The position numbers were made by a program, and so were the translations under genes. Positions 1 through 64,000 of a stretch of 64,000 nt of DNA are shown piece by piece; position 1 is the first letter of the stretch, and every line of letters begins with the position of its first letter. A model generated the notes under the pieces. The model searched no databases, was not told the DNA's origin, and saw nothing but the letters and a program-made list of their open reading frames with translations. The stretch comes from Carpediemonas membranifera BICM. Lineage: Eukaryota > Protista > Fornicata. Location: positions 1 through 64,000 of the forward strand of contig JAHDYR010000007.1 in the NCBI GenBank assembly GCA_019828565.1, given 5' to 3'.

Positions 1-648
1 AGGAGGGGTGACAGGGTCGGGTGTGTAAGGCAAAAGACAATGGCAAATAGCTCCTGCTCACACGTGGCCCAGCGCGACTGGGTTGACGTGAATGTGTGAG
101 AGAAGTAGGCGAGGACCTGTGTCTTGTCGTCCTTTGTCTGCCATAGTACGCCGCCTGCTCCGATGTTGCTAGCGTCTGTCTCGAGCGTCCAGTCGGCGTC
201 GGCGTCCGGATGTGCGATAAAGAGATCGTCAGTGAACAGGGTCTTCAGGCCGTCGAAAGCGGCGTCGTGCTCCGCTGTCCATTCCCACAGACGGTCCTTT
301 TGCAGAAGATCGTTGAGAGGTCTCATGTACTCGTGTCGTGTATGGGGGAACGAATGATGCGAGGTACTGGAACTGTCCGAGGACTACGCGAAGCTCGTGG
401 ACGTTGGTGGGTGCAGGTAGATCGCGTAGGGCTTGGGTCCTGGCTGGGTCGACGTGTACTCCGGCCTGGTCGACCGTAAAGCCGACAATCTTGGCGCTGG
501 TGGTGCCGAAGACTCCCTTCTTGGCGCTGAACTGAACGCCTGCAGCGTCCGCGCGTGTGAGCAGGTCGCGGAGAATGCGTAGGAAGGAGTCATCGTCACG
601 GGCGTAGATGAATATGTCGTCGATGTAGGGGTTGGCGCCCTTGTACAA
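1..648 (-). pseudogene. RT C-terminus and RNase H of element A (frameshifted continuation)
   Basis: ORF 229-648 has PYIDDIFIY; another frame gives WTLETDASNIGAGGVLWQ...RWATCEQELFAIV. Confidence 0.85.
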
Positions 649-2833
649 CAGTAAGGGCGAGCATGCCTTCGATCTCCCGCTGGAAGTGAGAAGGCGCGTT
701 GCAAAGGCCGAACGGCATCCTGAGGAATTCCTCGTAGACGCCCGGGGCGGTGAAGGCCGTCTTAGGCACGTCGTCTGGGTGCATGGCCACCTGCCAGTAG
801 CCCGACGTCAGGTCTAGCGTCGCAAAGCGTGTGCAGCCCGACGCGAGGTTGAGGAGTTCTCGCATGTTGGGGATCGGGTGCCGGTCGGGTACTGTCCAAG
901 AGTTGAGGCGGCCGTAGTCGATACAGAGACGGTAGGCGTCGCCCTTTGCGACCAGGACGATGGGGCTTGCGTAAGGCCCCTCAGAGGGCTGTGTGATCTC
1001 GTCCTGGCGCAGGCGCTCGACGTATGGCAACAGCCACTCCAGCTTCTTCGGGTGTAGGTTGCGCGGGCGAAGACGGATCGGAGGGGCGTTGTCGTAAAGC
1101 GGGATGCGCATAGGGGCAAACGAGCACGGCTGTTTGCTTATGACGGGGTCGAATAGGTGATCGAACCGACGGAGGATCGAATGTAGCTCGTCGGTCTGGG
1201 CCTTGGTGGAGAGCTCGTGTATCTCACACGCGTCGGTGTGAAACTCGCTTGAGGAGACGGCCTCGACGGGGGCGTCGAGGTACTTGTGGAGTGGGAGGCC
1301 ATCGGTGGCGTCCTCCGGGCGTGAATCCGGAAGAAGTGGGATGTGGAGGCCACTCTCGGAGAGATAACCGAGCGCGCGAAGCACGTCGCATCCAATGAGC
1401 ACACGTTCAGTGGCGCGCGTCATGATGTAGAGGATGAGATCGACGATGACGTTTCCAGATGTGCTGGGCAACGTGATCCGCGCTTGGACGTAGTGAGTGA
1501 TGAGGATGGGCTCATTGGTAACGGACTGAACAGTAAATGGCTTTTCAAGCTCATGTGTGACGAGTTGGAGCGTCTTAACGGAGGTTGTGGAGATGATCGT
1601 GATTGCGGAGCCGCTATCGATCAATATCACCTGTTCTTGGTCATTCACAGCTCCCTTAACTGAGAATGCAGTTGAAGCGGCAACTTCTTCGATAAAGGCA
1701 TCATCACAAGCATTGTGTGCGACTTCGACTTCGTGGACTCCTGGACGAGAGTTGATCAGCTTGGATCTGTCCCGGAGCACCATGTTCCCAGCGCGTCTCT
1801 CGTCGGGGCGAGGCTGTGGCTGCTGGGATGACTGTTGCTGCTGCTTCTGAGCAGCTGGTGCCGGCTGTGGCTGAGCCGGTTTGTTGGCCGCTTGGGGCTG
1901 GCGTTGCGGCTGAGGTGCCGGTCTGGCGTCGCGGGCCGCGGCGGGGTGGCCTTTGGTAGCCTGGGGCTGTCCGGGCGTGCTGCCGCGGTGCGGGCAATCA
2001 GCCTTCCAGTGCATGCCTCCACAGGAGCACGCGTATGGAGGAGGGCGCCGGCGCTCGCGGCGGGATCTGGTGTTGGCGTTCTGGCTATGTTTCGGGCCAG
2101 TGCTGGAGCTCGTGATGGAGCTCGTGCTGGAGGATGTGATGTATATGTCTTGAATCACGCTTCCGAGGACTTCACGGGCGTCAATGGCGTGCAGTATGAG
2201 CTCGCGCGTGTGCACAAATAAGCTATCGATGTCCCGGGCGCCAGAGAGGTCCCACTTTTGCTGAATACGGTTGGCAAGTGAGACCGGGCGAAGGGCGGCG
2301 ATAAAAGCTTTGGCGATGATCTTATCGAGTCCGCGGGTGGGGCTGGCTTTTCTCGGGGTGTCCTGCTCACTCGGCGTGCTGTCTGGCTTCTGGGTGATGA
2401 CCTTGCTGAGGGCGGCCTCGTCTTCATCCACCTCGGCGGGCTCGGGCTCTGGCTTGGCGCCGAGCTCGGCGTTGAGAAGGGCATGGGCGTGGGAGCGCAG
2501 CTCCTCGGTCTCAGCCATGAGACGAGATACGGCCTCGATCGTGGACTTGGTTCGGTCCTGCGTGAGGGCCCGGATTTCTTGGATGGTTTTCTCAAGGGTT
2601 CTCGGGAAAGAAAGAGCGGTGATTTCGGCGAGAAGTTCTGCGTCGTTGAGTGCTTCGACGTCGACGTTGCGGACAAATCGGACATGACTGACTTGATCCT
2701 CGGTGAGGCACTCGTAAGCCGTTATGACGGTTGTGGTAGGAGCATGCTTCTGCGCGAACGTGAGGGCGCGTTTGAACGCGCGAACGGACTCTCTAGAGAA
2801 GTCCGATAGTGATGGCGGAATCCAATTATTCAT
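596..2833 (-). CDS. gag-protease-RT (N-terminal part), element A
   Basis: 745-aa ORF with zinc knuckle, DSG protease and RT motifs; frameshift near 645 just before YIDD. Confidence 0.9.
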   Translation of the reverse strand: MNNWIPPSLSDFSRESVRAFKRALTFAQKHAPTTTVITAYECLTEDQVSHVRFVRNVDVEALNDAELLAEITALSFPRTLEKTIQEIRALTQDRTKSTIEAVSRLMAETEELRSHAHALLNAELGAKPEPEPAEVDEDEAALSKVITQKPDSTPSEQDTPRKASPTRGLDKIIAKAFIAALRPVSLANRIQQKWDLSGARDIDSLFVHTRELILHAIDAREVLGSVIQDIYITSSSTSSITSSSTGPKHSQNANTRSRRERRRPPPYACSCGGMHWKADCPHRGSTPGQPQATKGHPAAARDARPAPQPQRQPQAANKPAQPQPAPAAQKQQQQSSQQPQPRPDERRAGNMVLRDRSKLINSRPGVHEVEVAHNACDDAFIEEVAASTAFSVKGAVNDQEQVILIDSGSAITIISTTSVKTLQLVTHELEKPFTVQSVTNEPILITHYVQARITLPSTSGNVIVDLILYIMTRATERVLIGCDVLRALGYLSESGLHIPLLPDSRPEDATDGLPLHKYLDAPVEAVSSSEFHTDACEIHELSTKAQTDELHSILRRFDHLFDPVISKQPCSFAPMRIPLYDNAPPIRLRPRNLHPKKLEWLLPYVERLRQDEITQPSEGPYASPIVLVAKGDAYRLCIDYGRLNSWTVPDRHPIPNMRELLNLASGCTRFATLDLTSGYWQVAMHPDDVPKTAFTAPGVYEEFLRMPFGLCNAPSHFQREIEGMLALTVVQGRQPLHRRHIHLRP

Positions 2834-2849
2834 TTCGGAAAGTGATCAC

Positions 2850-2910
2850 TGTGCCGGGGCGAAGAGATTGGAACATTTACATAAACTGCGGACGTGGATG
2901 CCTTATGACA
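2850..2910 (-). repeat. putative 5' LTR of element A (61 bp, TGTCA...GCACA)
   Basis: TG...CA ends, followed by palindrome AGTGATCACT (2841-2850) and gag ATG at 2833; partner LTR not in window. Confidence 0.6.
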
Positions 2911-3869
2911 CTTGGGCCATCTGGCCATGTCCTTGTGCCCTGGTCTCACTGATGTGGGCTCGTTAGAGTTGGCGATGCGCTGATTCTCTGCTTCTCTGGG
3001 GTCTAGGGCCTCTGTTACCATGATGAAGAGGTCGCGAAGCCCGTGGATGCCGTTCGGATGTCTGAGGATGGTGTCCCTGTTGTCGGTCACTCCTGAGGCT
3101 GTGAGGATCCTTCTGACGTTGGTTAGTACTTCCTTGCGGGCTGTGGAGCTTGCGCCGAAGGACTTTTCGGAAAAGTCGTCACTTCTGCGCAGTAGTAAGG
3201 TCCGGGCGTTTCCTTCCTTGATCAGGTAGCTGTCTAGTAGTTCTCTGATGGTACTCCACTGTTTTTGCGTAGATTATCTGGTTTTCTCTGATATTTCTAC
3301 CTGCATTCACTGTGCCGTTTTTGTGCGTATGAAAAAGGTTGGCGAATGCATCGTCCTGAAAATCGGTCAGCGTGGCCTTGTGCGGCTCCTGCAACTGTGT
3401 AGGGGTCTCGGTTTTCTTCTTTTTCTCTGGTTCGGCCGTAAACTGCGTTACGGCGAAATGGCGCACTGTCCAAAAATGCACGCTGATTTTCTCGCTGGGT
3501 GGTCTCTGGATTTTAGGACTGACTTCGCCCTAGGTAGTGCCTACATGAGGGCTATCTTTGGTCTCTGTGCCTCTGCTTGATCACTCCTCCTTCACCGTGA
3601 ACATGCCAAAAACCAAAAGTGGTCGCGGCTTCTCGGTGTTCTCTGTGGGTTTCCCTGCTTTCTCTGTTAAATCTCTGTTCATTGTACTCTTGTATTGTCT
3701 CTGTGTTGGGCGTGGAGCTCCCACTCGCGCCCGGCGGGGATCCATGAATGCACCTTTGAGTTTGGCGGACAGGAAGCTGAGGCCGCTCCTTCTGAGCTGA
3801 TGGGGGCGCTGTACCAGTTTACTGGGACAGGCCGTTGGCCTTTTGTCCATCCCCGAACATAGTCTTTCG

Positions 3870-4064
3870 ACTTAGCTGAATTCGATGGCGGACTGGACAA
3901 CTTCGACTGGAAACTCGAACGCCTAGTGCTCCTGAGATATCCTCACAAGGCCCCATCCAAGATTCTGCCTCCAGTCCGCGGCCCGCTACAACTCCTCAGG
4001 GAAGGGAAGAGCCCCAACACATTCGTCCTCCGTGACCTCGTCACCAAGTCCGAGCTGCTCGTCC
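3870..4064 (+). pseudogene. Gypsy integrase C-terminal (GPY/F-like) fragment, interrupted by B1
   Basis: manual translation ERLVLLRYPHKAPSKILPPVRGPLQLLREGKSPNTFVLRDLVTKSELLV resembles the integrase tails of B, C and H. Confidence 0.7.
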
Positions 4065-4186
4065 TGTGGTTCAATGGGTGTTGAACTTTTACTGAGGAGA
4101 AGACTCGACACAAGGGTGTCGAGGAGAAACTCCTTGACTATTAAATATAACGTAAATCTGTGTAACTTTGGGTAGGACCCACAACA
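4065..4186 (-). repeat. 3' LTR of B1 (122 bp)
   Basis: matches LTRs at 16466-16587, 30154-30275 and 35979-36100. Confidence 0.95.
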
Positions 4187-4289
4187 CTGCCCCTCCATGC
4201 CTGGTATAGGCATGACAGAGAGACTTGACGTCAGCATTTCACCAAAGGCCTGGACGGTGCCACCCGACCGCCAACGGTGACTCATAGGG

Positions 4290-5019
4290 GGATCAAGGGG
4301 AGACCCCCCATGTTTCCCAGGGAGAGGGCAGGGCCAGGGACAGAGGAAATCCATCAATTGGATGGTTGCACCACTCGCGGTGAACCTAAGGAAACTGCAG
4401 GGACTGAGCATGGGATACGGGGGGACATGACGTCCCCGCCGCCCTTGTGAACGATAGAGGGACGCTGGGAAGTGTAGCACAAGAGAACTATCATAAGGGG
4501 TACTAGGCCTTGCAGATCTAGAGTCTGTGTTAGCCCTAGCCCACGCCGCCTAACAGGGGTAGATGAGAGGGACTTAGTTGCTTTCCCCGCCCACGGGTAG
4601 GCCACTTAACAGGGTCGTGGGGGCACTGAACAGGGAATCTGGAAAGAGGAGAGGGTGCCATGCTTGAACGACCCCGTAGGGACTGCAGGGAATCAGGGAG
4701 TGCTATAGAGAAGGTCTTGCAGGACAAACCTGCCTGTGGAAGCACCGAGGACAGACCCCCAGGCTCCCTGGAAGCTGCCGGGTTTACAGGGAGACAGGAA
4801 AGCGCTCAGCGCACGGAGATGGCGAAGGCCTATGGGGGGAAGTGAAATCGGGAGTGAGCGGAAGCAGTAGCACCGAATCGCTCGTTGGACGCAGCTGACA
4901 AGTCCAATCGCAGGGAGGAGGCAGCGCCCCGGGGAACTCGGCTCCAGTAATAAGGGAGATCAGCCTAAGTAACCGGGGCCCGATACCAGGCACCATAAAT
5001 TTTCTTTCTTTCTTTCTTT
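4290..5019 (+). mobile_element. 730-bp LINE 3'-end insertion with (TTTC)n tail
   Basis: 15-bp TSD CGGTGACTCATAGGG (4275-4289/5020-5034); absent from B3; homologous to the 3' UTR of the LINE at 5715-6400. Confidence 0.9.
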
Positions 5020-5714
5020 CGGTGACTCATAGGGCTGGCAACCCCATGGCCTGAGTGCTTTCGCATCTAGCTGAACGAAATCAAAATGATGGTATCATGA
5101 TCTAACTGCGGTACCGCTATGTGAGCTCTGTTTCAAAAATGGTGAAACGTGACGGAGAGGCTTACCACTGCCCCTCCACGGCCTTCCTAGGCCGTCTTCA
5201 CAAACCTTATACGTGTTATATGCCATTCCATGTAATTCGAAGGCCAAGAACGATTGCTCTAGCAAACACTGCCAATGCTGAGCCCTTATCGCTCATAATC
5301 ACACAGACGCCGAAAAACGTACTTAGAAGCTCCAATTCGGCTCCGTTGAGGAGTTCTGAGGCTTCTAATTTTCTGCGTCCAACTGTACTTGAATAACAAC
5401 ATCAAACTGACCGGAAGGAGCACTAGGAAGCTCCTAATGCCTTATTACCGACAATAAATGCATGCTTGAAGACTAAGATGACCTTGTTAGTTGTTCCTTC
5501 GACCGTTTCCGAGAAATGTGCAGGATATGTCGCCGTCAACTCATTTGATGTCGGACAACACAGCCGTAGAGGCCGTTCTGAAGGAAATTCGTGCCAAAAT
5601 CACCGAACTTGGTGATGACGATCTGGCTAGGCCACTTATTGTTGCCCATACGTCCGTTTGTCGTTCCCTTCGCGCTCAGAAGTATCGTGGACGCAAGCGC
5701 ATGGTCACCGACAA

Positions 5715-8700
5715 GAAAGAAAGAAAGAAATTTATGGTGCTTGGATTCTGACCCCGGACTGAGCTTGTTTCCCGTTGTCTTGGAGCTGAGTGCCCCGGGG
5801 TACTGCCTATTTCCCGTGGCAAACTGGTCAGCAGCGTTTGCCTTGGGCTTTCGGTGCTACTGTCTCCGCGGAAAGCCGATTCCAATCGCCCCAGAGGCCC
5901 TGCGGCCATCTCCGTGCAAATATGCTTTCCTGTCTCCCTGAAAGTCCGGCAACTATCCGGGGAGCCTGGGGGTCTGTCCTCGGGGCATTGACAGGCAGGA
6001 TCGTCCTGCAGAACCTTGACTATGACACTCCTTGCTTCCCTGCAGTCCTTGTAGAGCCGTTCAGCCACGGCACCCTCTCGTCTGTCCGGTTCCCCAATTC
6101 CATGCCCCCTCGACTCTGTTAAGAAGCCTACCCGAAGGCGGGGAAAGTGACTAAGTCCATGCTGTCTACCCCGGTTAGGTGGCGTGGGTCAGCGGCAGCC
6201 CCAAGCGCTAGGCCCGGTTGTCCCTGTTACCCCTTACAACATTTCGCTTGCACTACATGTCCTTGGTTTCCCATGTCGTTAACAAGGGCGGCAGGGGCAC
6301 CTGTGCCCCTCCGACCCCCGTGGCCAGTCCCTGCAGTTTCCTTGGGGTCCCAACGAGTGGTGCAACCATATGAATATGGATTTCCTTGACCTTATCCTTG
6401 CTCTGTCCTTGTTGCATGTCCTTTCTTTCTTATTTCTGGTCTGTCCTTCCTGTTATTTCCTTGCAGTCGTTCCTTCCCTTGCTTTGGTTCCTGGCTACCG
6501 GGATACGTGGGGCCTTTCCTCACTGATCCCAGGAGCTTAGCACCAGCGAGGGTGGTCCATGGCTGATTCCTTGTCCATCCCTTCCCGGTCCTGGAGTCAG
6601 GGGTTCATGACATGCTTCTATTCCACCTTGAAGCTGTTGTAAACCTTTGCCAGTTCCCGTAGTCCTGCCGTGAGGCCTTCCCAAATGTCCTCCGAGCCCC
6701 ATATTATTAGTTGCTGTAATTCTAGGATGGGTCTTTCCTGGTACCATTCGCCCTGGGGGCCCTGCCTTACTTCCAAGTCCTTAGTTTTGTGCTTCGCTGC
6801 TGTCCACAGCTTTGTCCAAGCTTCTCCCCTGTCTACTGCCGGGCATTCACAGATTATGTGCGCTGCCGATCCTAGCCTCTGGCCCTCTGCCCACTCCCCT
6901 GATCATTTCCTGCTTCCTTGCTGGTCCTGGCTTTTCCCTAATGATCCTGTAGAACAGGCTCACCTCCGACTCCTCCGAGCATAGGGGGCATAGTCTGCTA
7001 ATTTCTCTCTTCAGGTCAGCGCCTTGGGCCAGCTCTGTGATGGCTCTCATAGGGCCCTCCCCTCTCTCTGCCGACGATGGGGATGGGCTGACATTGGCTG
7101 CAATGGATACAATTCTCTTCCATTCCGCCCTGCTTTGCCCCTTCCCAGCCTTTCGGTCTACCGTAGGCTTACCTTGCAGACACTTGCTTAATTTCCTTGT
7201 CCCCATGATTTCCATTAGTCCTAGTGCCGTACGGCTTTTGCACCGCTTCATCCACCCCCTCCTGATCGTTTCCATGCCATAATCCAGTAGCGCTGGTTTA
7301 GGGGCTCCCTCTCTGGTGCCCTCCAGTAGATGCTGCACTCTCTCCCTAGCTTCCCACATAACCGTGCCCCGCCCCCATTCTCTGTTTCTGACTGGTATAT
7401 CCTGGTCCCTGTAGTTGACTATCCTTTTGACTGCCAGCCATTCCATGTGTGCCTGGAGGTCCACCCATCCATTCATCAGCCTCATGGCTGCGCCCCCTCC
7501 CGGTCCTGTTCCTGCCATGATTCCCTGCCAGTCATTCCAGATCCTTCTACCTCCCGGTGCGTTCCCCCACACCTCGACTCCGAAGAGGATCCTGGGCCAT
7601 ATATATATTTCCAGTAGTAGCCTGCTCGCTAGTGCTGGCATGTTTGCCCTGGTCCACCCTGCCCATCTCACCAGTCTCTTGTACCTTTCGCTCTGCTCCT
7701 GTTTCCGCCTTATGCAGGCCGACATAGGGTCCTTCCCACTTGCGATCCATAATCCCAGGTATCTCGCCTCCTTCTCTGGCAGTAGTGTTACCCCCTCGAT
7801 CCTGACTAGGGCTGTTCTGTCCACGCTAATCATTACATTCTTCTGGGCGTTCACCCTCATTTCATGCTCTCTGATTATGTCCACCATTATGTTGGCGACC
7901 ATCTGGCTCTGCTCCGGTTTGCTCCCTGTGACCGCAGTGTCATCCACAAACATGGTAAGTGCTGCCGGTAGTCGGTCGCTGAGGTGGCTCGTGGTCCTTG
8001 GCGGTTCTCTGATGTCGTACCGTTCTCCCTTGATTTTCTTTCTGGCCAGGTGGGGCCAGTTAGCCATGAACAGCACAAACAGTGTCGGTGCCAGGACGCA
8101 CCCTTGCTTAACTCCCCTGTTGGTTCTTTCCCATGCCTTTGCCCCCTTGACTGATATCCAGGTTTCCTTTATTGTGCCTTGAATTGCCCTGATCAAGTGC
8201 TCCTCCACCCCCATACCCTGTAGCTTATCCATGAGAATGTCCCTTGGTACCGTGTCATATGCCTTCTCGATGTCCAGAAAGATTGAGGTGGTCTCACCCC
8301 CTCCTGGTGCCGCTGCACAATGTACTGTATCTGCTGGATGACGTCCCTGTCTGACTGGAAACCAGCCTGTTCTCTTGGTATGAACCTTTTCGTTGCTGCT
8401 TCCAGACGTATCTTGAGCAATCTACCATAGACCCTGTACAGCAGTGGTGTCAAGGATATTGGTCTATATGATTCCGGCTTGACCCTTGGCTTCCCTGTCT
8501 TGTGTATGGCCGACACTGTGGCATACTTCCATGCTTTGGGTACGTCGCCCTCCCTGTAGACCCTGTTGATGAGCCTCGTCACTTCCCTAAGGCCTTTCTC
8601 ATCCAGCTCTCTCAGCATGTCTCCAGATGTGAGGTCAGGCCCTGGTGCGGTGTCCCTCCTGATCCTTTTGATTGCGGCTTTGACCTCGCTTTCCTTGAAC

Positions 8701-8869
8701 TCATTTCCGTCCCTGCCCCTCCATGTCTTCCAGGTGGGTTCCCTGCCTCTGCTGACTCTAGCATACTGTTGCAAGAGGATCTCGCTGATGGCCGCCTTGT
8801 CCGTGGTTATCACTCCGTCCTTGAGGAGGCTCTCCGGCATTCCCTTGTATTGGTTGTCACACCACCACC
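5715..8869 (-). mobile_element. 5'-truncated non-LTR retrotransposon (LINE) inserted in B1
   Basis: RT motifs APGPD, YRPISL, QAGF, GVKQGCVLAPTLF, MFVDD; about 17-bp TSD CGCATGGTCACCGACAA (5698-5714/8870-8886); (TTTC)n tail. Confidence 0.95.
6720..8869 (-). pseudogene. LINE ORF2 reverse transcriptase (frameshifted)
   Basis: ORFs 8193-8840 and 6847-8232; C-terminal CPLC...HIICECP knuckle split by a further frameshift; end coordinate approximate. Confidence 0.85.
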
Positions 8870-8909
8870 CGCATGGTCACCGACAATCTGTAAGTAACAA
8901 ACATCAACC

Positions 8910-9803
8910 GTGAGGTTATATAGTCACCGCGTGCAAGCCTCAGAACGCATCACTCGCACCCTGACGATGACGACTCTGATGCCCCACGACATCAAGGCCG
9001 AGGTTGCCCGACGCCTGGAAGGTTACACCAACTCCATCGAGCTGCCGCTCCAGCGAATCTTTGACGCTATTGAGCAAGGTCGTCTGAACGACGCAGCCGT
9101 AGTGCAGGACGTGAAGCTGACCCAGCAGGTCTTGGCTCTCGTGGCTCACTGCCAGGTCGCGCTTGCCGGTGTGAGGGCCCACCTCAAGCTCGGCAGGAAG
9201 CGCTTGACCGATGGCGACATCGTGTCGGCCGCGATCCGGGGCCGCGACATCACGCTGGGTGGGTCTTCACCCGGTAATGGTCACTACTCTGCAGCTCTCG
9301 TGGCGGCTGTGCGGACTGCCGGCGGGGTCAAGTCGGACACTACAGCGCGCGGATATCTTAACCGCCTGTTGGTCCTCGTCCTCGCACCGGACTACTTCCG
9401 TGTCGCTGTCTACGGCATCAGCCGGCGCATCCCGGCTCCCAACGACTTCTGGGCAACCCTGGTCAGCCGCTTGTGCCACGACGGCTACCTGCCCGCCATT
9501 GGCGATGAGGCTCACTGGGAGCCGCTTCAGGTCTCTGATCCGGACCGCTACTACACTGTCACGTGCGTAGTCCGTCACGAGTATCTGAAGACGACTTGTG
9601 GTCCCGGGTCTTTTGTGTTGATCCTGCAGTATGACGGATACTCGGGACTCAGCATCGTGTCCCTCAACGCTGATCTCTGCCTTGTCCGGTGTGTGCGAGA
9701 GTACTTGGCTGAGAACGCCCTTGAGCGCCACGCTGACCCGACTTGGTTGGTCGAGCTGACGGACACGGAGGAGACGGAAGACGAGGAATCTAGCTCTGAA
9801 TAA
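8910..9803 (+). CDS. antisense accessory ORF of element B (C-terminal chromodomain-like; likely ATG 8967)
   Basis: 297-aa ORF intact in all three B copies, converging on the pol stop. Confidence 0.75.
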   Translation: MRLYSHRVQASERITRTLTMTTLMPHDIKAEVARRLEGYTNSIELPLQRIFDAIEQGRLNDAAVVQDVKLTQQVLALVAHCQVALAGVRAHLKLGRKRLTDGDIVSAAIRGRDITLGGSSPGNGHYSAALVAAVRTAGGVKSDTTARGYLNRLLVLVLAPDYFRVAVYGISRRIPAPNDFWATLVSRLCHDGYLPAIGDEAHWEPLQVSDPDRYYTVTCVVRHEYLKTTCGPGSFVLILQYDGYSGLSIVSLNADLCLVRCVREYLAENALERHADPTWLVELTDTEETEDEESSSE

Positions 9804-9845
9804 ATCGTTTGTTCCTCGAGGATACAGCTTCGATGTTGAGAAGTT

Positions 9846-10661
9846 TTACAGACCGTCACGCTTGGCTTGGTCAGACTTCAAATATGTATCGAGGGCTTCC
9901 AAATCTTTGACGTGCGAATAAGGTTCGAATGAAGCCTCTGAATCCTCGAATCCGACCCAGTGTACGAGGTACTCGCGCCTTGACTTGGGGCCCGAGCCTC
10001 TAGAGCGTGAGATGCGCTCGACATGCCACTCATCGACGGAAGCGGCTGCGAGGTCATAGATCTGTTGCTCCGAGAGCTTGCCTGGGTCAAATCTTCGCAC
10101 ACGTGCCGCGTCTACCTTGATAGTTGGACCGTCCGCTGACTGACTGAGGTCTTGGACCTCATATGCGACGACAACACCATCACGTTTGACGGCTGCGACA
10201 CGCCTCATGGGGCCGCGCCAGCCCGGGGCTAGCTTGCTCGGTGGTCTTGGGTAGTATTTGACCAGCACGAAACGGCTCAATATCTCGCTTCTCGATGAGG
10301 TTGCCTTTGCGAGAGCGTCTTCGCGCATGGCTCTAATCCTTGCTTTGGCGAGTTGGATGGCGGCATCGGCTGCGGCTAGCTTCGACTGTGGCGGACCAGC
10401 CGAGGCGGCATCCGTGATATAGATCGATGACGGTATTGATAAGTTGGCGCCAAACATGATCTCGGCCGGAGTCAACCGGGTCGGGATCCTGGGCATTGAG
10501 TTGACCAAGAATTGGGCGACTGGTAGGTGTGCTACCCAATCGTTATTCCTTAACTCCAGCTTCCTGGCTCTGAGGATGCGTTCGACCTCCTTGTTCGCGC
10601 GTTCGACGACACCGTTGCTCTGGGGATGGTATGCTGTCGTTATGTGGACGTCGAACCCCAT
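9846..10661 (-). CDS. integrase C-terminal half plus chromodomain, B1 (partial)
   Basis: YHPQSNGVVER, WRGP, WHVERI...YLVHWVGF. Confidence 0.9.
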   Translation of the reverse strand: MGFDVHITTAYHPQSNGVVERANKEVERILRARKLELRNNDWVAHLPVAQFLVNSMPRIPTRLTPAEIMFGANLSIPSSIYITDAASAGPPQSKLAAADAAIQLAKARIRAMREDALAKATSSRSEILSRFVLVKYYPRPPSKLAPGWRGPMRRVAAVKRDGVVVAYEVQDLSQSADGPTIKVDAARVRRFDPGKLSEQQIYDLAAASVDEWHVERISRSRGSGPKSRREYLVHWVGFEDSEASFEPYSHVKDLEALDTYLKSDQAKRDGL

Positions 10662-10672
10662 CTCTTCGGAGA

Positions 10673-10959
10673 AAGAAAAGAAAGAATTTAATGTGTCCTG
10701 CTACTCGTCCTGCTGTGTAAGCTGAATGTCACAGTTTGTGTCACCCCTTCGAGGAACGCCTAAGCGTGTTGGTACCTCTACAGAGCACACCTAACACTTC
10801 CTAAGAGGGCGTGAACAACGGCCGTCAAGGCCTAGCTGGTACGCTAGAGGGATCCTATACATGGCCACATTAATACCCCCAAAGTTAGGCTAACCCAGGT
10901 CTTACTCTTAGGGGCCCTTTGGGTCCCAGGTCTGCCTGGCACCTACAAAGTCCTCCCCT
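10673..10959 (-). mobile_element. LINE-like 3' fragment at the head-to-head B1/B2 junction
   Basis: (TTTC)n-type tail (GAAAGAAAAGAAAGAA on + strand); not B sequence; no TSD seen. Confidence 0.55.
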
Positions 10960-10988
10960 CCGTCAAGGCTAGCATTCTTAAGCAAGTC

Positions 10989-13976
10989 GTGTCCGTCCTG
11001 TTCGACTCGGGCGCTGACTGCGCAACCATTGACCCCAAGCTCTGCCACGGCAAGGCAGTGAAGTGGATCTCACACGAGAAGACACTTATCGAGACAGTGG
11101 GCGGCGTCAGAGAGGCCGATGGTCAGGTATCCTTCCGCCTCGTCTTAGCGCCCTCGCCATTCACTCCGCGCGGATGCTCTATCACTATTAAGGCCTACGT
11201 CCTGTCGACCGCTTTCGATGTATGCCTGGGTTACCCTCAGATGGTGGAGATCGGCCTTCTCCCTTCGTTGTCTGAGCCTACCAGCGAGCTCGCAGCCAGC
11301 GACGAACCACCTACATTCGAGAAGTACGTCGCGCAAGCCAGAGCCATGTCCTCTTCCTTTTCTCAGAGGCAGGCCGACATCCTCAAGCGTTACGCCCGGA
11401 CATTCGTGGACCGTACCGAGCCAAGCCGGCTCGAACCGTATGATTTGGTCCTCAAGGGCGACAGAGTCGTACACATTCGGCCGTACTATGTTCCCCCGCC
11501 GAAAGTCCCGATCATTCAAGAGCACATTAATACGCTCCTGGCAAAGCGCTACATCGAGGCATGCCAGTCTCAATACGCGAGCCCTACCATCATAGTTCCA
11601 AAGAAGGGGGGAAAGACGCGTTTTGTCGTCGACTTCCGCGAGATCAATCAACTAACGGAACCATTCGACTACCCCATCCCTCGCATAGACGAAGTTCTCA
11701 CTCAACTGTCCGGAAAGTCTGTGTTCGCTACCCTAGACTTGTCAGCAGGATACCATCAGATCCCTCTTACTGAACGGTGCCGTCACCTAACCGCCTTCCG
11801 TACTGTTTTTGGTCAATACCAATATACACGGATGCCCTTCGGCTTACGTAACGCCGGAGCGTACTTCCAGAGGGCGATGGAAGACGGGTTCAAGGGTCTG
11901 GTGGGCTCCGCCTGTGTCATATACATTGATGACATCATCGTCATGGGTGCGGATGAGGACGAGTACCTGGGAAACCTCGAAAAAGTCATGCAACGCGTTG
12001 ACAAGCTTAACCTTCAGCTCGGCCGAGATAAGTGCCAGTTCGGTCGGCAAGAGGTCGAGTTCCTCGGGTGGATCATATCCCAAGGCAGCGTGAAGATCTC
12101 ACCCCAGCGGACCGAAGATATCGCGAACCTCAAGCTGTCTTCATCCACGAAGGGCATGCAGGGTCTCAACGGATTCCTCAACTATTTCCGCGATTACATA
12201 CCCAACTTCGCGGTCCGAGCTAAGCCTCTGCTAGACGCCATGTCCGGTCGGCAGACCCCCTCGAGACGTTCTTCAGAAGTCGCTGGACGATCTGAAACAA
12301 GCTTTATGTTCGGCCGACGCTCTAGCCATGTTCGACGCGACTAAGCCTCACACCGTCATGACTGACGCATCCGATGTCGGGTACGGAGCAGTCTTACTCC
12401 AAGAGGGCCGACCAGTTTGTTATATGTCGCGTGCGTTCAACGACGTCCAGTCACGCTGGTGTACCGGTGAGAAAGAAGCCTACGCTATCGTGGCAGCGTT
12501 ACAACGATGGCGCAAGTTCCTGTGCTGGGAGAGCTTTACTATTCTCACGGATCACCGGAACCTACTCTATATGTACCGGTCCACCAACGCCAAGGTCCGC
12601 CGGTGGGCTGATTCGATCGCCGATTTAGATTTCACCCTACAGCACATCGCCGGTCTGGACAACGGTGGAGCCGACGGTCTCTCGAGAGTATTCTCCATGC
12701 AACAGGCGTCGAGGGATCAGGTATCCCGCGCTCATCTCACAGCAGGAGCTCATCTGTCTCGCCGGATGACAACCGAGCAACTTAGGGCCGACGGTTTGTC
12801 TGTCTCCCGTCAAGTCGTAGACGACGTGATTACCGCGTGTCCAGAGTGCCAAGTCTTGGCCCGCCCTCCTGTTGATACGCCCGACGGCCTGCATACAGCT
12901 GTAGACCTCCCGTTCCGGCGTGTGGCCATTGACACCATGGGTCCGCTACCGACGGTCAACGGCCTGTCCTACGTGACAGTAATGATCGACATGTGCTCCC
13001 GCTGGACAGAGCTAGTCCCGGTCAACAGCACCTCAGCCAAAGACGCAGCCAACGCATTGGTCAACACCTGGATTCTACGATACGGATGCCCCCGAAGTCG
13101 TCCAATCGGATGGGGGCTCAGAGTTCAAAAACGCTCTGTTCAAACGCCTCTCCGAAGAGATGGGGTTCGACGTCCACATAACGACAGCATACCATCCCCA
13201 GAGCAACGGTGTCGTCGAACGCGCGAACAAGGAGGTCGAACGCATCCTCAGAGCCAGGAAGCTGGAGTTAAGGAATAACGATTGGGTAGCACACCTACCA
13301 GTCGCCCAATTCTTGGTCAACTCAATGCCCAGGATCCCGACCCGGTTGACTCCGGCCGAGATCATGTTTGGCGCCAACTTATCAATACCGTCATCGATCT
13401 ATATCACGGATGCCGCCTCGGCTGGTCCGCCACAGTCGAAGCTAGCCGCAGCCGATGCCGCCATCCAACTCGCCAAAGCAAGGATTAGAGCCATGCGCGA
13501 AGACGCTCTCGCAAAGGCAACCTCATCGAGAAGCGAGATATTGAGCCGTTTCGTGCTGGTCAAATACTACCCAAGACCACCGAGCAAGCTAGCCCCCGGG
13601 CTGGCGCGGCCCCATGAGGCGTGTCGCAGCCGTCAAACGTGATGGTGTTGTCGTCGCATATGAGGTCCAAGACCTCAGTCAGTCAGCGGACGGTCCAACT
13701 ATCAAGGTAGACGCGGCACGTGTGCGAAGATTTGACCCAGGCAAGCTCTCGGAGCAACAGATCTATGACCTCGCAGCCGCTTCCGTCGATGAGTGGCATG
13801 TCGAGCGCATCTCACGCTCTAGAGGCTCGGGCCCCAAGTCAAGGCGCGAGTACCTCGTACACTGGGTCGGATTCGAGGATTCAGAGGCTTCATTCGAACC
13901 TTATTCGCACGTCAAAGATTTGGAAGCCCTCGATACATATTTGAAGTCTGACCAAGCCAAGCGTGACGGTCTGTAA
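10989..13976 (+). pseudogene. pol of B2 (protease, RT, RNase H, integrase, chromodomain; 3 frameshifts)
   Basis: ORFs 10989-12344, 12328-13278, 13160-13642, 13614-13976; the indels lie in C-runs. Confidence 0.9.
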
Positions 13977-14018
13977 AACTTCTCAACATCGAAGCTGTAT
14001 CCTCGAGGAACAAACGAT

Positions 14019-14912
14019 TTATTCAGAGCTAGATTCCTCGTCTTCCGTCTCCTCCGTGTCCGTCAGCTCGACCAACCAAGTCGGGTCAGCGTGGCGCTCA
14101 AGGGCGTTCTCAGCCAAGTACTCTCGCACACACCGGACAAGGCAGAGATCAGCGTTGAGGGACACGATGCTGAGTCCCGAGTATCCGTCATACTGCAGGA
14201 TCAACACAAAAGACCCGGGACCACAAGTCGTCTTCAGATACTCGTGACGGACTACGCACGTGACAGTGTAGTAGCGGTCCGGATCAGAGACCTGAAGCGG
14301 CTCCCAGTGAGCCTCATCGCCAATGGCGGGCAGGTAGCCGTCGTGGCACAAGCGGCTGACCAGGGTTGCCCAGAAGTCGTTGGGAGCCGGGATGCGCCGG
14401 CTGATGCCGTAGACAGCGACACGGAAGTAGTCCGGTGCGAGGACGAGGACCAACAGGCGGTTAAGATATCCGCGCGCTGTAGTGTCCGACTTGACCCCGC
14501 CGGCAGTCCGCACAGCCGCCACGAGAGCTGCAGAGTAGTGACCATTACCGGGTGAAGACCCACCCAGCGTGATGTCGCGGCCCCGGATCGCGGCCGACAC
14601 GATGTCGCCATCGGTCAAGCGCTTCCTGCCGAGCTTGAGGTGGGCCCTCACACCGGCAAGCGCGACCTGGCAGTGAGCCACGAGAGCCAAGACCTGCTGG
14701 GTCAGCTTCACGTCCTGCACTACGGCTGCGTCGTTCAGACGACCTTGCTCAATAGCGTCAAAGATTCGCTGGAGCGGCAGCTCGATGGAGTTGGTGTAAC
14801 CTTCCAGGCGTCGGGCAACCTCGGCCTTGATGTCGTGGGGCATCAGAGTCGTCATCGTCAGGGTGCGAGTGATGCGTTCTGAGGCTTGCACGCGGTGACT
14901 ATATAACCTCAC
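14019..14912 (-). CDS. antisense accessory ORF of B2
   Basis: same protein as 8910-9803. Confidence 0.75.
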   Translation of the reverse strand: MRLYSHRVQASERITRTLTMTTLMPHDIKAEVARRLEGYTNSIELPLQRIFDAIEQGRLNDAAVVQDVKLTQQVLALVAHCQVALAGVRAHLKLGRKRLTDGDIVSAAIRGRDITLGGSSPGNGHYSAALVAAVRTAGGVKSDTTARGYLNRLLVLVLAPDYFRVAVYGISRRIPAPNDFWATLVSRLCHDGYLPAIGDEAHWEPLQVSDPDRYYTVTCVVRHEYLKTTCGPGSFVLILQYDGYSGLSIVSLNADLCLVRCVREYLAENALERHADPTWLVELTDTEETEDEESSSE

Positions 14913-15630
14913 GGTTGATGTTTGTTACTTACAGATTGTCGGTGACCATGCGCTTGCGTCCACGATACTTCTGAGCGCGAAGGGAACGACAAACGGACGT
15001 ATGGGCAACAATAAGTGGCCTAGCCAGATCGTCATCACCAAGTTCGGTGATTTTGGCACGAATTTCCTTCAGAACGGCCTCTACGGCTGTGTTGTCCGAC
15101 ATCAAATGAGTTGACGGCGACATATCCTGCACATTTCTCGGAAACGGTCGAAGGAACAACTAACAAGGTCATCTTAGTCTTCAAGCATGCATTTATTGTC
15201 GGTAATAAGGCATTAGGAGCTTCCTAGTGCTCCTTCCGGTCAGTTTGATGTTGTTATTCAAGTACAGTTGGACGCAGAAAATTAGAAGCCTCAGAACTCC
15301 TCAACGGAGCCGAATTGGAGCTTCTAAGTACGTTTTTCGGCGTCTGTGTGATTATGAGCGATAAGGGCTCAGCATTGGCAGTGTTTGCTAGAGCAATCGT
15401 TCTTGGCCTTCGAATTACATGGAATGGCATATAACACGTATAAGGTTTGTGAAGACGGCCTAGGAAGGCCGTGGAGGGGCAGTGGTAAGCCTCTCCGTCA
15501 CGTTTCACCATTTTTGAAACAGAGCTCACATAGCGGTACCGCAGTTAGATCATGATACCATCATTTTGATTTCGTTCAGCTAGATGCGAAAGCACTCAGG
15601 CCATGGGGTTGCCAGCCCTATGAGTCACCG

Positions 15631-16362
15631 AAAGAAAGAAAGAAAGAAAAATTTATGGTGCCTGGTATCGGGCCCCGGTTACTTAGGCTGATCTCCCTTA
15701 TTACTGGAGCCGAGTTCCCCGGGGCGCTGCCTCCTCCCCTGCGATTGGACTTGTCAGCTGCGTCCAACGAGCGATTCGGTGCTACTGCTTCCGCTCACTC
15801 CCGATTTCACTTCCCCCCATAGGCCTTCGCCATCTCCGTGCGCTGAGCGCTTTCCTGTCTCCCTGTAAACCCGGCAGCTTCCAGGGAGCCTGGGGGTCTG
15901 TCCACGGTGCTTCCACAGGCAGGTTTGTCCTGCAAGACCTTCTCTATAGCACTCCCTGATTCCCTGCAGTCCCTACGGGGTCGTTCAAGCATGGCACCCT
16001 CTCCTCTTTCCAGATTCCCTGTTCAGTGCCCCCACGACCCTGTTAAGTGGCCTACCCGTGGGCGGGGAAAGCAACTAAGTCCCTCTCATCTACCCCTGTT
16101 AGGCGGCGTGGGCTAGGGCTAACACAGACTCTAGATCTGCAAGGCCTAGTACCCCTTATGATAGTTCTCTTGTGCTACACTTCCCAGCGTCCCTCTATCG
16201 TTCACAAGGGCGGCGGGGACGTCATGTCCCCCCGTATCCCATGCTCAGTCCCTGCAGTTTCCTTAGGTTCACCGCGAGTGGTGCAACCATCCAATTGATG
16301 GATTTCCTCTGTCCCTGGCCCTGCCCTCTCCCTGGGAAACATGGGGGGTCTCCCCTTGATCC
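15631..16362 (-). mobile_element. same LINE 3'-end insertion, in B2
   Basis: same site and TSD (15616-15630/16363-16377) as in B1. Confidence 0.9.
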
Positions 16363-16465
16363 CCCTATGAGTCACCGTTGGCGGTCGGGTGGCACCGTCC
16401 AGGCCTTTGGTGAAATGCTGACGTCAAGTCTCTCTGTCATGCCTATACCAGGCATGGAGGGGCAG

Positions 16466-16587
16466 TGTTGTGGGTCCTACCCAAAGTTACACAGATTTAC
16501 GTTATATTTAATAGTCAAGGAGTTTCTCCTCGACACCCTTGTGTCGAGTCTTCTCCTCAGTAAAAGTTCAACACCCATTGAACCACA
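16466..16587 (+). repeat. 3' LTR of B2 (122 bp)
   Basis: TGTTG...CCACA, preceded by PPT. Confidence 0.95.
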
Positions 16588-17211
16588 CGGTACAGACACT
16601 TCTGAATTCATGAGAATTTCTATCCAAGCTGTTTACGTTGTTACATTTGTCTATTTACGTAAACTCCTGGCATTGACAATACCTAAAACTGCGACATTTG
16701 TCGATCATGATTCGAGCAACTAGCCACCAAAAGGTAGAAACGGTAACGTCAGGGATCGTGGAAGTTGCCAAAGTACAAGATTCTTACCAAATAATCCGAA
16801 AAACTGCTCAGGGCTTGCGAAAGGAAGAAGAAATCAACAAAAGGGTGAATGACACAGAGTTTCTGCTGCAAGAGATACGCGATTTGTTTATAGATGCCAT
16901 ACAGACGATGAGGGACAAGTAAAAATGACATTCACTAGCTTTGCTTCTCATTTCACATATTCTTGTGAAATATGTGAAATGTGAAACAGATTCTAGTGAA
17001 TCTCATTTTTTCTTGCACTTTTTGGAGTATCTCCAGGGTATCTCCCGGGAGACTCTAGCCATTCTTACAGTATGTGGCCTGGAGGTCGTGGCGTAGGTGG
17101 TCAGTGCAAAGGCGAAAGCCTCCTTCCAAAGGTCGTCGTCTCAAGACTGAGGGTGGGCAGCCCGAAGCCTGTCAACCAGAGTGTGCGCGCGAATCGGGAG
17201 AGCAGGCCCTC

Positions 17212-20200
17212 TGTTGCAGCAGGAAACACAGAGAGTGATTTAATTGATCCGGGGTAAATCAGTCATCAATTGATTACACTTCCCCCAAGATCCGGAAATA
17301 AAAATTCGGATCTTCCAAAATCTCCAGAACCCCGAAATAAAATTCCTTGGTCCAAATCTTCAGCAGAATCTATTCCCGCAGGTTATGTCTCATTGAAGGT
17401 CCCCATGCTGAGGACGCATCAAAAACAAACCATCAACGTCGTATGCCGTGAATAACAACTAATCAACATCAAAACCAATGGAATCCAGCTTATTGTAGCT
17501 GAACACTGCTCCTTCCCCCATGGGTCCGAAGTTTCCAGCCTTTTCAGCGACTACCGCCTTAGTTCGCTTTGAACCGCAGCATCTTCCGCTGTGCAGGCAA
17601 CTTCTTCGCCAAATGAGGTACTTTCTCCAAGTATCTGTCAAGTGCTTCGAGTTTGTCTAGCTCCAATGTGAATGGCTCCCACGTGGCTTCCTCAGGAAGG
17701 TACCCTTCCCAAATAACATGCAGTAGCAGCTTCCGTCCCTCGAACTTGTGCTCGTTGATCTCCTCCACCACGTATTCGTCGTCTCGCTCCGCAGCAACCT
17801 GCTTCAGCTGATCGAGCGTCAAGCTTGTCTCGAACACCCTGAGCCTGTCAGCGTGGATGCTGTGGGTCTTCCCGGACGTCAGGTTACGGACACGATAAAC
17901 GTTCGGGGACTTGTCTGGGCCTATGCACCACATCGGCCCGAGCAGAGTAGATCTCCTACCGGAGTTCGACGCCACCAGGACTGCGGTGTCTTGTAGCTCG
18001 ATGTGATCGCGACTTGGCGACTCTCCATCACACAGTTGTTGCTGAACCACACGATTAACTTCAATCCTACGCCTAAAGAGCTCCAACGAGACTGTATCGT
18101 CACTCAACTCGTCAAGAGTCGAGTCTTGCTCCTGGTCGTACAGTACCGTCCACGGGGACATGCCCGTGGTACTATTCTTCGTCGAGTTAAGGATGAACTG
18201 AGCGTGTGGAATCAGTTTCGTCCAGTCACGTGTCTTGCACTCCGTCATCAGGCACTTCAGATGCTTCTTCAGCTCCGCGTTCTGACGTTCGACGACGCCT
18301 TGCGATGCCGGTCGGTACGGCGTACCGATATGATGTTTCATCGATAGCTTCTCCACCATGGTGTCGACGAGCTGATTTCGGTATTGGGACCCACCGTCTG
18401 AATGGATTAAACGGGGTATACCGTAGTGGGCGACCCATTGTAATAGGGCCTCAGCTGCCTCTGCCGCAGTCGTGGAGTGGGTGGGGTATAACATCGTAAG
18501 CTTGGAGAACGTGTCGATGGCCACCACGATGTGGCGGTAACCGCCGTCAGATTCAGGTAGGGGTCCAACAGTGTCTACTTGTACTACGTCAAATGGAAGG
18601 CGTCCCATCGTCGAATGCCGGTCCTGCGGCACTCGCTCAGCTGTCTGCCGATGGACTTGGCAGACCGGGCAGGCCTTGACGAACTGTTTCACCTCGTTGT
18701 ACATCCCCTTCCACGTCTCTCCTCTTTCAATCAGGCGTTGTAGGGTAGCCCGAATGCCCAGATGTCCTTGTAAACCCCCATGTATGCTTTCGATCAGGTC
18801 AGTATGGCTCGTATCGGCACTTTGTAGGTGTACTAGACGGGACAAGCCGTCTGCACCGCCGTTGGCCACTCCTGGTACGTGTTCCACGGAATAGTTGAAC
18901 CGTGCCATGGCCAGATGCCACCTAACCACCTTAGCGTTGGCAGAGGTGGCCAGGTAGAGCAGATTTTTGTGGTCAGTGCGCACAACGAACTCTCGTCCGA
19001 TCAGTAGTCGCTCTGCCTTCTGCATTGCGAAATAAATCGCGAACGCCTCCTTCTCATACGTCGACCATCGGCGTTGGGTAGCGTCGAATGTCTTCGAGTA
19101 AAAGGCGATCGGACTAGGACCTGACGCGGATTCTTGCATCAGTACGGCACCTGCTGCGACATCACTTGCGTCGGTCTGCAATATCAGCTTCGACCCAGGC
19201 TTGGGGTGTACGAGCATTCTGTTGTCCAGCAGGCAGGTCTTGACGCGCTCAAATGCGTCTTGTTGGTCTGGTCCCCACTCAAACTTCCTGTTGGCCCGGG
19301 TGAGGGCCGCAAGGGGCTCAGTTATGTCCGCGTAGCGCTCAATCATGGGGCGGAAGTAGTTAACAGTCCCCAAGAGCGTACGAAGCGTCGACAGGTCACG
19401 GGGGGTGCAAGATCGTGAATTCCTTGCAGGCGATCCTCTGCGATCCTCTTGCCGTCGGCGCTAACGGTCCATCCTAGATAATCGATCTCGGACGCAGCGA
19501 AGATGCACTTCTTCGCATTGAGACGGAGTCCTCGAGTGTGGAGTTTTCCGAGAACGGTCTCCAGGCGACGTAGAAATTCGGTTTTGTCCCGGCCGTAGAC
19601 CACTACGTCGTCCACGTACACCAAACAGTCGGTGTACACGCTGCTTCCTAGCGCTGCCTCCAGGGCCCGTTGGCAGTACGCTGCAGCATTTTTTAGCCCA
19701 AAGGGCATCCTCGTATAACAGTATTTGACACCGTCAACGATAAAGGCCGTCATATCCTGGCATTCGTGTTTCAAGGGGATTTAAAGAAACGCCTTGCTCA
19801 AATCAAGGGCTGCAAAGTATGAGTTGCCCTGCAGCCTCTCTACGAGGTCGTCTATTAGAGGCAAGGGGTGGGTCAGGTCAGTCGTGATCTCGTTCAGACG
19901 TCTAAAGTCAAGGCACACGCGACGTGTACGGTCCCGCTTCCAAGCTAACACAACCGGGTTGTTGTACTGGCTCTCGGAACGTCTTATAACCGCCATGTTG
20001 CAAAGCTCCTCGACCTGCCGCTTCATCTCTTCCACTTCGCCCTCGCCGTAGCGGTAGGGCGGTACGTTGACCACTCTGTCATGTCGAAGGTCCAACCCGA
20101 ATGGCTCCACATCGGCCGGCTCATCAATACCTCCGAACAACCCCCCTAGCTTCGCTAACACCTCTTCGACCTCCACGGTCAGGTCCATTATCACCGGCTT

Positions 20201-21494
20201 GGCATCATTGGTCTTCTGCGCGCTCGACAGGTAGACTTCTTCGTCAAACTCATCGCCCTCCAGCTCCAGGAACGTCTTGGTCCCTTCTCCAGCTGTTGGT
20301 AGATGGATTTCCACCAAGCCCAAGGCCGTTAGCGTCGGGAATCCGAACACTATCTGCGGCTTAAGCCTCGGTAGGATGTAGAGTACTAGCTTCGCCGTAG
20401 TACGGCGTCCTGTCTTCGGAATAACTCCTAGATCGATGTTGACTTCGATCTTCTCATGCACGTTGTAAACCGTCCCGCCTTGCAATCGAACCTTCACGTT
20501 TGTGGGGATAATTTCATCCGCGAACCCCAACTCGTCGATCAACGTCTTGTCGACAAAATCTGCGTCGGCCCCGGTGTCTAGCAATGTGTTAACGTCGCGA
20601 CCGTCTACACACACCACGGCTTCAGGACGCTTCGCGGTCCCCTGGGCGACCAAAGAGGAAGAAGACAGAGAGAAACAAGCCTGAGTTTTTACACCCTTCT
20701 TGCGTTCGTCCCTCTGCTTCTTCCAGCACTTTGTGGCATCGTGGCCCACCTTGTTGCAGTAGGGGCACTTGGTAGACGCCTTGTCTTCATGCTTCTTCTT
20801 GGTCTTCTCGCCCTTCGACTCAACTGACTGACGCTGCGCCTCACGTCTACCCTTCTCAGCCTCCAGGGCTTGCTCAAAAGCCACCTTCATGGTCTCCTCC
20901 AGATCCTTGCTCTTCTTCTTGGCGCCGATTCGCTCTCTCAGGACTTGATAGCGGACTCCAGCGACGAACGCCTCCACGAGTTGCTTGGCTTGAGGCTGCA
21001 GCTCGCCGAAGTAGGAACACGTCTCCTTGAATGTCAGCACGTAATCGGCCATGTTCTCGACGAGATTGCCCGACTCGGGGCAATTCAGCTTCTTCAGCCA
21101 TTCGATGGCCTCTAGCTCGTCGAGAGGTTGGAACATCTTGTTAATCAGGTCGATAAACTCCTCGTTCCACTCCGTCTCACGATCGGGGTCATGCTCATCC
21201 ATCGGTTCATCCACCACCTGGAGAAAAGAGCCCAGCATGGGAGAACGGCACTTAAACGTTTCGAGCACTTCGTTTGACACCAGGTCGAAAATAGCAATCG
21301 GATCACGGCACCTAGCGGCATAAGCACGCCAGGACTTAACCATATGGCGCCACTCCGCCACAGAGACCTTATTAAGGTAGGGTGCGTAGTTCAGTACTGT
21401 TTCCGGTACTACCATGGCAATATATATTGTTGCAGCAGGAAACACAGAGAGTGATTTAATTGATCCGGGGTAAATCAGTCATCAATTGATTACA
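17212..21494 (-). mobile_element. complete Gypsy chromodomain element H (4283 bp)
   Basis: identical 67-bp LTRs 17212-17278 and 21428-21494; 5-bp TSD CCCTC; PPT TTGGGGGAAG. Confidence 0.95.
17559..21415 (-). pseudogene. gag-pol of H (two frameshifts within RT)
   Basis: CPYCNKVGHDATKC, LLDTGA, YVDD, TDAS, integrase HHCC/DDE, chromodomain YVVEEI...VIWEGY. Confidence 0.9.
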
Positions 21495-22497
21495 CCCTCT
21501 AAGCTTCCCAAGAGCGTTCCTTGCCTGCTCTTTGATGACTGCGTCGGCGTCCAGCGGTGGTTTCCATGATGACACCCGGCCGAAGAAGCGACGGATTAGG
21601 CTCCACTTCGAGGTGATTGTGTCCTTGGTGACCCTTGAGGCTTGGTCCTTGGCCCATGCTCTTATGACTTCGATGCTGCTAGTGTCAGGTGGAAGGGCAC
21701 CCCAGAAACCCGAGAACTGTTGGAGCACACCCGCGACGTGGCGCTTGTCTACGAATCCACTTAACATGTCACCCTCGAGGGAGATGGTGAAGATGTCACT
21801 CCCACAAACAGGGCCGCCAATCGGTATGTGCCGTCCGCCTGCAGGGGGGTGATCGCTGATAGGTCCGCGTCCTCCGCTTTGACTCTGAAGAACATGCGGT
21901 GCGGAGTCAGCTCTCTCAGCGCAACTGCCGTCGGCGATCTGCAGTCGGACACTAGCAGGACGAGGGCACTTGGTAGGTATCTCGGCTGTGTGGTCCTTGC
22001 AATGTGGAGGTGGCACAGCTTTGCATATACTGCTGATAGGAGCGCGAAGGGTGTCACTGCTAGCCACCTTCCTGTCGACCAGTCCATGTCTATGAATCTG
22101 CTGACGTCGACCGTCGACGGGCTGCGTTCTACTCGTGCTCCAAGCCACTCGGAGGGCCAGATCTCTTTCTGCATGGGACCCCACTCGGCTGTGATCCTGT
22201 CGATAATCCGACGAGGCGCTGAGAGCGTTTCGGACCTCGACAATGCGTCGGCTTGGACGTTCAAGTGACCAGAGACGTGAAGGAGCCTTATCCTGATGGC
22301 CCTTTCGCTCAGTGTGGGTAGCAGGTCCCGTAAGACTGAGTCTACAAACTGCGGAGCCTTGGTTGAGCCTTGCTTGTTCCACCAGCTGACTGCTGCCACC
22401 GAGTCGGAGTAGATGGTGACCTCCGCGTCCGTCAACGGCTCTGCTATGGATCAGTCTCACTGCTTGTTCCACTGCTCGGAACTCGAGCAATGTGATG

Positions 22498-22892
22498 TGC
22501 TGTGGTGTGACACCCAATATTTACATAGATTTATTATTGATACGATCAGTCAAAGGGTTTCTTGCCGACACCTATTGTGTCGACTCTTCCCTTGTTGTTT
22601 TGATAAGCTATAAAGTCTGCGTCAGACCACAATACTAGTATTTCAACATGACTAAGACCGATAACAAGCTAATCCCACCGTTACTTCAATCTCCGACAAT
22701 GGAGAGCCTCATCTCATTTTTGGGAGTACTGAAAAACTACCGTACTCGCGGCGGCGAGCGCCCGATCGACAGTCTAATTGACGAACCCATTCGCCTGTAC
22801 GTTGAGCAGGTGCTAGGCGCCGTTGAAGAAGAAACCACTCCACTGCTGCTCTCGTCAAGCGGCAAGCAGCAATACGAAGACGAGATGACCGT
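22498..22892 (+). mobile_element. Gypsy D1 fragment: 5' LTR (about 22498-22631) and gag start (22648)
   Basis: LTR resembles B and C LTRs; palindrome AATACTAGTATT; gag N-terminus similar to B and C (PPLL...YRTRGG...LID). Confidence 0.75.
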
Positions 22893-25800
22893 TGTCGGTT
22901 CGGTATCCCTTACCAAGGAGTATAGGGACCACTGGGAGGAAGATGATATTTTTATCTTTGACCACTAAAGTTCTTTTGTCATAAGAGACCACAATACTAG
23001 TATTTTCCATCTAATGACGAAACACAATGAGACCTACGATAGAAATGGGCCCGTTCTCGACGAGCCCGACATCAGCGCGCTGTTTAGATTCAATGAACAG
23101 CTGGAGCGCCACGTGCGCCAGGGCGGCTCCTCCAAGTTGCTCAAACGCATTGGCCCCGCAGTATATGCGTACTCCTCTTCATGTGGCGTCGATCTGCTGA
23201 GCGTCTACTCCGACGCCAAGTACACGGTCCGGACCCCCCCGTCAGACGACGAGGACGCGACCTTCGGACCCACTATCCGCCTCAAGGTACGCAACAGTAC
23301 TGCGTTCAGGGAGAGAGCCGTGCTCAACGCCCTCGGGCGAGTCCTCAGGCCGACCGAAGTTGAGCTCCAACGCCAGCTACTCAAGCTTTCATATGACGGA
23401 TTCCCCCATGTTGGGCGCTTCGCCCTGTTCGTCATATATTCCAACGTCGTCTGTCGCTCTTGGACCCAGAGCTATCGGAGAGGAGCATCCATGACCTCTT
23501 CGTGGGATCCATCCGCCACGAGGAGCTCCGCGCCCAGGTCGAGGGCGTCACCGCCGGCCTCCCCCTGGGGGAGGTCTTCCCCCGGGCCAGCGCCCTCATC
23601 CGACGCTTGTGTGAGGCGTCTTCGCTCAGCCGCCCCTTTGCTCAAACGACCGTCAGACGCGAGGAGAACAGAGGCCGCCAGGGTAAGCACAAGCGAAACC
23701 GGCCCCCGCCGAGTGGCCGCGACAAGCGGGTCCGACCGGAGCGCGACCGCTCTGCTCCCGTCCAGACTGGAGCCAAGCCCGACGTCTCCAGACCCACATG
23801 TTTCAACTGTGGCAAGCCTGGCCACAAGTCGTTCGAGTGCCGTAAGCCCAAGACGCGCTGCGAGAAGTGTAGGAAGGACGGACACCTGGCACAGTTCTGT
23901 AAGTCCAGTGTAAATCCGTCCTCCTATTTAACTCCCGCAACCGTCAAGACAACCCCTCAGGTGTGGACCGTAATTTCTGGTGGTCCCAACCTCCCGGTAG
24001 TATCTGCAGATATCACCGCACATTGTGGAGAGTCCGTGACTTGGAAGCTCGTGCTATATGACTGCGGCGCAGATGTCTGCTTGGTCAACCCCGACAAGGC
24101 CGCGTTGGCGGGCCTAACGCCGACCAAGTTGCCTGTGCCGATTAGGATCAAGAGCCCAGGCGGGTACATCACGGCTCACACGTCTTATGAGATTCCGCTT
24201 CACATGGCCAAGTCTCCCATGACTCCCAAGGGACTCCGGATACGATCACGGCATACGGAATCTCCAGCGACTACGACCTAGTTCTCAGCTACGGTATCAT
24301 GGTTGCGTGGGGCATCCTGCCATCCCTCGGCGCCGAGTCAGACGAAGTGGACGACGACGCAGAGCTACCCGAACTTGACTCACCGTCAGTTTTACACACT
24401 CTCAAGCACTTCACAGTCACTGCAGGACGGCACGCTACGCTGATACGTTTAAGCCCCGAGTCGGTTTCAGCAAGCTGGAGCCCTACGACTTAGTCCTTTG
24501 GGACAACCGAGTTGTCTCGAGTCGACCCTATACCACCGCCGAAAGAGCCATTGGTACAAGCGCACATCGACAAGCTCCTACAGAAACGCTTCATCGAAGC
24601 ATCCTCGCCGTACTCGTCCCCCACGATCATCGTTCCCAAGGGGAAGGACAAGACGAAATTCGTGGTAGACTTCAGGCGGATTAACGACCTAACCGACCCT
24701 TTCGACTATCCAATCCCTAAGATTGACGAGTGTCTCGCCCGTCTCGCGGGTTCCACGATCTTTGCGACACTCGACCTGTCGAGCGGTTATCATCAGGTGG
24801 AACTCACCGAGCGCTCACGTCCCTTAACCGCGTTCAATACGCCTATGGGGAAGTATCATTACACGGGAATGCCGTTCGGTCTCAAGAATGCTGGTGCCCA
24901 TTTCCAGTGGGCGATGGAGACCGCTTTCGGTCGGTAAGGCCTGTATCATTGACGATATCATCGTTTTCGGACGTGATGAGGGACAGTATCTTCGCAACCT
25001 CAACAGCGTGCTGGCTCGCGCGCAGCAGTTTGAACTGCTCCTCAACCGCGAGAAGTCCCATTTTGGCCTCGCCGAGGTCGAGTTCCTCGGCTGGTTAGTC
25101 TCCGGGTCGGGTTACAAGATCGCACCCGACCGGATCCACGACGTCATGCAACTGAAGTTACCGAAAACTAAGCGTGGCGCCCAAGCTCTGATGGGGTTCC
25201 TTAACTACATGCGAGATTTCGTTCCCCACTTCGTGTCGATAGCGTTCCCACTCCAGCAAGCTGCTTAGCTTCAGGGAAGGCAGAACCAGGGGGACCGGGT
25301 CAGGCAGAGGCCTTGGCCAAGATGAAAGACATCCTATGCTCTGCCCCTGCCCTTGAGCTATTCGACGTCAACAAGGATCATGTCGTAATGACTGACGCCT
25401 CCGATCTCGGCTATGGCGGTGTTCTGCTGCAGGACGGGCGCCCCGTCTGTTATATGTCGCGTGCCTTCACGGATGTACAGACACGCTGGAGCACTATTGA
25501 GCAAGAGGCGTTCGCCATCGTCTCTGCGCTCCAGCGTTTCCTTTGCTGGAAACCGTTTACACTGCGTACCGATCACCGCAACCTGGTCTATATGTCACGT
25601 TCGACCAACGCGAAAGTACAGCGGTGGTACGAGTCGATTAGCGACCTGCAGTTCACCATCAAGCATGTGCCCGGTGTCGATAACGGCGCCGCGGATGGAC
25701 TGAGCCGCGTCTACGCCATGTCCGCAACAGAACGATCAGATCTCAGCTACTCACCTCCTGAGCAATGCCCACCTACCCATCTACACGACGCTCGAGCGCT

Positions 25801-27795
25801 TGCGCACCCAGGGCCTTAAGGCCCCGGTCGAGCGGGTTGCTGAGGTGATCAAAGCATGTCCCATATGCCAACTGACTACCAGGCCGACTGAGGCCACCCG
25901 TCCTTATCTCCACACAGCTACGATTAAGCCTTTCGAAAGTGTGGCGATGGACACCATCGGGCCGTTGCCCGAGTATAATAGCTAACTACAGGTACATACT
26001 GGTGGTCGTCGATATGGCTTCCCGACTGACCGAGCTGGTTGCGCTCCGGTGTACCCGTGCCGACGAGGCCGTCAGGGCGTTCACCGCGGTACGGCGCGCC
26101 CAAGGTCTTGCAAACTGACGGCGGCAGCCAGTTCAACAACAAGCTGTTTCGAGAGCTGGCGGTGCGGGTCGGGTTCACGCCACACATTACCACGGCCTGC
26201 CACCCCCAATCAAATGGGCTGGTAGAGCGGGCCAACGCCACGGTACTCCGCATCCTCAAGGCTCGCAAATACGAGCTTGAGTCCGGGGATTGGGTCGAGT
26301 CCCTTCCTGTTGCGCGTTTCCTGGTCAACTCGGCGCCGCGAGAAAGGCGACCCGTCTGAACCCCTATGAGATCATTTATGGAACAGCGTTCATGGTCCAG
26401 GGTTGGTCACAACTGAGTCGGACTCGCTCAGGACCTGCTGGAAGCAGTGCAGCTGGCACGTGACCTAGCCGCAGCGCGGATCCAGGCTATGCGCGACGAC
26501 GCATTGCAGGCAGCGTCAGGACAGACTCCCATTACGTCACCCTACGTGCTAGTTAAGTACCCGAACAACCCCGCGAAGGAATTGATCCCGGCCGAGAGGG
26601 TTCGGGCATTCGTGGGCGACATATCGCGGGACAAGGCCCAGAGGCTGGCGGCAACGTCAGACTCAGAGTATTCAAATGTCAAGGACTGCGAGGCTCTGGA
26701 CACATTCTTGAAACGTGTTGGCAGGTAAATGCCACACCAATATGCTGGGGAATTCTTCTTGGTTTTCCGAGAAGAAGTCGTCCGGACGGACGATGAAGTG
26801 CTCCGAGTTCCCATACCGATGGGTGAAAGCCGCGTCGGGGGTGATGATAGTGGGTCGACCCTCGTATCCCACGAACTCGACCTTGTCGTAACGGAAGTAC
26901 CCGACGACCCGGCGCAGGGGGTAGTCACGCCCAGGATAGGAGCGTGAGCAGGGTCTCCAACGTCACGTCCTCCCCGTAGAACAGGCCTAGATCAGCCGGA
27001 AACTCGAGCTCAAGTCCAGCCAGAGCACAGTCCAAGCGGGCGTCCACGGTCGGGGCCCCTGAGTGCCTGACCCACGCGTGTCGGTAAGCCGACACGAAGG
27101 CCTGGCCGTCTTCGACCATGAGGCCGTGGGCCTCGGCGCCGACCAAGAGCCGGTGCAGGGCCGGATGAGCGCCCTGCATCACGGCGCGCCATACGATGTC
27201 AGGCGTAGTGTGAGGTATACCCCAACCGTCGGGGCAGCGGGCGGTAGCCCAAAGGCGGGTGAGCCCGAGGTAGGCTTTTAAGAACCGACTAGCGATCAGA
27301 CGGTCGTTGTCTCGTGCGATGTGTCCGCGACTGGCCCAGGTGCGAAGGGTCGTGGCCACACGCGACAGCTGCCAGGCAGCCCGGAAGTTGCCGGGGTGGC
27401 TACCTGCCTCGTTCAGGGTACCCTTCCCCAGACGCCACACGAGTTCATCAGATCCATCTATGAAGTTATGGTAGTGGCGCCATAGGATGTCAACGTAATC
27501 GACGAAGCTTTCAGGCTCGCCAGCGATGGGGCTCTCGGGCTCAGACTCGGGCTCGGTCGGGATGACAGAGGCGGCGAGGGAGTCGACCTGGAGGGACTCG
27601 ACCTCGGGCATAGGGCGGGCCTCATCGTCACCAAGGGAGTCAGTGGTCATGTCGGCGACAGGAGACTCGGTCTCCGGCTCGGTATCGGCCTCAGGAGTAG
27701 TGCCGGCGTCGGTTCGAGAAGGGTCTACGGATTCCTCAGCCACGGTGAGCTGCAAGGCGCTGACAGCGTCAAGTGCCTCCTCCCTGGTGGCCCAG
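22893..27795 (+). mobile_element. degenerate Gypsy D2 (LTR end 22993, decayed gag-pol 23014-26728, antisense ORF; 3' end lost)
   Basis: double CCHC knuckle, YDCGA protease, RT, RNase H and integrase fragments with many frameshifts and deletions. Confidence 0.85.
26730..27795 (-). pseudogene. antisense accessory ORF of D2 (frameshift near 26930; chromodomain-like tail)
   Basis: ORF 26925-27818 plus shifted frame RDYPLRRVVGYFRYDKVEFVGYEGRPTIITPD. Confidence 0.6.
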
Positions 27796-27810
27796 ACGAC
27801 GGTATGCAAG

Positions 27811-27883
27811 CCGATCATAGCTCAGTTGGCAGAGCATGGGACTGTAGATCCTGGGGTCGCTGGTTCAAATCCGGCTGATCGGA
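27811..27883 (+). tRNA. tRNA-Tyr(GTA), intronless
   Basis: acceptor CCGATCA/TGATCGG+A, D-arm GCTCAGTTGGCAGAGC, anticodon loop CTGTAGA, T-loop TTCAAAT, TTTT terminator follows. Confidence 0.92.
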
Positions 27884-27996
27884 GTTTTCAGTCAAGGTGA
27901 GCAGCATTCGTCAGATCCTGTCACAGGACCATCACTGGCACCTGCGCGCGCCGATCAATATGCACTTTAGGTCACACTTCGAAACGCATCGGCAGG

Positions 27997-28479
27997 ATGT
28001 CTGATAACGAAGACCTGCCGCCGCAAGACAGTCCCGATGAGCTTAACAAGCGTATCGAGAAGCTGGAGCGCTTGGTTAAGATACAATCGGAAGCAATTTT
28101 GGAGCAGCAAGCAGAAGCAGCTCGCCGTCCACTGTTCCTGGAGATGCCAAAGAGGTTCGGCCTCGAAGATGAGGCCAGATTCGTATACAAGACCATGAAT
28201 AGGATCGAGAACGGCGCAAAGATGAAGGAGATCGGGAACATTCTCTTTGCAAGAATCCAGTACCTTCTAATCAAGGACGTGTACACTGACGCTACTGCAG
28301 AGCGGTTCGAGAACTATTGCAAGGCGAAGGGCGTGCCTGATCGCGACGAGGTCCTGGAACTGGCGGCCCGCGCCAAGTCTAAGGGCGATAAGCGCGACGC
28401 TAATTTTCGCCGCGGTGGCCGCGCTCAGGACCGAGGTCGCACTCAGACAGGATCCTCCGGCAAGAGAGCCCACACCTAA
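27997..28479 (+). CDS. ORF1 (gag-like) of G1
   Basis: 160 aa, coiled N-terminus, basic C-terminus, directly after repeat A; identical in G2. Confidence 0.7.
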   Translation: MSDNEDLPPQDSPDELNKRIEKLERLVKIQSEAILEQQAEAARRPLFLEMPKRFGLEDEARFVYKTMNRIENGAKMKEIGNILFARIQYLLIKDVYTDATAERFENYCKAKGVPDRDEVLELAARAKSKGDKRDANFRRGGRAQDRGRTQTGSSGKRAHT

Positions 28480-28493
28480 CCCTCTTTCCATGC

Positions 28494-30153
28494 ATGAACG
28501 CGGCGTGGAGGGAGTGGCAGAGGTTGGGAGCATCACAACGGGTGATCAACTGGTTACGATACGGGGTCGAGATCCGTCTGAGAAGTCAACCACCAGCACC
28601 AAGGCAACAGCCGACAGTCGACCCATTCATTGTCCAGCAGATTCCTTCCTTGATAGAGACAGGCGTCATAGAGCAAGTGAATCCCTCTTCCCTGCGACAC
28701 ACCGCCTCGCTGTTTACTGTGCCGAAGGGCGAGTCGAAGAGGATCATTCACAACCTCACGATACTGAACGACTGCTCGGCAGAGCGCTCATCCTTCCGGC
28801 TCTACGGTCTGCGCAGAGCTCTCTCCCTTCTCCAGAGGGGCGACTGGATGGTCAAGTTCGACCTCAAGTCCGGGTACCATCAAGTACCAGTACGGAAGGA
28901 GGACCGCAAGCTGCTAGGAGTCTATCTTCCAGACGGACGAGCGTTTCAGTACAGAGTGCTAGGCTTCGGCTGGCGCGCATCGCCGTTCGTGTTTCAGACG
29001 ATCACCAACCAACTCGCCAAGATACTAGCCCTTCGGACGGGTCTTACCATCGTTGTCTACCTCGACGACTTCCTCTTATTTCACCGCGACCGAGAAATCC
29101 TGAGGAGGGCGGTGCCGCGCATCAGGCGGACTCTAGCCGACCTCTGTGTCCTCACCTCAGAGGAGAAGTCAGAATGGGCACCGACTCAGTCATTGGTCTA
29201 TCTGGGGCTCGTGATAGACTCCGCGAGTTTTACAATACGCCTCCCCGGCGGACAAGGCCAAACGTTACTCCTCTCACATTCATCAGGCTCTGGCAGGCAA
29301 GACCATCGATCAGGAGTCTTGGGCCAAGATCCTCGGGAGACTGACTTACTTCGCTACAACCGCCCACGGGGCTTTCCTCCGGCTGAGACACCTTCAACAG
29401 GACCCACTCTCCAAGGAGCTACTGCAAGAGTGGCTGCTACTGCTAAGAGAGCGCCCAGTCCGAGACATCAGAGAACTTCAGTCGCTTTGGGGCGCTCACC
29501 CCTCCTTAGACCTCGTCGTATCGACAGACGCATCTGGAGTCAAGTGGGGAGCAGCCGTGCACGGCGAGTATGGGACCTCAGCCTCGGGCACGTTCACTCC
29601 AGAACTAAGAGCAGAATCTATCAACGTGAAGGAGCTCGCGGGAATCCTACAGGGCATCCGTCTGATCGGCAGACAGAGTTCCCAACGCGAGCTATCGATC
29701 TTCTCAGACAACACATCAGCTCTGGCCTGGCTCAACAAGGCGGGGTCTACGAAGGCTCCACCTCAGGCCCTGCACATTCTAGCCCAGATCCAGAAGGAGG
29801 CGGAGGACCGGAACCTGACACTCCGTGGACTACACACTCCGGGCATCATCAACCTGGCAGCAGATCGGCTGTCCAGAGGCTTCTCACGACTCCCTTCCTC
29901 TCTGGAGTCCAGCATGGAATCTGTCCTCGCGGAGTGGGGTCCAGTCCAGACAGTCTCAGCGGACGTAGACGTAAGGCTTGGATGTCGCGTCCTCTGGGCC
30001 CCCAATTCGTCTATGGCAGCCATAGTCCAGAAGATAGCGACAGCGAGAGTTCAGACTCAGACTGGACACCCGAGGTCTTGGACCTCAGCAGTCTTTCTCC
30101 TCTACCCAGAGGTTCAAGCGCCGGAGATGAGACTCCTCAAGAGTTGGACGTCC
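28494..30153 (+). pseudogene. RT-RNase H of G1 (+1 indel near 29245; interrupted by B3, resumes 36105-36242)
   Basis: DLKSGYHQ, LGFGW, YLDD; comparison with intact G2. Confidence 0.9.
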
Positions 30154-30296
30154 TGTTGTGGGTCCTACCCAAAGTTACACAGATTTACGTTATATTTAAT
30201 AGTCAAGGAGTTTCTCCTCGACACCCTTGTGTCGAGTCTTCTCCTCAGTAAAAGTTCAACACCCATTGAACCACAGTACTAGTACTACCAAAACAT

Positions 30297-33200
30297 ATGG
30301 GTACGGAAACTTACAGAAGCCTGAAGAAGAATCCGCCTCTCCTGAAGAAGTCCTCCATGGACGCTCTTTTGGACTTTGCGGATAACCTCCACGATCATCG
30401 CGCCTTAGGCGGCCGCGATGATGTTATTGACCTCATCGAGCCTAGCATAGCAGAGCTAGCAGGCCTTAACGACGACGAAGAGGTTGAAGACACTCCTCTC
30501 CTGCTCTCCGCGAAGCTCCGTAAGAAACGTCGTGTCGCAGCCCAAGATGAACGAGTCCTCAAGCGCCTCGGTGCTGCCCTTCGACCTTCTCGCCCGAGCA
30601 TGCGTCTACAGCTCTTCCGAGTCCCCGCCAAGTCCTTCGAGCCTGATGAGGTTGCTCGAGTGAACCGCCGATTCAATCTGCTCTTGAAGCTCGTTCAACC
30701 CGAAGATCCCGAGGACGTCTTGAAGGAGACGTACAGCCGCTGCTTCAAGTTCCCCAACAACAGTCGCATCATGTATCGAGTCAGAGAATCAACGGAGCGC
30801 AAGGATCTCAAGGACGCAATGGCTGATGTCCTCGTCATGTCACGCGACCTCAAGGAGTCCAAGGAGATGATCGCTTCCTTCGGCGCTGCGGGGGTCTCCG
30901 ACTCACAGCGTACCAACACCACGCCCTCCCATACACGGCACACGGGGAGCGGTCCGAAGAACCCTCATCGACGCGAGCCTGACCGCACGAACGTAGCCCC
31001 CTCAAAAGGCAAGCCGATCGACAAGCCCAAGCACGAGAAGAAGCCATTCGTGTGCTTCAACTGCGGTAAGGTCGGTCACTCCGCTCGCCGATGCCCTGCT
31101 CCGAAGACAACCTGTTCCAAGTGCCAGAAGCCGGGCCACCGAGCTGAATTCTGCCGTTCTGAGGTAAATTCAGCTCGTTGTGTGTTTTCTCTCGGTTCCC
31201 GTCAGAGTGTCCTTCCCACCGTCAAGGCTAGCATTCTTAAGCAAGTCGTGTCCGTCCTGTTCGACTCGGGCGCTGACTGCGCAACCATTGACCCCAAGCT
31301 CTGCTACGGCAAGGCAGTGAAGTGGATCTCACACGAGAAGACACTTATCGAGACAGTGGGCGGCGTCAGAGAGGCCGAGGGTCAGGTATCCTTCCGCCTC
31401 GTCTTAGCGCCCTCGCCATTCACTCCGCGCGGATGCTCTATCACTATTAAGGCCTACGTCCTGTCGACCGCTTTCGATGTATGCCTGGGTTACCCTCAGA
31501 TGGTGGAGATCGGCCTTCTCCCTTCGTTGTCTGAGCCTACCAGCGAGCTCGCAGCCAGCGACGAACCACCTACATTCGAGAAGTACGTCGCGCAAGCCAG
31601 AGCCATGTCCTCTTCCTTTTCTCAGAGGCAGGCCGACATCCTCAAGCGTTACGCCCGGACATTCGTGGACCGTACCGAGCCAAGCCGGCTCGAACCGTAT
31701 GATTTGGTCCTCAAGGGCGACAGAGTCGTACACATTCGGCCGTACTATGTTCCCCCCGCCGAAAGTCCCGATCATTCAAGAGCACATTAATACGCTCCTG
31801 GCAAAGCGCTACATCGAGGCATGCCAGTCTCAATACGCGAGCCCTACCATCATAGTTCCAAAGAAGGGGGGAAAGACGCGTTTTGTCGTCGACTTCCGCG
31901 AGATCAATCAACTAACGGAACCATTCGACTACCCCATCCCTCGCATAGACGAAGTTCTCACTCAACTGTCCGGAAAGTCTGTGTTCGCTACCCTAGACTT
32001 GTCAGCAGGATACCATCAGATCCCTCTTACTGAACGGTGCCGTCACCTAACCGCCTTCCGTACTGTTTTTGGTCAATACCAATATACACGGATGCCCTTC
32101 GGCTTACGTAACGCCGGAGCGTACTTCCAGAGGGCGATGGAAGACGGGTTCAAGGGTCTGGTGGGCTCCGCCTGTGTCATATACATTGATGACATCATCG
32201 TCATGGGTGCGGATGAGGACGAGTACCTGGGAAACCTCGAAAAAGTCATGCAACGCGTTGACAAGCTTAACCTTCAGCTCGGCCGAGATAAGTGCCAGTT
32301 CGGTCGGCAAGAGGTCGAGTTCCTCGGGTGGATCATATCCCAAGGCAGCGTGAAGATCTCACCCCAGCGGACCGAAGATATCGCGAACCTCAAGCTGTCT
32401 TCATCCACGAAGGGCATGCAGGGTCTCAACGGATTCCTCAACTATTTCCGCGATTACATACCCAACTTCGCGGTCCGAGCTAAGCCTCTGCTAGACGCCA
32501 TGTCCGGTCGGCAGACCCCCCCTCGAGACGTTCTTCAGAAGTCGCTGGACGATCTGAAACAAGCTTTATGTTCGGCCGACGCTCTAGCCATGTTCGACGC
32601 GACTAAGCCTCACACCGTCATGACTGACGCATCCGATGTCGGGTACGGAGCAGTCTTACTCCAAGAGGGCCGACCAGTTTGCTATATGTCGCGTGCGTTC
32701 AACGACGTCCAGTCACGCTGGTGTACCGGTGAGAAAGAAGCCTACGCTATCGTGGCAGCGTTACAACGATGGCGCAAGTTCCTGTGCTGGGAGAGCTTTA
32801 CTATTCTCACGGATCACCGGAACCTACTCTATATGTACCGGTCCACCAACGCCAAGGTCCGCCGGTGGGCTGATTCGATCGCCGATTTAGATTTCACCCT
32901 ACAGCACATCGCCGGTCTGGACAACGGTGGAGCCGACGGTCTCTCGAGAGTATTCTCCATGCAACAGGCGTCGAGGGATCAGGTATCCCGCGCTCATCTC
33001 ACAGCAGGAGCTCATCTGTCTCGCCGGATGACAACCGAGCAACTTAGGGCCGACGGTTTGTCTGTCTCCCGTCAAGTCGTAGACGACGTGATTACCGCGT
33101 GTCCAGAGTGCCAAGTCTTGGCCCGCCCTCCTGTTGATACACCCGACGGCCTGCATACAGCTGTAGACCTCCCGTTCCGGCGTGTGGCCATTGACACCAT

Positions 33201-34236
33201 GGGTCCGCTACCGACGGTCAACGGCCTGTCCTACGTGACAGTAATGATCGACATGTGCTCCCGCTGGACAGAGCTAGTCCCGGTCAACAGCACCTCAGCC
33301 AAAGACGCAGCCAACGCATTGGTCAACACCTGGATTCTACGATACGGATGCCCCGAAGTCGTCCAATCGGATGGGGGCTCAGAGTTCAAAAACGCTCTGT
33401 TCAAACGCCTCTCCGAAGAGATGGGGTTCGACGTCCACATAACGACAGCATACCATCCCCAGAGCAACGGTGTCGTCGAACGCGCGAACAAGGAGGTCGA
33501 ACGCATCCTCAGAGCCAGGAAGCTGGAGTTAAGGAATAACGATTGGGTAGCACACCTACCAGTCGCCCAATTCTTGGTCAACTCAATGCCCAGGATCCCG
33601 ACCCGGTTGACTCCGGCCGAGATCATGTTTGGCGCCAATTTATCAATACCGTCATCGATCTATATCACGGATGCCGCCTCGGCTGGTCCGCCACAGTCGA
33701 AGCTAGCCGCAGCCGATGCCGCCATCCAACTCGCCAAAGCAAGGATTAGAGCCATGCGCGAAGACGCTCTCGCAAAGGCAACCTCATCGAGAAGCGAGAT
33801 ATTGAGCCGTTTCGTGCTGGTCAAATACTACCCAAGACCACCGAGCAAGCTAGCCCCGGGCTGGCGCGGCCCCATGAGGCGTGTCGCAGCCGTCAAACGT
33901 GATGGTGTTGTCGTCGCATATGAGGTACAAGACCTCAGTCAGTCAGCGGACGGTCCAACTATCAAGGTAGACGCGGCACGTGTGCGAAGATTTGACCCAG
34001 GCAAGCTCTCGGAGCAACAGATCTATGACCTCGCAGCCGCTTCCGTCGATGAGTGGCATGTCGAGCGCATCTCACGCTCTAGAGGCTCGGGCCCCAAGTC
34101 AAGGCGCGAGTACCTCGTACACTGGGTCGGATTCGAGGATTCAGAGGCTTCATTCGAACCTTATTCGCACGTCAAAGATTTGGAAGCCCTCGATACATAT
34201 TTGAAGTCTGACCAAGCCAAGCGTGACGGTCTGTAA
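30297..34236 (+). CDS. gag-pol of B3 (one extra C near 31755 splits the frame)
   Basis: two CCHC knuckles, FDSGA, YIDD, TDAS, integrase, chromodomain; B2 has 5 C where B3 has 6. Confidence 0.9.
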
Positions 34237-34278
34237 AACTTCTCAACATCGAAGCTGTATCCTCGAGGAACAAACGAT

Positions 34279-35172
34279 TTATTCAGAGCTAGATTCCTCG
34301 TCTTCCGTCTCCTCCGTGTCCGTCAGCTCGACCAACCAAGTCGGGTCAGCGTGGCGCTCAAGGGCGTTCTCAGCCAAGTACTCTCGCACACACCGGACAA
34401 GGCAGAGATCAGCGTTGAGGGACACGATGCTGAGTCCCGAGTATCCGTCATACTGCAGGATCAACACAAAAGACCCGGGACCACAAGTCGTCTTCAGATA
34501 CTCGTGACGGACTACGCACGTGACAGTGTAGTAGCGGTCCGGATCAGAGACCTGAAGCGGCTCCCAGTGAGCCTCATCGCCAATGGCGGGCAGGTAGCCG
34601 TCGTGGCACAAGCGGCTGACCAGGGTTGCCCAGAAGTCGTTGGGAGCCGGGATGCGCCGGCTGATGCCGTAGACAGCGACACGGAAGTAGTCCGGTGCGA
34701 GGACGAGGACCAACAGGCGGTTAAGATATCCGCGCGCTGTAGTGTCCGACTTGACCCCGCCGGCAGTCCGCACAGCCGCCACGAGAGCTGCAGAGTAGTG
34801 ACCATTACCGGGTGAAGATCCACCCAGCGTGATGTCGCGGCCCCGGATCGCGGCCGACACGATGTCGCCATCGGACAAGCGCTTCCTGCCGAGCTTGAGG
34901 TGGGCCCTCACACCGGCAAGCGCGACCTGGCAATGAGCCACGAGAGCCAAGACCTGCTGGGTCAGCTTCACGTCCTGCACTACGGCTGCGTCGTTCAGAC
35001 GACCTTGCTCAATAGCGTCAAAGATTCGCTGGAGCGGCAGCTCGATGGAGTTGGTGTAACCTTCCAGGCGTCGGGCAACCTCGGCCTTGATGTCGTGGGG
35101 CATCAGAGTCGTCATCGTCAGGGTGCGAGTGATGCGTTCTGAGGCTTGCACGCGGTGACTATATAACCTCAC
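34279..35172 (-). CDS. antisense accessory ORF of B3 (chromodomain-like C-terminus)
   Basis: 297 aa, one amino-acid difference from B1/B2. Confidence 0.75.
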   Translation of the reverse strand: MRLYSHRVQASERITRTLTMTTLMPHDIKAEVARRLEGYTNSIELPLQRIFDAIEQGRLNDAAVVQDVKLTQQVLALVAHCQVALAGVRAHLKLGRKRLSDGDIVSAAIRGRDITLGGSSPGNGHYSAALVAAVRTAGGVKSDTTARGYLNRLLVLVLAPDYFRVAVYGISRRIPAPNDFWATLVSRLCHDGYLPAIGDEAHWEPLQVSDPDRYYTVTCVVRHEYLKTTCGPGSFVLILQYDGYSGLSIVSLNADLCLVRCVREYLAENALERHADPTWLVELTDTEETEDEESSSE

Positions 35173-36238
35173 GGTTGATGTTTGTTACTTACAGATTGTC
35201 GGTGACCATGCGCTTGCGTCCACGATACTTCTGAGCGCGAAGGGAACGACAAACGGACGTATGGGCAACAATAAGTGGCCTAGCCAGATCGTCATCACCA
35301 AGTTCGGTGATTTTGGCACGAATTTCCTTCAGAACGGCCTCTACGGCTGTGTTGTCCGACATCAAATGAGTTGACGGCGACATATCCTGCACATTTCTCG
35401 GAAACGGTCGAAGGAACAACTAACAAGGTCATCTTAGTCTTCAAGCATGCATTTATTGTCGGTAATAAGGCATTAGGAGCTTCCTAGTGCTCCTTCCGGT
35501 CAGTTTGATGTTGTTATTCAAGTACAGTTGGACGCAGAAAATTAGAAGCCTCAGAACTCCTCAACGGAGCCGAATTGGAGCTTCTAAGTACGTTTTTCGG
35601 CGTCTGTGTGATTATGAGCGATAAGGGCTCAGCATTGGCAGTGTTTGCTAGAGCAATCGTTCTTGGCCTTCGAATTACATGGAATGGCATATAACACGTA
35701 TAAGGTTTGTGAAGACGGCCTAGGAAGGCCGTGGAGGGGCAGTGGTAAGCCTTTCCGTCACGTTTCACCATTTTTGAAACAGAGCTCACATAGCGGTACC
35801 GCAGTTAGATCATGATACCATCATTTTGATTTCGTTCAGCTAGATGCGAAAGCACTCAGGCCATGGGGTTGCCAGCCCTATGAGTCACCGTTGGCGGTCG
35901 GGTGGCACCGTCCAGGCCTTTGGTGAAATGCTGACGTCAAGTCTCTCTGTCATGCCTATACCAGGCATGGAGGGGCAGTGTTGTGGGTCCTACCCAAAGT
36001 TACACAGATTTACGTTATATTTAATAGTCAAGGAGTTTCTCCTCGACACCCTTGTGTCGAGTCTTCTCCTCAGTAAAAGTTCAACACCCATTGAACCACA
36101 GTCCTGGAAACTCCGTCTCTCCGTCCCGGCTTCGAGCTCAGATCTGGCCCACCTACTTCACCTACAGGACAGAGGACGCCTACGGTTCAATGTGATGGCG
36201 TTCAGGACGTTTTCCACAGAGTCCTCAGGTCGGACAGA

Positions 36239-37117
36239 GTGATTCACCTTAATCACGCGTCTGCTCGGACGGTGGCCGGCTGGGTGGCCAGGTTCGAAGG
36301 CTCTCGCGATCGCAGCCTGTCGGATCGAGACCAGCTTGTAGCCTTCCTCAAGGACGAAGGCTCCTTCTGCGGGCCATCGAACGTGGCGAGGAAGGGCTAC
36401 TGGATTGTTCAGCTACAGGAGTTCCTCAAAGACTGGCATCCGCCCGCCAACTCCAAGTACATCGTTAAGCAGGCGGCTAAGGGCGCCAGCACGGCGGGAA
36501 CTACCGGCGGCTCGCGCGCCATCACCAAGGCTGAGATGATCGAGGCACTGGGGCGCCGGAGTGACGACTTTGAGTCATATCAGGCATGTCTCTTTGGGGC
36601 AGTCGCCTATCTGACGGTGTCCAGAGGCATCGAGATACTCTCCCTATGCCCGGCCGACCTGGAGCTACTCAAGAACGGCGACATTCTCCTACACATTCAG
36701 CGGACCAAGACCATCCTAACGGGAGTTAAGAAGCGCGTACCATACGTATGGCTATCAGCCGCCTTCAACCCGGCCTTGGCACTTAGACGCTGGGTCGAGG
36801 GCACACACTACCTGGCTGATGACACCCCCATCTGGCGAGTCATAGTCAACGGGCGCCTGAGCAGAGACAAACCGCTCACAGCCGCACACCTCCGACGAGT
36901 CGTGAAGGCGTTGTTCGGTCCACGGACGGGTCTCCACAGCTTCCGTAAGGGGGCAGCGTCGGAGATGGCTCTATCAGGAGTCCCGCTGGAGGTGATCCTC
37001 TCAATGGGCACATGGAAGGACGTCACCTCCCTCCGCAGCTATGTCGCTGACGCCATCAGAACAAACGAGGACCTCACCAGGAGGATGAACCTCAGCCTTC
37101 TCGGGCCCCACTTTTAA
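36239..37117 (+). CDS. tyrosine recombinase of G1
   Basis: SRGIE (R), RTKT (K), LHSFRKG (HxxR), MGTW, RSYV (Y). Confidence 0.9.
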   Translation: MIHLNHASARTVAGWVARFEGSRDRSLSDRDQLVAFLKDEGSFCGPSNVARKGYWIVQLQEFLKDWHPPANSKYIVKQAAKGASTAGTTGGSRAITKAEMIEALGRRSDDFESYQACLFGAVAYLTVSRGIEILSLCPADLELLKNGDILLHIQRTKTILTGVKKRVPYVWLSAAFNPALALRRWVEGTHYLADDTPIWRVIVNGRLSRDKPLTAAHLRRVVKALFGPRTGLHSFRKGAASEMALSGVPLEVILSMGTWKDVTSLRSYVADAIRTNEDLTRRMNLSLLGPHF

Positions 37118-37620
37118 CCACCCCCTCCATTAAACATCCGCGTTCGAGGGGAACGGCCGAGGCGAGACGGACTCGCCGGCCTGGATTCATCATTAATTCT
37201 TAACTCTGGTCGAGGCGAGATAGACTCGCCGGCCCAAAGCTTTAGTCCCACAGGGACGTCTTGCGGGATTGTCCCATTTTGGTTGGATTTAAGAGGAGGG
37301 CTCTCTGTTATAGAGCCACACTTTGTGGATCCTGTCACAGGACCATCACTGGCACCTGCGCGCGCCGATCAATGTGCACTTTAGGTCACACTTCGAAACG
37401 CATCGGCAGGTGTCGGAGCCGTTAGGACCTGACCGGACCGCGAGACGAGGATTTACCCGGGTCTGTCATAAGAGCTCGGGGAAGCCACCCGAAGTAAATA
37501 CTCGCCCCCCCCCATTTTGGTTGGATTTAAGAGGAGGGCTTCCTGTCACAGGACCATCACTGGCACCTGCGCGCGCCGATCAATGTGCACTTTAGGTCAC
37601 ACTTCGAAACGCATCGGCAG

Positions 37621-38104
37621 GATGTCTGATAACGAAGACCTGCCGCCGCAAGACAGTCCCGATGAGCTTAACAAGCGTATCGAGAAGCTGGAGCGCTTGG
37701 TTAAGATACAATCGGAAGCAATTTTGGAGCAGCAAGCAGAAGCAGCTCGCCGTCCACTGTTCCTGGAGATGCCAAAGAGGTTCGGCCTCGAAGATGAGGC
37801 CAGATTCGTATACAAGACCATGAATAGGATCGAGAACGGCGCAAAGATGAAGGAGATCGGGAACATTCTCTTTGCAAGAATCCAGTACCTTCTAATCAAG
37901 GACGTGTACACTGACGCTACTGCAGAGCGGTTCGAGAACTATTGCAAGGCGAAGGGCGTGCCTGATCGCGACGAGGTCCTGGAACTGGCGGCCCGCGCCA
38001 AGTCTAAGGGCGATAAGCGCGACGCTAATTTTCGCCGCGGTGGCCGCGCTCAGGACCGAGGTCGCACTCAGACAGGATCCTCCGGCAAGAGAGCCCACAC
38101 CTAA
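37621..38104 (+). CDS. ORF1 (gag-like) of G2 (ATG about 37622)
   Basis: same protein as 27997-28479. Confidence 0.7.
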
Positions 38105-40790
38105 CCCTCTTTCCATGCATGAACGCGGCGTGGAGGGAGTGGCAGAGGTTGGGAGCATCACAACGGGTGATCAACTGGTTACGATACGGGGTCGAGATCC
38201 GTCTGAGAAGTCAACCACCAGCACCAAGGCAACAGCCGACAGTCGACCCATTCATTGTCCAGCAGATTCCTTCCTTGATAGAGACAGGCGTCATAGAGCA
38301 AGTGAATCCCTCTTCCCTGCGACACACCGCCTCGCTGTTTACTGTGCCGAAGGGCGAGTCGAAGAGGATCATTCACAACCTCACGATACTGAACGACTGC
38401 TCGGCAGAGCGCTCATCCTTCCGGCTCTACGGTCTGCGCAGAGCTCTCTCCCTTCTCCAGAGGGGCGACTGGATGGTCAAGTTCGACCTCAAGTCCGGGT
38501 ACCATCAAGTACCAGTACGGAAGGAGGACCGCAAGCTGCTAGGAGTCTATCTTCCAGACGGACGAGCGTTTCAGTACAGAGTGCTAGGCTTCGGCTGGCG
38601 CGCATCGCCGTTCGTGTTTCAGACGATCACCAACCAACTCGCCAAGATACTAGCCCTTCGGACGGGTCTTACCATCGTTGTCTACCTCGACGACTTCCTC
38701 TTATTTCACCGCGACCGAGAAATCCTGAGGAGGGCGGTGCCGCGCATCAGGCGGACTCTAGCCGACCTCTGTGTCCTCACCTCAGAGGAGAAGTCAGAAT
38801 GGGCACCGACTCAGTCATTGGTCTATCTGGGGCTCGTGATAGACTCCGCGAGTTTTACAATACGCCTCCCGGCGGACAAGGCCAAACGTTACTCCTCTCA
38901 CATTCATCAGGCTCTGGCAGGCAAGACCATCGATCAGGAGACTTGGGCCAAGATCCTCGGGAGACTGACTTACTTCGCTACAACCGCCCACGGGGCTTTC
39001 CTCCGGCTGAGACACCTTCAACAGGACCCACTCTCCAAGGAGCTACTGCAAGAGTGGCTGCTACTGCTAAGAGAGCGCCCAGTCCGAGACATCAGAGAAC
39101 TTCAGTCGCTTTGGGGCGCTCACCCCTCCTTAGACCTCGTCGTATCGACAGACGCATCTGGAGTCAAGTGGGGAGCAGCCGTGCACGGCGAGTATGGGAC
39201 CTCAGCCTCGGGCACGTTCACTCCAGAACTAAGAGCAGAATCTATCAACGTGAAGGAGCTCGCGGGAATCCTACAGGGCATCCGTCTGATCGGCAGACAG
39301 AGTTCCCAACGCGAGCTATCGATCTTCTCAGACAACACATCAGCTCTGGCCTGGCTCAACAAGGCGGGGTCTACGAAGGCTCCACCTCAGGCCCTGCACA
39401 TTCTAGCCCAGATCCAGAAGGAGGCGGAGGACCGGAACCTGACACTCCGTGGACTACACACTCCGGGCATCATCAACCTGGCAGCAGATCGGCTGTCCAG
39501 AGGCTTCTCACGACTCCCTTCCTCTCTGGAGTCCAGCATGGAATCTGTCCTCGCGGAGTGGGGTCCAGTCCAGACAGTCTCAGCGGACGTAGACGTAAGG
39601 CTTGGATGTCGCGTCCTCTGGGCCCCCAATTCGTCTATGGCAGCCATAGTCCAGAAGATAGCGACAGCGAGAGTTCAGACTCAGACTGGACACCCGAGGT
39701 CTTGGACCTCAGCAGTCTTTCTCCTCTACCCAGAGGTTCAAGCGCCGGAGATGAGACTCCTCAAGAGTTGGACGTCCTGGAAACTCCGTCTCTCCGTCCC
39801 GGCTTCGAGCTCAGATCTGGCCCACCTACTTCACCTACAGGACAGAGGACGCCTACGGTTCAATGTGATGGCGTTCAGGACGTTTTCCACAGAGTCCTCA
39901 GGTCGGACAGAGTGATTCACCTTAATCACGCGTCTGCTCGGACGGTGGCCGGCTGGGTGGCCAGGTTCGAAGGCTCTCGCGATCGCAGCCTGTCGGATCG
40001 AGACCAGCTTGTAGCCTTCCTCAAGGACGAAGGCTCCTTCTGCGGGCCATCGAACGTGGCGAGGAAGGGCTACTGGATTGTTCAGCTACAGGAGTTCCTC
40101 AAAGACTGGCATCCGCCCGCCAACTCCAAGTACATCGTTAAGCAGGCGGCTAAGGGCGCCAGCACGGCGGGAACTACCGGCGGCTCGCGCGCCATCACCA
40201 AGGCTGAGATGATCGAGGCACTGGGGCGCCGGAGTGACGACTTTGAGTCATATCAGGCATGTCTCTTTGGGGCAGTCGCCTATCTGACGGTGTCCAGAGG
40301 CATCGAGATACTCTCCCTATGCCCGGCCGACCTGGAGCTACTCAAGAACGGCGACATTCTCCTACACATTCAGCGGACCAAGACCATCCTAACGGGAGTT
40401 AAGAAGCGCGTACCATACGTATGGCTATCAGCCGCCTTCAACCCGGCCTTGGCACTTAGACGCTGGGTCGAGGGCACACACTACCTGGCTGATGACACCC
40501 CCATCTGGCGAGTCATAGTCAACGGGCGCCTGAGCAGAGACAAACCGCTCACAGCCGCACACCTCCGACGAGTCGTGAAGGCGTTGTTCGGTCCACGGAC
40601 GGGTCTCCACAGCTTCCGTAAGGGGGCAGCGTCGGAGATGGCTCTATCAGGAGTCCCGCTGGAGGTGATCCTCTCAATGGGCACATGGAAGGACGTCACC
40701 TCCCTCCGCAGCTATGTCGCTGACGCCATCAGAACAAACGAGGACCTCACCAGGAGGATGAACCTCAGCCTTCTCGGGCCCCACTTTTAA
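38040..40790 (+). CDS. YR-frame ORF of G2 (recombinase domain about 39912-40790; frame open across the whole RT ORF)
   Basis: 916-aa open frame ending in the R-K-HxxR-W-Y catalytic set; true start unknown. Confidence 0.8.
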   Translation: MAALRTEVALRQDPPAREPTPNPLSMHERGVEGVAEVGSITTGDQLVTIRGRDPSEKSTTSTKATADSRPIHCPADSFLDRDRRHRASESLFPATHRLAVYCAEGRVEEDHSQPHDTERLLGRALILPALRSAQSSLPSPEGRLDGQVRPQVRVPSSTSTEGGPQAARSLSSRRTSVSVQSARLRLARIAVRVSDDHQPTRQDTSPSDGSYHRCLPRRLPLISPRPRNPEEGGAAHQADSSRPLCPHLRGEVRMGTDSVIGLSGARDRLREFYNTPPGGQGQTLLLSHSSGSGRQDHRSGDLGQDPRETDLLRYNRPRGFPPAETPSTGPTLQGATARVAATAKRAPSPRHQRTSVALGRSPLLRPRRIDRRIWSQVGSSRARRVWDLSLGHVHSRTKSRIYQREGARGNPTGHPSDRQTEFPTRAIDLLRQHISSGLAQQGGVYEGSTSGPAHSSPDPEGGGGPEPDTPWTTHSGHHQPGSRSAVQRLLTTPFLSGVQHGICPRGVGSSPDSLSGRRRKAWMSRPLGPQFVYGSHSPEDSDSESSDSDWTPEVLDLSSLSPLPRGSSAGDETPQELDVLETPSLRPGFELRSGPPTSPTGQRTPTVQCDGVQDVFHRVLRSDRVIHLNHASARTVAGWVARFEGSRDRSLSDRDQLVAFLKDEGSFCGPSNVARKGYWIVQLQEFLKDWHPPANSKYIVKQAAKGASTAGTTGGSRAITKAEMIEALGRRSDDFESYQACLFGAVAYLTVSRGIEILSLCPADLELLKNGDILLHIQRTKTILTGVKKRVPYVWLSAAFNPALALRRWVEGTHYLADDTPIWRVIVNGRLSRDKPLTAAHLRRVVKALFGPRTGLHSFRKGAASEMALSGVPLEVILSMGTWKDVTSLRSYVADAIRTNEDLTRRMNLSLLGPHF
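38119..39915 (+). CDS. RT-RNase H (plus degenerate MT-like tail) of G2
   Basis: 598 aa; YLDD, TDAS, INVKEL, FSDNTSA, NLAADRLSR. Confidence 0.93.
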   Translation: MNAAWREWQRLGASQRVINWLRYGVEIRLRSQPPAPRQQPTVDPFIVQQIPSLIETGVIEQVNPSSLRHTASLFTVPKGESKRIIHNLTILNDCSAERSSFRLYGLRRALSLLQRGDWMVKFDLKSGYHQVPVRKEDRKLLGVYLPDGRAFQYRVLGFGWRASPFVFQTITNQLAKILALRTGLTIVVYLDDFLLFHRDREILRRAVPRIRRTLADLCVLTSEEKSEWAPTQSLVYLGLVIDSASFTIRLPADKAKRYSSHIHQALAGKTIDQETWAKILGRLTYFATTAHGAFLRLRHLQQDPLSKELLQEWLLLLRERPVRDIRELQSLWGAHPSLDLVVSTDASGVKWGAAVHGEYGTSASGTFTPELRAESINVKELAGILQGIRLIGRQSSQRELSIFSDNTSALAWLNKAGSTKAPPQALHILAQIQKEAEDRNLTLRGLHTPGIINLAADRLSRGFSRLPSSLESSMESVLAEWGPVQTVSADVDVRLGCRVLWAPNSSMAAIVQKIATARVQTQTGHPRSWTSAVFLLYPEVQAPEMRLLKSWTSWKLRLSVPASSSDLAHLLHLQDRGRLRFNVMAFRTFSTESSGRTE

Positions 40791-41002
40791 CCACCCCCTC
40801 CATTAAACATCCGCGTTCGAGGGGAACGGCCGAGGCGAGACGGACTCGCCGGCCTGGATTCATCATTAATTCTTAACTCTGGTCGAGGCGAGATAGACTC
40901 GCCGGCCCAAAGCTTTAGTCCCACAGGGACGTCTTGCGGGATTGTCCCATTTTGGTTGGATTTAAGAGGAGGGCTCTCTGTTATAGAGCCACACTTTGTG
41001 GA

Positions 41003-41270
41003 TCCTGTCACAGGACCATCACTGGCACCTGCGCGCGCCGATCAATGTGCACTTTAGGTCACACTTCGAAACGCATCGGCAGGTGTCGGAGCCGTTAGGA
41101 CCTGACCGGACCGCGAGACGAGGATTTACCCGGGTCTCCTGTCACAGGACCATCACTGGCACCTGCGCGCGCCGATCAATGTGCACTTTAGGTCACACTT
41201 CGAAACGCATCGGCAGGTGTCGGAGCCGTTAGGACCTGACCGGACCGCGAGACGAGGATTTACCCGGGTC
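41003..41270 (+). repeat. 134-bp tandem duplication (41003-41136, 41137-41270) in the G2 3' end
   Basis: direct comparison with G1, which has one unit. Confidence 0.9.
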
Positions 41271-41420
41271 TGTCATAAGAGCTCGGGGAAGCCACCCGAA
41301 GTAAATACTCGCCCCCCTATTTTGGTTGGATTTAAGAGGAGGGCTCTCTGTTATAGAGCCACACTTTGTGGACTCTGTTATAGAGCCACACTTTGTGGAG
41401 TTCGAAATGCGAATTAAGCT

Positions 41421-41493
41421 AGCGCCCAATGGAAGTTGAATCCATGACCTATCGGACTGCAGCCGATTGCTCTACCAACTGAGCTATAGACGC
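41421..41493 (-). tRNA. tRNA-Cys(GCA)
   Basis: acceptor GCGTCTA/TGGGCGC with U73 discriminator, anticodon arm ATCGG-CTGCAGT-CCGAT, T-arm ATGGA-TTCAACT-TCCAT. Confidence 0.88.
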
Positions 41494-41686
41494 TTGCATA
41501 CCGTCGTAGACGCGATGCGTAAGTACGCCTCGGGGCGTGGTACAGGCCCAGATGGACTACCGGCCATCTGGTACAAATATTCGAGAGAGATCGAATATTG
41601 ACCAAATATTCGAATCAAATCTACGGTCCAGTTCAGACCAATTTTACCAAGGGGTTAAAACCCCATTCCCCGGTAGTTCCGAGAAG

Positions 41687-42205
41687 ATGGGCGACGCACA
41701 GCCCCCCGTGACACTGGAGAGCCTGGAGGCCCTGGTGCGGTCACAGGCTGCTACAATAGCATCACTGAGCGAGAATCTTGACGATGTCCGCACGAATGCT
41801 GAGGATGTACGCAAACCCACCAAAATCCCAGCAGTGCTCAAAGAATTCCAACACCTGCGCGCCCTACACGGAGAAATCAAGTCAATCCTGGCTGACCCCA
41901 GCAAGGAGACGATTGCTGACATAACCACAGCCATTAATCTTGCCGTTGAAAAGCGCCTCGAGTTCCTCCGAGTCCTCGACTCTGCCAACGAAGAAGCGGC
42001 CGCCTACTTTATCGTCACCGCCGAGGACATATCCAACGTCAAGGACCTCGTCAAGGTCGCCGCCAAGGCCAAGAAGGCCATCCCTGCCACGCGGGCTCAC
42101 ACATCACACCGGTTCGCCAAGCGTCCCTTCCGAAACCACGGATACAACAACCACAGATTCCAGAAAGCCTCGGGCAACCGCAATGCGGCCCCGGGGCAGC
42201 AGTAG
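41687..42205 (+). CDS. ORF1 (gag-like) of E
   Basis: helical ORF with basic tail upstream of RT; same position as G ORF1. Confidence 0.7.
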   Translation: MGDAQPPVTLESLEALVRSQAATIASLSENLDDVRTNAEDVRKPTKIPAVLKEFQHLRALHGEIKSILADPSKETIADITTAINLAVEKRLEFLRVLDSANEEAAAYFIVTAEDISNVKDLVKVAAKAKKAIPATRAHTSHRFAKRPFRNHGYNNHRFQKASGNRNAAPGQQ

Positions 42206-42273
42206 TTGCCCAAGTGAGGTTATGCCATCCTCAGATATAAAAGGCACCGTCTACGTTTTGAATACAGAGAAGA

Positions 42274-43893
42274 ATGTCACAAGAGCAAGCAAGAAGCGAA
42301 ACAAGCCAGGACACATGGCACCTATTGTCCGACGCTCAGCCCGTCTCTGGTCCAGGTCAACGGACACACGTGGTTGGCTCAATGAGTCGAGCGTGGAAAG
42401 AGTGGGAGGCCATGGGGGCCAGCACGAGTGTCGTGGACTTACTCCGGCAGGGAGTCCCAGTACAGGACGGGCAGACGACGAACTCGTCGCCCAACGGGTC
42501 ACAGGGCCCGATCACAGACACAATCAACGAGCTAATGGAGCTGCAAGCAGTGGAGCAGTGTGCACCGACAGAGGTAGCGCAAGTCTGCCCAATCTTCATG
42601 ACGCTGAAGAAGAACCACATAGACTGGCGCCTCATCCACGACCTGAGGCCGGTGAACTGGTACCAGACAACCAGGCGATTCCGACTGAAGGGATTGACCG
42701 AGATAGCGAATGCACTGACCAAGGGGGCGTGGCTCGCCAGCGTGGACCTGAAGAGCGGATATTACCAAGTCCTGGTCGAACAGACGGGTCGGAAATGGCT
42801 AGGCTTCCAGCACGAAGGGAACACGTACCGCTGGAACGCGCTTCCTTTCGGCCTCAACACGGCCCCGGAAGCATTTCAATCGATCACGGCGCAGGCGGCG
42901 AAGATCATCCGCCGAGAGCTCTCTCTCACAGTGTTCGTCTACCTAGACGACCTGTTGTTCGCCGACCCATCACAGCAAGAGCTAGCACGAAAGATGCCCG
43001 AAGTCCTGAAGATAATGGAGCGGCTAGGAATGATAATCTCGAGAAACAAGTGCGTTCTTACACCGACACGACGAATCGAGTACCTGGGAATAGTTATCGA
43101 TACGCGCAAGAACACAATGTCTCTTCCGAACGACAAGCGCGTGGAGCTGAGAAGAATGATCGATCAGGTGCTCAAAGAACGAAGAACAACGAAGATAGAA
43201 CTCCAGCGACTCATTGGCAAACTCCTTTTCGCCAGATTCGCAGTAGGAGCAAGAACGCTTCCTCGACTGAGAGAACTCCAGTTAATGGTGACTGCGCCGA
43301 GTCAGCGATTTACGAGAGCCTCCATGCCCCGAGACGCCCGCACAGACCTCAGATGGTGGGCGCGTGTGATCGCGACAGACCCGCAGTACGCAATGCAGGG
43401 GTCACCGCGACCGGAGATCAGGGTCGAGACAGACGCCTCGGACGTAGCTTACGGCGCGACAATATGGACAGACAGCGAGAGGATGGAGATCCAGGGCCGG
43501 TTCAAGCAGTCATTCATACACAAGTCGATCAACTGCAAAGAGACGAGGGCCATAACCACGGCGCTGCGACACTGGGCACATGTGATCCGAGACAGAGATG
43601 TCCTGATCGCGGGAGACAACACCTCGTCACTCGCGTGGGTTGCGAAGAGTTCGACGAAGGCCCCAGCCCACATTCGCCGGGAGATCGCCGACCTACACGA
43701 CTTCCTGCATGCCAACGGTTGCCGCTTGAGAGTCAAACATATCGCAGGTGTATTCAACACAACGGCCGATGCTCTGTCGAGGTACAAGAAGCTCGATTGG
43801 GCCATGCCAGCGGCCCTGCTGGCAGCTGCGATAGAGAGGTGGGGAGCAGTGGACCGAGCGCTGTTCGCGGCCGAAAGGTTCTTACCCCAGGAC
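42274..43893 (+). pseudogene. RT-RNase H of E (interrupted by C; MT-like tail resumes 49934-50320)
   Basis: DLKSGYYQ, LPFGL, YLDD, TDAS, INCKE, GDN, ADALSR; frame restored on removing C plus one TSD. Confidence 0.92.
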
Positions 43894-44554
43894 TGTGGTT
43901 CGTTTGACGAACTATGTTTACAGAGGAGAAGACTCGACACAATGGTGTCGAGGAGAAACTCCTTGACTAACTAATATCATATATAAATCTGTGTAATCTT
44001 GGGTGAGACCCATGACACTGCCCCTCCATGCCTCAATGAGGCATGACCCCAGACAGCGTGAGCTTTGACGGCTGGCTACTGCCAGTGGGGGTGAATGTTG
44101 GCTCTTGGGGGCCGGTCCTGGTGGGTGCCAACCACCGATCGAGCCCCTTTTTTGCGACCTTGGCGGGGACACAACAAGAAGCACAACGACGTGCAAAAAT
44201 AGCACGGCTTACAATCGCGCGGTACCGCTGGGTTAGAAGGATCCTACCATAGGGGTTCTGCCCCTCCTCGGCTTTTCCTCGCCGAAAATCGAAATGCGAC
44301 GTACCTTAAAATGCTTGGGTGCAGGTTATGGCCATCCAAACACAACGATGGTGAAACACCGCCCCTTTCCAACTGTTTGCGCCATTAATCAGGTTGGTGC
44401 TGAAAATGGCATTTTCAGGCCTCAACGAGGCCTCTACGGCGAGATACGAGCCTTTTTCTTTGCAGCGTGAATTCACACCACGACTACGCTCAGATAGAGC
44501 TACTAAACGACTAAACAACATCAAGACAACAATAAAGAGATCATAACTCCATGT

Positions 44555-45703
44555 TTGAGCGGCTTTCCATTCGGGATTGGGATGTTTCATTTTGCACCAA
44601 TCTTGGTGCAAATGGTGACGGAACATTTGGGGGAATTGGCGCGGTTGCTGCAGCTAGTAGCTTCTGAGGAATCTGATGATCCTCGAATGCGTTCTCTGCA
44701 GCGCCGTTGTGCAACATTGGGCTCCGACATCCAAAATCTGCGATCGTCACGCGTAGCGCCGGGCAACAGGAGGCGCAAGAGGCTTGTGCGCCGTCCCGTG
44801 TGTCACTCAGAGCCCGCTTCGTCGGTAGACGAGAGCTCGAACGATGACAGCGAAGAAGACGAATCACCGACTTCTTCGGACGATGCCCCGGGGAATGACA
44901 GCTCCCCAACGCTGCCAGACGGCCAGCCCGAAGCCAACCAGCCTGCTGACGTGACTACTACGGTTCGCCAGCTCTCCCACGCCTCAGGAACGGACGTTTC
45001 GGACTTGAACCGGCTGGTCCATCGGCTGTTGGGCGAGCACGCCCATTCGATTGCTCTAACACTCACTCCGCTTATGAATTCTCTCCGTGAACAGCGGTTC
45101 GAGCGTGAGTTCTCCCTCGAAGACGTCGAACGCCAACTTAAGGGTGTTTCTTGTGCGCGTCGCGTGTTGCTCGATCTTCAGGCCTTCATGAAACTTGCCC
45201 AGGCACTACCTGAACTGGACCTGCATCGCGCCGCCACTTGGCACCATGAGATGGACGCTATCCGACGCAAGCTCCCTGGTAGGGGTGACAAGTCCCTCTG
45301 CCACCTCCTGGCCTTAGCCGTCTTCCCGGGAGTCTATGGTTTGCTTCAAGAGGCTTGCTACCGGTCCTCTGATATACCGGAGATGGAGAAGCGATTCCGC
45401 TTGGTCATGCGGGTATTCAAAGCCCATCCACAGTGGGTACCGGTACTCATGACTACGGGCGACGGAGGGCTCCAGTTCACTGATGAGCTCCGTACTTATC
45501 GACTGGAACGAGTTGTTGGCAGTCGCAATGGCCCGGGTGGTCGACTCCTCACGTTGAAATGGGAAGACTACAGGTTTGTGACACGGTCGTACCCGACGCC
45601 GGAGTTGCTAGAATTGCCTGAAGTGGTTGCGCACCTTGCTCGTCACGGGGTTGAACCGCGCAGTACTGGACCTGCCTTCGCTGGTCGGGGCCGCCGACTC
45701 TAA
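44555..45703 (+). CDS. antisense accessory ORF of C (chromodomain-like C-terminus; start uncertain)
   Basis: 382-aa ORF converging on the pol stop; ends YRLERVVGSR...LLTLKWEDY. Confidence 0.75.
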   Translation: MSGFPFGIGMFHFAPILVQMVTEHLGELARLLQLVASEESDDPRMRSLQRRCATLGSDIQNLRSSRVAPGNRRRKRLVRRPVCHSEPASSVDESSNDDSEEDESPTSSDDAPGNDSSPTLPDGQPEANQPADVTTTVRQLSHASGTDVSDLNRLVHRLLGEHAHSIALTLTPLMNSLREQRFEREFSLEDVERQLKGVSCARRVLLDLQAFMKLAQALPELDLHRAATWHHEMDAIRRKLPGRGDKSLCHLLALAVFPGVYGLLQEACYRSSDIPEMEKRFRLVMRVFKAHPQWVPVLMTTGDGGLQFTDELRTYRLERVVGSRNGPGGRLLTLKWEDYRFVTRSYPTPELLELPEVVAHLARHGVEPRSTGPAFAGRGRRL

Positions 45704-45746
45704 CAACTAATCAACAATAAATCAGGCGAGATGAGAATAGGAGGGT

Positions 45747-48700
45747 TTACAACCCTTCCGACTTGGCCTGAGCAGACGACAAGAAGTCATCCAGAGCAGC
45801 AGCGTCTCTAAGGGAGCGGTATGGCTCCCAGGTAGCCTCGGAGTCTTCAAATCCTTGCCAATGGACAAGGTACTCTCTCTTTGAGACCGAGCCCGTGCCA
45901 CGCGACTTGGATATCCGGTCGATATACCACTCCTCCACGCCGGCGGCCGCCACCTGCTTGATCTGTTCCTCTGATAGGGTGCCGGGGACGAACTTTCTGA
46001 CGCGAGACGCATCGACCCGGATGGGTTCCGCTCCGGGCTGACCTAAGTCTTTCACCATGTAGGCTACTACAACACCGCTCTGCTTGACAGACGACACTCG
46101 TCGCATAGGCCCTCTCCAGCCCGGGGAAAGCTTGTTTGGAGGGCGCGAGGGATATTTCACGAGCACAAACCGTGACAAGATCTCCGTGCGGGTGGTGGAG
46201 GCCTTCGCCAACGCGTCTTCGCGCATGGCCAGGACACGTGCCTTGGCCAATTGTGTAGCGGCTTCGGCAGCGAGGAGATGCGACGTACGAGCTGCTGCCG
46301 TGCTGTTCTCGGTAACGTATAACTTCTCCGGCACCGCCATGTTGCTCCCGAACAGTATCTCGGCGGGGGAAAGGCGTGTTGGTTGTCTTGGCATGGAATT
46401 GACAATAAACTGCGCAACCGGTAAATGCTGACGCCAATTGCCGTTTCTGAGCTCAAACTTCCTTGCCTTGAGCACTCTCTCGACCATCTGGTTAGCTCTC
46501 TCAACCATTCCGTTGGACTGAGGGTGATGCGCGGTGGTAACGTGTGTCTCGAATCCCATGTCCTGTGCCAGCTTCTTCATGAGAGCATTATTGAACTCGG
46601 GACCTCCGTCAGACTGCAACACTCGTGGGCAACCGTAACGCAGCACCCATGTGTTGACGAAGGCATCCACGGCATCGCGTGCGGTGGTAGACTTGACGGG
46701 GGCTAGCTCCGTCCACCTGGAACACATGTCTATCATGACTTGGACGTATTTGTAGCCGTCACGCTCCGGGAGCGGACCTAGAGTATCGATTGCCACCCGC
46801 TGGAACGGTGCATCCACAGCCGTGTGTAGACCGTCTGTTTTTTCAACAGGCGGTCTCTCCAAGACCTGGCAGACAGGGCACTTGGCGACGTAGTCGTAAA
46901 CGTCACGGCGAGTAACTGAGACACCGGCTTCCCGCAAACGTTCCATGGTTAACCGTCCGGAGAGGTGGGCGTTACCGAACAGGTGGGCTTTGCTGATCTC
47001 ATCAACTGACGCTAGCGAGAATACGCGCGACAGACCGTCGGCTCCCCCGTTGTCTAAACCGGCCACGTGCTTCAATTCGAAATCTAGGTCTGCAATAGAA
47101 TCGGCCCATCTACGCACCTTAGCGTTACTCGACCTATACATGTACAAGAGGTTGCGATGGTCGGTCAGGAGCTCGAATCTCTCCCAGGACAAGAACTTCC
47201 TCCACTTCTGAAGGGCTGACACAATCGCAAAGGCTTCCTTCTCGCCGACACTCCATCTGGATTGGACGTCTGTGAAGGCTTTGGACATATAACACACGGG
47301 GCGACCCTCCTGCAGGAGGACAGCCCCGTACCCCACGTCGGATGCGTCAGTCATCACGACATGAGGTTTGGTCGCGTCGAACATCGCCAAAGAATCTGCC
47401 GAGCACAAGGCTTCTTTGATATCCGCTAGGGCAGCCTCTAGCTCTTTCTCTGGCACGGCCGTACGGTTAGTCGTTGCAGACACGAGTGGTTTGGCGCGGG
47501 TCGCGTAGTTCGGTACGAAGTCGCGGAAGTAGTTAAAGAATCCGACTAGACCCTGCATCCCCTTGACTGTAGGCGACAGCTTCATGTCTTGGATATCGTT
47601 GACTCTCTCTGGTGAGATCCTGACTGACCCCTCGGAAATGATCCAGCCGAGGAACTCCACCTCGGCCCGACCGAACTGACACTTGTCCCTTCCGAGCTGG
47701 AGCTTGTACTCACGGGCGCGCTGGAGGACCTTCCTCAGGTTCTCGATGTATTCCTCTGGCGTGGCACCCATGACGATCACGTCGTCGATGTAAATGATGC
47801 AGGCGGTCCCAAGTAGCCCTCTGAACGCGTTTTCCATCGCTCTCTGAAAGAAAGCACCGGCATTGCGAAGCCCAAAGGGCATCCGTGTATATTGGAACTG
47901 GCCGAAGGTAGTCCTGAACGCGGTATACTTCCGGCAACGCTCAGTAAGGGCGATCTGGTGGTAGCCGGCAGACAGATCGAGCGTTGCGAACACTCGCTTA
48001 CCCGAAAGTTGTGTGATAACTTCGTCAATTCGAGGGATGGGGTAATCAAATGGCTCTGTCATGGTGTTGACTTCACGAAAGTCGACGACAAAGCGAGTCT
48101 TGCCACCCTTCTTGGGTACGATGATAGTTGGGCTGGAATAGGCCGATTGACACGCCTGTATATACCTCTTGGCCAGAAGGGTATCGATGTGTTCCTTGAC
48201 AACCGGGACCTTTGGGGGCGGAACATAGTAGGGACGTACGTGGACGACTCGATCGCCCTTGAGGCATAGGTCGTAGGGCTCGAGCTTGCTCGGTTCAGTA
48301 CGGTCACGGAAGAGGTCTTCGTACTCCTTGAGCAGCTTGATCTGCTGGCTCGCGATACCATCGGGGAGGGTAAGAGCCTTAGCTTCAAACTTGCTCGGGA
48401 CGGGAGGATCGTCAGTTGCTTCGCTCTCCGAGTTGCTAGGCTGGGCCATTGAGGGCAGCAGTCCGATCTCTACCATCTGGCTGTAACCAAAACTGACTTC
48501 GTACGCAGTTTTGAGAACGAAAGCGCGGATCTTCAGCTCGCAGCCACGTGGCGTGAAGGGAGATGGCCTCAACGTGATCTGCACCGATACGGTGCCTTCA
48601 GCTTCTCGTATTCCACCTGCCGTTTGGATGCGTACAGTATCGTGGTTGATCCTGGTAACGGCTGGCGAGGAGCACAGATCGGGAGATATCGTGGCACAGT

Positions 48701-49787
48701 CAGCACCAGAGTCTAGTAAGACCTTCACTTCGGCCTTCTCGATGACTCCATTGACTACAGGCAACGACCCTCCACCTGACGCAGCGGAAAATAAACACTT
48801 CGCCCCGTTTACTGGGGACTTAAAACGGCAGAACTTCTCGAGGTGACCCTGCTTCTTGCAAACCGGGCATGTGGCACGATCCCGCGGGCACTTGAAGGAT
48901 GGATGGCCCGTCTCGCCGCAGTTGTAGCACACCAGCTCGCGCTTGCCCTCTCCTCGTTGGTTCGGGGCTCTTGCGGCTGGCTTATCCTGATGATGAGGCT
49001 TGGCGATTGGCTTGGGGGCGGGATGGGTGGGTTCGTGGTGAAGACCGCGATGGGGTTTGCCCGACTTAGCCTTGGTTGACGACTGCTTGTCGGTCATTCC
49101 GATGGAACGCAGCATGGCACGGGATTCCTCGATATCGCGAGCGATATCAATCACCCGCGGCATAGCCTGTTCGAGGGAGAAGCCTTCGGTGAGATCCTTA
49201 ACCTTGTACTGAACGCGCGAATTATCGGGTAGCTTAAAGCAACGCGCGTAGGTGTCGCAGAGGATCTCAGAGTCTACCCCGGGATCAACAAGGGAGAGGA
49301 GGGTTCTGAACCGTCGGTTCACTCGAACCACCTCCTGCGGAGTAAAGGACGAGATGGAGAGACGGAACAAGTCGAGACGGGCAGAAAAACGGGACGGTTG
49401 CAGTGCTCTACCGAGCCGCTTGAGGACGCGGTCGTCTTTAGCGAGACGCTTGGCCTTGCGTTTACGCTTGTGCGTCTTTCGGACAGCTGCGGTTAGGATG
49501 AGGGACTGCTGGAGGGGTTGCTCGTCGTCTTTAGGCGTTCCGGCTACTAGTGAACCTTCATCGTTCACGGGGACAGAGGCCTCAGCCGAGGGGATGGCTT
49601 CAGAGGCCTTGGCGAAGAGGTTAAAGCCGAGAGCGTCAGCGTACCGTTGGACTTCGGTGTCAATCATGTCGGCAACGTCGGCATCACCGCCTTTGGCTCG
49701 GTACTCGGACAAATCCTCGGCGAATCGGACTAATGACTCAATGGTCGTCTTCTTTAGCATAGGCATATTGTTATAGAGCGTCATCAA
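45747..49787 (-). CDS. intact gag-pol polyprotein of C
   Basis: 1346 aa; two CCHC knuckles, LDSGA, YIDD, RNase H, integrase, chromodomain. Confidence 0.96.
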   Translation of the reverse strand: MMTLYNNMPMLKKTTIESLVRFAEDLSEYRAKGGDADVADMIDTEVQRYADALGFNLFAKASEAIPSAEASVPVNDEGSLVAGTPKDDEQPLQQSLILTAAVRKTHKRKRKAKRLAKDDRVLKRLGRALQPSRFSARLDLFRLSISSFTPQEVVRVNRRFRTLLSLVDPGVDSEILCDTYARCFKLPDNSRVQYKVKDLTEGFSLEQAMPRVIDIARDIEESRAMLRSIGMTDKQSSTKAKSGKPHRGLHHEPTHPAPKPIAKPHHQDKPAARAPNQRGEGKRELVCYNCGETGHPSFKCPRDRATCPVCKKQGHLEKFCRFKSPVNGAKCLFSAASGGGSLPVVNGVIEKAEVKVLLDSGADCATISPDLCSSPAVTRINHDTVRIQTAGGIREAEGTVSVQITLRPSPFTPRGCELKIRAFVLKTAYEVSFGYSQMVEIGLLPSMAQPSNSESEATDDPPVPSKFEAKALTLPDGIASQQIKLLKEYEDLFRDRTEPSKLEPYDLCLKGDRVVHVRPYYVPPPKVPVVKEHIDTLLAKRYIQACQSAYSSPTIIVPKKGGKTRFVVDFREVNTMTEPFDYPIPRIDEVITQLSGKRVFATLDLSAGYHQIALTERCRKYTAFRTTFGQFQYTRMPFGLRNAGAFFQRAMENAFRGLLGTACIIYIDDVIVMGATPEEYIENLRKVLQRAREYKLQLGRDKCQFGRAEVEFLGWIISEGSVRISPERVNDIQDMKLSPTVKGMQGLVGFFNYFRDFVPNYATRAKPLVSATTNRTAVPEKELEAALADIKEALCSADSLAMFDATKPHVVMTDASDVGYGAVLLQEGRPVCYMSKAFTDVQSRWSVGEKEAFAIVSALQKWRKFLSWERFELLTDHRNLLYMYRSSNAKVRRWADSIADLDFELKHVAGLDNGGADGLSRVFSLASVDEISKAHLFGNAHLSGRLTMERLREAGVSVTRRDVYDYVAKCPVCQVLERPPVEKTDGLHTAVDAPFQRVAIDTLGPLPERDGYKYVQVMIDMCSRWTELAPVKSTTARDAVDAFVNTWVLRYGCPRVLQSDGGPEFNNALMKKLAQDMGFETHVTTAHHPQSNGMVERANQMVERVLKARKFELRNGNWRQHLPVAQFIVNSMPRQPTRLSPAEILFGSNMAVPEKLYVTENSTAAARTSHLLAAEAATQLAKARVLAMREDALAKASTTRTEILSRFVLVKYPSRPPNKLSPGWRGPMRRVSSVKQSGVVVAYMVKDLGQPGAEPIRVDASRVRKFVPGTLSEEQIKQVAAAGVEEWYIDRISKSRGTGSVSKREYLVHWQGFEDSEATWEPYRSLRDAAALDDFLSSAQAKSEGL

Positions 49788-49933
49788 AACGTGGAATACT
49801 AGTATTGTGGTTCGTTTGACGAACTATGTTTACAGAGGAGAAGACTCGACACAATGGTGTCGAGGAGAAACTCCTTGACTAACTAATATCATATATAAAT
49901 CTGTGTAATCTTGGGTGAGACCCATGACAGGAC

Positions 49934-51459
49934 TACGACTACTGCAGAGACGCGTTCACAGCGAACTGGACAGAGTGCCGGTCAGTGGCGGTCCCCCCGG
50001 TGGCCATGCTCGACCGAGTGGCCGAACGACTGGAGGCAATCGTAGACCAACGAGAAGAGAGACATCCCAGTCAACAACAGTCAGGAATCCTAGTTATCGC
50101 CCCAGTCAGGCAGACGAACATCGACTTGCGCCTTATCCGAGTCGCACAGGAGACAGTCAACGCATCGCTACCAGCCCACTGGTGGGCAGACACGGAGTTG
50201 GCGGTACTGTTCGAGGGCAAGACACACATTCCCTTCAGGGCGTACTGGGTCCCGGTGATGACGTCAGCCTCGGAATCTTCCTATCAGCATCAGCAGTGCA
50301 AGCGCGACACCGAGCACTAAGAGCCGCAGGCGTGACACCCGACAGAACCAGAACGCAGATAATATGGTCCCGGGCTAGCCGTCCTAAGAACGAGGACGTC
50401 GAGAGAAAGGTCGCGTCCAGCCCGCTCCTGCTCCGCCTCGAGAAGGTGACGCGTGATCGAATTGCAACAGAGACCGCAAAGTTCACATTCTTCCGCAACA
50501 TGACCAGAGAACCAGATGACTCGGACTTCGAGGCCTACCTCGGACAAAATGACGACCCGGCACCAACCCCACGGGAAGCTGCATGGGAGATCGTACGACA
50601 AGCCCACGAGAAAATCCATGACCAGAAGTGGGTGCAAGAGTTCGAGGAGGTGGAAATCGCGGGGGATGATGACGACACACTGCTATGGTTCATTATAGGG
50701 GAGGTGCCCTTCCTCGCCAAAGACTCACTGCTAACGAAGGAGGCAAACATCAGAGATGGAATGACCGCATTGGGCGAACCCATAGAACGCCCACCACTCC
50801 ACCGGGCCCTGATCAAGGCTTGTGGCAGATTGGCTGGAAGGTGCCCAACGTCAAGCCAGCGTCGAACAGGGAAAGCATGGCCAATAGCCAGGGAGACCCT
50901 GTCACAGGCCGCGGTGCAAGCAGGCAAGAGCGCCACACCAGCATTGACTCAAGCAATAGCTTTCGGGCTGGTCGGGTTCGCGACAATATCTCGGTCGGGG
51001 GAGATACGGGGGCTCTCAACATCAGACGTCGAACGACACGGCAGGGACATCACCATCACCATACGACGCTCCAAGACATCGGATGAACCCATGCTAAAGC
51101 TGGTCCCTAACGTCCCCGGAGACGACAACCCGGCAGACTGGCTTGCGAGACATATGGAAAACCTCCCAGATGAAGGACCCCTGTGGCGCTCATTCGAGGC
51201 CAGGGACGCGCTGATCAAGGACAACAGGTCCTCCCTGATGAACAGAGACCACCCTTGGAGAAGATGGGAGATGTCCATGGACCTAGAGGAGGTGCTGCGC
51301 GCGTCGGGCCACTCATTCCGGAGAGGAGGCGCAGTCCACATGATGAAGCTAGGTGTAGCCCCAGCAGTGATCCAAGCAATCGGGGGCTGGAAACAGCTCG
51401 ACTCGATGCAGACCTACGTCAGTGAAGCCGTGCGCCTCTCCACGAGCGCTTGGGTGTAG
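49934..51459 (+). CDS. tyrosine recombinase of E (C-terminal part of a long frame)
   Basis: SRSGE, RSKT, GHSFRRGGA, IGGW, QTYV. Confidence 0.9.
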
Positions 51460-52180
51460 AAGGACGAGAAAGACGGATAATACATAGAATATGATTGCAT
51501 AAGGCCCCATTAGACTGTACAATAGGCCATGTAAGAGTTAAAGATATGATAGAGAGCAGAAGAGAAGGCGGGAGAAAGGAGAAACCGCAGCAGATTGTCA
51601 CTAATGGTTAATAAGATCGATATATCGAAGACTATCGAAGAATTGGCCGGAGAGAGTGAGAAAATGCCGGCGAATGGAAATGGCCAAAACCGCGCACAAA
51701 GAATGACTATCAGGCTGTGAAAATATGTGCCTGAGAGATGGGCATCAATGGCATGCTTGGAGGCACAGGAGACCAGAGAAATAATTTCTGAAGAGAAAAT
51801 TTTTATTATATGATGGCGGGATACATCAATTGGAGACTTCGACCGTAGTCGACTGCAAGTCGGCATACCGTCGTAGACGCGATGCGTAAGTACGCCTCGG
51901 GGCGTGGTACAGGCCCAGATGGACTACCGGCCATCTGGTACAAATATTCGAGAGAGATCGAATATTGACCAAATATTCGAATCAAATCTACGGTCCAGTT
52001 CAGACCAATTTTACCAAGGGGTTAAAACCCCATTCCCCGGTAGTTCCGAGAAGATGGGCGACGCACAGCCCCCCGTGACACTGGAGAGCCTGGAGGTCAG
52101 AGCATGTTTCCCATCAATCTCGGGTATAAATTTGATTAGATCAAATTGGAGACTTCGACCGTAGTCGACTGCAAGTCGGG

Positions 52181-52802
52181 CAAGGCCAGCGGAGCCAACA
52201 CTTCGGCGCGAGAGGTCGAGGATGATTCGATACGGTCTGACTTGGCAGACGCCTCGGCTGTCTAGCCAAACCTAACGGGGCCATCCCGGACGCTGCCGAA
52301 ACGGTTGTAATCTTTATCTGTGTGGCTTCACGCCACCCAGCCGAACGCTTGTCCAACTGGGGTTCGCCTCTCCGTGGGGCAGGCTCTGCGGCCTTGGCAG
52401 GGCAGTGCAACTTCTGACGTCCCTGGTCCTGGCGCACGAATGCTGTGCGTCTTCTGCCGCGTGTTATCCGACTTGCCCTCATGGGCGTGGCTCTCCTTGG
52501 GCCGGTCGGGCGGCATATATTTATGAGGTCACCCCTGTGCTCAGCGTGCGCAGGTTGTCGGTGATGAGTGCTCGGTCCACGGGCTCGTATGGCATAGTCA
52601 TGAGGGCCGTCGCCTCCACCCGGATTGTGTCCTCCACATATCTGATGAGCGACTTTCTTGTGGCCCACGTGCCGAGGGCTGCAACGACCGGGACCGGCAC
52701 CCCGGACAGGTCGGCTGCACCTCCTCTGCGCAGTCCGTGTGGGGTCGAGTCGAACAGGCGCACAGTTCTATTCATGGTGGCCCTCCAAGGAAGCATCAGC
52801 AC
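52181..52802 (-). mobile_element. 3' fragment of another YR retrotransposon (F)
   Basis: ORF 52521-52802 PHGLRRGGA...LGTW...RYV; boundaries approximate. Confidence 0.75.
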
Positions 52803-55800
52803 ACCAGGGAGTATGGGGCTGTGAAGACCTCGCAGCCAGCCTCAGGAGTTATGAGAAGTACATTGTCAACCTCAGGGTACCGAAGAACAGCGACAGGGCA
52901 TTCATTGGCGCCACGTTCATCCCCAGAGACTGGGGCCTCATCAGGGTCCGTGAAGCAGGGACAGTGCTGACGCGCATGCGGAAAGGGAAGGACAACGACC
53001 TCAAGTCGGCTGTCGTCCCGGAGGAACGCAAGGCCATAGTCGGCAGACTCCCGCCTAGGGACTACAGCCCGCTCATTCAGGGACTGGACGAGAAGTCATA
53101 CAAAGTCAGATACGTGAACACAAGGCTTAACGAGGCGGCAGCCATGATAGAGACCAGGATGAGGGGCAGACACATAGTGGCGCCCAGAGACAGGGACGAC
53201 AGAGCAGACCGCTATCGGGACGACAGAGAACAGGACCGACAGAGAAACAGAGGCTCCGAGCGGGGGGAGGCTAGAGGCTACGACCGCCGGAACAACGATC
53301 ATGACAATCGCCGGGGCGATAGGGACTACGACCGCCGCGATGACAGAGCCGGCCACAGCGAGACGGAACTCCTCGACATGTGCTTGGTTTGGCCTTGAAG
53401 GGAACTTTCCAATTAATGGATGAGAACTGATTTACTCCTGGAAACCGCAGTGGTGAAAATGGTCAAAACCAAAACCTTAAACTGCGCCTCACCACAGACA
53501 GGGACGCATTTGGCCCGGACAGCTGGTCCACCACCGGGAGTGGCAGGGGTAGCAACAGGGACAGCACGACTTCCAAAGGCTTCAAGCGGAAGGACGGCGG
53601 CCGGAGCAACGAGAACGGCCTAGCAGACCCAGCAGATGGCAAGCGAAGCAGGGAAGATGAGGACCAGGACCAGATGTCTGGAAGCAGACAGGCGTCCGAC
53701 TGGGAATCGGACAGACTCCGCCTTCAGAAGCAGTTAGCTGAGGCTCAGCAGACGATCTCCAAACTCAAGGCAGCCCAGATAGCCGCACAGAAGCAGGGAC
53801 CGGCAACCAGCAGTGAGGCCTCGACAGTGGCCCCAGGGCCCGGAGGGGAGAAGACGATCACCATGGTGCCGAAGCGGAAGAAGAAGGCCAAGGCCAAGAA
53901 GCAAAGGATGGCCACCCAACCCAACCCGATGATGGACGCCATGGCCCAGTTCATGAACATGATGGCGAGCATCCAGAGCCAGATGGGCCTACAGGAACAG
54001 GGTACAGGCGACAGTGACAGTGATAGCCAAATGGAGAGCGAGTAATCAGGGTAAAGCAGTATTCTTTCAGTGACAGGTAACAGTTGTTTTTCTTCTATAA
54101 TAATAAGCCCTGGCTCCCACCCAGGGCCTGGCATTAGTTTATGGACACTGCCAGTAGGCTGCGACGGCGGCCAAAGGGGGGGTCACGCCATTGCGCCCCC
54201 TCCTAAATGCGCCTGCCTGACGATGGAAGGTCACCAGGAATTGCGGAAGCTGGCCTACCCAGGGACACCGAGGCCGGCACTGAGGGGCCCAGGGTAGGAC
54301 AGGGACTTACACAGACAAAATTTTCCGAAATTCGCAGAATAAGGGGAACGGAGTACAGCAAATGGAAACATTCAGAATAGTCAGTATGAACACGCAGGGA
54401 CACATCGGACGCGGAAAAGACTTCACAGCGTCAATAGCTACCGCACTACAAACAAGACTAGGAGATATCGAAGCCATATGCATACAGGAGACCTGGAGAA
54501 CGGCAAACACAAGAGTACACCACTTCATCGACTTTGACTATGCGCTAGCAGGGAAAGAAACAGAGGAAGAACTGGCAACAAGGAACGAAAAGCGGAAGAA
54601 GGATGTCCTAAGTCAACACAGCATTAACAGACAGATAGGTATAGCAGGGAACGATGAGCCGACGCCCAAATGGCGGGGGACCAGGGAAGGCATAGGAACA
54701 ATCGTCAGCCCGCATGCAAAGGGGGCATGGGACGTAGGCATAACGGACAGCCTGTCGGGAAGAATCCAAGCGAGCGTTATGCGGACACAAAGGGACATAC
54801 TCATAATCAACGTTTACGGCCCACCATCGGATCATAGGAAGGAGGAGAAAGACATGTTCAGGGACAACGTGCTGGAGATACTAAAAATGAAAGGGAGCAT
54901 GGAGGCTATCATCATTGGAGACTGGAACATGAGCCCGGATCAGTTAGCTACAGGGGCCAGATGGAGGGACATGATGAGGAGACACGGGCTAAGGGCTATC
55001 AAACCAGGGACAAGCACCCTCACGACAGGAACAACGACACCGGACTTCGCGGCGGTCACAGCAGGAATCAGGGGAGCAAGGATAGAAGTCCTAGATTCTA
55101 CCGAGCTTGGCGTATGGGGGTCGGCCCATAACGGTATCAGACTAGAATGGGAAGAAGCAGGGACCGATGGGAACACAACCTACGAGGAAGACCTAACAAT
55201 GCCGGGCACTCACACATGGAGAATGAGGAAAAGTGGTCCAAAGACCACCATACCCATCCTGAATAGAGAGAAGAGCATCGACCAGTGGGAGGAGTCCATC
55301 AGGGCACACATAGGTACCCCAGCAAGCAAAGGGAAGGACAGGGAGAGAGAGAAAGTGTTCAAACCGAGCGTATGGAGTGACCTAGCCCGAACCCCGTGGA
55401 CGGAAGCAGGAAACAGGGACAGGGAGCGGACAATGAAAGCCGAACTTGCAAGATTCTGGGAGGCACGCAGGGAGACATGGATACAGGACCTCAGCAGGAG
55501 CACGAAGGAAGGTTACAGGGCATCAAGATCAGTAGTCGAGGCGGCGGTAAGGCGATGGTGGTGCGACAACCAGTACAAAGGTATGCCGGGCAGCCTACTG
55601 AAAGATGGAACAATCACCACAGATAAGGCTACGATCAGTGAGATCCTACTAAAACAATACGCAAAGGTAAGCAGGGGAAGGGAACCGCAATGGAAAACAT
55701 GGCGGGGCAGGGGAGACAGCGAATTCAAGGAAGATGAGGTCAGGGCGGCGATCAGGAGAATCAAGAGGGACACAGCGCCAGGACCCGAGCACACAACTGG

Positions 55801-55963
55801 AGACATGCTCAGGGACCTCGACGGCAAAGGGCTCAGGGAAATCGCCAGGTTTATGAATAGAATATACAAGGAAGGTAGGGTACCAACGACGTGGAAGTAT
55901 GCCACCGTTTCAGCCATCCACAAGACAGGGAAGCCCAGGGTTAAGCCCGAATCGTATAGGCCA
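52803..55963 (+). mobile_element. LINE 5' part (ORF1 pieces and ORF2 start), 3'-truncated
   Basis: RD-rich/basic ORFs 52803-54045 precede ORF2; 55560-55960 is homologous to the LINE at 8460-8869; boundaries approximate. Confidence 0.8.
54362..55963 (+). pseudogene. LINE ORF2: APE endonuclease and start of RT
   Basis: SMNTQG, CIQET, INVYGP, IGDWN, SAH, APGP, SYRP; breaks into Gypsy sequence. Confidence 0.9.
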
Positions 55964-56490
55964 CTCGCGACACTCATAAGAGAGGATACGCCTTTAAGCC
56001 GCAGGTCACCATCGCGCCTCACCCGATGCATACCTGGGCCATCGATTTCCTCGGGCCCTTGCCCGAGGGAGACCACGGTGCTCGGTACGTGCTCGTCATG
56101 ACCGATTGCTTCAGCCGCTTCGTCGAGCTATACGCCACACCAAACTGCACCGCCGAGTCTGCCGCAGACGGCATCATCGCCCTGGCCGGACGGTACGGTT
56201 GCCCAGTCCACCTCCGCTCTGACCAGGGATCACACTTCACGGCCAAGCTCACCAAGCAACTCACTGAGGCCCTGCACGTGGACCACGACTTCGTCCTGCC
56301 GTACGACCACCAGTTTAACGGCATTATCGAGCGAGCCAACGGAGAAGTTAACCGCCACCTCCGTGCCGCCGTCGCCGAACTCCGAGACCGTCGCCTTTGG
56401 TACAGAGCGCTGCCACTGGTCCAGCACATTCTCAACAGCTCGCATCATGGCGCGGACGGGTTCGTCCCGGCTGAAATCATGTTCGGCAGC

Positions 56491-59400
56491 TGTCATGACG
56501 ACCTCATTTAATGATCAGTCTTATTTGGTCAATGATCTCAAACCTGCTTCTAAATTTCATTCTCTCAATTGTTTGGGTACCACAGTAATTACTGCATGCA
56601 TTTACCTGAAACAAAACTCAACAACGCCCCGTTCCTGCGAAAGGCCACCACCAAGTCGTGGTATACTTTCCGTCAAGACTACGAGCAGTATGCTGCCCGT
56701 GAAGCCGATCCGATCGTTGCCTTTGACCTAATCGAAACGCAGGTCCTAGAGGTTCTTAAGATCCGAATCCCTGAACTTGAGGGGTTCCTGGAGTACGCTA
56801 ATGAAACGCCGGATGAAGAGCCGGCCGATACCTCTGAACTCAACGAGGCCTTTATCACCATGGTAGACGAGCTGATGCAGCCTCTGGATGAGGTGGACGC
56901 TTTAGATCGCTTTAAGGACTTGTCGTGCGGCTCTGAGGGTAACCTCATTGACAACATGGCCGCGTATGCCCTGGCGTATAAGCGTCAAGTTCGTAACTGT
57001 TGTAAGGTTCGGCCCACGGAGAAGCTCATCGTCGATGCCTTTGTTGCTGGCATCAGGTACGGTCGCTTGAAGGAGCGAGTGAATGCTAAGAAGGCGAAGA
57101 CGCTTGACGAGACGATCGCCGAGGCATTCATCCAGGCCACGGAAGCAGAGAAGGCTCGCAGAGAGCACCAGCGTGTGGAGCGAGAGAGTGCGACCTCCGC
57201 AACGATGACTAAGGCTAAGGAGAAGTCGGAAACTGCTTGTGAGTACTGCCAGCGCAAGGGTCACACTGCTGATACGTGTTGGAAGCGTAAGCGTGACGAG
57301 CGTGAGGGAGTAAAGGGGCAGAAGTACGTTCATCTTAATGCTTTGGTCGCGGAGGACCGCGACAACAGACCCATTGGCGAGGTGGGCATCCTGGGGAGAG
57401 TGTTGGCGTTCCTTTATGACACAGGGGCCTCTACCGACTTTATATCCCAATCCCTCGTCAAAGAGCTCGGCCTAGTCGTCGAGCCCGACCATGCTAAGGT
57501 TAAGCTGGCCACTGGTACGATTTACAACTCACCCGGCATTGTTAAGTTGAGTGCAGATTTTGGAGTGTTGCCATCTACTGGGCGGAGAACTCAAGCTGCT
57601 CTCAATTTGCGGGTGCTACCCGGGCTGAAGCCGACATTAGTTATGGGAATATCGACATTAAGTGCGTTGGGGCTAATCACGATCGTCAAGCCGACGATGG
57701 AGAATTCTGGAGAGCCACACTTCGCGGAGCTTGATGAAGATGAAGTAGACGAGACGTTATTTACCCTTGCTGAAGCGGAGCACGAACTACAGATACGTAG
57801 CTTCCCTGAAGAGACTAATACCATCCTAAGCAAGTACAAAGACGTTCTCGGCGACATTTCGCAGCCAGCAGACGTTCCACCCTTCGAACTGGTTCTTACA
57901 AACCAGAAGGTTATCAACATCCCTCCATACCACGTCTCGGCTGAAGAAAGAGAGGATATGCAGCGCCAGACGGCGCAGCTGGAGGATCTGAATGTGATTG
58001 AGGAGTCTACGAGCAACTATAACAATCCTACGGTGCTTGTATGGAAGCGCGATCGCACCCGCAGGCTCTGCTTGGACTTTCGGCGCCTTAACGACGCGAC
58101 GGAGGACTTCGATCACGACCTCCCTATCATTGACGATCTGGTAGCAAGACTAGAGGGTAAGACCCTCTTCGCTAAGCTGGACCTAAGCAAGGCCTTTCAC
58201 CAGATTCCTATGACCAAGAGCTCACGCAGACTAACGGCGTTTACAGTTGGGAAGCGTAAGTATCAGTACAAGCGTTTAGCTTTCGGACTCAAAGGGGCCG
58301 CAGCCTTCTGTCAGAAGACCCTCGAATCCGTACTGGGCGATGCACTGTGGACACGGTGTCTCGCATATGTAGACGACATAGTAATATTCGGAGAGAACCA
58401 GAGAGAGTACCTCGACAATCTGGACTATGTCTTGAGAAAGCTCAACTCGGCCAAGTTGAAGCTGAATCTGTCCAAGTCTGAGTTCGGACTGACAGAAATA
58501 GAATACTTGGGCTGGCTTGTGAATGGCGACGGCAAGCGAATCGCGCCTGACCGCCTAGAAGGCATCGACCGCCTAACCAGCCCGAGAGATGTTGCCGGAG
58601 TCAGAACCTTACTCGGGTTCACGAACTATTTTAGCCATATGATTCCGAACTACGGCAATATGATGGAGCCAGTCCTGGCTCTGACGAGAGCCAAGGAAGA
58701 GTTCCGTTGGGAGAAGGCCCAACAAGATGCCCTAGTCGACATCAAAGCGACCCTATCTCAGAACAACATGTTAAGTCACCCCAAGCGTGGCTGCCAATTA
58801 ATCCTACAAACCGACGCGAGTGACTACGCTGTCGGGGCAGTTTTGTTACAGATCGAAGACGGGGAGGAGCGTCCGATTGCTTTCTATTCCAAGACACTAT
58901 CGGATGTTCAAAGAAGGTGGAGCACCTATGAAAAGGAAGGCTTCGGCATTTGTTACGCTATGATCAAGGCCGAGCGGTTCCTAGTAGGCAGGCCGTTTAC
59001 TGTGAGAACGGACCACCGGAATTTGCTGTATATCGCGACAAGCACGAACGCTAAGGTAACTAGATGGCGCATGGCACTGGAAAGGTTCGACTATTCCGTC
59101 GTACACGTGCCTGGTCAAGCGAACGGTGCTGCCGACGCGCTATCTCGCCTATGCGGTGCAACAGTCGAGGCAGATGATCACGCCACGTGGATCTCCGAGG
59201 TTCACGGAGGCATACACGGCCATCTCGGAGCGAGAGCGACGGTGAACAAGCTTATATCGCTCGGTAGGAGGTGGAGGGGCATGTATAAGGACGCAGAGGA
59301 GTTTGTCCAGTCGTGTCCTGTGTGCCAGGTCACGCGCAAGACGGCCAAGCCCGTCCAACACTTGCGCCACCGTACGGCAGGTCGCCTGCCGTTTGATGTC

Positions 59401-60835
59401 GTGCAGGTAGACACGATCGGACCCATCGCGGAGAGCGAGGGTCTGCGGTACGTGTGCGTGTTAATTGACACGTACTCGAAGCTAACTATGCTGGTCCCCA
59501 CGCGTTCGACGGACGCAGATGTCGCGGCAGGGGCAATTTTGGCCTGGGTGGGTCACTACGGAATTCCCCGGGTGATTCACAGCGACGGGGGCAGCCAGAA
59601 TAGAAATAAGCTGATTGACGCTCTAATGGAAAGGCTCGGGTCGCAACATCACGTCGGCACGCCTTACCGCCCGGGTTCTCAAGGAATAGTTGAGAGGGTC
59701 AACGCCGAGGTTAAGAGGCATCTAGAGACGCTAATGCTCGATCTGCAGGAGTTTAGATGGACGCGGCTACTACCTTTGGCTCAGTACATCATTAATTCAA
59801 CATCTGTGGCCAGGACAGGCCTATCGCCACTGAATTTGCTTTATAACCAAGACGTGGTCGTAAGACCAGAAGAGATCATGAGCAATGAGAGCAAGATGCC
59901 ATTTGAGGCCTTCAAGCGCAGCCTGGAACTACAGAGAGTCATCCAAGACCAGGCGCTGCAACAACAAACACCAGCAGAAGCATCGCACGTGGCCCTATCG
60001 AACAAGCCAGTGCTGGTAACGACCACTGTCGGCCGCCGCACGAAGCTGGCTGGGCCAATGTGGTGCCAGGGACCCGCAGAGTCACCGAACGTTTACTTCG
60101 TGGAGAACCTGACGACAGGCGTAGTGGCTAAGGTCCATGCCGAGCGTCTAAGGCATTTTGAGTCTGACGCGACAAGGGCTGAGTTGACACGGCTAGCGGC
60201 CCAGAGAGTTGACGAATATGTCGTAGAAGCGATCGACTCTCACAAATTTGAGGACGGCGTCCTTCACCTACATGTGCTGTGGGAGGGGTACCTCGAGGAA
60301 GAGGCGACATGGGAACGCTTCAACGCCGACCTTGATGAACTTAGGGCGTTTGAGGAGTACCTCGCAGACAAACCGAGTTTGCGCAGAAAACTCCGAGGTC
60401 AAAGGAAATTAGCTTCCTATAGGCAGCGCTAATAACCAACGGCTCATCAAAAAGCCATTTTGGGGTTTTGCCCAGTTGGTGACCGCAGCCTAGGGGGGGA
60501 AGAGCAGAACGTTGGAATCTAGTTACTGATATTGGTTATTTCTTATGTTCTACACCATTCTGTGCGCTATTTGTTCGTTTAGAACAGCGTTCTTCAGACT
60601 ATTGTGCTCAATTGCGTTTTTGACTTCACTGGAGTCGGTCTGGCGGGTTTTGCATTTCGCCGGACTTGAACCGTTAGAATTTTTGCTGACGGTTGGGAGG
60701 CACGTTTGAGCTTGTGGACGGTTTGGGATCATGGGGGGAAGTGTCATGACGACCTCATTTAATGATCAGTCTTATTTGGTCAATGATCTCAAACCTGCTT
60801 CTAAATTTCACTCTCTCAATTGTTTGGGTACCACA
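56491..60835 (+). mobile_element. complete Gypsy chromodomain element I (4345 bp), relative of H
   Basis: 94-bp LTRs 56491-56584 and 60742-60835 (1 mismatch); 5-bp TSD GCAGC; PPT ATGGGGGGAAG. Confidence 0.97.
56596..60432 (+). CDS. intact gag-pol polyprotein of I
   Basis: single ORF; CCHC knuckle, YDTGA, YVDD, TDAS, integrase, chromodomain. Confidence 0.95.
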   Translation: MHLPETKLNNAPFLRKATTKSWYTFRQDYEQYAAREADPIVAFDLIETQVLEVLKIRIPELEGFLEYANETPDEEPADTSELNEAFITMVDELMQPLDEVDALDRFKDLSCGSEGNLIDNMAAYALAYKRQVRNCCKVRPTEKLIVDAFVAGIRYGRLKERVNAKKAKTLDETIAEAFIQATEAEKARREHQRVERESATSATMTKAKEKSETACEYCQRKGHTADTCWKRKRDEREGVKGQKYVHLNALVAEDRDNRPIGEVGILGRVLAFLYDTGASTDFISQSLVKELGLVVEPDHAKVKLATGTIYNSPGIVKLSADFGVLPSTGRRTQAALNLRVLPGLKPTLVMGISTLSALGLITIVKPTMENSGEPHFAELDEDEVDETLFTLAEAEHELQIRSFPEETNTILSKYKDVLGDISQPADVPPFELVLTNQKVINIPPYHVSAEEREDMQRQTAQLEDLNVIEESTSNYNNPTVLVWKRDRTRRLCLDFRRLNDATEDFDHDLPIIDDLVARLEGKTLFAKLDLSKAFHQIPMTKSSRRLTAFTVGKRKYQYKRLAFGLKGAAAFCQKTLESVLGDALWTRCLAYVDDIVIFGENQREYLDNLDYVLRKLNSAKLKLNLSKSEFGLTEIEYLGWLVNGDGKRIAPDRLEGIDRLTSPRDVAGVRTLLGFTNYFSHMIPNYGNMMEPVLALTRAKEEFRWEKAQQDALVDIKATLSQNNMLSHPKRGCQLILQTDASDYAVGAVLLQIEDGEERPIAFYSKTLSDVQRRWSTYEKEGFGICYAMIKAERFLVGRPFTVRTDHRNLLYIATSTNAKVTRWRMALERFDYSVVHVPGQANGAADALSRLCGATVEADDHATWISEVHGGIHGHLGARATVNKLISLGRRWRGMYKDAEEFVQSCPVCQVTRKTAKPVQHLRHRTAGRLPFDVVQVDTIGPIAESEGLRYVCVLIDTYSKLTMLVPTRSTDADVAAGAILAWVGHYGIPRVIHSDGGSQNRNKLIDALMERLGSQHHVGTPYRPGSQGIVERVNAEVKRHLETLMLDLQEFRWTRLLPLAQYIINSTSVARTGLSPLNLLYNQDVVVRPEEIMSNESKMPFEAFKRSLELQRVIQDQALQQQTPAEASHVALSNKPVLVTTTVGRRTKLAGPMWCQGPAESPNVYFVENLTTGVVAKVHAERLRHFESDATRAELTRLAAQRVDEYVVEAIDSHKFEDGVLHLHVLWEGYLEEEATWERFNADLDELRAFEEYLADKPSLRRKLRGQRKLASYRQR

Positions 60836-61589
60836 GCAGCCGCGCCGATACCAACCGTGTCCTACTCTCTCCTCCCCAAGAGGGGGTGGGGGAGCTCCAT
60901 ACCTACATGAAGGAGCTCCTGGAAGACCAGCGACGCCTTATCCAGGCTATGCCCGACGCCAGGGCACAGGCACATGACGATGTCGATCCCACTTACCTGC
61001 CTAACGCCGGTGACGCAGTTGTTGTGACCCGCCCGGATCACCTGCGTCCTTCCAAACTCTCGTCGCTCTACATGGGCCCTTACACGATCCAAGAAGTCCA
61101 CGCCGACCAAGCCTTCGTCTCCCTCCTCAACCTCCGCACGGACAAGCTGGAGACATTCCATCTGTCCAGGGTCTTCCCCTTTAACGGCCAATACTCCAAC
61201 GCCGACCTCCGCGACATCGCCGCACGCGACCCCCAGGAGTACACCGTTGAGGCCATTGTCGACCACCGTCTCGGCCGCCGCCGCCGCCAACACCGGTTCC
61301 TCGTCCGCTGGGCAGGGTATTCCGCCGACTTTGATGAATGGCTCCCGTATGCCGAGGTCCGCGACCTCGCCGCGCTCGACGCCTACCTCGGACCATCCCG
61401 GTCTCCAGCTCTAAGCGAGTAGTGTTATAAGCGAGGAGTATCGAGCTGTTGCCCGGGGTGTTTACGTGTTACATATGTAATATGTAATTCCCCGGGGTTG
61501 ATTCGCTCCTGTGATTTGGTCTCGCCCGGTCAAATTCGACACCCTTGTGTCGAATTTTAAATCACTCTTCGCCAGCTTTGCCTTTGTTG

Positions 61590-61960
61590 TCTCCGTTCGC
61601 GAGAACAGAGTGTAGTTCTTGTCGGATGTGTCTGTGCCTTCGGCCTTGAGTTCGAGGGCAAATGACTCCTCAATGAGGACGGACAGTGGGATGCTTGGGT
61701 TTTGTATAGTAAAAATCGTTGCTCGGCGCTCAAACACCTCAAGAGTCTCTAGTGTTAGATTTGAAGGAGAAAGCTCAGGAATTTGAACAGTTAACGACAT
61801 CAGCACAGCTAATACTAGTATTGTCGGTTGAAATCATTTACAGTAAACCGCAGCGCGGTAAAAGTGGTCAAAACTGGACGAGCAGTTTATAGGCCAGGCC
61901 GTTCCTGGCGTGCGGTGCCCATCGCCGCGGAGCCGCAGACCTACGTAGCTGCGGAGAGCA
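61590..61960 (-). mobile_element. Gypsy J 5' fragment (LTR end 61822, palindrome, gag start about 61800)
   Basis: ...CCGACA|ATACTAGTATT then ATG and a gag-like N-terminus; outer limits uncertain. Confidence 0.55.
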
Positions 61961-62210
61961 GCACAGAGAGTGTGTGGTCTACAAGTCGAACCGAGTCGAA
62001 CCGCTTGTTGGTCAAGTCATATCATCACCATAGTCCATGCAGCGTGAGATTTTGTCGTTCATGCTGCCATATGTCGTGACAGCTGCTCAGATCATCATGG
62101 GAACACGATGGTGATGGGCCTCTGATCTCCTATGGCGGTAGGGGTCTCCCGGCCATCGTCTGTGCCCGTTTACATATATTCAGTGCATTAACATAACAAG
62201 TATACCGTCC

Positions 62211-64000
62211 TCACATACCGGCACCCGATCCCAGCTGGACAATATTCCGCAGCACGCTTTTGGACCTCTCGGCCTCTTCCACAGCTGCCCTCGCTGTCTC
62301 CTCAGCCCTTGCTAACGCGGCCTTGGCATCAGTGTGACTCATCTGAAGGGCCCAGAGTGATTCATTGGACTCATTCAATGCCAGCTTTGCTGCTGCAAGG
62401 GAGCCGGAGAGATTCTGATTCACTCCGCGTAGGTCTGCCACCTGCCTTGTGAGTTCGGCCATCTTGTTCTCCAACTCTGCCGTCCTCTCCTTTGCCTGGA
62501 CGTTCTCCCGCTCTAACCGGCCTATCATAGGTCTCAGCCTGCCGACCTCGCCCTCTGCCAGTGATCGCATCCGCCTCTCATCCTCGAAGGCGGACCGGGC
62601 CTGCCTGAGCTCTACCTGCGTGCCCTCGAGTGCCTCCTCCAGCACCGAAACCCTGGTCTCGCTGTCCTTAGCGTCCTGGGCGAGTCGGTTGGCCTCAGCA
62701 ACAGCCATGGCAAGGGTGCCGGACATCTCCTTTTCCTTAGACTGCACTGACTCCAGTGACTCAGTGAGTGAGTCATTTGACTGCTTCATATTGTCCAGCT
62801 CAGCCCGCAGTCTCTCATTGACGGACCGCTCTCGGTCAAGCTCAGCGGACAACATTGTGATGCTCTCCATTTCATTCTCTGCGTGCAATCGAGTCTCATT
62901 GAGAGTGCCCTGCATCTCCATCAGCTGTGCATGTGACTGTCTCAGCTCATTTCGTGCTGTCTCGAGCTCGGCTAAAGTTGTCGTGTGTTCATCATCCTTA
63001 AACTGCACCTCGGCTTGAGTTCTTTGGATGAGATGTCGAGCCTCGTCCAGCTCAGCCAGGGCCCTGCTATGGGCCATGGCGTGGGATTTGAGCGATTCAA
63101 CCTCTCTCCTGAGTTGATCTTGACTTGACCAACAATCAGTGGTGGCTTCGACGATAGCCAGCGAGGTTCGGGCAATGAGGTCAGACATACCATCATGTGG
63201 CTGCGTCACGTGTATCTCACTGATTATCTCAAGAGCTCTGGAACACGCTGAAGCGCTACACCCCAGGGCGAGGGTCCGACCGGCGATGGAGGCGAGAGCT
63301 GCGGTGTATCTCCGGTCTGCCGCACCAAGGGGCCCCGCACCATTGCTCGCAGCCAGCGGTGCGGCATGGACCGCCCATGACACGAGACACCTCTCGGCCT
63401 GGATGTTGCGGTGGCCTCGGTGGAGAATGAGCTGACTGATCCGCTCGCATAGGTCAAGGATGGTCTGCCCGGTAGTCGAATCGATCGGAGTTGAAGTTGG
63501 AGCGACCACTGCTAGCCTACATGTGTCCGCGGCGTATTTCAGAATGCTCAGCTGCGGGGGATCTGGGGTTAGTGTCAGATTTGACTGGAGAATCTCAGTC
63601 ATCGCATCTTTAGATACGGAAAACAAATCCATGGCCACGGATCTGATACTATCAATAACAGATTCGGCGATGGCAGCCAAGAACTCTGCGCTGGCGTAGG
63701 CCACTGCGGCATTTGTCCCGCTCAACGGCAGCATCGCGTGCCGTATGACAGTTTCCACGACCCCCTGAGCCCTGACTACGATAGAGACAGGCTCACTGGT
63801 CGGTTGCAGTCCAGCCAGGTGTGTAAGGAAGTTGAGTCGACTAACAGTGACTTCAGCCAAGTCAGTGTCACTATCCGCTGTGACAGGTTCCAGGGCCTCT
63901 ACCATGGTATGTGCTAAGTGGTTGACATCGACACACTTAGTGAGGGCATCTGCTGTCTCTGTGTCGCGTATTAAGCGCCTGACAATGACAGCGGTTGGTT
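62211..64000 (-). CDS. host gene, helical N-terminal region plus long coiled coil (5' end beyond window)
   Basis: 564-aa ORF, frame stays open to the window end; heptad-rich C-terminal half; no TE motifs. Confidence 0.8.
   Translation of the reverse strand, partial: PTAVIVRRLIRDTETADALTKCVDVNHLAHTMVEALEPVTADSDTDLAEVTVSRLNFLTHLAGLQPTSEPVSIVVRAQGVVETVIRHAMLPLSGTNAAVAYASAEFLAAIAESVIDSIRSVAMDLFSVSKDAMTEILQSNLTLTPDPPQLSILKYAADTCRLAVVAPTSTPIDSTTGQTILDLCERISQLILHRGHRNIQAERCLVSWAVHAAPLAASNGAGPLGAADRRYTAALASIAGRTLALGCSASACSRALEIISEIHVTQPHDGMSDLIARTSLAIVEATTDCWSSQDQLRREVESLKSHAMAHSRALAELDEARHLIQRTQAEVQFKDDEHTTTLAELETARNELRQSHAQLMEMQGTLNETRLHAENEMESITMLSAELDRERSVNERLRAELDNMKQSNDSLTESLESVQSKEKEMSGTLAMAVAEANRLAQDAKDSETRVSVLEEALEGTQVELRQARSAFEDERRMRSLAEGEVGRLRPMIGRLERENVQAKERTAELENKMAELTRQVADLRGVNQNLSGSLAAAKLALNESNESLWALQMSHTDAKAALARAEETARAAVEEAERSKSVLRNIVQLGSGAGM

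Follow-up and report, generated by a model that had tools for sequence, protein, structure and literature searches.

The window, the whole 64-kb stretch of DNA analysed here, very probably from Carpediemonas membranifera, carries chromodomain Ty3/gypsy retrotransposons (chromovirus, Metaviridae) with very short LTRs of 61–131 nt, labelled A, B, C, D1, D2, H, I, and J. Pfam matches on C, I, B, and H gave the order PR-RT-RNase H-IN with a C-terminal chromodomain and a gag CCHC knuckle; the C polyprotein comprises gag CCHC, PR, RT, RNase H, IN, and chromodomain. Antisense ORFs had no Pfam match. Other Ty3/gypsy hallmarks were also present: TG...CA LTRs, a polypurine tract (PPT) before the 3′ LTR, and a target-site duplication (TSD) of 4 bp in A, B, and C and 5 bp in H and I. 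The family A element is truncated by the contig start, D1 is split by D2, and J has a degenerate gag and adjoins the inserted element I. We set the LTR ends independently of any palindrome, using LTR pairs, TSDs, or 3′ and solo copies elsewhere in the genome:

2850–2910, minus strand: 5′ LTR of A, 61 nt, TGTCAT...GGCACA; more than 25 copies, with five paired 5′/3′ flanks that give 4-bp TSDs.
21428–21494, minus strand: 5′ LTR of H, 67 nt; 3′ LTR at 17212–17278 after the PPT TCTTGGGGGAAG; TSD GAGGG.
About 22501–22631, plus strand: LTR of D1, about 131 nt; boundary from homology to the C LTR only.
Ending at 22993, plus strand: LTR of D2, about 100–108 nt; a solo copy (L198) ends ...GAGACCACA.
30154–30275, plus strand: 5′ LTR of B, 122 nt; 3′ LTR at 35979–36100 after the PPT ATGGAGGGGCAG; TSD GTCC.
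49806–49929, minus strand: 5′ LTR of C, 124 nt; 3′ LTR at 43894–44017 after the PPT ATGGAGGGGCAG; TSD GTCC.
56491–56584, plus strand: 5′ LTR of I, 94 nt; 3′ LTR at 60742–60835 after the PPT CATGGGGGGAAG; TSD GCAGC.
61822 to about 61897, minus strand: LTR of J, about 74–76 nt; LTR-only copies end at window position 61822.

The end of the C LTR is marked by twelve 3′ or solo copies elsewhere in the genome, which diverge right after ...GAACCACA. Identical copies are numerous for families A, C, and J. For family A, a G at the start of all 3′ flanks among the matches listed, whose ranking favours those resembling the query, suggested an LTR ending in ...CACAG. Pairing of the 5′ and 3′ flanks ruled this out, as it yielded 4-bp TSDs that begin with G.

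An earlier note on this DNA had claimed a perfect palindrome at eight 5′ LTR junctions, none starting with TGG. A direct check of the sequence found all eight where they had been placed, with perfect symmetry and no TGG start:

2841–2850, minus strand: palindrome of A, AGTGATCACT; the A at 2850 both opens the palindrome and ends the LTR, and the gag ATG is 7 nt downstream.
21418–21429, minus strand: palindrome of H, CAATATATATTG; its first CA is the LTR end, and the ATG is 2 nt downstream.
22631–22642, plus strand: palindrome of D1, AATACTAGTATT; ATG 5 nt downstream.
22993–23004, plus strand: palindrome of D2, AATACTAGTATT, at the 3′ end of the D2 LTR.
30275–30286, plus strand: palindrome of B, AGTACTAGTACT; gag ATG at 30297.
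49795–49806, minus strand: palindrome of C, AATACTAGTATT; polyprotein ORF at 45747–49787.
56583–56594, plus strand: palindrome of I, CAGTAATTACTG; ATG 1 nt downstream, polyprotein ORF up to 60432.
61811–61822, minus strand: palindrome of J, AATACTAGTATT; ATG 10 nt downstream.

The first base of the palindrome is the final A of the LTR in A, B, C, D1, D2, and J, and its first two bases are the terminal CA of the LTR in H and I. The palindromes are AT-rich (0–40% G+C versus 55% in the window). One sequence recurs in C, D1, D2, and J, three of which are related, so we count five independent palindrome sequences rather than eight. The 64-kb window contains 82 maximal perfect palindromes of at least 10 nt, compared to approximately 65 after shuffling, a background of 1.3 × 10⁻³ per position. 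Chance falls far short of accounting for five distinct sequences that all begin exactly at the junction.

In the replication of LTR elements, the U5 end of the LTR records the start of minus-strand synthesis. Because the LTR boundary marks this start, the palindrome would have to be the primer-binding site (PBS). No other PBS would fit, since the palindrome abuts the LTR end and the gag ATG of the window elements follows within 1–10 nt.

To describe how the sites vary, we compared nine LTR-defined junctions. Pairing was 100% Watson-Crick, with no G:U. Four of the six pairs showed double changes and none of the six a one-sided change, a covariation score reached by none of 500 shuffles. The compensatory pairs reported earlier, one between B and C and two between H and I, are both correct, and the covariation among junctions bears out the claim that symmetry, not sequence, is conserved. 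Even close relatives differ in this way: the central AT of L083 is TA in the near-identical L085 and L091, and the outer pair changes from C-G to T-A between the sisters L128 and L124. Predicted energies were 0 to −2.6 kcal/mol for hairpins and −8.4 to −16.6 kcal/mol for dimers. Stable dimers are predicted, and the palindrome has no evident hairpin context. Symmetry that continues right through the centre would fit pairing of two like strands from separate molecules rather than a hairpin.

Among 80 metagenomic relatives, nearly all readable 5′ junctions on the window's side of the tree had the same kind of palindrome. Six metagenomic loci with LTR ends set by LTR pairs have a palindrome whose first base is the final base of the LTR, and approximately 20 further candidates carry such palindromes. 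Relatives keep the palindrome at the LTR edge even though their ATG lies 40–250 nt from it. Junctions on the many metagenomic contigs that end in assembler overlaps (77, 99, or 127 nt) or start inside an ORF were unreadable and were left unlabelled; three of the closest protein relatives (L071, L072, and L074) had no readable LTR junction. The earlier note had ascribed the palindromes to every Gypsy family. This held for the window and for most readable relatives, but L073, itself one of the closest protein relatives, and L125, both on a neighbouring branch, have an ordinary TGG site. In an RT-IN tree, the TGG-bearing loci group with fish, fungal, and nematode elements, and the palindrome/TGG label requires one change only. 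The palindrome elements, which are only ~30% identical in RT-IN, separate from the fish/fungal branch in this tree, which holds no reference Tf1 or sushi sequence. As judged from their sequences, they are a deep lineage of compact chromodomain Ty3/gypsy retrotransposons.

We searched for a primer among host RNAs and in the LTRs themselves. The tRNA sample comprised 23 distinct host tRNAs (63 were scored among 497 first-look candidates). None had a 3′-anchored match of at least 4 nt, consistent with the earlier claim that the site is not a tRNA 3′-end PBS. The best pairings of these 23 tRNAs with the sites reached 5–7 Watson-Crick pairs, no better than with shuffled sites, and matches to their internal segments, as in half-tRNA priming, were likewise not above shuffled sites. 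One 10-nt match of the C/D1 site to the 5′ end of tRNA-Trp was rejected; it is mostly G:U and was equalled by 7–10% of shuffles. Other host small RNAs were covered through a genome count of the core motif alone. Genome-wide, the core ATACTAGTAT has 68 occurrences (62 in LTR-junction context), compared to five for its reversed control, and its sites outside elements were at chance level, with no excess. The same comparison for the motif GTACTAGTAC (49 versus 63 for the reversed control) was uninformative. Some copia lineages are known to use half-tRNA primers (PMC6317226), and the tRNA sample was partial. A host tRNA fragment or other host small RNA would nevertheless have to fit five distinct sites within this genome, plus many others in relatives; every one is a palindrome, a symmetry that a host RNA would not require. 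We regard such a primer as highly improbable. Folding of the 5′ end of the element transcript back onto the site, as in the Tf1/sushi group, would account for a non-TGG site of ~10–13 nt, comparable to the 11-nt Tf1 PBS, and self-priming has been predicted for Tcn1/Tf1-related chromoviruses (PMC6317226; PMC4600332). The earlier note had found no complement of the motifs in the LTRs of B or C. This holds for B and for 10 of 11 LTR families in all: the LTRs of A, H, D1, B, and I and of five metagenomic elements had no complement of the site beyond shuffles. The exception is C, whose LTR contains a 9-nt complement if G:U is allowed (p ~0.04). As this match is missing in B and D1, we judged it to be chance. 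With 10 of 11 families lacking a complement, Tf1-type cis self-priming is not supported; it also offers no reason for a palindromic site, and we consider it quite unlikely.

The palindrome could be a signal for genome dimerisation or packaging only, with an unsampled host RNA or an unconventional primer starting synthesis. Palindromes in retroviral 5′ leaders link RNA dimers, the HIV-2 PBS holds a palindrome for loose dimers (PMC5874298), and the dimers predicted here are stable. However, the LTR boundary falls exactly on the first palindrome base, which obliges priming to begin at that point; the short gap to the ATG, the tRNA result, and the motif count outside elements also argue against this reading, and each family would need a separate host primer. 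On balance, a dimer signal alone is unlikely. Alternatively, the symmetry could act on DNA, as the site of a dimeric protein (integrase, a host factor, or an initiator-type promoter element) or through pairing of like-sense DNA ends during reverse transcription. The strictly Watson-Crick pairs, with G:U wholly absent, and the occurrence of AT-rich sites immediately 5′ of the ATG in this host would fit such a role, but families, and even elements that are nearly identical, differ in sequence yet preserve the symmetry, central bases included, the palindrome holds to the LTR edge in relatives with a distant ATG, and a protein site need not begin on the last LTR base. This explanation seems very unlikely to us. 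As for chance or an artefact of calling LTR ends, the eight sites are not independent, but against the background given above, five distinct window sequences and six LTR-paired metagenomic loci begin on the last base (in H and I, the last two bases) of the LTR. These counts already refute this reading, and we give it next to no weight.

We consider it probable, from sequence comparisons, that the palindrome is the PBS and that the element's own RNA serves as primer, supplied by a second copy that pairs with the first through the palindrome. Self-complementarity is the only complementarity of the site, so the corresponding stretch of another element RNA would be the most likely primer. Given the observed position, symmetry, covariation, and lineage-wide conservation of the palindromes and the missing tRNA or LTR partner, we infer RNA-RNA pairing, a cut, and a nuclease that makes it. 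Pairing through the 10–16 nt palindrome would join two genomic RNAs packaged together, or else one genomic RNA and a short 5′ fragment. One strand would then be cleaved on the 3′ edge of the duplex or close to it, possibly by RNase H, by analogy with the cut reported in Tf1, and the new 3′ OH would be extended into U5 and R of the partner RNA. The palindromic site would thus be dimer linkage and PBS in one. If both RNAs of the dimer were cut, the template would lose its copy of the PBS, so the model needs asymmetry or spare RNAs.

Several known systems share parts of this arrangement. Tf1 has been reported to prime itself after RNase H cleaves an RNA duplex, and co-packaged Tf1 RNAs reportedly also prime one another in trans. 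Tf1, Tf2, Tj1, and the Tf1/sushi group resemble the window elements in that they are chromodomain Ty3/gypsy elements that lack a tRNA PBS and instead have a short one (~11 nt) abutting U5. In the Tf1/sushi group, for which self-primed reverse transcription has been described (PMC4600332), the primer is the element's own RNA, freed by a cut in an RNA duplex; here, the same is a proposal. The Tf1 PBS is non-palindromic and pairs with a distinct sequence located at the 5′ end of R, whereas no LTR partner was found here. Since the window sites pair only with themselves, the pairing would, unlike in Tf1, have to be between two molecules. Retroviral dimer initiation sites, like the palindromes here, are short self-complementary sequences in the 5′ leader, and there they bring two genomic RNAs together. 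The HIV-2 PBS contains a palindrome (PMC5874298), whereas here the palindrome fills the whole PBS position and there is no tRNA site. Retroviruses still use a tRNA as primer, and their main dimer site is a hairpin loop. Dictyostelid Skipper elements are, like those of the window, protist chromoviruses without a TGG site or an LTR complement, but they have a degenerate polypyrimidine stretch in place of the PBS, in contrast to the mixed-base palindromes that follow the LTR here.

To our knowledge, LTR elements have just two established priming modes, tRNA priming and Tf1-type self-priming. In the literature searched, we found no description of a palindromic PBS as a priming mode; only papers on retroviral dimerisation matched. 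We tentatively propose, at a little short of even confidence, a third mode beside tRNA priming and Tf1-type cis self-priming, in which a palindromic PBS doubles as the dimer linkage and co-packaged genomic RNAs prime each other. Perfect symmetry would be restored, and compensatory double changes would arise, as the partner's palindrome is copied into plus-strand DNA. This mode may be ancestral to a widespread lineage of protist chromoviruses with very short LTRs.

Few mechanistic characters distinguish retroelement lineages, and priming mode is among them. A palindrome that is conserved and covaries exactly at the U5 edge across elements so divergent in RT-IN points to a distinct, host-independent solution. 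If the proposal is true, priming and genome dimerisation would be linked, and it would also explain how the elements cope with LTRs of 61–131 nt. Canonical tRNA-primed Ty3/gypsy elements share with the window elements the TG...CA LTRs, the PPT, the TSD, and the order gag-PR-RT-RH-IN-chromodomain; they have a TGG PBS, whereas the window elements have neither TGG nor tRNA complementarity. Annotation tools that rely on the PBS would miss or mis-score this lineage.

All eight palindromes that the earlier note had placed at 5′-LTR/internal junctions of the Ty3/gypsy families in the window were found at their positions, and all eight are perfect. They overlap the LTR by 1-2 nt, as had been claimed, with the start on its last A in A, B, C, D1, D2, and J; in H and I the palindrome extends one base further, to take in the whole CA.

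Junction palindromes and LTRs of the window families
A: palindrome 2841-2850; LTR 2850-2910, 61 nt
H: palindrome 21418-21429; LTR 21428-21494, 67 nt
D1: palindrome 22631-22642
D2: palindrome 22993-23004
B: palindrome 30275-30286; LTR 30154-30275, 122 nt
C: palindrome 49795-49806; LTR 49806-49929, 124 nt
I: palindrome 56583-56594; LTR 56491-56584, 94 nt
J: palindrome 61811-61822; LTR 61822-61897, about 75 nt

By Pfam, the elements are chromodomain Ty3/gypsy elements, with a gag CCHC motif, protease, reverse transcriptase, RNase H, integrase, and chromodomain; the gag ATG lies 1-10 nt downstream of the palindrome. We determined LTR ends independently of palindromy. Inside the window, H, I, B, and C each retain both LTRs, with target-site duplications around each pair and a polypurine tract ahead of the 3′ LTR. 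Elsewhere in the genome, 12 3′ or solo copies of C part ways directly after ...GAACCACA, and ATACTAGTATT continues in 15 of 15 5′ copies. More than 25 copies define the 61-nt LTR of A, and five paired flanks (copies L162/L200, L167/L202, L172/L208, L163/L209, and L173/L210) reveal 4-bp duplications. LTR-only copies of J end at window position 61822, a solo copy of D2 ends in ...GAGACCACA, and the D1 end was set by homology to the C LTR. The window contains 82 maximal perfect palindromes of at least 10 nt (1.3e-3 per position), compared to ~65 after shuffling. The exact start on the last LTR base in five distinct sequences is far beyond chance. C, D1, D2, and J have one sequence in common, which makes the eight sites non-independent.

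The closest proteins in a large database were at most 35% identical, and in one of these relatives, L073, the site is of the ordinary kind: ACA|TGGTAGACAGAGCC. Scanning metagenomic contigs with an alignment of the reverse transcriptase-integrase (RT-IN) region yielded 80 loci; those left unlabelled were mostly contigs beginning within the ORF. At junctions defined by LTR pairs, six metagenomic loci have a perfect palindrome from the last LTR A. Some 20 further loci, with junctions placed by the polypurine tract and TG...CA or by a partial LTR, share this pattern.

Junction sequences in relatives
Junction defined by LTR pair:
L075, palindrome AATAACGTTATT
L082, palindrome AATATTTAAATATT
L084, palindrome AGTATATATACT
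L099, L100, and L148, palindrome AGTGTTAACACT
L125, ATA|TGGTATCTG
Junction placed by polypurine tract and TG...CA, or partial LTR (examples):
L083, AGTTATAACT
L085/L091, AGTTTAAACT
L079/L105, CAATAATATTATTG
L088/L120, AGTATTAATACT
L076, CAGTAATATTACTG
L128, CAATAAATTTATTG
L124, TAATAAATTTATTA

In an RT-IN tree (IQ-TREE, quick search), a branch with an SH-aLRT of 92 united L073 and L125 with fish, fungal, and nematode gypsy proteins. All window families fell outside this branch, as did every palindrome locus except L138, a long-branched candidate. A single change suffices to explain the palindrome on the tree, with weak support (57) for that split. The palindrome elements, with an RT-IN identity of ~30% across them, are by this placement a deep lineage and no quirk of a single genome.

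The earlier proposal that symmetry rather than sequence is conserved was borne out at nine LTR-defined junctions with 12-nt palindromes. All 48 cells were Watson-Crick, two-sided changes occurred in four of the six pairs, and one-sided changes occurred in none. The covariation score was matched by 0 of 500 shuffles, and each slid register scored far worse. L083 and L085/L091, whose proteins are almost identical, differ at the palindrome centre (AT to TA), and the sisters L128 and L124 differ at the outermost pair (C-G to T-A). The shell, A-[G/A]-T ... A-[C/T]-T, is near-invariant. An LTR overlap of 1 nt is the rule, with 2-nt cases at about chance frequency. The sites are AT-rich, and longer where G+C is absent. 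Predicted energies were -8.4 to -16.6 kcal/mol for dimers, compared to 0 to -2.6 for hairpins. Since the symmetry runs through the central four bases, it argues for a duplex of two like strands rather than a hairpin.

The earlier note suggested searching the motifs against host tRNAs. Our tRNA gene set, 40 from the genome plus the two in the window, comprised 23 distinct sequences, none of which matched better than shuffled sites. The best Watson-Crick run between these tRNAs and the sites with flanks was 5-7 nt (shuffled mean, ~6), no 3′ end among the 23 anchored at the junction, and matches allowing G:U pairs were inside the shuffle range. As any other host RNA complementary to the site must itself include the palindrome core, we counted the core across the genome. 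ATACTAGTAT occurs 68 times, of which 62 are junctions with the ACA...T context, and its reversed control five times, a distribution that counts against other host RNAs as partners. A Tf1-type site, which pairs with the 5′ end of the element's own transcript, was also rejected: the A, H, D1, B, and I LTRs contain no complement above shuffles, nor do five metagenomic LTRs. The claim that the B and C LTRs lack a complement held for B and, in Watson-Crick terms, for C; with G:U pairs the C LTR has a 9-nt complement, which is absent from B and D1.

Minus-strand DNA of LTR elements starts at the U5 end of the LTR, so the palindrome must be where the 3′ end of the primer anneals. If the palindrome were purely a dimerisation signal, no primer would be left where the LTR boundary demands one. 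The sequence turnover between near-identical elements is difficult to reconcile with a symmetric protein-binding site in the DNA, and in relatives the palindrome is anchored to the LTR edge rather than the ATG. Since the site is conserved only as its own complement, its simplest partner is another copy of itself, which is why we favour trans self-priming by element RNA, every step of which we infer. Two element RNAs would pair through the palindrome, one would be cut near its distal edge, and the cut end would be extended with the partner as template. Tf1 offers precedents: in its self-priming an RNA duplex is reportedly cut by RNase H, and trans priming is said to occur between co-packaged RNAs. 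Should the partner's palindrome be copied by the plus strand, in the way that retroviral plus strands copy the tRNA end, a single mutation would produce a heteroduplex whose repair could yield reversion or a compensated double mutant. Such copying and repair would account for perfect Watson-Crick symmetry without G:U intermediates.

The earlier note did not know of this priming mode as one already described, and our full-text literature searches likewise found no description of a palindromic primer-binding site in LTR retrotransposons. Among the nearest described cases are Tcn1/Tf1 relatives, for which self-priming is predicted (PMC6317226). Element-derived priming is the known part; a distinct priming mode is a possibility.

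The LTRs are exceptionally short (just 61-131 nt in the window families, 73-166 nt in metagenomic relatives). Each has one AT-rich patch and, 20-40 nt from its end, a (C/A)(T/A)GTAAA-like motif, which may be initiator and poly(A) signal. The B and C LTR interiors (30225-30244 and 49838-49857) contain a perfect 8-bp hairpin, CTCGACAC-N4-GTGTCGAG, kept in D1 with one mismatch, that may be a structure in R. In the metagenomic relatives L077 (54-65), L124, and L116, T replaces C before the palindrome's A, so that the LTR would end in TA, not CA; in L124 the far end changed in step, G to A. Target-site duplications are 4 bp in A, B, and C and 5 bp in H and I. GTCC is the target of both B (30150-30153/36101-36104) and C (49930-49933/43890-43893), and the first base of the A duplication is G or C in 18 of 18 5′ flanks seen.

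Near their 3′ ends, three elements have ORFs of ~300-380 aa antisense to pol, with no Pfam match at E up to 0.01:
34279-35172, minus strand, in B
44555-45703, plus strand, in C
26925-27818, minus strand, in D2

A repeat-flanked element at 36101-41345, present in two copies, has a 916-aa ORF (38040-40790) with a weak Phage_integrase match and looks like a tyrosine-recombinase retroelement; its copies and B lie in a nested arrangement, bounded by tRNA-Tyr (27811-27883) and tRNA-Cys (41420-41494). Beside element I, an ORF at 54362-56101 with a weak match to Exo_endo_phos_2 (endonuclease-reverse transcriptase) is probably a non-LTR retrotransposon fragment. Large inverted duplications (8870-10672 versus 13149-14952; 4064-5714 versus 14936-16587) involve a second B copy that has lost its 5′ LTR, and are rearrangements, not simple nesting.
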